Shown one piece after another: positions 1 to 64,000 of a stretch of 64,000 nt of DNA. The notes below the pieces were generated by a model. The model worked only from the letters and a program-made list of their open reading frames with translations, did no database searches and was not told the origin of the DNA. The stretch lies in assembly GCA_977017575.1 (NCBI GenBank), contig CDRNVI010000164.1, positions 124,001-188,000 of the forward strand, written 5' to 3'. The DNA comes from Paramoeba atlantica (taxonomy: Eukaryota; Protista; Discosea). The position numbers and the translations under genes are program-made. Positions within the stretch are counted from its first letter, which is position 1. Every line of letters begins with the position of its first letter.

Positions 1-461
1 GTAGAATTATTGTTGTTGACACTGGGAATAATCGAATCCAAGTGTTTAGTTATGATGGATGTTTTATTCGATGTTTTGGGATTCGTGGTTCTTCTAAAGG
101 TCAATTTGATTCTCCTTGTTGTGTAGTAGTTGATGGAGATGGTAATCTTGTTATTTCAGATACTTTGAATCATCGAATTCAAGTGATGGGAATTGAAGGA
201 AATTTTATTCGAATTTTTGGAGAAAGAGGATCAAAAGATTCTCAATTGGAGAATCCAACAGGTGTTGATGTTGATGGGAATGGTCGAATTATTGTTGGTG
301 AAGGAGGAAATGAGAGAGTGAGTGTATTTGAGAAAGATGGAACTTTTCTTTTTTCTTTTGGATTTGGGAAGATGAAGGATCCTTTTGGGATTTTTGTTCA
401 TTCATCTGGTTCAGTTTTAGTTTCAGAACTAAATCAAAAATCACTTCAATTGTGGAAGTGA
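1..461 (+). CDS. TRIM-NHL copy A, 3' part only (C-terminal NHL repeats; truncated by window edge)
   Basis: NHL motifs GQFDSPCCVVVDGDGNLVISDTLNHRIQV and QLENPTGVDVDGNGRIIV; near-identical to the C-termini of copies B-H; stop TGA at 459-461. Confidence 0.92.
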   Translation, partial: RIIVVDTGNNRIQVFSYDGCFIRCFGIRGSSKGQFDSPCCVVVDGDGNLVISDTLNHRIQVMGIEGNFIRIFGERGSKDSQLENPTGVDVDGNGRIIVGEGGNERVSVFEKDGTFLFSFGFGKMKDPFGIFVHSSGSVLVSELNQKSLQLWK

Positions 462-830
462 TTTTGAGAAAATTTGTCGCCCAACCAAACCAATTTTTTT
501 GGTTGGATTTGGTGTTTGCACGAAATATTTTTTTCACTTCAAAGAAATCTTCTCTCACATTTCTTCTCTCTGATGAGCACTGTGTCAAAAAGAATTGGTG
601 ATTCGAAAAGAAAAAGATCAAAGAAAAGGTAATCTCTGTTTTTTGAAAAAATGAGCTTTTTGTTGAACCTAAAATATCTAAAATGAAGGTCAACAACTGA
701 GGGAATTTGAACAAGGAACAAAAAGGTGATCTCCAAAAGAGAGGTTGGTTTTTAGATTGGGATCCTTCTTCACCATGAAATTAAAAACAAAAAAAAAAGG
801 TTGAGTTGAGAAGAAGAAGAAAAAAAAAGT

Positions 831-901
831 TGCGCCGGCCGGGAATCGAACCCGGGCCTCCCGCGTGGCAGGCGAGAATTCTACCACTGAACCACCGGCG
901 C
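831..901 (-). tRNA. tRNA-Gly(GCC)
   Basis: 71-nt GCGCCGGTGGTTCAGTGGTAGAATTCTCGCCTGCCACGCGGGAGGCCCGGGTTCGATTCCCGGCCGGCGCA folds as a cloverleaf; anticodon loop CT-GCC-AC; A/B boxes present; oligo-T Pol III terminator follows. Confidence 0.97.
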
Positions 902-1074
902 ATTTCTTGTGAATCTTTTGCAAAGTTAGGTTGATCCGCCAAATCCAATTCAACAACAACACTTCATTTTCTTTTTGGTTTCTTTTCTTCTTTCGATTGA
1001 TTGGACAATGAGAAAAGGGAACATGAAGGAAAGGTGAAAGAGTTTGTTCTCTTTCCAAAATTTCACAACTTATC

Positions 1075-1335
1075 TCTTCTTCCAGATCCAAATCGAGGTG
1101 TGATCGTTTATTTTGTGGAAAGTTGTGGGAATAACCCATTCAGGACTGTTTTGGAGTGGATTTTTCTTGACAGAAGGGTTGAGAGATGTGATGCACCAAA
1201 AGGTTTTTTTTCTTGTCTCTCTGAATGATTTGAGTTTTTAGGGAAAAATATTTTACTCTTTTTCTCTTTTGAAAGTCAAAACAAGGTCATTCTCATTCCT
1301 GAAGAGGATTTCCAAGACTGTGTTGAAGGAGTTTC
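1075..1335 (+). pseudogene. Relic of a second Arf-like paralog (exon fragments), fused to the 3' flank of a deleted TRIM unit
   Basis: cttccag|atccaaatc matches the exon-2 acceptor of the Arf-like gene at 2962. The fragment reading KVILIPEEDFQDCVEG recurs near 40720-40790 and 46540-46630, where it continues into IDL..ILVDC like the 4760-4810 exon. Confidence 0.4.
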
Positions 1336-1479
1336 TTCAAAGGGGCCGGTGTTTGCGATTTTCTTCTCCAAAATGGAGATCAACAACTGAGGGAACTCGA
1401 ACAAAGAACAAAAAGGTGATCTCCAAAGAGAAATTAAAACAAAAAAAAAGGTTGAGTTGAGAAGAAGGGGGAAAAAAGT

Positions 1480-1550
1480 TGCGCCGGCCGGGAATCGAAC
1501 CCGGGCCCTTCGCGTGGGAGGCGAAGATTCTACCACTGAACCACCGGCGC
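1480..1550 (-). tRNA. tRNA-Gly(CCC)
   Basis: Same body as the GCC gene but anticodon arm TTCGC-CTCCCAC-GCGAA; oligo-T terminator. Confidence 0.96.
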
Positions 1551-2061
1551 ATTTCTTGTGAATCTTTTGCAAAAGTTAGGTTGATCCGCCAACTCCAATT
1601 CATCATTTTCTTTTTGGTTTCTTATCTTCTTTCGATTTATTGGACAATGAAAAAAGGAAACACGAAAAGGGAAAGTTTGTTCCTTTCTCTTTCCAAATTT
1701 TACAACTTATTTCTTCTTCCAGATCCAAATCAAGGTGATTGGCCATCCATTGTCTGAAAAAATGATAGTTTATTCCGTGGAAAAGTTGTGGGAATATTCT
1801 ACACCACCATTCAGATCAAAAATCATTTCACTTGGGGATATGACCACGATTCTGGGAATTCCTTTTTTTATTTTATTGGTTCTTCATTCTTTTTTCTTTT
1901 TTCTTTTTTCTGTTAATTTCTTTTTTTGAATTTAATTTTTTAATATTTTTTCTTTTCTCTTCAGGACTGGAGAGAATTTCTTTTTTTTCGAATTTGGTTC
2001 TCCAAATGGATCTCAACAAACTTGTGAACTTTTCTTGGAAAAAGGAACAAATGTTGAACGT

Positions 2062-2448
2062 TTAACAAAGAGAGGTTGATATTTTATTGTTCATTTTGAT
2101 AAAAAAAAACCCAAGATCTAATTTTTTCAAGAGGTGGGAAGCAAACTCCTTTTCTTTTTTAAGAAACAGAAAAACAGACACCTCTTCCATCCTCAACCCC
2201 CCCCTCTCCAAAGACTTTAAGGTTAAGATCCCCTCCGCTTCATGGATGAATATCTTGATCACTTTTGAGAAACACTTTCTCCCTCTTCCTCTCTCCCCCA
2301 CTTTCCTTGAGTCCACAATGCAATACATCATCGAGGTACAACACAATTTGCTGTCAAAAACTGTGGCTCCCAAGGTTGAATGAATTATTTTTCGGATGCG
2401 ATTGAATGATCTTTTTGTCTCTTTAATCATTGTTGGCATTCTCTTCAT
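2062..2448 (-). pseudogene. Repeated unknown ORF relic (ORF X), short form
   Basis: 128-aa ORF (..KRSFNRIRKIIHSTLG..KVIKIFIHEAEGILTLKSLERGG); homologous, frameshifted copies at ~20035, 23880, 30337, 39185 and 44755. Confidence 0.45.
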
Positions 2449-3382
2449 TTTTTTGTTGCTTGTACTCCATTTTCTCCTTGGTTTGAATCATTGAGTCAAT
2501 AAGGAATTTCGAGGTTGACAGTTTTTTTTTGAAAAATCATTTTTTAATTTTCTTGATTCTTTTCTATTTTTTATTTTTTTTCTTTGTTTTCTTTTGTTAT
2601 TTTTTGTTATTTTTTTTGATAATTTAATTTTGGTATTTTTTAGATTTCAAAGAGAATTTAATTTTCGAACTTGGACTTGAAGAGAATCTCTTTTTTTTCG
2701 AATTTGGTTCTCAAAAACGGATTTCAACAAACTTGTGAAACTTTGTTTCTTCATTTTTTGTTGCGATTTCTTTTTTTGTTCAATTCTCAAAAGAACTGTC
2801 TTTGTATTTTGAGAAGAATGGGGTCCATGATGAGCCATGCTTATGGAAGGGTTATGAAAGAAACATATCGAGATAAGAAGGTTTTTGTTTTTCCTTTTTT
2901 TTTTCTTTTTTCTTTCTTTTTTTCAACATCTTTACACAATTTAATTCTTCTTCCTTTTCAGATCCAAATCGCAGTGATTGGCTATTGATATTCTCAAAAA
3001 TATGATATTTTATTCTCTGGAGAGTTGTGAAATACAAATCGACCATCCCTTACTTACACCAACAGAGAAAGGCAATGGAAGAGAAAGGGGACATTTTTGG
3101 TTTGATTTTTTTTGTTTTTTTTAATAATTTTTGGGAGAGACCAAAATTTTCATTATTGAATTTTTGTTTGAAAAAAAGATGATATTATTATTTTGAGATC
3201 TTATTTTTTATATTCAATAAAAATGAGTCTAAATATTTTGGAGAGGAGATGAAGAATACACCTCTGATACAATGACTGCAAAAATTTTTCATGTTGGTGG
3301 TCGAGAAGGTTTGGGAGTGTATTCTTCTTGGCAGAAGGCAATTGAACAATTTGATGCAGTCATTTTTCATTTGGATGACAAT

Positions 3383-4603
3383 GTGGCCTATTCCCTGGTT
3401 TTTTTGAAGGGATTATTCCCTAGAAAAACATCAAAAATCCCCCTTTTTCGAAACCACTTTTTTGGCTGTGAGAAAAAAGAGAAAAAAATGAAATTTATTT
3501 TTTTTTATTTCTTTTGAGGTAGTTGTGGACCCCAACTGCCAAGTATACAACGTACATCTGTTGTTCTTCATCCTCCCAAAATATCTCCCCCAGTGCCTTC
3601 CATCTGTTCTGTACCGAACCAAAAGGAGTCTCTGCTCGAGCTCGGAGGTGACTCACATTTTTGTTCCACTTCTCTTGTTCTTCAGTCAGAACTGCTGCTC
3701 CTTGAGATAAATCAGGAGGAAGATGGGGATCAACTTTTCTTTTCCCTCCTCGAGGTTTGGCAACTGGGGTATAAAACTTGACATCACGTTCGCCATTTAC
3801 TGCTTTAAGAGTTTTGTTGGCTGTTTCATAATGAGTATCAGCAATGATATGAGCCCCCTTAAAATTATCAATCAGGTCCCATTTAACAAGTTTCACCCAC
3901 TCCCCATCATACACTTTCGGACTGTATCCACCCCAAATCCTTTGGACGATCTCATTTCCATCAGAGAGAAATTGAAACCTCTGGGCAGGGCCATTTGCCT
4001 TGTAACTCCAGGCTCGACTCTTTTTGGAAGTGGACTGTTTTTTGGATAATCGGAAGTCCGCTGAATCAAGAGAAAGATTTACTTTCTTCAATCCCCTTCT
4101 TTTGGGAAAATTCTTTGCTCGTTCATCCCAACTTTGTCGCCCCTCATTTTTGATCTGAGGAACTGCCCAACGAAGAAGAAGACGGCGGATCAACTTTGTG
4201 TTGTGGGCCAAACACTTTGCATGGAAAGCAAAAGTAAATTTAACATTCTTTTCAATCCACGAATAACCAACCCCTTCAAGGTCCTTGAAAAGGCAGAGAG
4301 TGATCATCTTCTCGGTGAACCCTCTTGGCTGTTCAAGATTCCACAGTTTCGTTATATCCTCTTGCCTTTTCAGAAACTCAATCAACTCAGCAAGTAGGTT
4401 CTTTGAAAGCTTTGTTTCAACGATCCATTTTATATTCGAGAAAGAGAGAGGTTTGGAGGCAACCTTCCCCAGCAGCGAAACAATTTTCTCTCTTTGTTTC
4501 TTTTTCACCAAAACCATCACAGCCAAAAAGCAGCCAAAAAAAGAGGGCTTTTTTGATTTTTTGTAGGGAATAATCCCTTCAAAAAAACCAGGGAATAGGC
4601 CAC
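3383..4603. mobile_element. 1,221-bp TIR DNA transposon, IS5/PIF-Harbinger-like DDE family
   Basis: Perfect 40-bp terminal inverted repeats (3383-3422 / 4564-4603, GTGGCCTATTCCCTGGTTTTTTTGAAGGGATTATTCCCTA); AAT duplicated on both sides; empty site GATGACAATGG in the paralogous DNA at ~29405-29420. Confidence 0.93.
3495..4517 (-). CDS. DDE transposase (~340 aa), DDE_Tnp_4/IS5-like
   Basis: Motifs LSLDSADF, IIADTHY and RARAETPFGSVQNRWKAL (R..VE..FG.LK.RW..L type); first ATG inside the element at 4517; intact, no intron. Confidence 0.85.
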   Translation of the reverse strand: MVLVKKKQREKIVSLLGKVASKPLSFSNIKWIVETKLSKNLLAELIEFLKRQEDITKLWNLEQPRGFTEKMITLCLFKDLEGVGYSWIEKNVKFTFAFHAKCLAHNTKLIRRLLLRWAVPQIKNEGRQSWDERAKNFPKRRGLKKVNLSLDSADFRLSKKQSTSKKSRAWSYKANGPAQRFQFLSDGNEIVQRIWGGYSPKVYDGEWVKLVKWDLIDNFKGAHIIADTHYETANKTLKAVNGERDVKFYTPVAKPRGGKRKVDPHLPPDLSQGAAVLTEEQEKWNKNVSHLRARAETPFGSVQNRWKALGEIFWEDEEQQMYVVYLAVGVHNYLKRNKKK

Positions 4604-6042
4604 AATGGTTTCCTTTTTTTCCCCTTTTTCTTTTTCTTTTCTTTATGAATTTGAACCCTTTTGGAAAAAATCTTTTCCTCTCCAAAAGAATCTTTTCTCT
4701 TTTTATTATCATGATTCTCTTTTAAAAGTAAAAATCACCAAGGTTTTTTTTGTCTTGAAGATATTCTTGTTGGTCTTGATCTCTCAAACAAACCTATTTT
4801 GGTTGATTGTGATTCATGTTATCTTGACAACCCATATCGTAAAATAACAATTTGAGGTTTTACCTTTTTCTTCTTTTTGATTTGGTCTTTTGTTTTTTGA
4901 TTTTCAAAAATGTTTCTATGTGGTTTGACTGACCTTTTCATGTTTTGAAGGATATCAGAAGTCAATTTCCTCCCCAATCTTACAGAAGATCTTCTTCGAA
5001 TTAGTGTTCACACTGGAACCCTTGCTGAACATTCTCAAGTTCTTCCAGAGGTTTTTTTTTATTTTTTGTTTTTTGATTCTTTGTTTCTTTGTTTTGGTGG
5101 TGTTGAAATGGGTTTTCATTTCAGGCATGGGAGTGGGTTACAACAACTATTGCGATGAGGAATGCTGAAAAGTGGGGAAAAGAAGATGCAAAAGAAGACC
5201 AAAAACTTGAAGAAAAGATGAAGAAGACTTTGTTTTCCAAAAATAAGTCTTCTTCTCAGAAAGTCTCAACAACTCCAGTGGCTCTCGCTGCATAGTGCTT
5301 TTCCATATTGACTCACCCTCTCTCTCTCTTTTCAATTCGAAAAAGTTCACATTCTTTTCTTTCATTCAAATAAAAATAAATTAATGGAATAAATTCTCTT
5401 TCGTTGAGAGGATGAAAAAAGAACCTACCTTTTTCTTCTCTCAGTCACCTTTTCAATCAAATAACATAAAAGAGAAAAGAAAGAAAAGTCGATCACTTTC
5501 TTCAAATGTCACCAAAAAATGAAAATGAAACTGAAATGAAAAAAAGCACCCCAAATTAAGCACTTTCACTTTCCCCTTTTTCTTTCTCCTTTTTTTTACG
5601 TTTTCGGTTTTTGTGTTTTGGGGTCTCTTCTCTCTTTCTCTCCTTCACAAATTGTGTTGTTGTTCAAATTGTTTGTCTTTTATTTTTTTTGATCTTTTGT
5701 GTCTCACTGACATTCTCTTTCTTTTTCTCTCCCCCATTATCAAATTCCAATCTCTCTCTCTCTCCAGCATCATCTGTTTCTTTCCTTTGGTCCTTGCCTT
5801 TGAAAACGAGGAACTTGGTGTGATTGGTTTCTCTCTCATCTCTTTCGAATTGTTTGTTTTTTTCTTTTTAATCTTTGGTCTCTTGTTGATCTTTCTTTTT
5901 CAGATTTGAAAGATTTTTTTTCTTTTTTGTCAATTTACTTGTATTCGATTTTTTGTGTTGTAGTGACCTTCTTCTCCTCTTCTTTTTGTTGTTTTGAATT
6001 GTTTTTTGTTGTCGCTCAAATTGGGAATTGTGTTGCGAAAAA

Positions 6043-8266
6043 ATGGGAAAGAGGAAACGAGTGAAAACTGAACAAGGAGAAGAGAAAAAGAGAAAGAAGG
6101 AAGAGAAGTTAGTTGAAAAGGGAAAAGAAGAAGAAGAAACAGAAAGGAAAGAGTGTGAAGAAAGGAGAGGATTTGAATGTTTGATTTGTTTTGAAATGAT
6201 GAGATGGGAAAAAGAACCACGATCATTACCTTGTGGCCACTCTTTTTGCTCTGATTGTCTCAACAAACTCTTCTTCTCCTCTCAACAAACTTCAACTTCA
6301 ACTTCTGAGAGTGGTGATGGTGATGGTAGTGATGATGGTGATGGTGGTGATGATGGTGATGGTGATGATGATGGTGATGGTGGTGATGGTGGTGATGGTG
6401 ATGGCGATGGTGGTCCCAATCTTTTTCTTTCTCTTCTTCAAGTTGATGGTCCCTCTTCTTCTTCTTCTTCTTCTTCTTCAAGTTCAAGTTGTTGTTTGAA
6501 TGATGGTGGAAAGAAGAAGAGATGTTGTCCAGTTTGTCAAAAAGAGATTAAAGGAGAAGGAGGAGGAAGATGTGAGACAATTGAATCATTTGATTCCAAT
6601 TATTTAATTCCTGAAACAATTGATGTGATTGAATCTTCAAAGATTCCTTCTTTCTGTCTTCCTCCGGCTCCATGTTTTTTCTTCTTCATTTTCTTTTGTG
6701 TTTTCAAATGAAACAATTCACCCCACACTCACCCCACCCACCACAAACACAAACACAAAGAAAATACCCCCCCCATTAACAAAGGAAACAGATGAAACGA
6801 AAGAATGTGTGAATTTCGGAAAGTGTGGAGAACGAACTTCAATGTATTGTTCTAAATGTGAAGTTTTCATTTGTGATTCTTGTGAACAATCTCATTCCTC
6901 CAATCCTTTCTCTCGAAACCACAAACGTGAAAACCAACAAAACCAACAAAACCAAGAAGGAAGAAGAAACCAACAACAACATGGGAATGATGGGGGATTA
7001 GAAAGTTTGAAGAAGAAACATTGTTTAACTCACCCATCTGAGAATTTGAGTGGGTTTTGTTTTGAGTGTTCTCTTTTTGTTTGTGTGGAATGTGTTCTTG
7101 GGGTTCACAATGAACATCAACAGAATGTTTATTCGTTAGAAAAGAGTGGTTTGAGAAAGAGAAATGAGATTTTGAAGATTGGAGTTGGATTGGAAAAGAG
7201 ATTGGAGTTTGTTGAAAAGGAAACAAGAAAAGTAAAACAAGAGATTCAAGAATTAGAAGAGAAATTAATGAACAAGAAAGTGATGAAGAAAGATTTAGAT
7301 TTAGAAAAAGTTGATTTGAGAATGAGGTGTGATACAATTCTTAGATTGTCTCAAACTCCAACAACTGATTCTCTTTTCGATGAAGATCTCTTTTCAACTT
7401 TTCTTCAAATTGCGAATGATCTTATTGATGAACTTGATGTTTCACTTTTGAATCGAAAAAAGAAAGGAGTGATTGGTGATCGAATGGGATTTATTTCTTC
7501 CTTTTGTTGTGATGAAAAACCTTGGGGAATTGTTGAGAACATTGATGGTAACTTTATTGTTGGTCATGATAGAAGGGAGTTAGGAATTAGAAACAAAGAA
7601 GGATCTTTGATTCAAACTCTCAAAGTTGATGGATCTTTTATTGATGTTGCAATTGGGTTGAATGATGAGATTGTTGGTCTCAACCCAGTAGAATTGAAAG
7701 TGATGGTGTTGAACAAAGAAGGTTGTTTGATAAGATCATTTGGATGTAAAGGTTCTCAACCTGGTCAATTCAACAAACCATGTGGGATTGATGTTGATGA
7801 AGAAGGTCGAATTATTGTTGTTGACTGGCGGAATCATCGAATTCAAGTGTTTAGTTATGATGGATGTTTTATTCGATGTTTTGGGATTCGTGGTTCTTCT
7901 GAAGGTCAATTTAACCATCCTTGTAGTGTGGTAGTTGATGGAGATGGTAATCTTGTTATTTCAGATACTTTGAATCATCGAATTCAAGTGATGGGAATTG
8001 AAGGAAATTTTATTCGAACTTTTGGAGAAAAAGGATCAAAAGATTCTCAATTGGAGAAACCAAGCGGTGTTGATGTTGATGGGAATGGTCGAATTATTGT
8101 TGTTGAAGGAGGAAATGGGAGAGTGAGTGTATTTGAGAAAGATGGAACTTTTCTTTTTTCTTTTGGATTTGGGAAGATGAAGAATCCTTTTGGGGTTGGT
8201 GTACATTCATCTGGTTCAATTTTAGTTTCAGAACCAGATCAAAAATCAGTTCAATTGTGGAAATGA
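6043..8266 (+). CDS. TRIM-NHL copy B (RING-Bbox1-Bbox2-coiled coil-NHL), 2 exons
   Basis: RING CLIC..CGHSFC..C..CPVC. Phase-1 GT-AG intron 6674-6791 joins the two ORFs in frame. B-boxes C..C..YCSKC..C..C...H..NH and CLTH..FC..C..C..C..H..H; coiled coil; NHL repeats. Confidence 0.93.
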
Positions 8267-8600
8267 TTTTGAGAAAAATTGTCACCCAAATCCTTTTCTT
8301 GTTGGATTTGGTGTTTGCACGAAATATTTTTTTTCACTTTCAAAGAAATCTTCTCTCATAATTCTTTCTCTGATGAGCACTGTGTCAAAAAAAACCTTCA
8401 CAAAAAAAGGAAAAAAGGTTTTCCTTTTTGTTGAACCTAAAATATCCAAAATGGAGATCAACAACTGAGGGAATTTGAACAAGGAACAAAAAGGTGATCT
8501 CCAAAAGAGAGGTTGGTTTTTAGATTGGGACCCTTCTTCACCATGAAATTAAAACACAAAAAAAAAGGTTGAGTTGGGAAGAAGAAGGAAAAAAAAAAGT

Positions 8601-8671
8601 TGCGCCGGCCGGGAATCGAACCCGGGCCTCCCGCGTGGCAGGCGAGAATTCTACCACTGAACCACCGGCGC
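8601..8671 (-). tRNA. tRNA-Gly(GCC)
   Basis: Identical to 831-901; oligo-T terminator. Confidence 0.97.
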
Positions 8672-8977
8672 ATTTCTTGTCAATCTTTTGCAAAGTTAGG
8701 TTGATACAACAACTCCAATTCACCATTTTCTTTTTGGTTTCTTTTCTTCTTTCGCTTTATTGGACAATGAGAAAAGGGAGCCTGATGGAAGGGTGAAAGA
8801 GTTTGTCCTTTTCTCTTTCCAAAATTTCACAACTTATCTCTTCTTCCAGATCCAAATCAAGCTGATTGGCCATCAATTGTCTGAAAAAAATGAATGGTTA
8901 TTCTGTTAATCTGAAAAAGTTTATTTTTTCCAATTGGAAGAACAAAGAGGGGAGAGAGTCACTTTCAGAAGGATCTT

Positions 8978-9972
8978 CTACAAGCTTGGGACAATTCCTT
9001 GATGACCATTTTCAGAACAAAACAATTGACAATGGCCCAGCACCGAAAAAGGTCCGTGCAACTGAAAGAAAATTTTTTCAAAATACAAAAAGAAGAGAAA
9101 AGAACAAAAAATAAAACACAAACCCAAGTGTGTTTACACCTCTTTTTCTGATTATACTCTGCAATGGGCCCAATCGCGCCAATCTTCTGAATATATTCCT
9201 CCAAAAACGGGAACTCTTTGACAAACATCTCTTGATCCCAAACTTTATACCAAAAAGAGAGAAAACAAAAGGCCATTAAATCACCAACAGTCAACTTTTC
9301 TCCAGCAACAAATCCCGACTTCGCAGGATTGGCCTTGATATATCCTTCTAAGACTTTCAAATTTTTGTGGAATCCTCCCATTTGGGCTTTGTTGTTGAAT
9401 CCTTCCACTTGTTTGAGCCAATATTCTTTTGGTTTTCCAGTAATATTCGCGTTGACAGTGAAAATTCCTGTGAAATGGAAGAGCATGTCGTAACAATGGC
9501 AGATGACCTGAAATTCAGAAAATTTTTCAAATCAGGTCATCAAAGACTTTTGAGAAAAGATTTCTTTTTCTTTTTGAAAAAAAAAAACTTGTTCAAGATG
9601 AAGCTCCTCTTCCAATTTTTCGGGCCAAAATCCATGTTTCTTTCCCAAATACCTCAAAATCACAGTCATTTGAGTCAACTTGACATCTTTATCAACATAA
9701 AGTGGGAGATGGCAATTGGGGGTCAAGACCTTTGGAGGAACACAAACAGGTTTTTGTCCAGGTTGTTGCAAAGCAAGCCAATCCGCCAAGGAAACTCTCA
9801 CATCATCATACTCAACTCCACTCAAATGAAGAACGACTCGAAGTGGCCACCCCAATCCTATCAAATCAAAGTAGACAAGTGTTGGTTTGGAAATTGTTTC
9901 ACATGAGAGAGAGTTCAATTTTTCCGTCAGAGTGGAACATTTTGCTCTCAATTCGTCGTCTGATGATGCCAT
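8978..9972 (-). CDS. Glutathione S-transferase (cytosolic, Tyr-type)
   Basis: TLVYFDLIGLGWPLR, LPLYVDKDVKLTQMTVILRYLGKKHG, GEKLTVGDL and FPFLEEY motifs; in-frame intron 9508-9588; the last exon and stop are inferred. Confidence 0.85.
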
Positions 9973-10280
9973 ATTCGCAAAAGAGAAATTGTTGATGTGG
10001 CTTCCTTTGCCAAAGGAAAAAGGGAAAACGCAAAGGAATCTGCGGAAAAAAGGGCCAAAAAAAAAGGCCAGAAAAAGCTGAAAAAGACACCTTCTCGCAC
10101 GGCCATTTTTTTTGGCCCACCTGTTTTTTTTTTCGGTTTTTTCTGCGCAACAAATTCGAGAAAAAGATCTTGTGCGAAAGAAAAGGAAAAAGGAAAAGAA
10201 GAAAGGAAAAGAAGAAAGGAAAAGAAGAAAGGAAGAAAGGAAGAAAGGAGAAAAAGGAAAAAGTAGAAAGGAGAAAAAGA

Positions 10281-15642
<5,362 letters not shown>

Positions 15643-15811
15643 TTCTTACAACAAAAACCAAAGTTTAGAGTCGTCCCAATTTGATGACTTTGACATATTC
15701 ATTTCTTTTCTTGTTTTATTAGGGAGTTAAAAAAACACTAAAAAATTGGTTACTTCTTTTTTGTTTCATTCGAATTTTCTCAGACAGTTTGAATCTCAAG
15801 GAGAATCGCAA

Positions 15812-17940
15812 TCATTTCCACAATTGAACTGATTTTTGATCTGGTTCCGAAACTAAAACTGAACCAGATGAATGAACAAAAACCCCAAAAAGATTCTTCA
15901 TCTTCCCAAATCCAAAAGAAAAAAGAAAAGTTCCATCTTTCTCAAACACACTCACTCTCCCATTTCCTCTTTCACCAACAACGATTCGACCATTCCCATC
16001 AACATCAACACTTCTTGGTTTATCCAATTGAGAATCTTTTGATCCTCCTTCTCCAAAAGTTCGAATAAAATTTCCTTCAATTCCCATCACTTGAATTCGA
16101 TGATTCAAAGTATCTGAAATAACAAGATTACCATCTCCATCAACAACTACACCACAAGGACGGTTAAATTGACCTTCAGAAGAACCACGAGTTCCAAAAC
16201 ATCGAATAAAACATCCATCATAACTAAACACTTGAATTCGATTATTCCGAGTGTCAACAACAATAATTCGACCTTCTTCATCAACATCAATCCCACATGG
16301 TCCGTTGAATTGACCAGGTTGAGAACCTTCACATCCAAATGATCTTATCAAACTACCTTCTTTGTTCAACACCATCACTTTCGATTTTGGTTGGTAAAGA
16401 CCAACAATCTCATCATTCAACCCAATTGCAACATCAATAAAAGTTCCATCAACTTTGAGAGTTTGAATCAAAGATCCTTCTTTGTTTCTAATTCCTAACT
16501 TCCTTTCATCATGACCAACAATAAAGTTACCATCAATGTTCTCAACAATTCCCCAAGGTTTGTCATCACAACAAAATGAAGAAATAAATTCCATTCGATC
16601 ACCAATCACTCCTTTCTTTTTTCGATTCAAAAGTGAAACATCAAGTTCATCAATAAGATCATTTGCAATTTGAAGAAAAGTTGAAAAGAGATCTTCATCA
16701 AAAAGAGAATCAGTTGTTGGAGTTTGAGATAATCTAAGAATTGTATCACACCTCATTCTCAAATCAACTTTCTCTAAATCTAAATCTTTTTTCATCACTT
16801 TCTTGTTCATTAATTTCTCTTCTAATTCTTGAATCTCTTGTTTTACTTTTCTTGTTTCCTTTTCAACAAACTCCAATCTCTTTTCCAATCCAACTCCAAT
16901 CTTCAAAATCTCATTCCTCTTTCTCAAAACACTCTTTTCTAACGAATAAACATTCTGTCGATGTTCATTGTGAACCCCAAGAACACAATCCATACAAACA
17001 AAAAGAGAACACTCAAAACAAAACCCACTCAAATTCTCAGATGGGTGAGTTAAACAATGTTTCTTTTTTAAACTTTCTAATCCCTCATCATTCTCATGTT
17101 GTTGGTTTCTTCCTTCTTGTTGTTGGTTTTGTTGGTTTTCACGTTTGTGGTTTCGAGAGAAAGGATTGGAGGAATGAGATTGTTCACAAGAATCACAAAT
17201 GAAAACTTCACATTTAGAACAATACATTGAAGTTCGTTCTCCACACTTTCCGAAATTCGCACATTCTTCCGTTTCATCTGTTTACTTTGTTAATGAGGGG
17301 GTATTTTCTTTGTGTTTGTTGTTTGTTGTTGTTTTGTGGTGGGTGGGTGAGGGTGGGGTGAATTGTTTCATTTGAAAACACACAAGAAAAAGAAAAAGAA
17401 GAAAAAACATGGAGTTGGAGGAATACAAAAAGAAGGAATCTTTGAAGATTCAATCACATCAATCGTTTCAGGAATTAAATAATTGGAATCAAATGATTCA
17501 ATTGTCTCACATCTTCCTCCTCCTTCTCCTTCAATCTCTTTTCGACAAACTGGACAACATCTCTTCTTCTTTCCACCATCACTCAAACAACAACTTGAAC
17601 TTGAAGAAGAAGAAGAAGAACCACCATCACCGCCACCACCATCGCCACCACCATCATCACCACTCTCAGAAGTTGAAGTTGAAGTTGAAGTTTGTTGAGA
17701 GGAGAAGAAGAGTTTGTTGAGACAATCAGAGCAAAAAGAGTGGCCACAAAGTAACGATCTCGGTTCTCTTTCCCATCTCATCATTTCAAAACAAATCAAA
17801 CATTCAAATCCTCTCCTTTCTTCACACTCTTTCCTTTCTGTTTCTTCTTCTTCTTCTTTTCCCTTTTCAATTAACTTCTCTTCCTTGTTTCTCTTTTTCT
17901 CTTCTCCTTGTTCAGTTTTCACTCGTTTCCTCTTTCCCAT
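15812..17940 (-). CDS. TRIM-NHL copy C
   Basis: Same architecture as B; phase-1 intron 17278-17408; both exons open. Confidence 0.93.
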
Positions 17941-18624
17941 TTTTTCACAACACAATTCCCAATTTGAGCGACAACAAACAAGTAAATTGACAAAAAAAGA
18001 AAAAAAATCTTTCAAATCTGAAAAAGAAAGATCAACAAGAGACCAAAGATTAAAAAGAAAAAAGACAAACAATTCGAAAAGAGATGAGAGAAAAGCCAAT
18101 CACACCAAGTTCCTCGTTTTCAAAGGCAAGGACCAAAGGAAAAGAAACAGATGATGCTGGAGAGAGAGAGAGATTGGAATTAGATAATGGGAGAGAAAGA
18201 AAGAAAGAGAATGTCAGTGAGACACAAAAGATTAAAAAAAATAAAGACAAACAATTTGAACAACAACACAATTTGTGAAGGAGAGAAAGAGAGAAGAGAC
18301 CCAAAACACAAAAACCGAAAACGTAAAAAAAGGAGAAAGAAAAAGGAGAAAGTGAAAGTGCTTAATTTGGGGCGCTTTTTTTCATTTCATTTTCATTTTC
18401 ATTTTTTGGTGGAAATTGGAAGAAAGTGATCGACTTTTCTTTCTTTTCTCTTTTATGTTATTTGATTGAAAAGGTGACTGAGAGAAGAAAAAGGTAGGTT
18501 CTTTTTTCATCCTCTCAACGAAAGAGAATTTATTCTATTAATTTATTTTTATTTGAATGAAAGAAAAGAATGTGAACTTTTTCGACTTGAAAAGAGAGAG
18601 AGAGGGTGAGTCAATGGAAAAGCA

Positions 18625-19663
18625 CTATGCAGCAAGAGTCACTGAAGTTGTTGGGACTTTCTGAGAAGAAGACTTATTTTTGGAAAACAAAGTCTTCTTC
18701 ATCTTTTCTTCAAGTTTTTGGTCTTCTTTTGCATCTTCTTTTCCCCACTTTTCAGCATTCCTCATCGCAATAGTTGTTGTAACCCACTCCCATGCCTGAA
18801 ATGAAAATCCATTTCAACATCACCAAAACAAAGAAACAAAGAATCAAAAAACAAAAAACAAAACAAAAACAAAAACAAAACCTCTGGAAGAACTTGAGAA
18901 TGTTCAGCAAGGGTTCCAGTGTGAACACTAATTTGAAGAAGATCTTCTGTAAGATTGGGGAGGAAATTGACTTCTGATATCCTTCAAAACATGAAAAGGT
19001 CGGTCAAACCACAGAAACATTTTTGAAAATCAAAAAACAAAAGACCAAATAAAAAAAAAAGAAAAAGGTAAAACCTCAAATTGTTATTTTACGATATGGG
19101 TTGTCAAGATAACATGAATCACAATCAACCAAAATAGGTTTGTTTGAGAGATCAAGACCAACAAGAATATCTTCAAGACAAAAAAAACCTTGATGATTTT
19201 TACTTTTAAAAGGGAATCGTGATAATAAAAAGAGAAAAGATTCTTTTGGAGAGGAAAAGATTTTTTCCAAAAGGGTTCAAATTCAGAGAGAAAAGAAAAA
19301 GAAAAAGGGGAAAAAAAGGAAACCATAGTCATCCAAATGAAAAATCACTGCATCAGATTGTTCCTTCTCGACCACCAACATGAAAAATTTTTGCAGTCAT
19401 TGTAGCAGAGGTGTATTCTTCATCTCCTGTCCAAAATATTTAGACTCATTTTTTTTGAATATCAGAGAGTCAAAAATCATATTGTTGAGAATATCGATGG
19501 CCAATCACTGCGATTTGGATCTGAAAAGGAAGAAGAATTAAGTTGTGTAAAGATTTTGAAAAAAAGAAAGAAAAAAGAAAAAAAAAAGGAAAAAAAAAAC
19601 CTTCTTATCTCGATATGTTTCTTTCATAACCCTTCCATAAGCATGGCTCATCATGGACCCCAT
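18625..19663 (-). pseudogene. Arf-like pseudogene copy 2 (internal deletions)
   Basis: Exon 1 MGSMMSHAYGR at 19663; IQIAVIGHRYSQ; deletions in exons 2-3; retains LEDILVGLDLSNKPILV and the last exon. Confidence 0.6.
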
Positions 19664-20034
19664 TCTTCTCAAAATACAAAGACAGTTCTTTCGAGAATTG
19701 AACAAAAAAAGAAATCGCAACAAAAAATGAAGAAACAAAGTTTCACAAGTTTGTTGAAATCCGTTTTTGAGAACCAAATTCGAAAAAAAATAGATTCTCT
19801 TCAGTCCAAGTTCGAAAATTAAATTCTCTTTGAAATCTAAAAAATACCAAAATTAAATTCTCAAAAAAAAAATAACAAAAAATAACAAAAGAAAACAAAA
19901 AAAAAAGATAAAAAAATAGAAAAGAGTCAAGAAAGTTAAGAAATGGTTTTTCAAAAAGGGACTGTCAACCTCGAAATTCCTCATTGACTCAATGATTCAA
20001 ACCAAGGAGAAAATGGAGTACAAGCAACAAAAAA

Positions 20035-20420
20035 ATGAAGAGAATGCCAACAATGATTAAAGAGACAAAAAGATCCTTCTATCGCATCCGAAAAGTAATT
20101 CATTCAGCCTTGGAAGTCAAAGTTTTTGGCAGGAAATTGCGTTGTACCTCGATGATGTATTGCATTGCGAAGTGGACTCAAGGAAAGTGGGGGAGAGAGA
20201 AAGAGGGAGAAAGAGTTTCTCAAAAGTGATCAAGATATTCATACATGAAGCAGAGGGGATCTTAACCTTAAAGTCTTTGGAGAGGGGGGTTTAGGGTGGA
20301 GAAGTCTGTTTTTCTGTTTCTTAAAAAAAAGAAGAGCAGTTTGCTTCACACCTCTTCAAAAAAATTAGATTTTGGGTTTTTTTTTATCAAAATGAACAAT
20401 AAAATATCAACCTCTCTTTG
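20035..20420 (+). pseudogene. ORF X relic
   Basis: MKRMPTMIKETKRSFYRIRK..., frameshifted homolog of 2062-2448. Confidence 0.4.
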
Positions 20421-20905
20421 TTAAACGTTCAACATTTGTTCCTTTTTCCAAGAACAGTTCACAAGTTTGTTGAGATCCATTTGGAGAACCAAATTCGAAA
20501 AAAAGAAATTCGCTCCAGTCCTGAAGAGAAAAGAAAAAATATTAAAAAATTAAATTCAAAAAAGAAATTAACAAAATAAAGAAGAATGAAGAACCTATAA
20601 AATAAAGAAAGGAATTCCCAGAATCGTGGTCATATCCACAAGTGAACTGATTTTTGATCTGAATGGTGGTGTATAATATTCACAACTTTTCCACAGAATA
20701 AACTATCATTTTTTACAGCTTGATTTGGATCTGGAAGAAGAGATAAGTTGTGAAATTTTGGAAAGAGAAAGGAACAAACTTTCACCTTTCATTCATGTTC
20801 CCTTTTCTCATTGTCCAATACCAAAAAGAAGAAAAGAAACCAAAAAGAAAATGGTGAATTGGAGTTGGCGGATCAACCTAACTTTGCAAAAGATTGACAA
20901 GAAAT

Positions 20906-20976
20906 GCGCCGGTGGTTCAGTGGTAGAATTCTCGCCTGCCACGCGGGAGGCCCGGGTTCGATTCCCGGCCGGCGCA
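20906..20976 (+). tRNA. tRNA-Gly(GCC)
   Basis: Identical 71-nt gene; oligo-T terminator. Confidence 0.97.
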
Positions 20977-21345
20977 ACTTTTTTTTTCTTCTTCTCAACT
21001 CAACCTTTTTTTTTGTTTTAATTTCATGGTGAAGAAGGGTCCCAATCTAAAAACCAACCTCTCTTTTGGAGATCACCTTTTTGTTCCTGTTCAAATTCCC
21101 TCAGTTGTTGATCTCCATTTTGGAGAACCAAATCGCATGATTCTTGAAAATCAAAAATCAGAGAGAGAGATCAGAAAAAAGAAAGAGAAAGAAAACCACA
21201 CAACCTAAAATTTCCCAGGACTCTCTCCAAAACTTCAAAGGGGCCGGGGTGTTTGCACGAAAAGTTGTTCCAAACAAATTCAACCAAAAAAATAAAAATT
21301 CACCATTTGGATTTCTCATTGAGTTAGAACTTAAGAAGAATCTCA

Positions 21346-23549
21346 TCATTTCCACAATTGAACTGATTTTTGATCTGGTTCTGAAACTAAAACTGAACCA
21401 GATGAATGAATTCCAATCCCAAAAGGATTCTTCATCTTCCCAAATCCAAAAGAAAAAAGAAAAGTTCCATCTTTCTCAAACACACTCACTCTCCCATTTC
21501 CCCAATCACCAACAATAATTCGACCATTCCCATCAACATCAACACCTCTTGGAGTCTTCAATTGAGAATCTTTTGATCCTCTTTCTCCAAAAGTTCAAAT
21601 AAAGTTTCCTTCAATTCCCATCACTTGAATTCGATGATTCCAAGTATCTGAAATAACAAGATTACCATCTCCATCAACAACTACACCACAAGGACGGTTA
21701 AATTGACCTTCAGAAGAACCACGAATCCCAAAACATTGAATAAAACATCCATCATAACTAAACACTTGAATTCGATGATTCTCAGTGTCAACAACAATAA
21801 TTCTACCTTCTTCATCAACATCAATCCCACGTGGTTTGTTGAATTGACCAGGTTGAGAACCTTCACATCCAAATGATCTTATCAAACTACCTTCTTTGTT
21901 CAACACCATCACTTTTGATTGTAGTTGGTAAAGACCAACAATCTCATCATTCAACCCAATTGCAACATCAATAAAAGTTCCATCAACTTTGAGAGTTTGA
22001 ATCAAAGATCCTTCTTTGTTTCTAATTCCTAACTTCCTTTCTTCACAACAAACAATAAAGTTACCATCAATGTTCTCAACAATTCCCCAAGGTTTTTCAT
22101 CACAACAAAATGAAGAAATAAATTCCATTCGATCACCAATCACTCCTTTCTTTTTTCGATTCAAAAGTGAAACATCAAGTTCATCAATAAGATCATTTGC
22201 AATTTGAAGAAATGTTGAAAAGAGATCTTCATCAAAAAGAGAATCAGTTGTTGGAGTTTGAGACAATCTAAGAATTGTATCACACCTCATTCTCAAATCA
22301 ACTTTCTCTAAATCTAAATCTTTCTTCATCACTTTCTTGTTCATTAATTTCTCTTCTAATTCTTGAATCTCTTGTTCTACTTTTCTTGTTTCCTTTTCAA
22401 CAAACTCCAATCTCTTTTCCAATCCAACTCCAATCTTCAAAATCTCATTCCTCTTTCTCAAAACACTCTTTTCTAACGAATAAACATTTTGTTGATGTTC
22501 ACCATGAATTTCAAGAACACAATTCATACAAACAAAAAGAGAACACTCAAAACAAAACCCACTCAAATTCTCAGATGGGTGAGTTAAACAATGTTTCTTC
22601 TTCAAACTTTCTAATCCCCCATCATTCTCATGTTGTTGGTTTCTTCTTCCTTCTTGTTGTTGGTTTTGTTGGTTTTCACGTTTGTGGTTTCGAGAGAAAG
22701 GATTGGAGGAATGAGATTGTTCACAAGAATCACAAATGAAAACTTTGCAGTCAGAACAATACATTGAAGTTTGTTCTCCACACTTTCCGAAATTCGCACA
22801 TTTTTTTGTTTCATCTGTTTACTTTGTTAATGAGGGGGTATTTTCTTTGTGTTTGTTGTTTGTGGAACAATTGTTTTGTGGTGGGGTGAGTGTGAGGTGA
22901 ATTGTTTCATTTGAAAACACAAAGAAAAAGAAAGGAAAGAAAAACATGGAGTTGGAGGAAGACAGAAAGAAGGAATCTTTGAAGATTCAATCACATCAAT
23001 TGTTTCAGGAATTAAATAATTGGAATCAAATGATTCAATTGTCTCACATCTTCCTCCTCCTTCTCCTTCAATCTCTTTTCGACAAACTGGACAACATCTC
23101 TTCTTCTTCCCACCATCACTCAAACAACAACTTGAACTAGAAGAAGAAGAAGAAGAAGAAGAACCATCGACTTGAAGAGGAGAAAGAAAAAGATTGGGAC
23201 CACCATCACCGCTGCCACCACCACCACCACCACCACCATCACCACTCTCAGAAGTTGAAGTTGAAGTTGAAATTTGTTGAGAGGAGAAGAAGAGTTTGTT
23301 GAGACAATCAGAACAAAAAGAGTGGCCACAAGGTAATGATCTCGGTTCTCTTTCCCATCTCATCATTTCAAAACAAATCAAACATTCAAACCCTCTCCTT
23401 TCTTCACACTCTTTCCTTTCTGTTTCTTCTTCTTCTTCTTTTCCTTTTTCAATTAACTTCTCTTCCTTGGTCTTTTCTCCCTCCTTCTCTCCCTTCTTTC
23501 TCTTTTTCTCTTCTCCTTGTTCAGTTTTCACTTGTTTCCTCTTTCCCAT
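21346..23549 (-). pseudogene. TRIM-NHL copy D with a premature stop in the NHL domain
   Basis: GNFI-TGA at 21595-21597 where the other copies have CGA (R); frame otherwise intact to 21346; intron 22815-22945. Confidence 0.88.
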
Positions 23550-23879
23550 TTTTCCACAAGAGTATCCCCAATTTTGGTAACAACAAAAAACAATTCAAAA
23601 CAACAGAAAGAAGAGGAGAAGGTCACCACAAACAACAAACAACAAACAACAAACAACAAACAACAAACAAACAAAAAAGCTAAATTTGGGTCTCTTTTTT
23701 TTCATCTTTCATTTATTTTGGGTTGAAAGAGAGAACATTCATATTCTCTGAATGTTGGTGTGTTGAGTCCTGGAAATGGATCCATTTGAAAAAGAAGAGA
23801 ACTTTCAATTTGAATCTTCAATTATTTGAATGTTGAAAAAGTGAATGGTTTTTACAATCTCAATGTTTTTGTTTTTAAG

Positions 23880-24430
23880 ATTTGATATTTCCATCACCAA
23901 AGGGAAAAACATTTGAGGGGAGATGGGTTTTTTAAGAAGAGAAAGGAGAGTTATCAAGCAGCTGTACAAAGACTCCTCGTCAACCAGATTTGTAAGAGAG
24001 AGGTTTTGAGAGATCACCAAAGTCAAGACAAGAAGAGAAGGAAATCCTTGTGGATGTGTGGTGGCTGGTGAGAGGTGGGAGACATTATTATTGAACCAGG
24101 TCTCCTCCAACAAGGACAACAAGGATTAAAAAGACAAAAAGATCCTCAATCGCATCCGAAAAGCAATTCGTTCAGTCTTGGGAGCTGAAGTTTTTGACAA
24201 GAACCATCCAATCAACATAGTGCAAGAAATTGAGTTGCAGAATTCTGGAGGGAAAGAAGAGTTTTTGATCTTTCAGAGAGGTCGGAGGAGAGAGACTCAG
24301 TATGCAAAAGTGGTGGAGAGAGAGGAAGAGGGAGAAAGTGTTTCTCAAAAGTGATCAAGATATTCATACATGAAGCGGAGGGGATCTTAACCTTAAAGTC
24401 TTTGGGGAGAGGATGGAAGAGGTGTCAGTT
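23880..24430 (+). pseudogene. ORF X relic, long form
   Basis: Translates piecewise to RRVIKQLYKDSSS..KILNRIRKAIRSVLGAEVFDKNHPINIVQEIEL..LIFQRG with stops and frameshifts; boundaries approximate. Confidence 0.4.
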
Positions 24431-25223
24431 TTTCTTGTTTCTTAAAAAAGAAAAGGAGTTTGCTTCACACTTCTTGAAAAAGATTTTAGATTTTGGTTTT
24501 TTTTTATCAAAATGATGAACAATAAAATATCAACCTCTCTTTGTTAAACATTCAACATTTGTTCCTTTTTCCAAGAAAAGTTCACAAGTTTGTTGAGATC
24601 CATTTAGAGAACCAAATTCGAAAAAAAGAGCAGTCCTGAAGAGAAAAGAAAAAAGATTCAAAAAGAAAAATCAGTATATTATTTGTTGAAATAAAGAAAA
24701 GAAAAGAAACCTGATTGGTCTCAAATAAGAAGGAGTCTCATTTCCCCCCCCCCCCAATTTCGAGAAATGAAATTATCTTTGAATTCCTTCTTCAAAAAAT
24801 TAAATTAAATTCAAAAAAAGAAATTAAGAAAATCAAGAAAAAAGAATGAAGAACCAATAAAATTAAGAAAGGAATTCTCAGAATCCAAATCTTCTCATAC
24901 AGGTTGTGAAATCTAAAAAACATCAAAGATCAAAATAACAAAAGAAAAGAAATCATTAAAAGAATAAAGAACAAACAAAAAAGATTTTAAAAAAATAGAA
25001 AAGAAGGAAAGAAAGTTCAAGACAACCTTGATATTTTTAAAACTCAAAGATTCCTTCTCAATAATTTTGCAAAACATCTGCGAGGTGTCGCTCAGCCAGA
25101 GAGAAGAAATATGAGAAAAGATTTCTTTGAACTAAAAAATTTAAAACCAAAAAGAAAATGAAGTGTTGTTGTTGAATTGGATTTGGCGGATCAACCTAAC
25201 TTTGCAAAAGATTGACAAGAAAT

Positions 25224-25294
25224 GCGCCGGTGGTTCAGTGGTAGAATTCTCGCCTGCCACGCGGGAGGCCCGGGTTCGATTCCCGGCCGGCGCA
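25224..25294 (+). tRNA. tRNA-Gly(GCC)
   Basis: Identical 71-nt gene; oligo-T terminator. Confidence 0.97.
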
Positions 25295-26093
25295 ACTTTT
25301 TTTTTTCTTCTTCCCAATTCAACCTTTTTTTTGTGTTTTAATTTTATGGTGAAGAAAGGTCCCAATCTAAAAACCAACCTCTCTTTTGGAGGGCACCTTT
25401 TTGTTCCTTGTTCAAATTCCCTCAGTTGTTGACCTTCATTTTGGATATTTTAGGTTCAACAAAAAGCTCATTTTTTCAAAAAACAGAGATTACCTTTTCT
25501 TTGATCTTTTTCTTTTCGCATCACCAATTCTTTTTGTTCCCAAGAAAAAGGAGTTTACACTTCACACTTCAAAAAAGAAATGAGAAAAAAAAAGTTTTTC
25601 AAAAAGAGAGAATAAAATGAACAACCTCTCTTTGTTTTTGAGAACCAAATTCGAAAAAAAGAGAAAAGAAAAAGGAAAAATATTCAAAAAAAATTGGTAT
25701 CATTTGATGAAATAAAGAAAAGAAGAGAAACCTGATTGCTCTAAAAAGAGAAGTATTTCCAACCAAGTTCAAGAAATTAAATTATCTTTGAAATCTAAAA
25801 AACTTCAAAATTAAATTCAAAATAAAGAACATCAACAGAAAAAAAAATAACAAAAGAAAAGAAAAATAAACAAATAGAAAATTAAAAAAAATAGAAAAAA
25901 GGAAAGAAAGTTTTCAAGACAACCTTGATATTTTCACTTGGAAAACTTTCTCAATAATTCTCCAAAACATCTCCGAGGTGTCACACACCCGAAATGTGAG
26001 AGTTGGAGAGAAAAATTCAACCAAAAAAAGAAAAAAGGTTTGGTTTGGTTAGTGACGAATTTTCTTCGACAGTTTGAAACTCAGGAAGAATGA

Positions 26094-28231
26094 TCATTTC
26101 CACAATTGAACTGATTTTTGATCTGGTTCTGAAACCAAAACTGAACCAGATGAATGTACACCAACCCCAAAAGGATTCTTCATCTTCCCAAATCCAAAAG
26201 AAAAAAGAAAAGTTCCATCTTTCTCAAACACACTCACTCTCCCATTTCCCCAATCACCAACAATAATTCGACCATTCCCATCAACATCAACACCTGTTGG
26301 ATTCTCCAATTGAGAATCTTTTGATCCTCTTTCTCCAAAAGTTCGAATAAAATTTCCTTCAATTCCCATCACTTGAATTCGATGATTCCAATTATCTGAA
26401 ATAACAAGATTACCATCTCCATCAACTACTACACCACAAGGACGGTTAAATTGATCTTCAGAAGAACCCTCAGTCCCAAAACATCGAATAAAACATCCAT
26501 CATAACTAAACACTTGAATTCGATGATTCAGAGTGTCAACAACAATAATTCGACCTTCTTCATCAACATCAATCCCACGTGGTTTGTTGAATTGACCAGG
26601 TTGAGAACCTTTACATCCAAATGATCTTATCAAACTACCTTCTTTGTTCAACACCATCACTTTCGATTCTACTTGGTAAAGACCAACAATCTCATCATTC
26701 AACCCAATTGCAACATCAATAAAAGTTCCATCAACTTTGAGAGTTTGAATCAAAGATCCTTCTTTGTTTCTAATTCCTAACTTCCTTTCATTATGACCAA
26801 CAATAAAGTTACCATCAATGTTCTCAACAATTCCCCAAGGTTTTTCATCACAACAAAATGAAGAAATAAATTCCATTCGATTACCAATCACTCCTTTCTT
26901 TTTTCGATTCAAAAGTGAAACATCAAGTTCATCAATAAGATCATTCGCAATTTGAAGAAAAGTTGAAAAGAGATCTTCATCGAAAAGAGAATCAGTTGTT
27001 GGAGTTTGAGATAATCTAAGAATTGTATCACACCTCATTCTCAAATCAACTTTCTCTAAATCTAAATCTTTCTTCATCACTTTCTTGTTCATTAATTTCT
27101 CTTCTAATTCTTGAATCTCTTGTTTTACTTTTCTTGTTTCCTTTTCAACAAACTCCAATCTCTTTTCCAATCCAACTCCAATCTTCAAAATCTCATTTCT
27201 CTTTCTCAAAACACTCTTTTCTAACGAATAAACATTCTGTTGATGTTCATTGTGAACCCCAAGAACACAATCCATACAAACAAAAAGAGAACACTCAAAA
27301 CAAAACCCACTCAAATTCTCAGATGGGTGAGTTAAACAGTGTTTCTTTTTCAAACTTTCTAATCCCTCATCATTCCCAAGTTGTTGGTTTTGTTGGTTTT
27401 CACGTTTGTGGTTTCGAGAGAAAGGATTGGAGGAATGAGATTGTTCACAAGAATCACAAATGAAAACTTCACATTTAGAACAATACATTGAAGTTCGTTC
27501 TCCACACTTTCTGAAATTCGCACATTCTTTCGTTTCATCTGTTTACTTTGTTAATGAGGGGGTATTTTCTTTGTGTTTGTTGTTTGTTGTTGTTTTGTGG
27601 TGAGGTGAATTGTTTCATTTGAAAACACAAAAGAAAAAGAAAGGAAAGAAAAACATGGAGTTGGAGGAATACAAAAAGAAGGAATCTTTGAAGATTCAAT
27701 CACATCAATCGTTTCAGGAATTAAATAATTGGAATCAAATGATCCAATTGTTTCACATCTTCCTCCTCCTTCTCCTTCAATCTCTTTTCGACAAACTGGA
27801 CAACATCTCTTCTTCTTTCCACCATCACTCAAACAACAACTTGAACTTGAAGAAGAAGAAGAAGAACCACCAACTTGAAGAGGAGAAAGAAAAAGATTGG
27901 GACCACCATCACCATCACCATCACCACTCTCAGAAGTTGAAGTTGAAGTTTGTTGAGAGGAGAAGAAGAGTTTGTTGAGACAATCAGAGCAAAAAGAGTG
28001 GCCACAAGGTAATGATCTCGGTTCTCTTTCCCATCTCATCATTTCAAAACAAATCAAACATTCAAATCCTCTCCTTTCTTCACACTCTTTCCTTTCTGTT
28101 TCTTCTTTTTCTTTTCCCTTTTCAACTAACTTCTCTTCCTTCTTTCTCTTGGTCTTTTCTCCCTTGTTCTCTCCCTTCTTTCTCTTTTTCTCTTCTCCTT
28201 GTTCAGTTTTCACTCGTTTCCTCTTTCCCAT
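26094..28231 (-). CDS. TRIM-NHL copy E
   Basis: Same architecture; intron 27539-27654; open frames. Confidence 0.93.
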
Positions 28232-28945
28232 TTTTTCACAACACAATTCCCAATTTTGGCACACAAACAACCAACACAAAAAATCGAATCCAAGTAAATT
28301 GACAAAAAAAGAAAAAAAATCTTTCAAATCTGAAAAAGAAAGATCAACAAGAGACCAAAGATTAAAAAGAAAAAAAACAAACAATTCAAAAAGAGATGAG
28401 AGAAAAGCCAATCATACCAAGTTCCTCGTTTTCAAAGGTAAGGGGACCAAAGGAAAGAAACAGATGATGCTGGAGAGAGAGAGAGATTGGAATTAGATAA
28501 TGGGGGAGAGAAAAAGAAAGAGAATGTCAGCGAGACCCAAAAGATCAAAAAAAATAAAAGACAAACAATTTGAACAACAACACAATTTGTGAAGGAGAGA
28601 AAGAGAAGAGACCCCAAAACACAAAAACCGAAAAAGGAGAAAGAAAAAGGAGAAAGAAAAAGGAGAAAGTGAAAGTGCTTAATTTGGGGCGCTTTTTTTT
28701 CATTTTCATTTTCATTTTCATTTTTTGGTGGAAATTGGAAGAAAGTGATCGACTTTTCTTTCTTTTCTCTTTTCTGTTGTTTGATTGAAAAGGTGACTGA
28801 GAGAAGAAAAAGGTAGGTTCTTTTTTCATCCTCTCAACGAAAGAGAATTTATTCCATTAATTTATTTTTATTTGAATGAAAGAAAAGAATGTGAACTTTT
28901 TCGAATTGAGAAGAGAGAGAGAGGGTGAGTCAATATGGAAAAGCA

Positions 28946-29962
28946 CTATGCAGCGAGAGCCATTGGAGTTGTTGAGACTTTCTGAGAAGAAGACTTATTT
29001 TTGGAAAACAAAGTCTTCTTCATCTTTTCTTCAAGTTTTTGGTCTTCTTTTGCATCTTCTTTTCCCCACTTTTCAGCATTCCTCATCGCAATAGTTGTTG
29101 TAACCCACTCCCATGCCTGAAATGAAAACCCATTTCAACATCACCAAAACAAAGAAACAAAGAATCAAAAAACAAAAAATAAAAAAAAACCTCTGGAAGA
29201 ACTTGAGAATGTTCAGCAAGGGTTCCAGTGTGAACACTAATTCGAAGAAGATCTTCTGTAAGATTGGGGAGGAAATTGACCTTGGTGATTTTTACTTTTA
29301 AAAGAGAATCGATAAAAAAAGAGAAAGGATTCTTTTGGAGAGGAAAAGAATTTTTCCAAAAGGGTTCAAATTCATCGAGAAGAAAAGAAAAAGGAAAAAA
29401 AGGGAACCATTGTCATCCAAATGAAAAATGACTGCATCAAATTGTTCAATTGCCTTCTGCCAAGAAGAATACACTCCCAAACCTTCTCGACCACCAACAT
29501 GAAAAATTTTTGCAGTCATTGTATCAGAGGTGTATTCTTCATCTCCTCTCCAAAATATTTAGACTCATTTTTATTGAAAAAAAAAAATAAGATCTCAAAA
29601 TAATTTTTTCAAACAAAAATTCAACAATGAAAATTTTAGTCTCTCCCAAAAATTGTTAATATGACAAAAAAAAAAATCAAACCAAAAATGTCCCCTTTCT
29701 CTTCCATTGCCTTTCTCTGTTGGTGTAAGTAAAGGCTGGTCGATTTGTATTTCACAACTCTCCAGAGAGTAAAATATCATATTTTTGAGAATATCAATGG
29801 CCAATCACTGCGATTTGGATCTGAAAAGGAAGAAGAATTAAATTGTGTAAAGATTTTGAAAAAAAGAAAGAAAAAAAAAAAAAAAGGAAAAACAAAAACC
29901 TTCTTATCTCGATATGTTTCTTTCATAACCCTTCCATAAGCATGGCTCATCATGGACCCCAT
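28946..29962 (-). pseudogene. Arf-like pseudogene copy 3; holds the empty site of the DNA transposon
   Basis: Exon 1 ATG at 29962; IQIAVIGH-TGA; intact KIFHVGGREGLGVYSSWQKAIEQFDAVIFHLDDN; a deletion at ~29281 removes the KPILV exon. Confidence 0.6.
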
Positions 29963-30336
29963 TCTTCTCAAAACACAAAGACAGTTCTTTTCGAGAATTG
30001 AACAAAAAAAGAAATCGCAACAAAAAAATGAAGAAACAAAGTTTCACAAGTTTGTTGAAATCCGTTTTTGAGAACCAAATTCGAAAAAAAAGAGATTCTC
30101 TTCAAGTCCAAGTTCGAAAATTAAATTCTCTTTGAAATCTAAAAAATACCAAAATTAAATTCTCAAAAAAAAAATAACAAAAAATAACAAAAGAAAACAA
30201 AAAAAAAAGATAAAAAAATAGAAAAGAGTCAAGAAAGTTAAGAAATGGTTTTTCAAAAAGGGACTGTCAACCTCGAAATTCCTTATTGACTCAATGATTC
30301 AAACCAAGGAGAGAGTGGAGTACAAGCAACAAAAAA

Positions 30337-30720
30337 ATGAAGAGAATGCCAACAATGATTAAAGAGACAAAAAGATCCTTCTATCGCATCCGAAAAGTAA
30401 TTCATTCAGCCTTGGAAGTCAAAGTTTTTGGCAGGAAATTGCGTTGTACCTCGATGATGTATTGCATTGCGAAGTGGACTCAAGGAAAGTGGGGGAGAGA
30501 GAAAGAGGGAGAAAGAGTTTCTCAAAAGTGATCAAGATATTCATACATGAAGCAGAGGGGATCTTAACCTTAAAGTCTTTGGAGAGGGGGGGGTTTAGGG
30601 TGGAGAAGTCTGTTTTTCTGTTTCTTAAAAAAAAGAAGAGCAGTTTGCTTCACACCTCTTCAAAAAAAATTAGATTTGGGTTTTTTTTTTATCAAAATGA
30701 ACAATAAAATATCAACCTCT
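30337..30720 (+). pseudogene. ORF X relic
   Basis: Near-identical to 20035-20420. Confidence 0.4.
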
Positions 30721-31206
30721 CTTTGTTAAACGTTTAACATTTGTTCCTTTTTCCAGGAACAGTTCACAAGTTTGTTGAGATCCATTTGGAGAACCAAATT
30801 CGAAAAAAAGAAATTCGACTGAAGAGAAAAGAAAAAATATTCAAAAATTAAATTCAAAAAAGAAATTAACAAAATAAAGAAAAAAGAATGAAGAACCAAT
30901 AAAATAAAGAAAGGAATTCTCAGAATCGTGGTCATATCCACAAGTGAACTGATTTTTGATCTGAATGGTGGTGTATAATATTCACAACTTTTCCACAGAA
31001 GAGACTATCATTTTTTACAGCTTGATTTGGATCTGGAAGAAGAGAAAAGTTGTGAAATTTGGAAAGAGAAAAGAACAAACTTTCACCTTTCATTCATGTT
31101 CCCTTTTCTCATTGTCCAATACCAAAAAGAAGAAAAGAAACCAAAAAGAAAATGGTGAATTGGAGTTGGCGGATCAACCTAACTTTGCAAAAGATTGACA
31201 AGAAAT

Positions 31207-31277
31207 GCGCCGGTGGTTCAGTGGTAGAATTCTCGCCTGCCACGCGGGAGGCCCGGGTTCGATTCCCGGCCGGCGCA
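31207..31277 (+). tRNA. tRNA-Gly(GCC)
   Basis: Identical 71-nt gene; oligo-T terminator. Confidence 0.97.
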
Positions 31278-31647
31278 ACTTTTTTTTTTCTTCTTCTCAA
31301 CTCAACCTTTTTTTTTGTTTTAATTTCATGGTGAAGAAGGGTCCCAATCTAAAAACCAACCTCTCTTTTGGAGATCACCTTTTTGTTCCTGTTCAAATTC
31401 CCTCAGTTGTTGATCTCCATTTTGGAGAACCAAATCGCATGATTCTTGAAAATCAAAAATCAGAGAGAGAGATCAGAAAAAAGAAAGAGAAAGAAAACCA
31501 CACAACCTAAAATTTCCCAGGACTCTCTCCAAAACTTCAAAGGGGCCGGGGTGTTTGCACGAAAAGTTGTTCCAAACAAATTCAACCAAAAAAATAAAAA
31601 TTCACCATTTGGATTTCTCATCGAGTTAGAACTTAAGAAGAATCTCA

Positions 31648-33858
31648 TCATTTCCACAATTGAACTGATTTTTGATCTGGTTCTGAAACTAAAACTGAAC
31701 CAGATGAATGAATTCCAATTCTTGAAGGATTCTTCATCTTCCCAAATCCAAAAGAAAAAAGAAAAGTTCCATCTTTCTCAAATACACTCACTCTCCCATT
31801 TCCCCAATCACCAACAATAATTCGACCATTCCCATCAACATCAACACCTCTTGGAGTCTTCAATTGAGAATCTTTTGATCCTCTTTCTCCAAAAGTTCGA
31901 ATAAAATTTCCTTCAATTCCCATCACTTGAATTCGATGATTCCAAGTATCTGAAATAACAAGATTACCATCTCCATCAACTACCACACAACAAGGACGGT
32001 TAAATTGACCTTCAGAAGAACCCTCAGTCCCAAAACATCGAATAAAACATCCATCATAACTAAACACTTGAATTCGATGATTCTCACTATCAACAACAAT
32101 AATTCTACCTTCTTCATCAACATCAATCCCATGTGGTTTGTTGAATTGACCAGGTTGAGAACCTTCACATCCAAATGATCTTATCAAACTACCTTCTTTG
32201 TTCAACACCATCACTTTCGATTTTGGTTGGTAAAGACCAACAATCTCATCATTCAACCCAATTGCAACATCAATAAAAGTTCCATCAACTTTGAGAGTTT
32301 GAATCAAAGATCCTTCTTTGTTTCTAATTCCTAACTCCCTTTCATTATGACAAACAATAAAGTTACCATCAATGTTCTCAACAATTCCCCAAGGTTTTTC
32401 ATCACAACAAAAGGAAGAAATAAATTCCATTCGATCACCAATCACTCCTTTCTTTTTTCGATTCAAAAGTGAAACATCAAGTTCATCAATAAGATCATTT
32501 GCAATTTGAAGAAAAGTTGAAAAGAGATCTTCATCGAAAAGAGAATCAGTTGTTGGAGTTTGAGACAATCTAAGAATTGTATCACACCTCATTCTCAAAT
32601 CAACTTTCTCTAAATCTAAATCTTTCTTCATCACTTTCTTGTTCATTAATTTCTCTTCTAATTCTTGAATCTCTTGTTCTACTTTTCTTGTTTCCTTTTC
32701 AACAAACTCCAATCTCTTTTCCAATCCAACTCCAATCTTCAAAATCTCATTCCTCTTTCTCAAAACACTCTTTTCTAACGAATAAACATTCTGTTGATGT
32801 TCACCATGAATTTCAAGAACACAATCCATACAAACAAAAAGAGAACACTCAAAACAAAACCCACTCAAATTCTCAGATGGGTGAGTTAAACAATGTTTCT
32901 TCTTCAAACTTTCTAATCCCCCATCATTCTCATGTTGTTGGTTTCTTCTTCCTTCTTGTTGTTGGTTTTGTTGGTTTTCACGTTTGTGGTTTCGAGAGAA
33001 AGGATTGGAGGAATGAGATTGTTCACAAGAATCACAAATGAAAACTTCACATTTAGAACAATACATTGAAGTTCGTTCTCCACACTTTCCGAAATTCGCA
33101 CATTTTTTTGTTTCATCTGTTTACTTTGTTAATGAGGGGGTATTTTCTTTGTGTTTGTGTTTGTTGTTTGTGGAACAATTGTTTTGTGGTGGGGTGAGTG
33201 TGAGGTGAATTGTTTCATTTGAAAACACAAAAGAAAAAGAAAGGAAAGAAAAACATGGAGTTGGAGGAAGACAGAAAGAAGGAATCTTTGAAGATTCAAT
33301 CACATCAATCGTTTCAGGAATTAAATAATTGGAATCAAATGATTTAATTGTCTCACATCTTCCTCCTCCTTCTCCTTCAATCTCTTTTCGACAAACTGGA
33401 CAACATCTCTTCTTCTTCCCACCATCACTCAAACAACAACTTGAACTAGAAGAAGAAGAAGAAGAAGAAGAACCATCGACTTGAAGAGGAGAAAGAAAAA
33501 GATTGGGACCACCATCACCGCTGCCACCACCACCACCACCACCACCATCACCACTCTCAGAAGTTGAAGTTGAAGTTGAAATTTGTTGAGAGGAGAAGAA
33601 GAGTTTGTTGAGACAATCAGAACAAAAAGAGTGGCCACAAGGTAATGATCTCGGTTCTCTTTCCCATCTCATCATTTCAAAACAAATCAAACATTCAAAC
33701 CCTCTCCTTTCTTCACACTCTTTCCTTTCTGTTTCTTCTTCTTCTTCTTTTCCTTTTTCAATTAACTTCTCTTCCTTGGTCTTTTCTCCCTCCTTCTCTC
33801 CCTTCTTTCTCTTTTTCTCTTCTCCTTGTTCAGTTTTCACTTGTTTCCTCTTTCCCAT
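31648..33858 (-). CDS. TRIM-NHL copy F
   Basis: Same architecture; intron 33117-33254; open frames; retrotransposon inserted ~125 bp upstream of the ATG. Confidence 0.92.
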
Positions 33859-33986
33859 TTTTCCACAAGAGTATCCCCAATTTTGGTAACAACAAAAAAC
33901 AATTCAAAACAACAGAAAGAAGAGGAGAAGGTCACCACAAACAACAAACAACAAACAACAAACAACAAACAACAAACAAACAAAAA

Positions 33987-34214
33987 TGAACCCTTCCCAC
34001 AAGGAGCACAGCTCCGAGTGGAGAAGGGAGTTTTTGCAGAAGAACAGTTTATTTCCTTTTAAGTGTTGTTTCTGTTAGGAAACAGTTTTGTGTCGAAAGA
34101 AGAAAGATTTGTGACTTCTCTTGTTTTTTCTGTCTTCCGCTTTCCTTCTGCCCTTTTCAATAGGCTGTGTTTTTTCCTCCCTTCTGCTTCCTCCCCACCT
34201 TTTCGTTCTTGCGC
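33987..34214 (+). repeat. Split direct repeat A1 (228 bp)
   Basis: Reads identical to 38476-38703. Confidence 0.95.
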
Positions 34215-34237
34215 AAGGTTACCTGTGCGTTTGTGGA

Positions 34238-34410
34238 TTGAGCGTTAAAATTCACGTCGTTGGTTGTTTGGTGGGTTGAGCGTCAAAATCCACATCGTTT
34301 GTTCGTTTGGTGAATTGAGCGTCAAAATTCACGTCGCTGGTTGTTTGGTGGGTTGAGCGTTAAAATCCACATCGTTTGTTCGTTTGGTGAATTGAGCGTT
34401 AAAATTCACA
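34238..34410 (+). repeat. Leader tandem repeat: alternating 38/39-bp units starting TTGAGCGT(T/C)AAAAT(T/C)CAC
   Basis: Four full units in a-b-a-b order plus a partial fifth that ends at the gag ATG. Confidence 0.9.
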
Positions 34411-35451
34411 ATGCCAACCAGGTCAGGGGGACCTCCCAGAGACGTGACAGTTCTTAGGAATTTATTCAAAGATAACCCGGTTTTAAACACATTGAAGACG
34501 TTCAAAAGACGAGAGCTCGACAATATTGTCGAGGAGCTTGGTCTGGAGCCACCAACAGCCCCCAACATTCAGAAGTTGGCAAAACTGGTGTTTGATGAAA
34601 GACAGAGGTTCCTACCTCAGACCGAGATAGTGCTGGCAGCAGATCTTCCACCCGCAGAGCCACCCACAGAACCACCAGGGGGTGTGTTGTGTGGCCGGAA
34701 TGGAATCCCAAGAACGGTGGGAGGCCTCACTGTCAGGGAGAACCCGCCTATAACACCCTACTCTCACCCAAGGGAAGACCCCCCTCAACAACCCAGGGGA
34801 GTTCCCAGAGTATCGACCATTGTGGTACCTGACCTAGAAGTGAGGGTGTCAGAGCTGCAACTCGTGAAGCAGAGGCTTCAGAGCTCGGCTGAGAAGCTGT
34901 TCCCTGACCCACCAACTTCCTACTCCACAAGAACAAGTGAGGAGGCCGCAATTCTAACACGTGCAGTACGGACATTGGCCATCTTACATGGATTGTTGGC
35001 AGGGGAAGGGGGGATGATGACCCCAACCCTGGTTGCAGAGGAAATCAGGGAGGTTCAACAGGACTTATGTCAGAGGTTGATCCAACTCGAGGTGTTCGAA
35101 AAGGAGGGATGGAGGGTCGCCAAGTGGGTAGCCACGAGCCAGGAATCTTTTATGGACTCAAAAATGGTTCAGGATCAGATGAAAGCGGCAAGGAAGACAG
35201 CTGCGATCGTGAAGGAGCCCAAGAAGAAGAAGGACGCCCCACCCAGATACGTGTGGGCGCAGCCCACCAACACTGGTTTTAACCCTTACCCTGCGACCCT
35301 GCCGCAGAATCAGTGGAAGCCACAACAACGGGTGTCCTTCACGCCATCGCCTCCGAAGGATATGTCAAAGATAATCTGTTTTAAGTGTCAGCAATATGGG
35401 CACTATAAATCACAATGTCCTGCGGCCCAGGGAGGCCAAGGGAAGCCATGA
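34411..35451 (+). CDS. Gag-like protein with C-terminal CCHC zinc knuckle
   Basis: CFKCQQYGHYKSQC; first ORF of the element. Confidence 0.88.
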   Translation: MPTRSGGPPRDVTVLRNLFKDNPVLNTLKTFKRRELDNIVEELGLEPPTAPNIQKLAKLVFDERQRFLPQTEIVLAADLPPAEPPTEPPGGVLCGRNGIPRTVGGLTVRENPPITPYSHPREDPPQQPRGVPRVSTIVVPDLEVRVSELQLVKQRLQSSAEKLFPDPPTSYSTRTSEEAAILTRAVRTLAILHGLLAGEGGMMTPTLVAEEIREVQQDLCQRLIQLEVFEKEGWRVAKWVATSQESFMDSKMVQDQMKAARKTAAIVKEPKKKKDAPPRYVWAQPTNTGFNPYPATLPQNQWKPQQRVSFTPSPPKDMSKIICFKCQQYGHYKSQCPAAQGGQGKP

Positions 35452-38390
35452 GTTATGAAAAGAGGTCGCGTTCTGGATCAAGTGTCTGGAACACATCCGA
35501 AGGGAGGCAAGTGCAGGAAGGTAACAGAAACACCAAGGGTGGTTGGGGCTCTAGCAGCAAAATGGGAGGAATGGCAGAAGGAAGGGGTCTCAGAATACTT
35601 GGTAAAAGCAGTCAAGGAGGGTTTGGATTTTGTACCGAGGGGTGCGCAACTTCTGGAAGGCTCGTTTGTTCAACCTTGGCCCCTGGAGAAAAAACAAGGC
35701 GACTGGATGTTAGCAGAGATAAAGAGGTTGGTGCGGGCAGGGAGTGTTATAGATCTGGGGGAGCAGGACTCCATGCCAGAGGAACTCAGCTTTGCGTCTC
35801 CAATGTTCCTCGTCCCCAAGGTTGGACCGAAGCTGTGGCGACTGGTCATAGACATGAGGACTCTCAACAGTGGGCTATTTCCCCCGAAGTTCAAGATGGA
35901 AAGGCTCGAGGAGATGGTTCGACTGACTGGCCCAGGGTGGTGGATGTTTACACTCGATCTCTGCGAGGGTTACTTCCATCAGGGTCTGTCGAAGCGAGCG
36001 AAGAAGTGGGCTGGAGCAGTTTTTCTAAACCCACTGACAGGAAAGAAACATTGGATCCAGTATCAAGTCCTCCCGTTTGGTCTCAATCTCTCCCCACATC
36101 ACTTCACAGAGCTGGTGAAACCACTCTTGAAGAGGTGGAGAAGGCAGGGGATAGTATGTATGGCTTACATCGACGATCTGGCTTTCGCAGCGAAATCAAA
36201 GGAAGAAGCTCTCAGAATCAGATTAATTGTGGCGGTGGATTTAAAGAGACTGGGTTGGGTCCGTCACCCAAAAAAGGGTCAATGGGAGCCAGCCCAGGTG
36301 GTGGAATACTTGGGTTTGGTTGTGGACCTGAGGGAAGGAAGATGGAGAATTCCCACAAAGAAGATTCAGTCACTAGTAAACCTCCTCGAAGCTGCGCTTG
36401 GGGGCCAGCAGGTGACAGCCAAGACACTTGCTCGCCTACTCGGGAAGATCTTATCACTCCAGAGAGCCATCCCTTTGGCAAAGCTGTACTCGAGGGAGAC
36501 CTTCAATGCAGTTCACGACGGGGGAGTTTATGTATGTGGGGATTGGAGGAGAACCATCCAATTACCAGAAACTGCAAGGAGCGAGCTGAGAGAGGTCCTC
36601 AAGCTAGTCAAGAGTGGCCTGGGAGCACCATTGTGGAGACCACCAGTGATGCAAGTTGTCACTGCCGACGCTTGTCCAAAGGGATGGGGTGGCCATTTAG
36701 AACCTCACCTTCAGCTACCACCAGCAGGGGGAGCCTTCAAACCCCACCTCTTGGATCTGGGAATAGAGATGAAGGAGGCCCTGGCTCTTTTGTACACTCT
36801 TCAGTCTTACACAGACCACCTGAGGGGAAGAAGCATTGCAGTAAGAACAGACAATATGTGGCTGGCAAGTTACCTCAGGAACGAGGGGGGCAATGGCTCG
36901 GCCCATCAGCGGAATCTCTCACGAATGGTCAAGGAGATATTCTTGTGGGCACTATCAAACGAGGCTATAATCGTAGATGTTCAGTGGCTCCCCTCCAAAG
37001 AGAACGTTCTGGCAGACGACATGTCCAGAGTCGAGGACCATGGGAACTGGAGGGTAGCAGACGAGGTTTTCCGAATTGCAGAAGAGAAATGGGGGCCTCA
37101 CACAGTGGACCGGATGGCCTCTGGGGAGAACAAAAAGTGCAAACGGTTCAACTCTTGGAGGTTCTGTCCAGGAGCGGAAGCGATCAACACATTCACAGTG
37201 GACTGGCTTGGGGAGAACAATTGGGTCGCCCCGCCACTCGCAATGATCCCATTGGTTCTGGACCACATTGCAAGGACAGGAGCAGTAGCAACCCTGTGTA
37301 TTCCAACCTGGAGAGCCATGTGGTCCCCTCTCCTAGACGAGATGCGGAGCGAAAGCATAATACTCCATCAAAGCCCAGCAGAGTTAACCACACCAGAAGC
37401 CAATGGGGGACAAGAAATACTAAAGAATCCACTTTGGAGGCTACAATTGGTCAGGGTAAAGGGCACCCGGAGGTGGACTGGGAGGAACTACTAAGAAAGG
37501 CTGAGCAACTGGCAGGTGCCTCGATCGCCCAATCAACTCATTTATCTTACTCCGCTGCGTTTGGCCTATTTGAGTCCTTTACCAAATCCTATGGAGCTCG
37601 AGCTCTGCCTGCTGCTGCAGACACAATTTTCTCTTTCATTGCCTGGTTAGAGGTTCAAGGAAAGGGAAGAAGGGTCCCACACCACATAGCAGCAGTGTCA
37701 TGGATGCATAAAAAGAAGGGCTTGACAGATTACACCAAGGCAGTCAAGGTCCAGATGGCACTCCAGGGAGTGGCGAGATGTGAGGCACAAGAAAAGATGG
37801 ACGTGCGAAGTCCTTTCCCTCTGGAAGCCTTGAAGAAATGGGTGGAGGGTACGCGTAAGACACATTCTGTGCGAGAGTTGAGGGATCCTGCAATTGTGGC
37901 CCTGGGGATCCGTTGCATGCGCAGACCTGGAGAACTTTGTGAACTCAAGGTGAGACACGTTAAGGAAGACGCTTGTGGCCTACGAGTTTTCCTGGCCAAG
38001 TCCAAGACAGACCAGACGATGACCGGGAAGTGGATGCACATCGATGCGGTCCCAGATTCTCCCACATGTCCAGTTTTATTGCTCAAGGGTTATCTGAACC
38101 AGAGAAAGAATTTGTCCCCAGAGCAGCCCTTGTTCGTCTCAGGGAAGGGGTTGGCAATGTCATCCTCAGGGATTTCCAGTGTGGTTAAGAACATGTGTAA
38201 GGCTGGGGGTTTCTTGGACAAGGTCTCGGGTCATAGCCTAAGGATTGCAGGTGCAACATTGGCTGTCAGGGGTGGACTTTCTATGGCTGAAATTTGCGCA
38301 ATTGGAGGATGGAAATCTGAAGCAGTGCTTCTTTACCTCAGGGACTGTGCTGCTGCACAGAGGGGTGCCTCCACTGCCATGGGATTTTGA
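35415..38390 (+). CDS. Tyrosine recombinase ORF (catalytic domain in roughly the last 300 aa; N-terminal part overlaps the RT ORF)
   Basis: R (CMRRPGEL), K (KSKTDQ), HxxR (GHSLRIAGA), GW..Y (IGGWKSEAVLLY); true start codon uncertain. Confidence 0.9.
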   Translation: MSCGPGRPREAMSYEKRSRSGSSVWNTSEGRQVQEGNRNTKGGWGSSSKMGGMAEGRGLRILGKSSQGGFGFCTEGCATSGRLVCSTLAPGEKTRRLDVSRDKEVGAGRECYRSGGAGLHARGTQLCVSNVPRPQGWTEAVATGHRHEDSQQWAISPEVQDGKARGDGSTDWPRVVDVYTRSLRGLLPSGSVEASEEVGWSSFSKPTDRKETLDPVSSPPVWSQSLPTSLHRAGETTLEEVEKAGDSMYGLHRRSGFRSEIKGRSSQNQINCGGGFKETGLGPSPKKGSMGASPGGGILGFGCGPEGRKMENSHKEDSVTSKPPRSCAWGPAGDSQDTCSPTREDLITPESHPFGKAVLEGDLQCSSRRGSLCMWGLEENHPITRNCKERAERGPQASQEWPGSTIVETTSDASCHCRRLSKGMGWPFRTSPSATTSRGSLQTPPLGSGNRDEGGPGSFVHSSVLHRPPEGKKHCSKNRQYVAGKLPQERGGQWLGPSAESLTNGQGDILVGTIKRGYNRRCSVAPLQRERSGRRHVQSRGPWELEGSRRGFPNCRREMGASHSGPDGLWGEQKVQTVQLLEVLSRSGSDQHIHSGLAWGEQLGRPATRNDPIGSGPHCKDRSSSNPVYSNLESHVVPSPRRDAERKHNTPSKPSRVNHTRSQWGTRNTKESTLEATIGQGKGHPEVDWEELLRKAEQLAGASIAQSTHLSYSAAFGLFESFTKSYGARALPAAADTIFSFIAWLEVQGKGRRVPHHIAAVSWMHKKKGLTDYTKAVKVQMALQGVARCEAQEKMDVRSPFPLEALKKWVEGTRKTHSVRELRDPAIVALGIRCMRRPGELCELKVRHVKEDACGLRVFLAKSKTDQTMTGKWMHIDAVPDSPTCPVLLLKGYLNQRKNLSPEQPLFVSGKGLAMSSSGISSVVKNMCKAGGFLDKVSGHSLRIAGATLAVRGGLSMAEICAIGGWKSEAVLLYLRDCAAAQRGASTAMGF
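35455..37494 (+). CDS. Reverse transcriptase - RNase H - Dam-like methyltransferase polyprotein
   Basis: RT motifs SPMFLVPK..WRLVIDMR, LDLCEGYFH, LPFGL..SP, AYIDD; RNase H VTADAC..GWG, EALA, TDN, ENVLADDMSR; DIRS-type MT HTVDRMAS..KCKRFNS..WLGENNWVAPP..IPTW. Confidence 0.93.
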   Translation: MKRGRVLDQVSGTHPKGGKCRKVTETPRVVGALAAKWEEWQKEGVSEYLVKAVKEGLDFVPRGAQLLEGSFVQPWPLEKKQGDWMLAEIKRLVRAGSVIDLGEQDSMPEELSFASPMFLVPKVGPKLWRLVIDMRTLNSGLFPPKFKMERLEEMVRLTGPGWWMFTLDLCEGYFHQGLSKRAKKWAGAVFLNPLTGKKHWIQYQVLPFGLNLSPHHFTELVKPLLKRWRRQGIVCMAYIDDLAFAAKSKEEALRIRLIVAVDLKRLGWVRHPKKGQWEPAQVVEYLGLVVDLREGRWRIPTKKIQSLVNLLEAALGGQQVTAKTLARLLGKILSLQRAIPLAKLYSRETFNAVHDGGVYVCGDWRRTIQLPETARSELREVLKLVKSGLGAPLWRPPVMQVVTADACPKGWGGHLEPHLQLPPAGGAFKPHLLDLGIEMKEALALLYTLQSYTDHLRGRSIAVRTDNMWLASYLRNEGGNGSAHQRNLSRMVKEIFLWALSNEAIIVDVQWLPSKENVLADDMSRVEDHGNWRVADEVFRIAEEKWGPHTVDRMASGENKKCKRFNSWRFCPGAEAINTFTVDWLGENNWVAPPLAMIPLVLDHIARTGAVATLCIPTWRAMWSPLLDEMRSESIILHQSPAELTTPEANGGQEILKNPLWRLQLVRVKGTRRWTGRNY

Positions 38391-38424
38391 TGGCTCTTTG
38401 CACTTTGCTGCGTCTTCTGGAGAT

Positions 38425-38471
38425 CCCGTGCATTCCATCTCTGCTTTCCTTTCCCCTTTGGTGATGACTCC
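38425..38471 (+). repeat. Split direct repeat B1 (47 bp), joined via AAAA to A2
   Basis: CCCGTGCATTCCATCTCTGCTTTCCTTTCCCCTTTGGTGATGACTCC is identical to 38932-38978. Confidence 0.95.
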
Positions 38472-38475
38472 AAAA

Positions 38476-38703
38476 TGAACCCTTCCCACAAGGAGCACAG
38501 CTCCGAGTGGAGAAGGGAGTTTTTGCAGAAGAACAGTTTATTTCCTTTTAAGTGTTGTTTCTGTTAGGAAACAGTTTTGTGTCGAAAGAAGAAAGATTTG
38601 TGACTTCTCTTGTTTTTTCTGTCTTCCGCTTTCCTTCTGCCCTTTTCAATAGGCTGTGTTTTTTCCTCCCTTCTGCTTCCTCCCCACCTTTTCGTTCTTG
38701 CGC
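38476..38703 (+). repeat. Split direct repeat A2
   Basis: Reads identical to A1. Confidence 0.95.
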
Positions 38704-38922
38704 CCCACCCGCCCACCCGTCAGCGTTTCGGGAGTTTGGGCAGTGGTCTTGTCAGCCTCGCCGTTCTCGACCAGTTTGTGTCTGCAGGGCTGTACAATGG
38801 GAGAGAAAAGACTATTTTGTCATGTTTAATGCAAGAAAGAGGGCGGGCGCTGTTTTGTATTGTTTTGATCGGATTATAAGGTGTTGTATCTGTTATAATT
38901 AGCTTTGAAAGTAACTTTATTT

Positions 38923-38928
38923 AATAAA
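38923..38928 (+). promoter_or_regulatory. Possible polyadenylation signal of the retroelement
   Basis: AATAAA immediately upstream of B2. Confidence 0.35.
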
Positions 38929-38931
38929 ATA

Positions 38932-38978
38932 CCCGTGCATTCCATCTCTGCTTTCCTTTCCCCTTTGGTGATGACTCC
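38932..38978 (+). repeat. Split direct repeat B2 (right end of element)
   Basis: Identical to B1; host sequence AAAAAGCTAAATTTGGG resumes after it. Confidence 0.95.
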
Positions 38979-39184
38979 AAAAAGCTAAATTTGGGTCTCT
39001 TTTTTTTCATCTTTCATTTATTTTGGGTTGAAAGAGAGAACATTCATATTCTCTGAATGTTGGTGTGTTGAGTCCTGGAAATGGATCCATTTGAAAAAGA
39101 AGAGAACTTTCAATTTGAATCTTCAATTATTTGAATGTTGAAAAAGTGAATGGTTTTTACAATCTCAATGTTTTTGTTTTTAAG

Positions 39185-39730
39185 ATTTGATATTTCCATC
39201 ACCAAAGGGAAAAACATTTGAGGGGAGATGGGTTTTTTAAGAAGAGAAAGGAGAGTTATCAAGCAGCTGTACAAAGACTCCTCGTCAACCAGATTTGTAA
39301 GAGAGAGGTTTTGAGAGATCACCAAAGTCAAGACAAGAAGAGAAGGAAATCCTTGTGGATCTGTGGTGGCTGGTGCGAGGTGGGAGACATTATTATTGAA
39401 CCAGGTCTCCTCCAACAAGGATTAAAAAGACAAAAAGATCCTCAATCGCATCCGAAAAGTAATTCGTTCAGTCTTGGGAGCTGAAGTTTTTGACAAGAAC
39501 CATCCAATCAACATAGTGCAAGAAATTGAGTTGCAGAATTCTGGAGGGAAAGAAGAGTTTTTGATCTTTCAGAGAGGTTGGAGGAGAGACTCAGTCATGC
39601 AAAAGTGGTGGAGAGAGAGGAAGAGGGAGAAAGTGTTTCTCAAAAGTGATCAAGATATTCATCCATGAAGCGGAGGGGATCTTAACCTTAAAGTCTTTGG
39701 GGAGAGGATGGAAGAGGTGTCAGTTTTTCT
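39185..39730 (+). pseudogene. ORF X relic, long form
   Basis: Near-identical to 23880-24430. Confidence 0.4.
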
Positions 39731-40215
39731 GTTTCTTAAAAAAGAAAAGGAGTTTGCTTCACACTTCTTGAAAAAGATTTTAGATTTTGGTTTTTTTTAT
39801 CAAAATGATGAACAATAAAATATCAACCTCTCTTTGTTAAACATTCAACATTTGTTCCTTTTTCCAAGAAAAGTTCACAAGTTTGTTGAGATCCATTTGG
39901 AGAACCAAATTGAAAAAAAGAGCAGTCCTGAAGAGAAAAGAAAAAATATTCAAAAAGAAAAATCAGTATATTATTTGTTGAAATAAAGAAAAGAAAAGAA
40001 ACCTGATTGGTCTCAAATAAGAAGGAGTCTCATTTTTCCCCCCCAATTTCGAGAAATTAAATTATCTTTGAATTCCTTCTTCAAAAAATTAAATTAAATT
40101 CAAAAAAGAAATCAACAGAACAAAGAAAAAAGAATGAAGAACCAATAAAATTAAGAAAGGAATTCTCAGAATCCAAATCTTCTCATACAAGTTGAATCTC
40201 AAGGAAGAATCACAA

Positions 40216-40272
40216 TCATTTCCACCATTGAACTGATTTTGTGGTTCCGAAACTAAAATTGAACCAGATGAA
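40216..40272 (-). pseudogene. Orphan NHL C-terminal remnant of a deleted TRIM copy
   Basis: Reverse strand reads SSGSILVSEP... up to the TGA, matching TRIM 3' ends; fused to an Arf-relic exon start at ~40302-40330. Confidence 0.7.
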
Positions 40273-40655
40273 TCCCTTCCAGCAAATGCACAGCTCAATT
40301 ACCAATCAGCTTGATTTGGATCTGGAAGAAGAGATAAGTTGTGAAATCTAAAAAACATCAAAGATCAAAATAACAAAAGAAAAGAAATCATTAAAAGAAT
40401 AAAGAACAAACAAAAAGATTTTAAAAAAATAGAAAAGAAGGAAAGAAAGTTCAAGACAACCTTGATATTTTTAAAACTCAAAGATTCCTTCTCAATAATT
40501 TTGCAAAACATCTGCGAGGTGTCGCTCATCCAGAGAGAAAAAAATTTGAGAAAAGATTTCTTTGAACCAAAAAAATTCAACCAAAAAAGAAATTGGTTTG
40601 GTTTGGTCATGGTTTTTCTCAGACAGTTCAAATCTCAGAATCTCAGGAAGAACGA

Positions 40656-40692
40656 TCATTTCCTCAATTGAGCTGATTTTTGATCTGGTTCT
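40656..40692 (-). pseudogene. Second orphan NHL 3'-end remnant (last ~11 codons)
   Basis: Reverse strand gaaccagatcaaaaatcagctcaattgaggaaatga = EPDQKSAQLRK*, fused to an Arf-relic ILVDC exon. Confidence 0.65.
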
Positions 40693-41227
40693 CAAGCCAC
40701 AATCAACCAAAATAGATCCACTTTTGGAGATCAATTCCTTCAACACAGTCTTGGAAATCCTCTTCAGGAATGAAAATGACCTTGTTTTGACTTTCAAAAG
40801 AGAAAAAGGAAAAGGAAAAAAAAGAAAATAATTTTTCCTAAAAAACTCAGATCATTCATAGAGACAAGAAAAAAACCTTTTGGTGATCCAAATCATTACA
40901 TCACATCTCTCAACCCTTCTGTCAAGAAAATTCCACTCCAAAACAGTCCTGAATGGGTGTAAGGAATGGTGGAGTATAATATTCCCACAACTTTTCCACA
41001 GAAGAAACAAAATCATTTTTTACACCTTGATTTGGATCTGGAAGAAGAGAGAAGTTGTGAAATTTTGGAAAAAGAAAAGAACAAACTCTTTCACCTTTCC
41101 TTCATGTTCCCCTTTTCTCATTGTCCAATAAATCGAAAGAAGAAAAGAAACCAAAAAGAAAATGAAGTGTTGTTGTTGAATTGGAGTTGGCGGATCAACC
41201 TAACTTTGCAAAAGATTTTCAGAAAAT

Positions 41228-41298
41228 GCGCCGGTGGTTCAGTGGTAGAATTCTCGCCTGCCACGCGGGAGGCCCGGGTTCGATTCCCGGCCGGCGCA
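41228..41298 (+). tRNA. tRNA-Gly(GCC)
   Basis: Identical 71-nt gene; oligo-T terminator. Confidence 0.97.
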
Positions 41299-42190
41299 AC
41301 TTTTTTTTCTTCTTCTTCTCAACTCAACCTTTTTTTTTTGTGTTTTAATTTCATGGTGAAGAAGGGTCCCAATCTAAAAACCAACCTCTCTTTTGGAGAC
41401 CACCTTTTTGTTCCTTGTTCAAATTCCCTCAGTTGTTGACCTTCATTTTGGATAATTTAGGTTCAACAAAAAGCTCATTTTTTCAAAAAACAGAGATTAC
41501 CTTTTCTTTGATCTTTTTCTTTTCGAATCACCAATTCTTTTTGTTCCCAAGAAAAAGGAGTTTACACTTCACACTTCAAGAAAGAAATGAGAAAAAAAAA
41601 GTTTTTCAAAAAAAGAGAATCAAATGAACAACCTCTCTTTGTTTGAAACGTTCCCAAATGAGAAAAGTTCACAAGTTTGTTGAAATCCATTTTTGAGAAC
41701 CAAATTCGAAAAAAAGAGATTCTTTCCAGTCCTAAAGAAAAAGGAAAAATATTCAAAAAAATTGGTATCATTTGATGAAATAAAGAAAAGAGAAACCTGA
41801 TTGCTCTAAAAAGAGAAGGATTTCCAATTTTTCCCCCAAGTTCAAGATATTAAATTATCTTTGAAATCTAAAAAACTTCAAAATTAAATTCAAAATAAAG
41901 AAGATCAACAGAAAGAGAAAAGAAAAAGAAAGAACAAAAGAAAAGAAATAATTCAACCAAAAACAAACAAATATAAGATTAAAAAAAATAGAAAAAAGGA
42001 AAGAAAGTTTTCAAGACAACCTTGATATTTTCACTCGGAAAACTTTCTCAATAATTCTCCAAAACATCTCCGAGGTGTCACACATCCGAAATGTGAGAGT
42101 TGGAGAGAAAAATTCAATCAAAAAAAGAAAAAAGGTTTGGTTTGGTTAGTGATGAATTTTCTTCGACAGTTTGAAACTCAGGAAGAACGA

Positions 42191-44414
42191 TCATTTCCAC
42201 AATTGAACTGATTTTTGATCTGGTTCTGAAACTAAAATTGAACCAGACGAATGTACACCAATCCCAAAAGGATTCTTCATCTTCCCAAATCCAAAAGAAA
42301 AAAGAAAAGTTCCATCTTTCTCAAACACACTCACTCTCCCATTTTCCCATTCACCAACAATAATTCGACCATTCCCATCAACATCAACACCGCTTGGTTT
42401 CTCCAATTGAGAATCTTTTGATCCTCTTTCTCCAAAAGTTCGAATAAAATTTCCTTCAATTCCCATCACTTGAATTCGATGATTCCAAGTATCAGAAATA
42501 ACAAGATTACCATCTCCATCAACTACTACACCACAAGGACGGTTAAATTGACCTTCAGAAGAACCCTCAGTCCCAAAACATCGAATAAAACATCCATCAT
42601 AACTAAACACTTGGATTCGATTATTCTCACTGTCAACAACAATAATTCGACCTTCTTCATCAACATCAATCCCATGTGGTTTGTTGAATTGACCAGGTTG
42701 AGAACCTTCACATCCAAATGATCTTATCAAACAACTTTCTTTGTTCAACACCATCACTTTCGATCCTACTTGGTTGAGACATACAATCTCATCATTCAAC
42801 CCAATTGCAACATCAATAAAAGTTGCATCACTAACTTTGAGAGTTTGAATCAAAGATCCTTCTTTGTTTCTAATTCTCAACTTCCCTCTATCATGACAAA
42901 CAATAAAGTTACCATCAATGTTCTCAACAATTCCCCAAGGGTTTTCATCACAACAAAATGAAGAAATAAATTCCATTCGATCACCAATCACTCCTTTCTT
43001 TTTTCGATTCAAAAGTGAAACATCAAGTTCATCAATAAGATCATTCGCAATTTGAAGAAAAGTTGAAAAGAGATCTTCATCAAAAAGAGAATCAGTTGTT
43101 GGAGTTTGAGATAATCTAAGAATTGTATCACACCTCATTCTCAAATCAACTTTCTCTAAATCTAAATCTTTCTTCATCACTTTCTTGTTCATTAATTTCT
43201 CTTCTAATTCTTGAATCTCTTGTTTTACTTTTCTTGTTTCCTTTTCAACAAACTCCAATCTCTTTTCCAATCCAACTCCAATCTTCAAAATCTCATTTCT
43301 CTTTCTCAAAACACTCTCTTCTAACGAATAAACATTCTGTCGATGTTCATCGTGAACCCCAAGAACACATTCCATACAAACAAAAAGAGAACACTCAAAA
43401 CAAAACCCACTCAAATTCTCAGATGGGTGAGTTAAACAGTGTTTCTTTTTCAAACTTTCTAATCCCTCATCATTCCCAAGTTGTTGGTTTCTTCTTCCTT
43501 CTTGTTGTTGGTTTTGTTGGTTTTCACGTTTGTGGTTTCGAGAGAAAATATTGGAGGAATGAGATTGTTCACAAGAATCACAAATGAACAATTCACATTT
43601 CGAACAATACATTGAAGTTTGTTCTCCACACCTTTCGAAATTCACACATTCTTTCGTTTCATCTGTTTGTTGGTTATACTTTGTTGGTTAAGGGGGTATT
43701 TTCTTTGTTTTTATGTTTTTATGTTTGTTGTTTGTGGAACAATTGTTTTGTGGTGGGTGGTGAGGTGAATTGTTTCATTTGAAAAGAAAAAGAAAGGAAA
43801 GAAAAACATGGAGTTGGAGGAAGACAGAAAGAAGGAATCTTTGAAGATTCAATCACATCAATCGTTTCAGGAATTAAATAATTGGAATCAAATGATTCAA
43901 TTGTCTCACATCTTCCTCCTCCTTCTCCTTCAATCTCTTTTCGACAAACTGGACAACATCTCTTCTTCTTCCCACCATCACTCAAACAACAACTTGAAGA
44001 AGAAGAAGAACCATCGACTTGATGAGGAGAAAGAAAAAGATTGGGACCACCATCACCGCCGCCACCACCACTGCCACCATCACCATCACCACCATCACCA
44101 CTCTCAGAAGTTGAAGTTGAAGTTTGTTGAGAGGAGAAGAAGAGTTTGTTGAGACAATCAGAGCAAAAAGAGTGGCCACAAGGTAATGATCTCGGTTCCT
44201 TTTCCCATCTCATCATTTCAAAACAAATCAAACATTCAAACCCTCTCCTTTCTTCACACTCTTTCCTTTCTGTTTCTTCTTCTTCTTCTTCTTCTTTTCC
44301 TTTTTCAACTAACTTCTCTTCCTTCTTTCTCTTGGTCTTCTCTCCCTCCTTCTCTCCCTTCTTTCTCTTCTTCTCTTCTCCTTGTTCAGTTTTCACTCGT
44401 TTCCTCTTTCCCAT
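42191..44414 (-). CDS. TRIM-NHL copy G
   Basis: Same architecture; intron 43663-43807; one-codon insertion (KVSDATF) in an NHL blade. Confidence 0.93.
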
Positions 44415-44754
44415 TTTTCCACAACACAATTTCTAATTTGGTTGACAACAAAAAACAATTCAAAACAACAGAAAGAAGACGAGAAGAAGGTTACCACAAC
44501 ACAAACAAACAACAAACAAACAACAAACAACAAACAAACAAAAAAGCTAAATTTGGGCCTCTTTTTTTTCATCTTTCATTTCTTTTGGGTTGAGAGAGAG
44601 AACATTCATATTCACTGAATGTTGGTGTGTTGAGTCCTGAAAATGGATCCATTTGAAATCAAAAGAAGAGAACTTTCAATTTGAATCTTCAATTATTTGA
44701 ATGTTGAAAAAGTGAATGGTTTTTACAATCTCAATGTTTTGGTTTTTTAAAATT

Positions 44755-45556
44755 TGATATTTCCATCACCAAGCAAGAGTAAAACATTTGAGGGAAGATG
44801 GGTTTTTTAAGAAGAGAAAGGAGAGTTATCAGGCAGCAGAGATATCAAGGTGTATAAAGACTCCTAGTCACCAGGATCCAATATTTTTTGGAAAAGAAGA
44901 GAGAGGTTTTGAGAGATCATCAAAGTCAAGACAAGAAGAGAAGGAAATCCGTGTGGATGTGTGGTGAGAGGTGGGAGACATTATTATTGAACCAGGTCTC
45001 CTCCAACGAAATGAGTCAGGAGAATGAAAGGGACTGTCAACCTCGAAATCCCTTATTGGCTTAATGATTTAAACCAAGGAGAGAGTGGAGTACAAGCACC
45101 AAAAAAATGAAAAACAATGTCAACTATGATTAAAGAGACAAAAAGATCCTTCTATCGCAGCCGAAAAGTAATTCATTCAGTCTTGGGAGTCGAAGTTTTT
45201 GACAAGAACCATCCAATCAACATAGTGCAAGAATTTGCATTGCCAATCCTGGAGGGAAAGAAGAGTTTTTGATATTTCAGAGAGGTTGGAGGAGAGAGAC
45301 TGAGTCATGTAAAAGTGGGGGAGAGAGGAAGAGGGAGAAAGTGTTTCTCAAAATGATCAAGATATTCATACATAAAGCGGAGGGGATCTTAACCTTAAAG
45401 TCTTTGGAGAGGGGGGGTTTTAGGATGGGTGTGGTGTCTGTTTTTCTGTTTCTTAAAAAAGAAGAGGAGTTTGCTTCACACTTCTTGAAAAAGATTTTAG
45501 ATTTTGGGTTTTTTTTTATCAAAATGAACAATAAAATATCAACCTCTCTTTGTTAA
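44755..45556 (+). pseudogene. ORF X relic, longest form
   Basis: Contains segments shared with both the long and short ORF X relics; stops and frameshifts; boundaries approximate. Confidence 0.4.
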
Positions 45557-45983
45557 ACGTTCAACATTTGTTCCTTTTTCCAAGTTCACAAGTTTGTTGA
45601 GATCCATTTGGAGAACCAAATTCGAAAAAAGAGCAGTCCTCCGATTTTTCTTAAAATAAAGAAAGGAATTCTCAGAATCGTGGTCATATCCCCAAGTGAA
45701 CTGATTTTTGATATGAATGGTGGAGTAAAATATTCCCACAACTTTTCCACAGACTAAACTATCATTTTTTTCATATTTTTTCAATATTGATGACCTATCA
45801 CCTTGATTTGGATCTGGAAGAAGAAATAAGTTGTAAAATTTGGAAAGAGAAAAGAACAAACTCTTTCCCCTTTCCTTCATGTTCCCTTTTTTCATTGTCC
45901 AATAAATTGAAAGAAGAAAAGAAACCAAAAAGGAAATGAGAGTTGGCGGATCAACCTAACTTGGCAAAAGATTGTCAAGAAAT

Positions 45984-46054
45984 GCGCCGGTGGTTCAGTG
46001 GTAGAATCTTCGCCTCCCACGCGAAGGGCCCGGGTTCGATTCCCGGCCGGCGCA
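45984..46054 (+). tRNA. tRNA-Gly(CCC)
   Basis: Identical to 1480-1550. Confidence 0.96.
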
Positions 46055-47028
46055 ACTTTTTTTTCTTCTTCTTCTCAACTCAACCTTTTTTTTTGTGTTT
46101 TAATTTCATGGTGAAGAAGGGTCCCAATCTAAAAACCAACCTCTCTTTGGAGATCACCTTTTTTTTCCTTGTTCAAATTCCCTCAGTTGTTTTGGAGAAC
46201 CAAATCGCATGATTCTTGAAAATCAAAAATTAGAGAGAAAGATAAGAAAAAAGAAAGAGAAAGAAAACCACACAACCTAAAATTTCCCAGGACTCTCTCC
46301 AAAACTTCAAAGGGGCCGGGGTGTTTGCACGAAAAAGAATGAATAACCAATAAAATAAGAAAGGAATCCAAATCTTTTCATGCAGGTTGACTCTCATTTC
46401 TGCAAGTGGACTGATTTTGATCCAGAGAGAAGAAATGTGAGAAAAGATTTCTTTGAATCGAAAAACTTTCAACCAAAAAAGAAATTGGTTTGGTCAGTTC
46501 GAATCTAAGAATCTCAGGAAGAACATTTCCAGCCACAATCAACCAAAATAGATCCACTTTCGGAGATCAATTCCTTCAACACAGTCTTGGAAATCCTCTT
46601 CAGGAATGAGAATGACCTTGTTTTGACTTTCAAAAGAGAAAAAGAGTAAAATATTTTTCCCTAAAAACTTAGATCATTCAGAGAGACAAGAAAAAAACCT
46701 TTTGGTGATCCAAATCATTACATCACATCTCTCAACCCTTCTGTCAACAAAAATCCACTCCAAAACTGTCTTGATGGGTGCCAGGAATGGTGAAGAAGAA
46801 TATTCCCACAACTTTTCCACAAAATAAATGATCACACCTTGATTTGGATCTGGAAGAAGAGAAAAGTTGTGAAATTTTGGAAAGAGAAAGGAACAAACTT
46901 TTTCACCTTTCCTTCATGTTCCCCTTTTCTCATTGTCCAATAAATCGAAAGAAGAAAAGAAACCAAAAAGAAAATGGTGAATTGGAGTTGGCGGATCAAC
47001 CTAACTTTGCAAAAGATTTTCAGAAAAT

Positions 47029-47099
47029 GCGCCGGTGGTTCAGTGGTAGAATTCTCGCCTGCCACGCGGGAGGCCCGGGTTCGATTCCCGGCCGGCGCA
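47029..47099 (+). tRNA. tRNA-Gly(GCC)
   Basis: Identical 71-nt gene; oligo-T terminator. Confidence 0.97.
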
Positions 47100-47961
47100 A
47101 CTTTTTTTTTTCTTCTTCTTCTCAACTCAACCTTTTTTTTTGTTTTAATTTCATGGTGAAGAAGGGTCCCAATCTAAAAACCAACCTCTCTTTTGGAAAT
47201 CACCTTTTTGTTCCTTGTTCAAATTCCCTCAGTTGTTGACCTTCATTTTGGATAATTTAGGTTCAACAAAAAGCTCATTTTTTCAAAAAACAGAGATTAC
47301 CTTTTCTTTGATCTTTTTTCTTTTCGAATCACCAATTCTTTTTGTTCCCAAGAAAAAGGAGTTTACACTTCACACTTCAAAAAAGAAATGAGAAAAAAAG
47401 TTTTTCAAAAAAAGAGAATCAAATGAACAACCTCTCTTTGTTTGAAACATTCCCAAATGAGAAAAGTTCACAAGTTTGTTGAAATCCGTTTTTGAGAACC
47501 AAATTCGAAAAAAAGAGATTCTTTCCAGTCCTAAAGAAAAAGGAAAAATTTTCAAAAAAAATTGGTATTATTTGATGAAATAAAGAAAAGAAGAGAAACC
47601 TGATTGCTCTAAAAAGAGAAGTATTTCCAACCAAGTTCAAGAAATTAAATTATCTTTGAAATCTAAAAAACTTCAAAATTAAATTCAAAATAAAGAACAT
47701 CAACAGAAAAAAAAATAACAAAAGAAAAGAAAAACAAACAAATAGAAAATTAAAAAAAATAGAAAAAAGGAAAGAAAGTTTTCAAGACAACCTTGATATT
47801 TTCACTTGGAAAACTTTCTCAATAATTCTCCAAAACATCTCCGAGGTGTCACACACCCGAAATGTGAGAGTTGGAGAGAAAAATTCAACCAAAAAAAGAA
47901 AAAAGGTTTGGTTTGGTTAGTGATGAATTTTCTTCGACAGTTTGAAACTCAGGAAGAACGA

Positions 47962-50104
47962 TCATTTCCACAATTGAACTGATTTTTGATCTGGTTCTGA
48001 AACCAAAACTGAACCAGATGAATGTACACCAACCCCAAAAGGATTCTTCATCTTCCCAAATCCAAAAGAAAAAAGAAAAGTTCCATCTTTCTCAAACACA
48101 CTCACTCTCCCATTTCCCCAATCACCAACAATAATTCGACCATTCCCATCAACATCAACACCCATTGGATTCTCCAATTGAGAATCTTTTGATCCTCTTT
48201 CTCCAAAAGTTCGAATAAAATTTCCTTCAATTCCCATCACTTGAATTCGATGATTGAAAGTATCAGAAATAACAAGATTACCATCTCCATCAACTACCAC
48301 ACAATGAGGATAGTCAAATTGACCTTCAGAAGAACCATGAGTCCCAAAATATCGAATAAAACATCCATCATAACTAAACACTTGAATTCGATGATTCAGA
48401 GTGTCAACAACAATAATTTGACCTTCTTCATCAACATCAATCCCACATGGTTTGTTGAATTGACCAGGTTGAGAACCTTTACATCCAAATGATCTTATCA
48501 AACTACCTTCTTTGTTCAACACCATCACTTTCGATTGTAGTTGGTTGAGACATACAATTTCATCATTCAACCCAATTGCAACATCAACAAAAGTTCCATC
48601 AACTTTGAGAGTTTGAATCAAAGATCCTTCTTTGTTTCTAATTCCTAACTTCCTTTCTTCACGACAAACAATAAAGTTACCATCAATGTTCTCAACAATT
48701 CCCCAAGGTTTGTCATCACAACAAAAGGAAGAAATAAATTCCATTTGATTACCAATCACTCCTTTCTTTTTTCGATTCAAAAGTGAAACATCAAGTTCAT
48801 CAATAAGATCATTCGCAATTTGAAGAAATGTTGAAAAGAGATCTTCATCAAAAAGAGAATCAGTTGTTGGAGTTTGAGATAATCTAAGAATTGTATCACA
48901 CCTCATTCTCAAATCAACTTTCTCTAAATCTAAATCTTTCTTCATCACTTTCTTGTTCATTAATTTCTCTTCTAATTCTTGAATCTCTTGTTTTACTTTT
49001 CTTGTTTCCTTTTCAACAAACTCCAATCTCTTTTCCAATCCAACTCCAATCTTCAAAATCTCATTTCTCTTTCTCAAAACACTCTTTTCTAATGAATAAA
49101 CATTTTGTCGGTGTTCATCATGAATTCTGAGAGCACATTCCAAACAAACAAAAAGAGAACACTCAAAACAAAACCCACTCAAATTCTCAGATGGGTGAGT
49201 TAAACAATGTTTCTTCTTCAAACTTTCTAATCCCCCATCATTCCCATGTTGTTGTTGGTTTCTTCTTCCTTCTTGTTGTTGGTTTTGTTGGTTTTCACGT
49301 TTGTGGTTTCGAGAGAAAGGATTGGAGGAATGAGATTGTTCACAAGAATCACAAATGAAAACTTCACATTTAGAACAATACATTGAAGTTTGTTCTCTAC
49401 ACTTTCTGAAATTCACACATTCTTTTGTTTCATCTGTTTACTTTGTTAATGAGGGGGTATTTTCTTTGTGTTTGTGTTTGTGGTGGGTGGGGTGAGTGTG
49501 AGGTGAATTGTTTCATTTGAAAACACAAGAAAAAGAAAAAAAAACATGGAGTTGGAGGAATACAAAAAGAAGGAATCTTTGAAGATTCAATCACATCAAT
49601 CATTTCAGGAATTAAATAATTGGAATCAAATGATTCAATTGTCTCACATCTTCCTCCTCCTTCTCCTTCAATCTCTTTTCGACAAACTGGACAACATCTC
49701 TTCTTCTTCCCACCATCACTCAAACAACAACTTGAACTTGAAGAAGAAGAAGAAGAAGAAGGACCCTCGACTTGAAGAGGAGAAAGAAAAAGATTGGGAC
49801 CACCATCGCCATCACCACCATCACCACCACTCTCAGAAGTTGAAGTTGAAGTTTGTTGAGAGGAGAAGAAGAGTTTGTTGAGACAATCAGAGCAAAAAGA
49901 GTGGCCACAAGGTAATGATCGTGGTTCTTTTTCCCATCTCATCATTTCAAAACAAATCAAACATTCAAATCCTCTCCTCTCTTCACACTCTTTCCTTTCT
50001 GTTTCTTCTTCTTTTCCTTTTTCAATTGGCTTTTCTTCCTTCTTTCTCTTGTTTTCAAACTCTTCTTCTCCGCTGTTTCCATCACGTTTCCTCTTTTCCG
50101 CCAT
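47962..50104 (-). CDS. TRIM-NHL copy H (distinct N-terminus MAEKRKRDGN)
   Basis: Same architecture; intron 49434-49545. Confidence 0.93.
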
Positions 50105-50256
50105 AGTTTCAGCAAGATAATTCAGTTCACAACAAAAAACAATTCAAAACAACAAAAAGAAGAGGAGAAGAAGGTCACCACAACACAAACAACCAAAGGA
50201 ACAAACACAAACGCGAACACTCTACAGCGAAACTTTGCAAAAGATTAACAAGAAAT

Positions 50257-50327
50257 GCGCCGGTGGTTCAGTGGTAGAATTCTCGCCTGCCACGCGGGAG
50301 GCCCGGGTTCGATTCCCGGCCGGCGCA
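50257..50327 (+). tRNA. tRNA-Gly(GCC), terminal copy, head-to-head with TRIM H
   Basis: Identical 71-nt gene; only ~25 bp of 5' flank shared with the other copies. Confidence 0.97.
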
Positions 50328-50408
50328 ACTTTTTTTTTCTTCTTCCCGTTTTTTCTTTTTTCTCTGTTTCTCCTTTGTTTTCTCTTTCTCTTCTCTTTTG
50401 TTTTTTCG

Positions 50409-53400
50409 ATGGCTGTGGTTCGTCCTCGAAGTGAACAAGAACAGCATCCTTCTTTTGTTTTTCTTTTTTTTTCTTTTCTTTTCTTTTTCTTTTTTTCTTT
50501 TTGAAAAGGCTTACTTTTCTTTCTTTCTCTCTTTTCTTTTTTCCCTCTCTCTTTCTCTTTTGCTTTCTCTTTCTCTTTCTTCTCTTTTTAGTTTGGAGGA
50601 TGGTCTGGACTTTTGTTTCGATTTGTACTCGTTTATTGTCTCATTAGTTATTTTTCGACTGGTGTTAATTTTGGAGGAGAGAAGAGAGAAGAAGAGACAG
50701 AGAGAGAATGGGATACAGAGAAAGAAAGAGAGAAAGGAGAAGAAAATCAAATAGAAGGGGGGAAAAGAGAGAGTCTCTCTCTGAAAGGAAAGGGGAGAAA
50801 GGGAGAGAGAGAGAGGGAGAGAGAGAAGAAGAAAAGATTTGGGTTTGGAAATATTATAAAAATGGGTTCTTTTGTTGTTTTGAGAGGTTTTGTTTCTGAA
50901 GAAGAACTTTTTGAAGAAAATGATCCTACTTTTTCGGTTTTTTCTCTTTCTTCTTCTCTCTTCCTTTCTTATCTCTTTCTCTTTCTTATCTCTAATTTTT
51001 TCTTTTCTTCCTTTTGTGGCATTCCTTTTTCTCTCTCCTCTCTTTTTTTCTCTTCCTCTTCTTTTTAGTTCTACCATTCTTTTTCAACAAATCTTATCTA
51101 TGGAGAAGAATTCTCTCAAATGGAAACTTTTACAATCCCAACTTCTCTCTCTTTACAAAATAATGGATCTCTCTTTCTTCATTTGTTTTGTGATCTCTCT
51201 TCTTCTCTCTCTCCTTCTTCTTCTTCTTCTTTTCCTTCTGTTTTTTATTACAAACACAGGCTCAATGTTTTTCAACAAGTTGAAGAAGAGGATAAAGAGA
51301 AGAAGTTTTTATTGATGGGAGAGGAAGAGAGAGAGGAAGAGGGAGAGGGAGAGAGAGAGGAAGATTGTTTTGAAAAAGAAAAAGAAATCTCAGAAGAGAG
51401 ATTTGAAAGTAGTCAAGAAATCTCTGAAAACAGAGAAGAAAAGAGAGAAGAAAATGGAGAAGAAAATGGAGAAGAAAAGGAAAAATATTTTTCTTTTTGG
51501 GCAACAAATATCTCAGTTCATCTCATCACAGAAACAAGACGTCTCTCTCCCTCTCTTATTCCTCCTTCTCTCTCCAATTTCGTCTCTTTTTCAAAAGAAG
51601 AGAGAGAAGAAAGAGAGAGAGAAGAAGAAAGAGTTTATTTTCCGATTGTTTTTTTTAATCGGTTTTGGAATTTACCAGAACATTTTTCGATGGTAAATGA
51701 AAGCACAAAAGAGTTGGAATTGAATTTGGAGATTTCTTCCATGTCTTTCTTTTTGTTTCAGTTTTATAATCAGGTGTTTTTTTTTTCTTTATTTTTTCTT
51801 TTTTGTTTTATTTTGTATTTGTTATTTTTGTTCTTTTTTTCTTCTTCTCTCTTTACATTTTTCCATCATGAAAATTTCTTTCTCTATCTCTTCCCTCCCT
51901 CTCCTTTCTTCTTTCTCTCCTTCCTTCTCTCTTTCCCTCTCTCTCTCTCTCTCCAGTTTGAAGAATCGCTCCTCCAACAAACCCAAGCAATGGGGTCCTC
52001 TCCAAAAGAACTCTCAAATCTCAAAAGAATGCTCCTAGAAACAAATCCGTTCTTATTAGGGACCACTTTTTTCGTCACGCTTTTACACACAATTTTTGAT
52101 TTTTTGGCATTTAAAAATGATATTTCTTTTTGGAAGAATCGGAAGAGTGTGGAGGGGTTGTCGACTAGGAGTGTTTTGTTGAGGAGTTTTTGTGGGGTTT
52201 TTTCTTTTTTTCTTTTTTTCTTTTTTTCTTTTTTTCTTTTTCATTTTGGATGTTTTTGAGTTTTATTATTTTGATTGTTGTTTGAATTGTTTGTTTTTTA
52301 ATAATATTTTTTCAAATGAAATAGTTTATTATCTTTTTATACTTAATGGATAACGAAACGAGTTGGATGATTATTTGTAGTTCTGGAATTGGAGTTTTGA
52401 TTGATTTGTGGAAAATTACCAAAGTTCTTTTCTTCTTTCTCTTTTTTCTCTCCTCTTCTCTTCTCTTTTGTAATCTTTCTCTCCCTCTCTCTCTCTTCTC
52501 TTCATGTTGTTAGGTTTTTGATGTTTCAACAACAACCTCTTTTCCATACATCCAACTCAAAGACAAAAAATCTTATGTGAGTAAGACAAAAGAATATGAT
52601 GAATATGCGATGCGATATCTCTCTTATGTTTTATATCCTTTGATTGTTTGTTATGCGATTTATTCTTTGGTTTATCAAACTCATAAAAGGTCTTTTCTTT
52701 TCTTTTTATTCTTCTTCAGAATTGAATTTATTTTTGAATAAGAAAAAAAGATTAGGATAAATTTTCTTTTCTTTTTCAGCTTCTAATCTCTTTTCTAAAA
52801 ACCATCTCTCCTCTCTCTTTCTCTCTCTTTCTCCTCTCTCACAGTTGGTATTCATGGATCCTCTCAACCCTCACCGGATGCGTTTACACATTCGGATTCA
52901 TAATGATGACTCCTCAAATCTTTATCAACTACAAACTCAAATCTGTTGCTCATCTTCCTTGGAGGCAATTAACATACAAGTTTTTGAATACAATTATTGA
53001 TGATTTGTTTGCTTTTATTATTACTATGCCTATTTTGCATCGGTTGGCTTGTTTTCGAGATGATTTGGTTTGTTTTTGTTTTTTGTTTTTTGTTTTTTGT
53101 TTTGTTTTCTCTTTTCTCTTTCTTTTCGAAAATCGTTTCAAAACTTTGAATTTTTCACTTTTCTGAAATCATTTTTTTTAGATTTTTTTGATTTGTTTGT
53201 ACCAAAGATGGATCTACCCTGTCGATGAAAAGAGATTAAATGAGTATGGAAGTCGAGCAGATCAGACTGAAGAAATAGAAGAAAATGAGGGAGGGGTTGA
53301 GAGAGAGGAGAGAGAAAGAGAGGGGGGAGATGAGGAATCAGAAAGAGAAGGAGGAGAAAGAAAAAGGGAAGAGAAAGAAAAAGAGAGGAAAAAAGGAAAG

Positions 53401-53439
53401 AAAAAAGATCAAAACTCTGAAAGGCTGAAAAAGGAGTAA
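50409..53439 (+). CDS. CLPTM1: CLPTM1-family membrane protein, multi-exon
   Basis: LLETNPFLLGTTFFVTLLHTIFDFLAFKNDISFWKNRKSVEGLS; TPQIFINYKLKSVAHLPWRQLTYKFLNTIIDDLFAF..MPILHRLACFRDD; LYQRWIYPVD; start inferred via phase-0 intron 50457-50591. Confidence 0.9.
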
Positions 53440-53752
53440 AAAATAATGAATAAAATGAAATAAAAAGAAGAAAAATTCAATGATTGATTTATTTATTTCA
53501 AAATTTAAAATCAATTCTCTAAAAAAAGAGTTTTTGAAGACCCAACAAAAATCGATAAAAAAAGAAGAGAGAAAGAATCTCATTTTCACATCCCCCGATC
53601 AATCCTCAAAGAAGGTTTTTCACACCCACCAAAGCAATAAACTCTTTCTTTCTCTTTGGAGTAAAAAAAAAAAGAATCATTGGGAGAAGAAGAATTAAAA
53701 ATCAGAACCCAAAAAATTCCAACCAAAGTCCCAATCTCCACCAAAAATCTTC

Positions 53753-56700
53753 TTACCTCCTCGTTTTCTTTCCTTTTGCACCCCTGCTAACTCTCCCCCT
53801 CCCTCCTCTCGCTCTTCCTCTTCCTCTTCCCCCCCTTCCTCTCCCACCCCTTTGGCCCCTTTCACTTTGGCCCATTGATCCACCTCCTCCCCTTGATCCT
53901 CCACTCGCTCCTCTTGATCCTCCACTTGCTCCTCTCCCTGCTCCTCCTCCTCTCCCTCGACTTTCTTGTCCTCCTCCTCCACCACCAAAATGGAAGTTCG
54001 TTTGTGGTTGTGCACTCCCACCTGGTCCTCCTCGTCGCATTCCCGGACAATTTGGGTGACAAGGACAACTTCCAACAAAGGGATATTCATCATCTTCTAA
54101 ATCCTCTTCTTCTGAGTCCTCCTCTTCGGAGTCTTCCTCATCCGAGTCTTCATCATTTTCACGTTCTAAAAAGGTCATCAAAAGACTACTCAATAAATCT
54201 TTCCTCGAAATGCCATAGAGCTCCTCACAGAAGGTTAATTTCAACATTTGCGCAATTTCTGGGTAGGTTTCGAAACTTTTCTCCAACCGCTCGCTTGGGA
54301 TCACATTACACCATCTCGTTGGGACAGGAAGATCTAAATTTTTTCCGATATCTCCTTTTCCACCACACCCATTACAAGGGAAACCAGTGAGACCCTGAAA
54401 CCAATGTGTGTCACAGTTTGGACAGTGAGAATTTCGATAATCCCCAAGACAGGTCCCAAATCCTGGGCACTCATTACAGTGGTTGTGAAATTTCCCACAA
54501 TCAGGGCGGGGGTCGCCATTACAGACCCTCGTAATATAATATTTCCACCCACACTCACACTCTACGTCTGCGCCCTCACTCCCATCTTCGTAATCACCAC
54601 CGTAAGAGGATTGATAGAGGAGATCTTGAACTGAAACTCTGATGTCTCCATCACAGGTTTCACAACCAAAGGAAGTGACCTCAGTTTGAAGACCAGAGGT
54701 AAGACGAACATGACCCTTTTGGATTGCTGCTTTGAGACAACGCGAAACATTTTTCGGCGACTCAACCCCAGCCTTTTTGAGTAAGTTATGGACTTGTTCA
54801 CAAGTATAGATCAGCTTTTCTTCCTTGTCAAGGGGTGTTTGATTTTTGTTTTTTTGGTGATCCACACTGTACGATGGGATGGCTGAGGAAGGGAAAGAAG
54901 GGATCGAATTAAGTTTCAAAGCGTTTGAGTAAGTCAAAGCTCCAAGTTGTTTCGTTTTAGTACACCAAATATTTCGAAACGAAGAAGAGATTTCCGAAAG
55001 AGCATTCCCAAGGTCAATAAGTTGATCACAACGCGCAGAAAAATAAATTCTCGAAGTTCGAGAAATAACTTTGTGTGGTGACCAATCTTCTTCCAGCTTC
55101 CACTCATTTTCTTTTTCATGTTTCGAGCAGACACAACGACGTCCAAAAGCATCCACTGAAGGCTGAGAAAATTGGAGTACCATCACACCATCCCCATATG
55201 GATCGAGAGAATCATTCTCCTCGTCATCACTCTCCTCGTTATCATTCTCCGAAGCAATGAAAGTCACACCCTCAATATGATCAACAGAGAACCGCACACG
55301 AAAGACTCGAGTACTTCGAAAACGACCAAATTCGCCAATAGCATAGGCATAATCAAGTTCATCTTTATCCATTTGATCTTTCAACTTTTTTCGAGCCGCA
55401 TCATCAAGTTTCTCCTCATCATCATCATCACTATCCTCATCATCTGAACTCCAAACACCTCCTCCCATAAACCCACCCCCAAAAAGTCCAAAACCAGATG
55501 CTCCTTGACCATCTTTCTTGATTTTTGAGAGTCTTTCCTCAGAGGGGGGCAAATATTCATTTCTTGGGCATGGGATAAACTCAAACATATCAAGGCAAAG
55601 AAATCGATTCTCTTTATCAATTCTGAAAGAGAATTGGAAAGGATACGATGCAAGAAGTGAAAAATAATTTTCTTGGGAATTTGGTGCTTGATGTTGGGGA
55701 GAGGGGGAGGGTTGGGAAGAGGGGGAAGAGGAGGAAGAGGAAGAAGAGGAAGAGGGGGAAGAGGAAGAGGGGGAAGAGGGGGAAGAGGAAGAGGGGGAAG
55801 AGGGGGAAGAGGAGGAAGAGGAGGAAGAGGAGGAAGGGAGAGGAGAAGGAGAGGGGAAAGGGGAAGAGGAAGGGGAAGGGGAAGGAGTAGGAGTAGGAGG
55901 AGAATGTTTTCGAAGAAGATCAACAAGTTCTGATTTTTCGATACAAGCAGAATAATCAACTCCTTTCTCTTTCAAAGCCTTTTTAAGTGCTGGAACCCTC
56001 ATATTTTCGATTGGTGTCTCTGAAGAGTTCGACGATGCTGAAGAAGGGGAGGGAGAGGGAGAGGGAGAAGGGGTTGTTGAATTTGCTGTTGGTGCAAAAG
56101 GGTTGATACTTTCTGTTTTTTCTGAAAATGGGTTTCTTCCCCAAGGTTTGCCAGCCGGAGTAGAAGAGGGTGGCTGACGGAACAGATCAGATTTTGCTTT
56201 AAAAGGGTTTTCATTTGATGAGTCTCCTCGTCCAAATGCAAATGTGGGTGATGAAGTTGAACTAAACGGGTTGGTTGATGATGGTGATGATGAAGTTGGT
56301 GACCCAAATAATCCAGGCGAAGGCGCAGAAGATGTCGATGAAGAAGAACCAAGAGAAGGTGGACCAGCAAAAAAACTGATCGATTTTACTGTGGTAACTC
56401 GAGTAGTTATTTCTTCCCAACATTCATCCTCAGGAATTGGTTCTTTGGAAAAGGTATAATCACTTTCTGGAGGATCATCGTCATCGTCGTCATCTGGACC
56501 CCATGATTCAGGTGCGTCTTGCCAACGTTGGTCATTCCCTCCATCCCAAACAAAATGAGGAAGCTCAGGTTTTTTTTTCACTTCCGCCTTCCAATTGACC
56601 AATCCCTCAACAGAACGTCCCTTGAAAGACTTCATATAATGTGCAAAATCGTTCACGTCCATCACACCAAGTTCACGATGTTCCTCCGACAAAAGTCTGG

Positions 56701-56875
56701 GGCGATAGGCATACTCAAGACATAAACCTGGATTCCCAGTTTTACAAGCAGAGTCATACCCACAGTAAGAGAGATGAAGTCCTGCCTGACCACGTGTGAG
56801 AGCTTCATACATAAAAACTGTATTTTCAATCGTCATTTTCTTGTCACCTTCCTCGAACATTTTCGAAAAATCCAT
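53753..56875 (-). CDS. Unknown ~1040-aa intronless protein: NPF motifs, SAP/HEH-like helix pair, Cys/His-rich region, RGG tail
   Basis: Continuous ORF from MDFSKMF; four NPF motifs; IENMRVPALKKALKEKGVDYSACIEKSELVDLL; many CxxC/HxxC pairs; C-terminal RGRGG repeats. Confidence 0.8.
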   Translation of the reverse strand: MDFSKMFEEGDKKMTIENTVFMYEALTRGQAGLHLSYCGYDSACKTGNPGLCLEYAYRPRLLSEEHRELGVMDVNDFAHYMKSFKGRSVEGLVNWKAEVKKKPELPHFVWDGGNDQRWQDAPESWGPDDDDDDDPPESDYTFSKEPIPEDECWEEITTRVTTVKSISFFAGPPSLGSSSSTSSAPSPGLFGSPTSSSPSSTNPFSSTSSPTFAFGRGDSSNENPFKAKSDLFRQPPSSTPAGKPWGRNPFSEKTESINPFAPTANSTTPSPSPSPSPSSASSNSSETPIENMRVPALKKALKEKGVDYSACIEKSELVDLLRKHSPPTPTPSPSPSSSPFPSPSPLPSSSSSSSSSSPSSPSSSSPSSPSSSSPSSSSSSSSSSPSSQPSPSPQHQAPNSQENYFSLLASYPFQFSFRIDKENRFLCLDMFEFIPCPRNEYLPPSEERLSKIKKDGQGASGFGLFGGGFMGGGVWSSDDEDSDDDDEEKLDDAARKKLKDQMDKDELDYAYAIGEFGRFRSTRVFRVRFSVDHIEGVTFIASENDNEESDDEENDSLDPYGDGVMVLQFSQPSVDAFGRRCVCSKHEKENEWKLEEDWSPHKVISRTSRIYFSARCDQLIDLGNALSEISSSFRNIWCTKTKQLGALTYSNALKLNSIPSFPSSAIPSYSVDHQKNKNQTPLDKEEKLIYTCEQVHNLLKKAGVESPKNVSRCLKAAIQKGHVRLTSGLQTEVTSFGCETCDGDIRVSVQDLLYQSSYGGDYEDGSEGADVECECGWKYYITRVCNGDPRPDCGKFHNHCNECPGFGTCLGDYRNSHCPNCDTHWFQGLTGFPCNGCGGKGDIGKNLDLPVPTRWCNVIPSERLEKSFETYPEIAQMLKLTFCEELYGISRKDLLSSLLMTFLERENDEDSDEEDSEEEDSEEEDLEDDEYPFVGSCPCHPNCPGMRRGGPGGSAQPQTNFHFGGGGGGQESRGRGGGAGRGASGGSRGASGGSRGGGGSMGQSERGQRGGRGRGGRGRGRARGGRGRVSRGAKGKKTRR

Positions 56876-57095
56876 CTTCTCTTTGTTTGTTTCGTGTCGA
56901 GTGGCCAACGACAGAGAAAAGAGGAAAAAAACACAAAAAGGCGAAACTCGAAAAGGTTGTGCTAAATTTAGAAAACTAAAATATCCCACACTTTTTTCCA
57001 CTTCTTTTTCACCTTTTTCTTCCCTCGCCCAAAGTCGTTTTCTCTCCTCTCTCCTCTTTCCTCTCTCTCTTGTTTCCTTCTTTTTTTTTTTTGAA

Positions 57096-58157
57096 ATGGC
57101 TTCTCATACATGCAACCTCCGCTCACGAATTCGAGGTCTTTTCTGGGGATTGAGCATTGGTGATCGAAATGGAGGACCACAAAGGCTTGCATATCTTCTC
57201 TGTGACCATGTCTACTCCCACAAAGGACTCGATCAAGAAGATCTTTGGGAAAACTATTATCATCGATGGTATTCAAAATTTGGGTTTGATACAGGAGGTA
57301 CGTTGGTAACAATCGCAATGATGAAGAAAGCAAGGATGGATCTTACTGCGAGAGATTGTGCAAAGGATCTTTATGACCGTGGGAAGAAAAGAGGAGAATT
57401 CCCTGCTGGTGTTGGAAGCGCTCATCGTGATTCAGTCCTCTCTTGTTTTCCTTTTTTTCCTTTGGATGACCCCCAAAAAAAGAGCGGCGGATTGTTGACG
57501 GAAAACAATTTATTAGATGTTTGTGACCTGGAATCTGAAGTCACTCATTACTCTCCACAAAGTAAAGCTGCTTGCCGTGTTGTAAACGTCATCTGTCGTC
57601 TTTTGATCACCTCCACTTTCGATTCTCTTGATGGTTGTCTTCGATATCTTTGCGAAAATCCTCACTTAATTTCCCCTGATTTTACGACACGATTTAAAGT
57701 TGAATCAATGCTTCAGAGACATATTGAAAAGGAAAAGAGAAGTCTTTCTTCACTCGATCGAGGAGGGTACTCGATTAACACTTTGGATACTGCCCTTTAT
57801 TTCGTCCGATCCACCAGTTCTTTTGAATCTGCAATGAAAAAGTCAGTAGCATTTGCAGGTTGTGGGAATTACTGTCCTGTGTTGGTTGGGCCAATTGCTG
57901 GAGCTCTCTATGGTATTGAACAAGTTGAAAAGTGCTCTTTAATATCTCACTCTCACAACTCGCAATCGATTTGCACCACCAAAAGGGAAGGATTGAAAGA
58001 GTGTGTTGCTCTTTGTGACCAGATGATCGAAAGCCCAACTGGTAAGTACCATCAAAAACCGAATCGATACACACCACTTGACCTAGCAGATTACTTATCA
58101 AATAGAATTTCTGACTTATGGGAAAAGGATGAGGAACCAAAAGAAAGAGAAAATTAA
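57096..58157 (+). CDS. ADP-ribosylglycohydrolase (ARH/DraG)-like protein, intronless
   Basis: RIRGLFWGLSIGD..GGP; SEVTHYSPQS; GGYSINTLDTALYFV..SFESAMKKSV..AG..LVGPIAGALYG. Confidence 0.8.
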   Translation: MASHTCNLRSRIRGLFWGLSIGDRNGGPQRLAYLLCDHVYSHKGLDQEDLWENYYHRWYSKFGFDTGGTLVTIAMMKKARMDLTARDCAKDLYDRGKKRGEFPAGVGSAHRDSVLSCFPFFPLDDPQKKSGGLLTENNLLDVCDLESEVTHYSPQSKAACRVVNVICRLLITSTFDSLDGCLRYLCENPHLISPDFTTRFKVESMLQRHIEKEKRSLSSLDRGGYSINTLDTALYFVRSTSSFESAMKKSVAFAGCGNYCPVLVGPIAGALYGIEQVEKCSLISHSHNSQSICTTKREGLKECVALCDQMIESPTGKYHQKPNRYTPLDLADYLSNRISDLWEKDEEPKEREN

Positions 58158-58270
58158 AAAAAAAATAATAATAATTCTAAAAAACAAGCAATTGCAAGGG
58201 GTCAGAAAATGACACACACACATTCAAAATTATTCTCTTTTTTCTGATGTGTTAGACTCTTTCAATAAAA

Positions 58271-58885
58271 TTATTTGTAAAGATCATGTTTGAGGATGTA
58301 GTCAATGAGATCTGAAACCAACAATTCACTTTTTCTTGTTTCTTTCAATTCTCTCCGAACTTGGGTTGAAGACCCATCATCACTTGCAAAGTCTTTTAAA
58401 AAGAGATGGGGTTTTTCACAATACCACATCCCACTCTCAGAAATCTCAACCCCAGCTCGAGGAAAGATAATAAAAGGAAGTAAAGAGATCAGTTTATCAG
58501 CGTCGTCCCAGGTATGAATCGTTTTGGCATTATCAGCCCCAATCAAGAAGAAGTATTCTCTTTTTGGATTGCGAAATTGGTCCAAGAATTTCAAAAGAAA
58601 AGGATATGTTTGCCCTTTTGTGTCCACTTTTGATTCAAAATCATTGACAATCACTTGATTGGGCAGGTATTTGTCAGCTAAGAGTTGACACATTGCTACA
58701 CGATGGTGAAAGGAGATAAGGTGACTTTTATCAGCATGATCGTTACAGGGAAGGAGCCAAACAGAATCAATAACTTTCCTTTCAAAGAGATAATCAAAGA
58801 GTTTTTGGTGGCTTTTTGTCGGAGGATTGAAAGACCCTCCAAAGAGAAGAATTTTTTGGATCTTGTCCGATGAAGAAGAACTCAT
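58271..58885 (-). CDS. nadD: Nicotinate/nicotinamide-nucleotide adenylyltransferase, NadD-like, intronless
   Basis: LFGGSFNPPTKSH, RVAMCQL, FLIGADN..TW, GSSTQVR, DYILKHDLY. Confidence 0.9.
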   Translation of the reverse strand: MSSSSSDKIQKILLFGGSFNPPTKSHQKLFDYLFERKVIDSVWLLPCNDHADKSHLISFHHRVAMCQLLADKYLPNQVIVNDFESKVDTKGQTYPFLLKFLDQFRNPKREYFFLIGADNAKTIHTWDDADKLISLLPFIIFPRAGVEISESGMWYCEKPHLFLKDFASDDGSSTQVRRELKETRKSELLVSDLIDYILKHDLYK

Positions 58886-59044
58886 TTTCTCTCCTCAAAA
58901 CCCCAAACTGGAAAAGAACTTTTTCTTTTTTACACAACAACTGGTGGGAAAAAAGCAGGAAAAAAATGGTCTCGATTATTTAGAACCCCAAAATTAGCCT
59001 TCCCCTTCTTTTTTCTGTTTGGCAGTTTGTTTCTCGTTTGGGAA

Positions 59045-60495
59045 ATGACCAGCCGACAGTGGTTTGATGCTGTGAGCACAGGGGATTGTGAGAAAGCTCG
59101 CCAACTCATCCTCCATTCAAAATCTCACAATTTCGATATTGCTCCTCGAGGGCAGGTTTTTAACCTTTCATCCCAATTGAAAGAGATTCCATTTTTCCTT
59201 TCAAAACTTGTTATTTTGTTTCAGCCTTCGGATCGAATTCCTTTGCGTATTGCTTGTGAAAGAGGAGATATTGAAATGGTCAAAATTTTAATCAAAAATG
59301 GCGCAGATACCAATCTAATTTCAAGATTTTCGAGGGCTCTGGGAAAAGATGGGGTGATCATGAGTTGTGCAAGTTATGACCCACAAATTCTCTCATTTGT
59401 GTTTGACGAGCTGGAAGGGGTTTGTTTTTTGTTTCAAGTTTCCTTCTTTGGTTTTTTAATCTCGCAGAATCTCTTAAAAATCGAGTGCAGGACATCACAG
59501 TCACCCCTCTTTGTTATGCTTGTGACCTGAAAAACCTTGAGTTTGCGAGGTTTCTAATTTCGAAGAATTGCCCAGTTAATGGACAAGACGGTCGGCTAAT
59601 ATCTCGAACACCTCTCCTTGCTGCCTGTATGTCTAAAGAGGTTGAGATGGTTGAATTACTTTTGCAAAATGGGGCGCAAACCACTGTCAAGGTTTTTTGA
59701 TCTTTCCAGAATGAGACACTTGATGATCTCTCATTCTGATCTCTTTTCATTGTGCATTTCAGGATCGGAGTATTCTCTATGAGGTTTGTTACTGTCGTTG
59801 TTTCGAACTGATCCAAACTCTTGTGGATTATGGGGCGAATGTCAACGAATTTTGTAATGGTGCTACACCTTTGATACTTCTGAGTCGAGCTGGATCTGTG
59901 GTTAACCAACTAGAAACTGTTGAATTTTTATTGAAAAGAGGTGCGAACATCGCTCTTACGGATCTGGTTCAATGTTATTTGATCTTCAAGAGTGTATTTG
60001 TTTCCATCATTGACTTTTTTTCCCAGCATGGTCAAACTTGTCTTCACGCTGCAGCTTTGAAAGGGAACCTACTTCTTGTAAAGCTCCTCTGTGAATATGG
60101 TGCTGACCCAGATGCAAAAGATTCTCAGGTTGTGTGTCGAGTCTTTTTGATTGGAAATTCTGTGGGTGTAAAATTTCTCAGAAAAGTAATTAGGGAAGGA
60201 CTCCAGCTGATTTAACATCCTCTCCACCACTAAAGAAGTTTCTCGAGGTCGTTATATTCTTCTCAAAATTATCCTTCAATATTACCTCTCTCCCCTTCAA
60301 AAAGTTCACTTACAAAAAAAAGGAATTCGTTCTCATTGATAGTTCAATTAAACCCGCAAAACGAGGAGAGGAAGAAGAAGAAGAAGGAACCAAAAAAAGA
60401 AAGAACTCTCAAAATGGGTCCGTTCAGAGTGAGATGATTGCGAACAAAAAGCCTCGCTTGGACGTAAGTTGAGGGAACGGTTTTTTCTGTAGACT
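59045..60495 (+). CDS. Ankyrin-repeat protein, multi-exon
   Basis: PLRIACERGDIEMVKILIKNGAD, TPLCYAC, TPLLAACMSKEVEMVELLLQNGA, TCLHAAALKGNLLLVKLLCEYGADPDAKD; 3' end approximate. Confidence 0.85.
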
Positions 60496-60824
60496 GAGTT
60501 CACATTTTTTCCCTCTTTCACTCCAAGTTTGTTTCGTTCATTTTTACTTTTCTTCTTTCCTTTTGATTTTTTTCAAACTCTTTGCTCTTTAGGGCAGGTG
60601 CGGCTCTTCTTCTCCCCACAACACGAAGCTTCACAAAGCAAGAGAAATTGTAAATTCTTGCGCAATATCCCCATAATAATAAGCTTGAAGGAGGAATGGG
60701 AGAAAAAAAACAAAAGAACAAAAACTAAGTGCACACACTAGACACTAGAGTTCATCATTCAAAAAAAAAAAGAATTTCTCTTTTCTTCTGTGGTTAGTTA
60801 GCTTAAATAAAAAAATTTCTTAAT

Positions 60825-62826
60825 TTAAAGGAGGTCATTTGATGCCCACAGTTGAAGGGAATGTTTTTCCGGCTCTGATATAAGTATTGAACCGAAAGAA
60901 TCGACAACAACGCCCAGCGGATCACCTAATTGACCATCACCAAACGAAAACAGAAAGGTTCCATCTTTCTCATAGACACTCACTATCTTATTCCCATATT
61001 CAGCAACAACAATTCGGCCTTCACCATCCACAGCAACTCCCTCTGGAGCTCTCATTCGAGGAACATTGGTCCCAAAACTTCGAATAAACCTTCCTTCGAT
61101 ATCCATCACTTGAATCCGGTGGTTAAGATTGTCTGAAATGACAATATCTCCATCTTCATCAATTGCAACAAATCGTGGTTCATGAAACTGACCATCAGCA
61201 GACCCTCGAGAGCCAAAAGACCGAATAAAAGATCCATCATCATTGAACACTTGAATTCGATGATTCCCACTGTCAACAACAATAATATGACCTTCTTCAT
61301 CAACAGCGACACCATAAGGTCGATTGAAGTGTCCAGGTTGGGAACCCTTCGACCCAAATGACTTGATTAGCTGCCCTGATTTCCGTAAGATTTTTACTTG
61401 AGAACAAGACCAATCAAGAACAACGAGCTGATCGTCCAAACCAACAGCCACACCAGCAGGATTCCCAAGAAATGGAATTCGTTCAATCACTAACCCTTCT
61501 CTGTTTAAGATTGATAAACCTTTTCCGTATTCAGCCACGAGAAAGTTTCCATCGCCATCAAGACACACACCCCATGGGCTCTGCGCACAGTTGATTGAAC
61601 GTTGAAATTTAAATCCCTTGCAACGAACAATTCCACTCTTATTTGGTGTCACAATCGCTTCATTCACAAGATCATTTGCAGTTTGAACAAGTTTCGAAAA
61701 TACTTGTTCCTGAAAAATTGAATCACCAGTTGGAGTTTTGGATAATCTCTGAATTGTGTCATGTCTCATTCGTAAATCGTCCATCTCCAAATCGAAATCT
61801 TTTTTCCCTGCTGAGATCTGAACCAACTTTTCTTCCAATCTTCGAATTTCGGATTTCAGTTCTTCAGTTACTTTACCATTTCTTCTATTTCTTTGTTCAA
61901 GGCACTCCATCCTCTTTTTAAGTGTCAATCCAATTACCACAATCTCGTTTCTTCTTTTCACGACACTTTCGTCAAGCGAGCTTACGCTGGATTTGTGTCC
62001 ATCATGGCTTTGAAGAAGACAACGAAAACAAATAAGAACGGAACACTTAAAACAAAATCCATGGACAGTCTCAAAAGGATGTTTTGGACATTGTTTCTCC
62101 TTCAAGGCCAACCCAGCACGGTCAACAACATTCACACTTGAACTACCTTCTGGTTGATGGCGTTCGCGTTTATGGTTTTGGGTAAAAATCGTCGAAGTGT
62201 GAGAAGGATCACAAGTATCACAAATAAACATTTGGCAAAGGGGGCAGTACATCTCGGTTCTCTCTCCACAACTTTTAAAATTAAAGCATTCCTTTCTTTC
62301 TGTTGAATTTTTGAATAAAAATAAAAAATTGACACAGACATAAAAAAAAAATATAAGAAAGAAAGAAACCGAGACCAACTGTTGGTTTGGCCAAAGATAA
62401 CATGTTTGAAGAAACAAGAGCGTCAACCGTCTCAGGTATTAGATTATTCAATTGAAGAGATTCCACAGAAGTGCATTCGAAATTTTTTCGACAAACAGGA
62501 CATCTTAATTGAAAAGAAGAAGAAGAAGAAGAAGAAGAAGAAGAAGAACTTTCACTCTTCTGTTGGCTCACCAGTTTTTCAAGACACTCAGTACAAAATG
62601 AATGCCCACATAAGAGCATTCTCGGTTCTCTCTCCCAACACATCATCTCAAAACAAACCCCACAACGAAAACCATAATGGTCAGACTCCTCATCATCACA
62701 TTCTTCTTTTGTTTTTTTTCTTCTGACAACTGGTTGAGGACCTCCTCCTCCTCCTCCTCCTCCTCCTCCCTCCCTCCGAACAACAACAACAACCTCTTCT
62801 CGTTTTCTCTTTCCCTTCTCGTTCAT
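60825..62826 (-). CDS. Divergent TRIM-NHL paralog (copy I)
   Basis: RING CGVC..CGHSFC..C..CPVC, two B-boxes, coiled coil, NHL repeats; phase-1 intron 62300-62369 at the same position as in copies B-H. Confidence 0.92.
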
Positions 62827-63162
62827 GCAAAAAACGCACAAAACAAAATTGGCCGAGAAAAAAATGGCCATTTTTTTTGGCCGTGATTTTGGCCACCTAA
62901 TAATGTTTGCTTGGAGATGGTCAGTTCTGAGTTAGTTCTTTGTAGATTTTGCATTTGGTCTCGATCGTTGGCGATCCTCTTTTGAGAATGAGACAAGACA
63001 AATTGCTCTTCTCCAAAATTTAGGTGGAGCTTGTGTTTGAGGATTCAAGAATATTGTTTGACTTTTTTCCCAAACAAATGAAACAAAAGAAAAAACAACA
63101 AAATTATGTTGTGTGTCTGTTTTTCTGTTTTTTTCATTTGAAATCCCCACAGTTTTTAATTC

Positions 63163-63888
63163 TCATTGTCTTGCAGATTTGATGTTTCTGAACTGATTTG
63201 TGACCCCACGAATCGTGTGAGAAACGATAAGTTGGAACATTTCTTCGACATTTGTTTTGAGCAGTGCACTTGTTTCAAGGAATGGAAGATGAAGAGAAGA
63301 TCCCAAATTTTCTCCTTCTATGGTTGAAACTTCTCTTTCTGATTCAAGATCACTTTTGTTTCCAATAAGAATTCCAATTGGGACATCTTCACTCTTCACT
63401 TTTTGAATTTGTTCATAAAAGGATCGAATTTCTTCAAACGAGGCTTTTGAAGTGACAGAATACACTAAAATAAAAGATTTGTTGTATTTCATATATGATT
63501 CTCTCAGTGTTGAGAAATTCGAGTGACCTCCGATATCTTTTGAAAGGGGGGGGGGGGGGAAATTATTTCATATCTCCTCTTTTTCTCCATCAAAAAAGAA
63601 AAGAACAAACCTTGAAAGATTGCGAGAGTAGCCTCCTTTTCATCCACCCCCTGAATATGCGTTTGATAACTGAAAACCCATTTCTTTTCAAAAAAGAAAG
63701 CCACAAAAAAAAAGAAAGGCAAGTATTTGAAAAAAGAAAACAAACTTATCTTCAACTGTTGGGTCATACACGCTCACAAAATGGTTCGAAAGAAATCGGG
63801 TCACCAAAGCAGTTTTTCCAACTCTTCCAGCACCCATGACAGCAAATTTGATTGAACCATTTCGTTTTCGAGAATGACTTGTCCCCAT
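63163..63888 (-). CDS. Atypical Ras-family GTPase (191 aa, 3 exons)
   Basis: GAGRVGKT, YDPTVED, DIGGH, NKSD, ETSA; exons 63888-63746, 63669-63611 and 63536-63163 splice in frame. Confidence 0.9.
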
Positions 63889-64000
63889 CTCCTTTCTCTG
63901 TCTCTCTCTCCTCTGTCTCTCTCTCTTTCTCTCCCACACCGTTTTTCTGTTTTCTCTCTCTCCCAAAGAATGATGTGTTGAAAAACTGTGTCTTATTTTA

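Follow-up and report, generated by a model that had tools for sequence, protein, structure and literature searches.

The window analysed here is a 64-kb stretch of Paramoeba atlantica DNA that contains eight tandem genes (A–H) encoding RING–B-box1–B-box2–coiled-coil–NHL proteins. Copies B–H are full length, copy A is partial, and copy D carries a single in-frame TGA. The gene models share an ATG start, one GT..AG phase-1 intron of 130-163 nt per copy, and a stop that follows ...VQLWK. Reading frames of 659-695 codons are intact in B, C, E, F, G and H.

Copies A and B lie on the forward strand. An open reading frame at 1-461 represents the C-terminal part of copy A (NHL blades 3-6), the remainder of which is upstream of the window; the complete gene is found on the other haplotig (L004, 9249-11455). 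Intact copy B occupies 6043-8266. Its exon 1 (6043-6655) encodes a basic N-terminus and a RING with an insert, and exon 2 (6792-8266), which follows an intron at 6656-6791, encodes B-box1, B-box2, the coiled coil and the NHL domain. A near-invariant coiled-coil stretch of 108 amino acids spans 7154-7477, and the six-bladed NHL propeller spans 7490-8263.

The other copies are on the reverse strand. Gene models place intact copy C at 15812-17940 (exon 1 17940-17427, intron 17426-17278, exon 2 17277-15812) and full-length copy D at 21346-23549 (exon 1 23549-22964, intron 22963-22815, exon 2 22814-21346). The stop in D is a CGA to TGA change at 21597-21595, where every other copy has CGA. Copies E (26094-28231; exon 1 28231-27673, intron 27672-27539, exon 2 27538-26094), F (31648-33858; exon 1 33858-33273, intron 33272-33117, exon 2 33116-31648), G (42191-44414; exon 1 44414-43826, intron 43825-43663, exon 2 43662-42191) and H (47962-50104; exon 1 50104-49564, intron 49563-49434, exon 2 49433-47962) are all intact. 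Open reading frames with Pfam B-box and NHL matches define a further paralog of the same architecture, I, at 60825-62871 on the reverse strand. It shares about 54% identity with copy B in exon 2 and is a member of the wider family. An NMNAT gene also adjoins the array, and no named relative of it exceeds 40% identity.

Domain architecture and family size

The domain architecture claimed in a preliminary description of this DNA is borne out by Pfam searches, an AF2 model, sequence matching and Foldseek. RING matches to PF13445 (E=1.1e-8) and PF13639 (E=2.2e-7) both pass the cut-offs, and all 13 copies examined retain the eight zinc ligands (C-x2-C...C-x-H-x2-C-x2-C...C-x2-C). A low-complexity insert of variable length (40-83 residues) precedes the last zinc-ligand pair. 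PF00643 (E=2e-12) matches two stretches corresponding to the B-boxes, the first of which also gives an ANCHR-like B-box match. In the AF2 model of the exon-2 protein, the coiled coil consists of a 73-residue helix (105-177) and a return helix (187-203), with pLDDT of about 80-90. A linker of only about 20 residues separates the helix end at 203 from the first strand at 223 of the NHL domain (PF01436, E=2e-18), which is modelled at pLDDT >90 as a six-bladed propeller of 24 strands. Its closest match by sequence is the TRIM71 NHL domain (E=1.7e-63), and TRIM71, Thin, TRIM2/3 and Brat head the matches by sequence as well as those by fold (Foldseek). These proteins thus combine the RING, B-boxes, coiled coil and C-terminal six-bladed NHL domain that define TRIM-NHL membership. 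No copy has a Pfam match to the filamin/IG domain (PF00630) or to B30.2/SPRY, the C-terminal domain being NHL; the TRIM71-like animal proteins matched by sequence do have the filamin/IG domain. The array proteins are putative dimeric E3 ligases.

Within a very large family with this domain order, the array forms a single young branch. About 95 relatives with at least 44% identity are found in the same ENA assembly, from which every close TRIM-NHL match comes, and further copies were located on seven other sequences (L001-L007). Together with the eight genes in the window, these relatives make up a lineage-specific tandem expansion of the kind seen in immune-type TRIM repertoires. Tandem duplication of a unit of about 5-6 kb generates the genes, and nonsense or frameshift mutation removes some of them, as in copy D and in copy K on L002. 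Even so, 12 of the 14 close copies examined retain frames of 647-695 codons across the spliced intron. The sole RNA-labelled run contains 0.03 of the sampled words. A literature search on TRIM-NHL expansions or on TRIM-NHL proteins outside animals found no description of either.

Mosaic copies and a conserved coiled coil

Short patches are continually exchanged between paralogs by gene conversion, so that each copy is a mosaic. Between 53 and 57% of informative site pairs show all four gametes, and the minimum number of recombination events (Rmin) is 40 and 69. Copies D and F, for example, differ at 1 of 399 bases in their 3' flanks and at 30 codons, and nearly all of these variants also occur in other copies. 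Haplotype versions of a single copy can differ at up to 35-40 residues. B and its counterpart B2 differ at 58 codons and the two versions of H at 18 residues, with small differences elsewhere (1 for E and 2 for F).

Against this background, the coiled coil stands out. The preliminary description had noted that the 108-residue stretch (RKRNEILK...KKKGVIG) differs at a single K/E position among B–H in spite of several synonymous changes, and in the alignment exactly one column varies at the amino-acid level and seven vary only synonymously. The coiled-coil dN/dS is 0.03 at a dS of 0.054. Because this dS is close to the intron divergence (0.066; NHL dS 0.061), the low dN does not stem from a low mutation rate or from recent conversion. 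Coiled-coil invariance is the product of purifying selection rather than recent homogenisation. The term 'frozen scaffold', also taken from the preliminary description, suits the coiled coil but not the rest of the N-terminal half: the exon 1/RING region and B-boxes have omega values of 0.36-0.51, the RING insert is variable, and site models flag several B-box codons as candidate selected sites. Such extreme constraint on the coiled coil might preserve pairing among the paralogs, or of all of them with a single shared partner.

Variability and selection on the propeller top face

Differences in the NHL domain cluster far beyond chance, as had been proposed. In a 13-copy set, variable residues make up 51 of 84 top-loop positions (61%), 8 of 55 bottom-loop positions (15%) and 36 of 119 strand positions (Fisher p=4e-8 for top versus bottom loops; p=3e-5 for top loops versus strands). 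Mapped to the structural model, they gather on a single face of the propeller. The motif variants listed earlier, FN[KG]P[CRH]G, VD[WTS][REL]N[HN]R, FG[IT][REH]G, SD[TN][LWF]NHR, QL[EDK][KNT]P[SRTM] and IV[GV][ED][GRW][GE]N, all occur in the alignment, and the multi-base codon swaps are genuine, CGT/GAG, TGT/CAT and GAA/AAT among them.

Hypervariable positions are found around the conserved proline at the start of strand A (P-2, P-1 and P+1) and at the two residues following strand B, for a total of about five positions per blade. When the 14 named RNA-contact residues of LIN-41 (PMC5908797) are mapped on the 6FPT sequence, all of them fall at these same repeat positions (P-2, P-1, P+1, D+1 and D+2), in agreement with the suggestion that the variable surface corresponds to the RNA-binding one. 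The equivalent positions in the copies define a set of 30 codons. Every pair of copies differs at 5-21 of these sites, and each combination is unique. In the wider family, contact-equivalent positions have an entropy of 2.54 bits against a comparison value of 0.77 (p=2e-15). Charge is not conserved in the LIN-41 manner. LIN-41 has 9 Arg/Lys among its 14 named contacts (PMC5908797), whereas the 30 positions carry 2-6 K+R and 3-7 D+E per copy, with a net charge of -4 to +2. The array proteins therefore lack a LIN-41-type basic pocket, and binding of an RNA backbone in the manner of LIN-41 is not indicated.

About five top-face positions per blade evolve at a dN/dS of about 2-3. A tree-free count over the 30 codons, a set derived from LIN-41 alone yet applied after the variability map had been seen, gives Nd=70, Sd=7 and pN/pS of 2.40 (p=0.011), or 2.9 when measured against the NHL-wide synonymous rate (p=2e-9). 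Outside these codons, the ratio for the NHL domain is 0.53. Local pS at the 30 codons (0.40) is about the gene-wide value, which argues against a mutational hot spot, and CpG hypermutation is not the cause because depletion is no stronger for CpG than for GpC. The result is replicated by nine genes from three further contigs (L005-L007) that belong to an independent subfamily, with ratios of 1.87 (p=0.03) and, against NHL-wide synonymous changes, 3.6 (p=7e-15).

The preliminary description had proposed testing for selection with codon models. The comparison of M2a with M1a does return a signal, but a single-tree PAML run would overstate it because the copies are conversion mosaics. The likelihood ratio statistic falls from 131 with a single tree to 54 with 8 segment trees and to 26.4 with 20 (p=2e-6, omega2 of about 3.2 at about 8% of sites), and heavy recombination can inflate such values even with 20 partitions. 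The M0 likelihood (lnL) in this computation equals the IQ-TREE value. Codons selected by the site model are enriched in the LIN-41-derived set. Subject to the same caveat about recombination, selection is focused on the recognition surface, as it is in immune-type TRIM repertoires. Two broader tests are not significant: the whole top-loop class has an omega of 1.29 when compared with its own synonymous changes, and the tree-free test of multi-hit columns also falls short.

Interpretation and relation to known systems

In these proteins, a coiled coil and a propeller framework maintained by purifying selection carry a top face that appears to behave as in a germline recognition repertoire, diversifying under positive selection and being reshuffled between copies. 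Taken with these observations, the general reading, in which an E3 scaffold bears a diversified recognition surface, is probably correct. The top face would then recognize changing ligands, putatively RNA or protein, and most plausibly molecules derived from parasites or transposons, by analogy with TRIM5/finTRIM proteins and fungal HNWD propellers. A specifically immune or anti-parasite role can be put forward only tentatively.

Alternatively, the paralogs might be endogenous post-transcriptional or proteostatic regulators that divide the cell's own RNAs or proteins among them, with top-face selection reflecting specialization after duplication rather than conflict with parasites. Every characterized TRIM-NHL protein (Brat, LIN-41, Mei-P26 and NHL-2) acts as an endogenous regulator of RNA through this same face (PMC5908797). 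However, specialization should produce an initial burst of change, after which each copy would be conserved. Continual reshuffling, haplotype versions that differ by as many as 35-40 residues, the emergence of pseudogenes (D and K) and a family of about 100 members are together more typical of birth-and-death recognition families, and this explanation is unlikely.

Less credible is the absence of any adaptive diversification, such that neutral variants in unconstrained surface loops are spread by conversion among about 100 paralogs. The two non-significant tests and the inflation of site-model statistics by pervasive recombination fit this account. Neutral sites cannot exceed an omega of 1, however, and the 30 codons reach 2.4-2.9 and the independent subfamily 1.9-3.6, at a normal local synonymous rate. 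CpG shows no excess depletion over GpC, and the likelihood ratio statistic for the array copies is still 26 with 20 segment trees. Purely neutral change is accordingly quite improbable.

The propeller faces could instead recognize polymorphic conspecific partners in an intracellular self/non-self system, as fungal het-d and het-e do in allorecognition and incompatibility. Podospora HNWD genes are the closest evolutionary analogue, with a propeller, a few selected top-face positions per repeat and exchange between paralogs (PMC1805685), and haplotype differences at copies such as B and H are strong. No partner locus and no death or NACHT-type effector domain was seen, however, and copies such as E and F are near-identical between haplotypes, which makes such a system very unlikely. 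That the array is merely a decaying, untranscribed block, as the stop in D, the frameshift in K and the sparse RNA words might imply, is extremely improbable, since most close copies keep long frames across a spliced intron and the omega values of the coiled coil and of non-contact NHL residues could not persist without function.

If the reading of a diversified recognition surface is taken further, a non-animal eukaryote might have independently evolved about 100 TRIM-NHL E3 ligases as a germline repertoire for innate recognition, with hypervariable, conversion-shuffled top faces and an invariant coiled coil that allows combinatorial pairing of paralogs. This fuller proposal is rather doubtful. 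Were it true, it would extend TRIM-NHL proteins outside Metazoa and provide the first NHL-based counterpart of the TRIM5/finTRIM or fungal HNWD systems. Should the copies prove to be expressed, they offer a natural near-isogenic panel of NHL domains with differing top faces that is suited to studies of ligand choice. The array would then also be a candidate system for cell-autonomous recognition in a little-studied eukaryote, using a recognition domain that had not so far been linked with repertoires of this kind.

TRIM-NHL (RBCC-NHL) proteins constitute subfamily C of Marin, whose phylogenetic range is given as 'Animals' (Marin 2012, Table 1). Like animal members (TRIM71/LIN-41, Mei-P26, NHL-2, Brat, TRIM32/Thin and TRIM2/3), the array proteins have a RING, B-box1, B-box2, a coiled coil and a six-bladed NHL domain, in the order found in Mei-P26 and NHL-2. 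Their NHL domains are nearest to TRIM71 by sequence and to Thin, TRIM71 and TRIM2 by fold, and the residues under diversifying selection are equivalents of LIN-41 RNA contacts. Unlike TRIM71 and TRIM2/3, they lack a filamin/IG domain. They also differ from animal proteins in having a long low-complexity insert in the RING and an overall identity of only 25-28%, and from LIN-41 in having a top face that is not basic. The animal genes are a handful of old, conserved developmental RNA regulators, whereas this family consists of about 100 recent, fast-turnover, conversion-shuffled paralogs whose binding face evolves at dN/dS >1.

TRIM5alpha and fish finTRIM genes share with the array a lineage-specific tandem expansion of TRIM ligases, a conserved RBCC region, and positive selection focused on the loops of a C-terminal recognition domain. 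That domain is B30.2/SPRY instead of an NHL propeller, and the genes belong to vertebrates, where antiviral roles have been demonstrated for them.

The HNWD genes of Podospora anserina (het-d, het-e and het-r; NACHT-WD40) likewise encode a beta-propeller in which a handful of top-platform positions per repeat are under diversifying selection (PMC1805685, PMC2873952). The remaining positions are homogenized, and recombination or conversion spreads variants across the paralogs (PMC1805685). HNWD proteins join WD40 repeats to a NACHT/HET effector, in contrast to the NHL domain and RING/B-box/coiled coil of the array. They exchange single repeats and vary in repeat number, whereas the array keeps a fixed number of blades and exchange occurs between whole-gene paralogs.

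The gene array and its second version

At about 35% G+C, the window is AT-rich; its sequence is eukaryotic. An ORF listing and DNA alignment of the repeats reveal a single gene type in tandem array. Copy A is partial (1-461, plus strand), copy B follows on the plus strand at 6043-8266, copies C to H lie on the minus strand within 15812-50104, and a diverged paralog, copy I, occupies 60825-62871. One GT..AG phase-1 intron fits all 13 modelled copies, that is, B to H and six from contigs L001-L004 of the same assembly. It spans 118-163 nt over the modelled copies (130-163 in the window) and separates an exon of 170-205 codons from a second of about 490. Copies B, C and E to H are intact, with 659-695 codons. 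Copy D is full length and carries a single in-frame TGA at 21597-21595, where every other copy has CGA. Gene call P0004 was considered as an intronless retrocopy and rejected, because the call merely reads through the in-frame intron. In the sole RNA-labelled run, 0.03 of the sampled words are present.

Ten tRNA-Gly genes, eight with GCC and two with CCC anticodons, are found in the window (829-902, 1478-1551, 8599-8672, 20905-20978, 25223-25296, 31206-31279, 41227-41300, 45983-46056, 47028-47101 and 50256-50329). Almost every TRIM-NHL copy is followed by one such gene, 330-890 bp downstream and convergent with it, and the tRNA gene thus belongs to the duplicated unit; copy C has none. The overlapping ORFs of about 150 aa, such as those at 690-1139 and 40966-41439, are artefacts. 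Between F and G, at about 34000-38500, is a DIRS-type retrotransposon of 51% G+C, compared to 35%. It encodes a tyrosine recombinase (PF00589) and has two further ORFs, one gag-like and the other for RT/RNase H, the latter also matching a Dam-like methyltransferase. The neighbouring genes at 53753-58885 have single exons. One encodes a Ser/Pro-rich protein of 1082 aa that has an HeH/SAP-like motif, a C-terminal region rich in Cys, and an RGG tail. Of the others, an ADP-ribosylglycohydrolase matches only bacterial and viral clusters in the Atlas search, and an NMN adenylyltransferase lacks named relatives at more than 40% identity.

A protein search returns about 95 relatives with 44-91% identity, all from ENA assembly ERZ24900291. 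The next-best matches are animal TRIM71-like proteins (25-28% identity), in which a filamin domain is present. Four contigs of this assembly (L001-L004) were examined for close copies. L004 (ctg3632l) is 96-99% identical to the start of the window and represents the same locus; it aligns with window positions 1-11940, with flanks differing by 1-4%. Its sequence is most likely that of the other haplotype. L004 supplies a full copy A, B2 as the counterpart of B, and an extra copy, N; counterparts of C, E, F and H are found on other contigs. Together with J, M and P4, these bring the set used for codon analysis to 13 close copies. A segment of about 1.2 kb (window 3384-4601) is missing from the otherwise 96-99% identical L004, so the two versions of the locus differ here by an insertion or deletion. 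At this place, an ORF (3495-4712, minus strand) encodes a 405-aa DDE_Tnp_4 (Harbinger/PIF-like) transposase.

Counterparts of E and F in the second version of the array differ by 1-2 residues, and those of H and B by 18 and 35 (P0127, P0131, P0132). Thus, either the two versions have diverged very unevenly from copy to copy, or the haplotypes differ in copy content. Another close copy, K (L002, 2695-4923), is frameshifted, a further sign of gene death in the family. Its neighbours on L002 are the intact copy J and a more distant, inverted paralog.

Protein architecture and regional constraint

Pfam matches place a RING in exon 1, and two B-boxes and the NHL repeats in exon 2. Each of the 13 close copies retains all eight zinc ligands of the RING, and a Ser/Gly/Asp-rich low-complexity insert of 40-83 residues splits the RING before the last ligand pair. 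The insert (in B, window 6300-6520, exon 1) differs in length in almost every copy and contains runs of GAT/GGT and TCT that resemble microsatellites. A segment rich in Lys, Arg and Glu, and NLS-like, forms the N-terminus and also differs by indels between copies. An AlphaFold model of the copy B exon-2 protein, built from a 63-sequence alignment, has a coiled coil made of a 73-residue helix and a return helix, a B-box region of lower confidence, and a six-bladed propeller of 24 strands with pLDDT above 90. The propeller sequence is nearest TRIM71/LIN-41 (E=1.7e-63), with Thin, TRIM2/3 and Brat next in order, and Foldseek is concordant. Domain searches of the array proteins detect no filamin domain.

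The preliminary description held that a 108-aa stretch, RKRNEILK...KKKGVIG, is nearly invariant, which is the case: among B to H, this part of the coiled coil (in B, 7154-7477) has one amino-acid-variable column (K/E) and seven columns with synonymous variation only. Pairwise Nei-Gojobori estimates for these copies give a dS of 0.054 and dN/dS of 0.03 for the stretch, as against 0.124 and 0.36 for exon 1, 0.085 and 0.51 for the B-boxes, and 0.061 and 0.88 for NHL. The wider notion of a 'frozen' scaffold therefore holds for the coiled coil, and not for exon 1 or the B-boxes. Coiled-coil dS is close to intron divergence (0.066), so silent changes accumulate at the neutral rate. Purifying selection, not homogenisation, keeps the coiled coil unchanged, and the propeller framework is likewise under strong constraint.

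Recombination and diversifying selection

The array copies are mosaics. Four gametes occur at 53-57% of informative-site pairs, B to H require at least 40 recombination events and the 13 copies at least 69, and site-pair compatibility is slightly but significantly higher for neighbours than for distant sites. Copies D and F differ at one of 399 bases in their 3' flanks, yet at 30 codons. For nearly every such codon, both variants are present in other copies, and the differences therefore come mainly from patchwise gene conversion between paralogs. The family consists of tandem RBCC-NHL genes that undergo birth and death and are shuffled by conversion. Such mosaicism makes a single-tree PAML analysis unsafe.

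All of the variable motifs listed in the preliminary description are found in the B-H alignment. To locate the variation, residues were classed from the DSSP strands of the model, with D-to-A and B-to-C loops as top and A-to-B and C-to-D loops as bottom. Variable residues make up 51/84 of the top loops, 36/119 of the strands and 8/55 of the bottom loops (top versus bottom loops, p=4e-8). Propeller variation thus sits on one face of the model, in keeping with the hypervariable loops proposed earlier.

Fourteen zebrafish LIN-41 residues are named as RNA contacts by Kumari et al. 2018 (PMC5908797). They were placed on the 6FPT chain sequence, where an offset of 415 holds for all 14. Mapping to PDB chains with phmmer was blade-shifted and was dropped in favour of the repeat register. 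The contacts fall only at repeat positions P-2, P-1, P+1, D+1 and D+2, where P is the conserved Pro opening strand A and D the strand-B Asp. One fixed rule, based on the strand C starts of the model, yields an a-priori set of 30 codons, with five for every one of the six blades; it is off by one residue in blade 1, with a conservative effect.

Changes were counted as the minimum per column, using a spanning tree over distinct codons that needs no phylogeny. The 30 codons carry 70 nonsynonymous and 7 synonymous changes (pN/pS 2.40, p=0.011; 2.9 against the NHL-wide synonymous rate, p=2e-9) in a test that is not blind, the rule having been derived after the variability map was seen, and in which no parameter was fitted to the data. 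The rest of the NHL domain has a pN/pS of 0.53. Of the 30 positions, 27 are variable. With a local pS of 0.40, the same as over the whole gene, these codons are not hot spots of mutation. CpG hypermutability was rejected as the source of R/C/H/Y variation, since depletion is not specific to CpG (CpG o/e 0.49, GpC 0.45-0.50).

The pattern recurs in a second subfamily, represented by nine intact genes on contigs L005-L007 that are about 55% identical to B. In these genes, the 30 positions have a pN/pS of 1.87 (p=0.03), or 3.6 against NHL-wide synonymous changes (p=7e-15), compared to 0.75 for the rest of NHL and 0.38 for the coiled coil. The whole top-loop class, some of whose Gly, Gln, Phe and Pro residues are structural and invariant, gives an omega of 1.29 that is not significant against its own synonymous changes. 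Likewise, a tree-free test of columns with two or more changes (omega 1.1-1.4) is not significant; its power is low because only the few synonymous changes of the same codons are used. Across 58 paralogs, entropy is 2.54 bits at the 30 positions and 0.77 elsewhere (p=2e-15), and other high-entropy positions mostly adjoin the 30 or lie in FG-x-x right after strand D. The top-face signature is unique to each copy, every pair differing at 5-21 of the 30 positions.

Site models were fitted to exon 2 with our own GY94/F3x4 likelihood code, whose M0 likelihood equals that of IQ-TREE (-5015.63). The M1a/M2a pair was used, which is stricter than M7/M8. Allowing for recombination lowers the likelihood-ratio statistic of M2a against M1a from 131 with a single tree to 54 with eight segment-specific trees and 26.4 with 20 (p=2e-6), the last with omega2 of about 3.2 at about 8% of sites. 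Sites whose posterior exceeds 0.8 are strongly over-represented in the a-priori set. With 20 trees, posteriors exceed 0.95 at alignment columns 486, 574 and 652, all a-priori, and at two others, 594 in FG-x-x and 539 where strand D2 begins. The sites with dN/dS above 1 that had been anticipated are thus found, with recombination as the caveat. Diversifying selection acts at about five top-face positions per blade.

When fewer partitions are used, several B-box codons join the selected sites. Codons of B-box1 and B-box2 at alignment columns 235, 247, 264, 291, 326, 330 and 333 (in B, about 6820-7130) are flagged at omega >1 with one or eight trees, and are lost with 20. Since B-box2 mediates higher-order assembly of TRIM5, the B-box region may be a second variable surface.

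Possible roles and comparison with known systems

The proteins are putative dimeric E3 ligases that would combine a common assembly and catalytic part with a germline-diversified recognition surface. The invariant coiled coil may keep paralogs pairing-compatible, either with each other or with one partner. A ligand and an immune role, like E3 activity, are inferred. Net charge over the 30 LIN-41-equivalent positions ranges from -4 to +2. This non-basic top face, unlike that of LIN-41, argues against LIN-41-style backbone recognition, but RNA could still be the ligand.

The array proteins share two B-boxes and the lack of a filamin domain with TRIM-NHL proteins of the Mei-P26/NHL-2 type. In contrast, they have neither the filamin domain nor the basic pocket of TRIM71, and so are not its orthologues. 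Marin 2012 gives the phylogenetic range of the TRIM-NHL subfamily as 'Animals'. Literature searches on TRIM-NHL expansions and on TRIM-NHL outside animals turned up no NHL-based diversified repertoire, and nothing relevant on NHL-TRIM expansions in protists or invertebrates. As evolutionary analogues, TRIM5/finTRIM and the Podospora HNWD family come closest. Each WD40 repeat of the HNWD proteins has four top-face positions on which diversifying selection acts, and the paralogs exchange repeats with one another (PMC1805685).

Follow-up and report, generated by a model that had tools for sequence, protein, structure and literature searches.

Gene content and domain architecture

The window (the whole stretch of 64,000 nucleotides analysed here, from Paramoeba atlantica) covers part of an array in which at least 14 RING/B-box/coiled-coil/NHL genes, closely related to one another, lie in tandem and inverted orientation, and a whole-genome search recovered at least 91 family matches in the 45.7-Mb genome. 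Using tblastn, we located two copies on the forward strand: A, of which only the C-terminal part of the NHL exon is present because it is truncated at the window start (positions 3–458, also found in the whole-genome search), and B in the inverted arm (6172–8263, a RING ORF followed by a B-box/coiled-coil/NHL exon at 6842–8263). The complete gene of copy A corresponds to locus L011. On the reverse strand lie C (15815–17940), D (21349–23549), E (26097–28231), F (31651–33858), G (42194–44243), H (47965–50113) and I (60846–62730), a divergent member with 49% identity to F. Copy K is on the same contig as G, about 108 kb apart. The tblastn searches recovered no NHL fragment cassette, extra NHL fragment or template repeat within the window. 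Gene orientation alternates between 50 and 62 kb of the window, unlike the pattern of long clusters running in one direction, and no part of the window resembles human DNA. For CLPTM1, the search yielded no close named relative, the top full-length hits with a name being 23–28% identical. For the analysis of exchange, 14 copies were aligned as proteins and codons, copy I being excluded. All ORFs in this alignment are open except that of D, which has a TGA nonsense codon at positions 21595–21597 (entered as X in the codon alignment), at a codon that reads CGA in 12 other copies and CAA in copy N; copy D is a pseudogene.

The RING and B-box/NHL exons were searched as separate sequences. In F, the RING ORF (33124–33858, reverse strand) matched zf-RING_UBOX (E = 1.8e-8) and exceeded the curated cut-off of zf-C3HC4, and the B-box/coiled-coil/NHL exon (31651–33066, reverse strand) matched the B-box profile PF00643 in two stretches (37 bits for a cut-off of 24.1) and the NHL profile PF01436 (E = 2.8e-25). 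Residues ~100–215, almost invariant among the 14 copies and rich in charged heptad-like sequence, form a putative coiled coil. The T-rich stretch of ~60–150 nt between the two ORFs contains stops or frame changes across copies, as would fit a putative intron; in the relative P0004 the reading frame is open through this stretch.

The AF2 model of the NHL domain is a six-bladed propeller of 24 strands (pLDDT 92.6), whose closest structures are the NHL domains of Thin, TRIM71 and TRIM2 (TM 0.85–0.88 with crystal structures of animal TRIM-NHL proteins, at 25–33% identity). In Nei-Gojobori counts, dN/dS was 4.25 at 29 hypervariable NHL codons versus 0.43 in the remaining NHL region. Taking a slightly wider range of 30 codons with at least three residues (the stop codon of copy D led to its omission from the structure alignment), 21 were located in d-a or b-c loops and a single one in the a-b or c-d loops of the opposite face of the model (Fisher p = 7e-5). 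In the complexes of Brat and LIN-41, the top face that binds RNA is built from the d-a and b-c loops. About 30 codons are held variable by diversifying selection, nearly all of them in the d-a and b-c loops on one face of the predicted propeller.

Duplication history of the D-F pair

Copies C and D were duplicated together to give E and F. The two copies of this 10.3-kb, two-gene block, aligned to each other, extend over positions 15800–25100 (C and D) and ~26085–33986 plus 38979–40400 (E and F), and are 93–100% identical, with an identity that is patchy on a scale of hundreds of bases. The homology between D and F is split upstream of F by a DIRS-like retroelement (33987–38978, forward strand, 51% GC) encoding a CCHC gag, an RT/RNase H, a Dam-like methyltransferase domain and a tyrosine recombinase. 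On either side of this insertion, the flanks of D and F are 97.9% (19463–23677 versus 29763–33986) and 97.2% (23674–24906 versus 38979–40194) identical. The initial annotation had described D and F as sisters with nearly identical RING exons, and both points were confirmed: only three substitutions separate them in the RING exon and spacer. The 1416-nt B-box/coiled-coil/NHL exon, by comparison, carries 35 substitutions grouped into 15 clusters, and silent divergence is higher in the exon (13/286 sites) than in non-coding DNA (45/4000; Fisher p = 8e-5). The K-to-E change (in RKVEQEI) is indeed shared by D and F; it also occurs in A, K, M and N and is therefore no marker of their pairing. Similarly, the two copies differ at NHL loops as had been stated, but their differences are not confined to them: the B-box reads SDCK in D and SKCE in F, and the divergence therefore extends beyond the loops. 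One cluster is private to F, with four changed bases within 5 nt (31720–31724, reverse strand) that turn FG into SR in blade 6. An exact 17-mer search of the genome for a donor found only F, and conversion from one of the assembled copies therefore does not account for this cluster.

We recovered in the 14-copy protein alignment every pattern of loop sharing that had been listed, several of them with a wider distribution. KPHG and DSEN are common to F and G, and GTEG is present in F and G as well as in E, J and N. KPRG links D and E, together with A and L, and GIRG links D to A and B. YQPKS is restricted to C and F, GDWG occurs in D, E, F and H, and ENPT is found in A, E and also Z.

Exchange between copies

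Flanking sequences defined four sister pairs: D-F, C-E, G-K and H-L, the last one from the 3′ flank of H. The upstream and downstream flank types of the genes are mismatched with each other. In these pairs, both states recur in other copies at 71–91% of the exon differences (25/35 for D-F, 36/45 for C-E, 26/33 for G-K and 31/34 for H-L; binomial p = 1e-14 to 1e-23), and paralog-shared states are 2.5–10 times as frequent as private ones in D-F, G-K and H-L. Silent differences behave likewise, 31 of the 40 in the four pairs being common to other copies (8/11 for D-F; p = 1e-6 to 3e-4 when silent sites are taken alone). At alignment codon 351, CGT and GAG differ at all three bases and each is present in several other copies; haplotypes of 4–14 sites are also shared complete between copies.

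These patterns lie well outside what chance would give. Incompatibility affected 55% of informative site pairs versus 32% (maximum 39%) in 100 recombination-free simulations, and 56% of pairs of silent third positions versus 21–33% in simulations without recombination, none of 200 simulations attaining the observed value under each of four null models. Our implementation of a PHI-type test was significant (p ≤ 2e-4) on nucleotides and on data with one character per codon. Each of five exon segments rejected the whole-exon tree and the trees of all other segments (AU test), and the consistency index of the best single tree was 0.42, this tree requiring 213 extra steps. The GENECONV-type check that the initial annotation had proposed, which we performed with our own run-length test on the 91 copy pairs, pointed in the same direction, with 18 pairs at p < 0.05, among them E-H (codons 410–475, p = 5e-4) and C-F (codons 247–312, p = 0.002).

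Incompatibility rose from 0.07 at 1–2 nt to ~0.5 beyond 20–40 nt, linkage between sites being gone within ~20–40 nt among the 14 copies. Candidate donor tracts measured at most 50–280 nt, bounds that presuppose a donor among the sampled copies. The PHI test restricted to silent sites was not significant (p = 0.23, 27 sites), so that tract length rests mostly on non-silent sites. Reconstructing each copy from the others took 15–31 donor segments. In patch comparisons, which without an outgroup give the nearest copies and not the direction of transfer, F was nearest to C in blade 2, to J/G in blade 4 and to D in the B-box, the coiled coil and blades 5–6, the patches of D and F pointing to several donors (Z, H/L, C, J/G and E). 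Identical tracts were observed between C and F over alignment codons 246–312, YQPKS included, and between E and H at the 3′ end (codons 410–475); E also shares a tract with Z of the inverted arm. Copy L is clearly chimeric on a larger scale: its 5′ part (alignment codons 1–118) is J/K-like, and the rest, with the 3′ flank, is H-like. Exchange probably proceeds both by short patches and by long events.

A second assembly (ENA ERZ24900291), with different contig breaks, reproduced the F exon on contig ctg2613l with 0 differences and E without substitutions, three indel columns apart, and matched the window over 13.5 kb at 99.87%, a reproduction that is not fully independent since both assemblies may derive from the same reads. 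Copy D is not covered by it, the B-like copy on the candidate contig ctg3114l being truncated and differently surrounded. Diverged contigs of ERZ24900291 represent another haplotype or strain, whose copies of B, H, A and J at the same positions (orthology being assigned by collinear flanks only) are different mosaics. Paralog-shared states account for 40 of the 51 exon differences in B, 21 of 23 in H (16 substitutions falling within 48385–48784), 7 of 8 in A and 22 of 24 in J, in non-coding surroundings diverged by 0–1%.

Interpretation and alternative readings

The region is very probably explained by exchange among paralogs combined with diversifying selection. The proposed mechanism is ordinary homologous repair between copies, that is non-allelic gene conversion and, now and then, unequal crossover, which would repeatedly copy stretches, mostly short (at most ~50–280 nt), from gene to gene, including across inverted arms and between sub-arrays ~100 kb apart. 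As such stretches would span less than the distance from one loop to the next, they would bring loop variants together in new combinations and leave the scaffold nearly uniform. Since such repair would suffice, it is plausible that no dedicated enzyme is necessary, and pseudogene D may still be able to act as a donor. The initial annotation had attributed exchange to the loops. Its occurrence was borne out by silent sites, segment trees and the second haplotype; its restriction to loops was not, as exchange is generic across the gene and includes the B-box, the coiled coil and the RING exon. Loops are merely where most differences sit and where selection retains them. From a dN/dS of ~4 at loop codons, the “combinatorial diversifier” would be an evolutionary outcome and not a demonstrated device, and new loop combinations may be what selection favors.

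Parallel point substitution without exchange, with few residues permitted at each hypervariable position, could be favored by the concentration of variation in ~30 codons (dN/dS ~4) and by extreme rate heterogeneity (fitted alpha 0.11), with which higher homoplasy is expected even without exchange. However, reticulation is as strong at silent as at replacement sites, silent differences between sisters are mostly common to other copies, three-base codon alleles and multi-site haplotypes are shared complete, and incompatibility depends on distance, so that we give this reading hardly any credence. An assembly or polishing artefact, in which reads of paralogs 92–98% identical were mixed into a chimeric consensus, is very unlikely as well. 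The copies are similar enough for reads to be mis-mapped, but the recovery of F and E in the second assembly argues that the mosaics are not products of collapse, as do the features private to D or F (the nonsense codon, the DIRS insertion and ~1% flank divergence) and the open ORFs of all copies except D; read mixing would also tend toward homogenised copies and not toward clean alternative haplotypes.

A history of few long events, either unequal crossovers or kb-scale conversions with patchy mismatch repair, has more in its favor and is nonetheless rather improbable. It would make the D/F similarity itself a recent long conversion, with unrepaired islands at partner differences, and it agrees with the clearly long chimera L, the patchy identity of the 10.3-kb block and the mismatched flank types. 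Against it stand the decay of linkage within tens of nucleotides in all 14 copies, the number of donor segments needed per copy and the diversity of donors to which the patches of D and F point. It is in any case a variant of the same mechanism as short exchange. A programmed diversifier (targeted hypermutation, DGR-like retroelement-templated mutagenesis, or somatic cassette conversion into an expression site) might be suspected from the focus of variation on one protein face, from the reverse-transcriptase element adjoining F and from the presence of pseudogene D within the array, like the silent donors of cassette systems. Yet this reverse transcriptase is part of a complete DIRS-like transposon, the B-box and coiled coil are also exchanged, and the differences are fixed in germline-type assemblies; we consider such a system extremely improbable. 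The DGR-like or programmed mutagenesis candidate was rejected, as all base pairs vary with no specificity for adenine, transitions dominate, and neither template repeat nor NHL fragment cassette is present in the window. Ectopic exchange is supported as the sole reading that fits at once the silent hitch-hiking, the sharing of whole codons, the rejected segment trees and the second haplotype.

The four dated sister pairs and the two haplotypes make the rate of conversion relative to mutation measurable and tract length estimable. Family trees, orthology calls and site-model selection tests are unreliable for this family unless recombination is modelled. We propose only tentatively, as a scenario more doubtful than probable, that the array is a self-renewing germline repertoire in which conversion among ~100 TRIM-NHL genes, with pseudogenes as donors, outpaces point mutation and yields new combinations of the binding face in populations. 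If true, a unicellular eukaryote would have an innate combinatorial E3-ligase recognition system comparable to the vertebrate TRIM and NLR families.

Comparison with known systems

The domain set of RING, B-box, putative coiled coil and NHL is that of animal TRIM-NHL proteins (Thin/TRIM32, TRIM71/LIN-41, TRIM2/3, Brat and Mei-P26). Unlike these conserved regulators, encoded by single or few copies, the present family has at least 91 copies and a hypervariable face, and the variability of the NHL propeller is notable in a family otherwise known for conserved animal regulators. Germline-encoded families for recognition, such as MHC, KIR, NLRs and fish TRIMs, are characterised by mosaic evolution through conversion between paralogs together with diversifying selection. 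In MHC, KIR, plant NLR clusters and var/VSG genes, interlocus conversion of short patches produces mosaic alleles, pseudogenes can be donors and diversifying selection keeps the variants. Paralog patches and mosaics are likewise present here, with no sign of expression-site switching or of somatic events. Conversion between paralogs is well known in immune-type families and is new for the NHL domain and for this host; among the papers searched, none joined a TRIM-NHL expansion with gene conversion.

The closest parallels are in fish. In zebrafish NLR-B30.2 genes, conversion tracts that do not reach the length of the exon can join substitutions to form new variants (Howe et al., 2016; PMC4852459). 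For finTRIM genes, GARD placed a point of recombination within the B30.2 domain (van der Aa et al., 2009; PMC2657112). As in these two families, we observed a large tandem family with an invariant scaffold, positively selected surface loops in the C-terminal domain and gene conversion inside the recognition exon. In P. atlantica, exchange is in addition documented at silent sites and between two haplotypes. In contrast to the fish families, the variable module is a six-bladed NHL propeller instead of a B30.2/SPRY domain, and the host is a small-genome eukaryote instead of a vertebrate, which suggests that the strategy of keeping the scaffold uniform and shuffling one variable face evolved separately on a different fold.

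The TRIM-NHL array and its sister pairs

Searching the whole 45.7-Mb eukaryote-like assembly (248 contigs, about 35% GC), we obtained at least 91 family matches. The window contains nine members of this single gene family. Copies A (3-458, cut by the window start) and B (6172-8263) are on the + strand, and copies C (15815-17940), D (21349-23549, a pseudogene), E (26097-28231), F (31651-33858), G (42194-44243), H (47965-50113) and I (60846-62730) on the − strand, the latter exhibiting only 49% identity to F. The 14 close paralogs (Z, A to H, and J to N) are all located on this contig, Z and J to N outside the window, and share 87-100% protein identity with F, M and N being the lowest. Elsewhere in the window, a 1082-aa ORF (53753-57001, − strand) encodes long Ser/Pro-rich and Gly/Arg-rich low-complexity tracts with a weak HeH/LEM-like (SAP-type) match.

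In each unit, a T-rich spacer of about 60-150 nt separates a RING ORF from a 1.4-kb ORF for the B-box, the coiled-coil region and the NHL repeats (Pfam; the two exons searched separately). Most copies have stops or shifts of frame in this spacer. The two ORFs of F are in the same frame with one TAA between them (spacer region 33070-33280, − strand), B has a frame shift in its spacer, and the relative P0004 is open throughout it. Since the spacer is interrupted in most copies and the ORFs on either side of it are under constraint, the simplest reading is that it is likely an intron, although the RING and B-box ORFs could be separate genes if the organism trans-splices.

Based on their flanks, we recovered four sister pairs, D-F, C-E, G-K, and H-L. 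The initial annotation had described D and F as sisters produced by a 10.3-kb duplication, and their flanks agree with this status (19463-23677 versus 29763-33986 at 97.9% identity; 23674-24906 versus 38979-40194 at 97.2%). The homology is broken by a 5-kb DIRS-like retroelement (33987-38978, + strand) inserted 128 nt upstream of the F RING ORF. This complete-looking element, which has 51% GC in a region of 35% GC and is also found in contig ctg2613l of a second assembly, encodes a CCHC gag, a reverse transcriptase, an RNase H, a Dam-like methyltransferase domain and a tyrosine recombinase. The region containing C and D (15800-25100) aligned with the E-F block at a 10.3-kb offset with 93-100% identity throughout, so that a duplication of two genes is plausible, with C-E as another sister pair of equal age.

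Over 5.4 kb, 80 substitutions separate D from F. Their RING exons are nearly identical, as claimed, with three substitutions in the RING exon plus spacer, and the 35 substitutions between their 1416-nt B-box/coiled-coil/NHL exons fall into 15 clusters, each with 1-5 changes. The K-to-E change thought to unite D and F is present in both but also occurs in A, K, M, and N, and the differences reported between them in NHL loops are real but extend to the B-box. D is a pseudogene because of a TGA nonsense codon (21595-21597, − strand) that removes the last blade and a half; this CpG site reads CGA in 12 other copies and CAA in N. At codon 242, D has an H/L-like allele with a CGT-to-TGT change found in no other copy. 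Both changes are CpG transitions, a hint that cytosines of this genome may be methylated or deaminated.

Exchange versus convergent change

It had been proposed that loop variants are shuffled between copies independently of the duplication history, and all the motif-sharing statements made in this respect proved correct in the protein alignment of the 14 copies. Exchange was analyzed on the B-box/coiled-coil/NHL exon of these copies (475-codon alignment, with the D stop written X). If sisters had diverged by mutation alone, nearly all their differences would be private to one of them, and the counts contradict this expectation. Both states were present in other copies for 25 of the 35 exon substitutions between D and F, 36 of 45 between C and E, 26 of 33 between G and K, and 31 of 34 between H and L. 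Exchange also acted on silent sites, the shared silent differences amounting to 8/11, 9/12, 5/6 and 9/11, respectively. With a generous binomial null, in which any change at a site polymorphic among the other copies was counted as a match, the p-values ranged from 1e-14 to 1e-23 for all sites and from 1e-6 to 3e-4 for silent sites. For instance, Z is identical to D at the four changes of D in codons 5-7 (one of them silent), codon 351 exhibits the three-base alleles CGT and GAG, each found in several further copies, and the 14-site haplotype of L in codons 85-101 is that of K. The 10 private D-F differences correspond to about seven events (0.5-0.7%), matching the divergence of the flanks (0.4-1.1%). 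The silent D-F divergence of the exon (13/286) is four times the non-coding one (45/4000; Fisher p = 8e-5).

Incompatible pairs represented 55% of the informative site pairs. When 100 data sets were simulated along the ML tree under the fitted rate heterogeneity, which is very permissive (alpha 0.107), this value was 32%, with a maximum of 39%. Among silent third positions, taken from codons with an invariant amino acid, 56% of pairs were incompatible versus 21-33% under four null models, and 0/200 simulations reached the observed value under any of them. A PHI-type permutation test was significant on nucleotides and on data with one character per codon, which removes within-codon coupling (p <= 2e-4); restricted to the 27 silent informative sites, it was not significant (p = 0.23).

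The trees obtained for five segments of the exon differed from each other, with supported conflicts. Codons 1-100 placed L with J/K (bootstrap 98) and codons 321-475 placed it with H (bootstrap 96-99), while D and F were sisters with a bootstrap of 100 in codons 401-475 and formed no clade in codons 1-100. A single tree with little homoplasy clearly fails to explain these data: in AU tests, each of the five segments rejected the whole-exon tree and the trees of all other segments, and the best single tree required 368 steps where 155 would suffice (CI 0.42). D and F are mutual nearest copies in the B-box, the coiled coil and blades 5-6, and tie in blade 3. F is identical to C in blade 2 and differs in blade 4 by 2-3 from J and G versus 9 from D, and the nearest copies to D in blade 1 are L and H.

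Tract scale, reach of exchange and the second haplotype

The effective length of exchange is short. The fraction of incompatible pairs increased from 0.07 at 1-2 nt to 0.24 at 3-5 nt, 0.33 at 6-10 nt and 0.46 at 11-20 nt, before reaching about 0.5-0.6 beyond about 20-40 nt. As inferred from this increase, a loop motif of 3-4 codons tends to move whole and separate loops are practically unlinked, in line with the proposed independent shuffling. Rebuilding any copy from the other 13 required 15-31 segments. Patches in the sister pairs have a minimum span of 1-48 nt, and their longest identity with a candidate donor is mostly 50-280 nt. In a GENECONV-style run-length test, 18/91 pairs had p < 0.05, the best runs being E-H in codons 410-475 (p = 5e-4) and C-F in codons 247-312 (p = 0.002), the latter including the motif YQPKS. 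There were long events too, since L combines the 3' flank and NHL part of H with the RING exon and B-box of J/K. Exchange occurred across the inverted arms (the 5' end of D is that of Z, and E and Z have a common tract) and over about 100 kb (G/H versus K/L). Loop variants are indeed exchanged, but the process is not limited to loops: the sister differences in the B-box and coiled coil are mostly shared states as well. One cluster of F in blade 6 (31720-31724, − strand), where four bases have changed within 5 nt (TTTGGG to TCAAGA, FG to SR), is unique to F and had no donor anywhere in the assembly. Conversion from the assembled copies does not account for this cluster, which is due either to a mutation of several nucleotides or to a donor that was lost or left unassembled.

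Contigs of the same organism are available in a second assembly (ENA ERZ24900291). Contig ctg2613l matched 23738-37243 at 99.87%, DIRS insertion included, with no difference in the F exon and no substitution in the E exon. Two further contigs, ctg3632l and ctg3925l, align collinearly with 1-17.9 kb and 46.8-59.4 kb; as their non-coding divergence is 0-1%, they represent a second haplotype or strain. The mosaics are polymorphic between haplotypes. The search for new mosaics in other strains that had been suggested is thus partially answered, as genes at the same position differ in mosaic on these contigs: 40/51 exon differences in B were paralog-shared states, as were 21/23 in H, 7/8 in A and 22/24 in J. 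Haplotype divergence was highest over the genes (13-17 substitutions per 400 nt in B versus 0-5 around it; 16 in the first blades of H versus 0-2 nearby). The copy content differs too, since the gene adjoining H in ctg3925l has no close counterpart in the window (14900-21422 of this contig versus 40300-46800): it is not G-like, with 93% identity to the G unit, and its nearest copy is E, with 56 exon differences. This points to unequal crossover or gene turnover. The reproduction of F and E in the second assembly and the different mosaics in the second haplotype make it unlikely that the mosaics are assembly artefacts. Sister pairs, site compatibility, trees and the second assembly are four independent lines of evidence that point to exchange rather than convergent change.

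Heterozygosity is patchy. Around B, the haplotypes diverge by 1-4%, whereas 12800-17200, about 4.4 kb of intergenic DNA plus gene C, is identical between them or differs by 1 base per 400 nt, and may correspond to loss of heterozygosity or to a shared haplotype block. An insertion of about 1.2 kb (3383-4602; ORF 3495-4712, − strand) encoding a DDE_Tnp_4 (PIF/Harbinger-type) transposase is missing from the collinear contig of the second haplotype, indicating a presence/absence polymorphism.

Selection on the NHL face, mechanism and comparison with known systems

The dN/dS ratio of the NHL region was 0.95, compared with 0.45 for the B-box region and 0.26 for the coiled coil. Within the NHL region, it reached 4.25 at the 29 codons that exhibit at least three residues versus 0.43 elsewhere. 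The AlphaFold model of the F NHL domain (pLDDT 92.6, pTM 0.91, 24 strands) matched structurally the NHL domains of Thin, TRIM71, TRIM2/3, and Brat. Over a slightly wider range including 30 such variable codons, 21 were located in d-a or b-c loops and one in an a-b or c-d loop (Fisher p = 7e-5); six were in strands, five of them at a strand end adjoining d-a/b-c loops, and two were N-terminal to the first strand. In this model, the d-a and b-c loops would form one face, according to propeller topology.

The best-supported reading of these sequences is ordinary homologous repair between non-allelic copies. Short-tract non-crossover gene conversion, with occasional unequal crossover, would recombine the copies, and diversifying selection would then keep new combinations on the putative binding face. 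The initial annotation, whose observation we confirmed, had suggested such an exchange, and its interpretation is supported, with the qualifications mentioned, by shared silent states, tree conflict, decay with distance and the second haplotype. Exchange would probably be of adaptive value, pseudogene D could serve as a donor, and no dedicated machinery would be involved. A DGR-like or hypermutation mechanism is not supported: substitutions affect every base, the window lacks a template repeat, and the reverse transcriptase near F is part of the complete DIRS-like element.

The process itself is already known, with similar ones in the MHC, KIR, plant NLR and var/VSG families, and would not surprise a gene-family specialist. 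In zebrafish NLR-B30.2 genes, sub-exon conversion tracts have been proposed to recombine positively selected substitutions (PMC4852459), and the TRIM-NHL array follows the same logic; it also resembles fish finTRIMs (PMC2657112). Our literature search found no paper joining TRIM-NHL, expansion and gene conversion. Unlike in NLR-B30.2 and finTRIM genes, the variable fold here is an NHL propeller carried by a TRIM scaffold, and the host differs too, the best named full-length matches of its CLPTM1 having 23-28% identity. The array offers a clean and tractable case: a family of about 100 genes in a microbial eukaryote, with an NHL face that is hypervariable and with two haplotypes and four dated sister pairs to compare. 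Animal TRIM-NHL proteins are conserved, low-copy regulators, whereas those of Paramoeba atlantica form a variable array.
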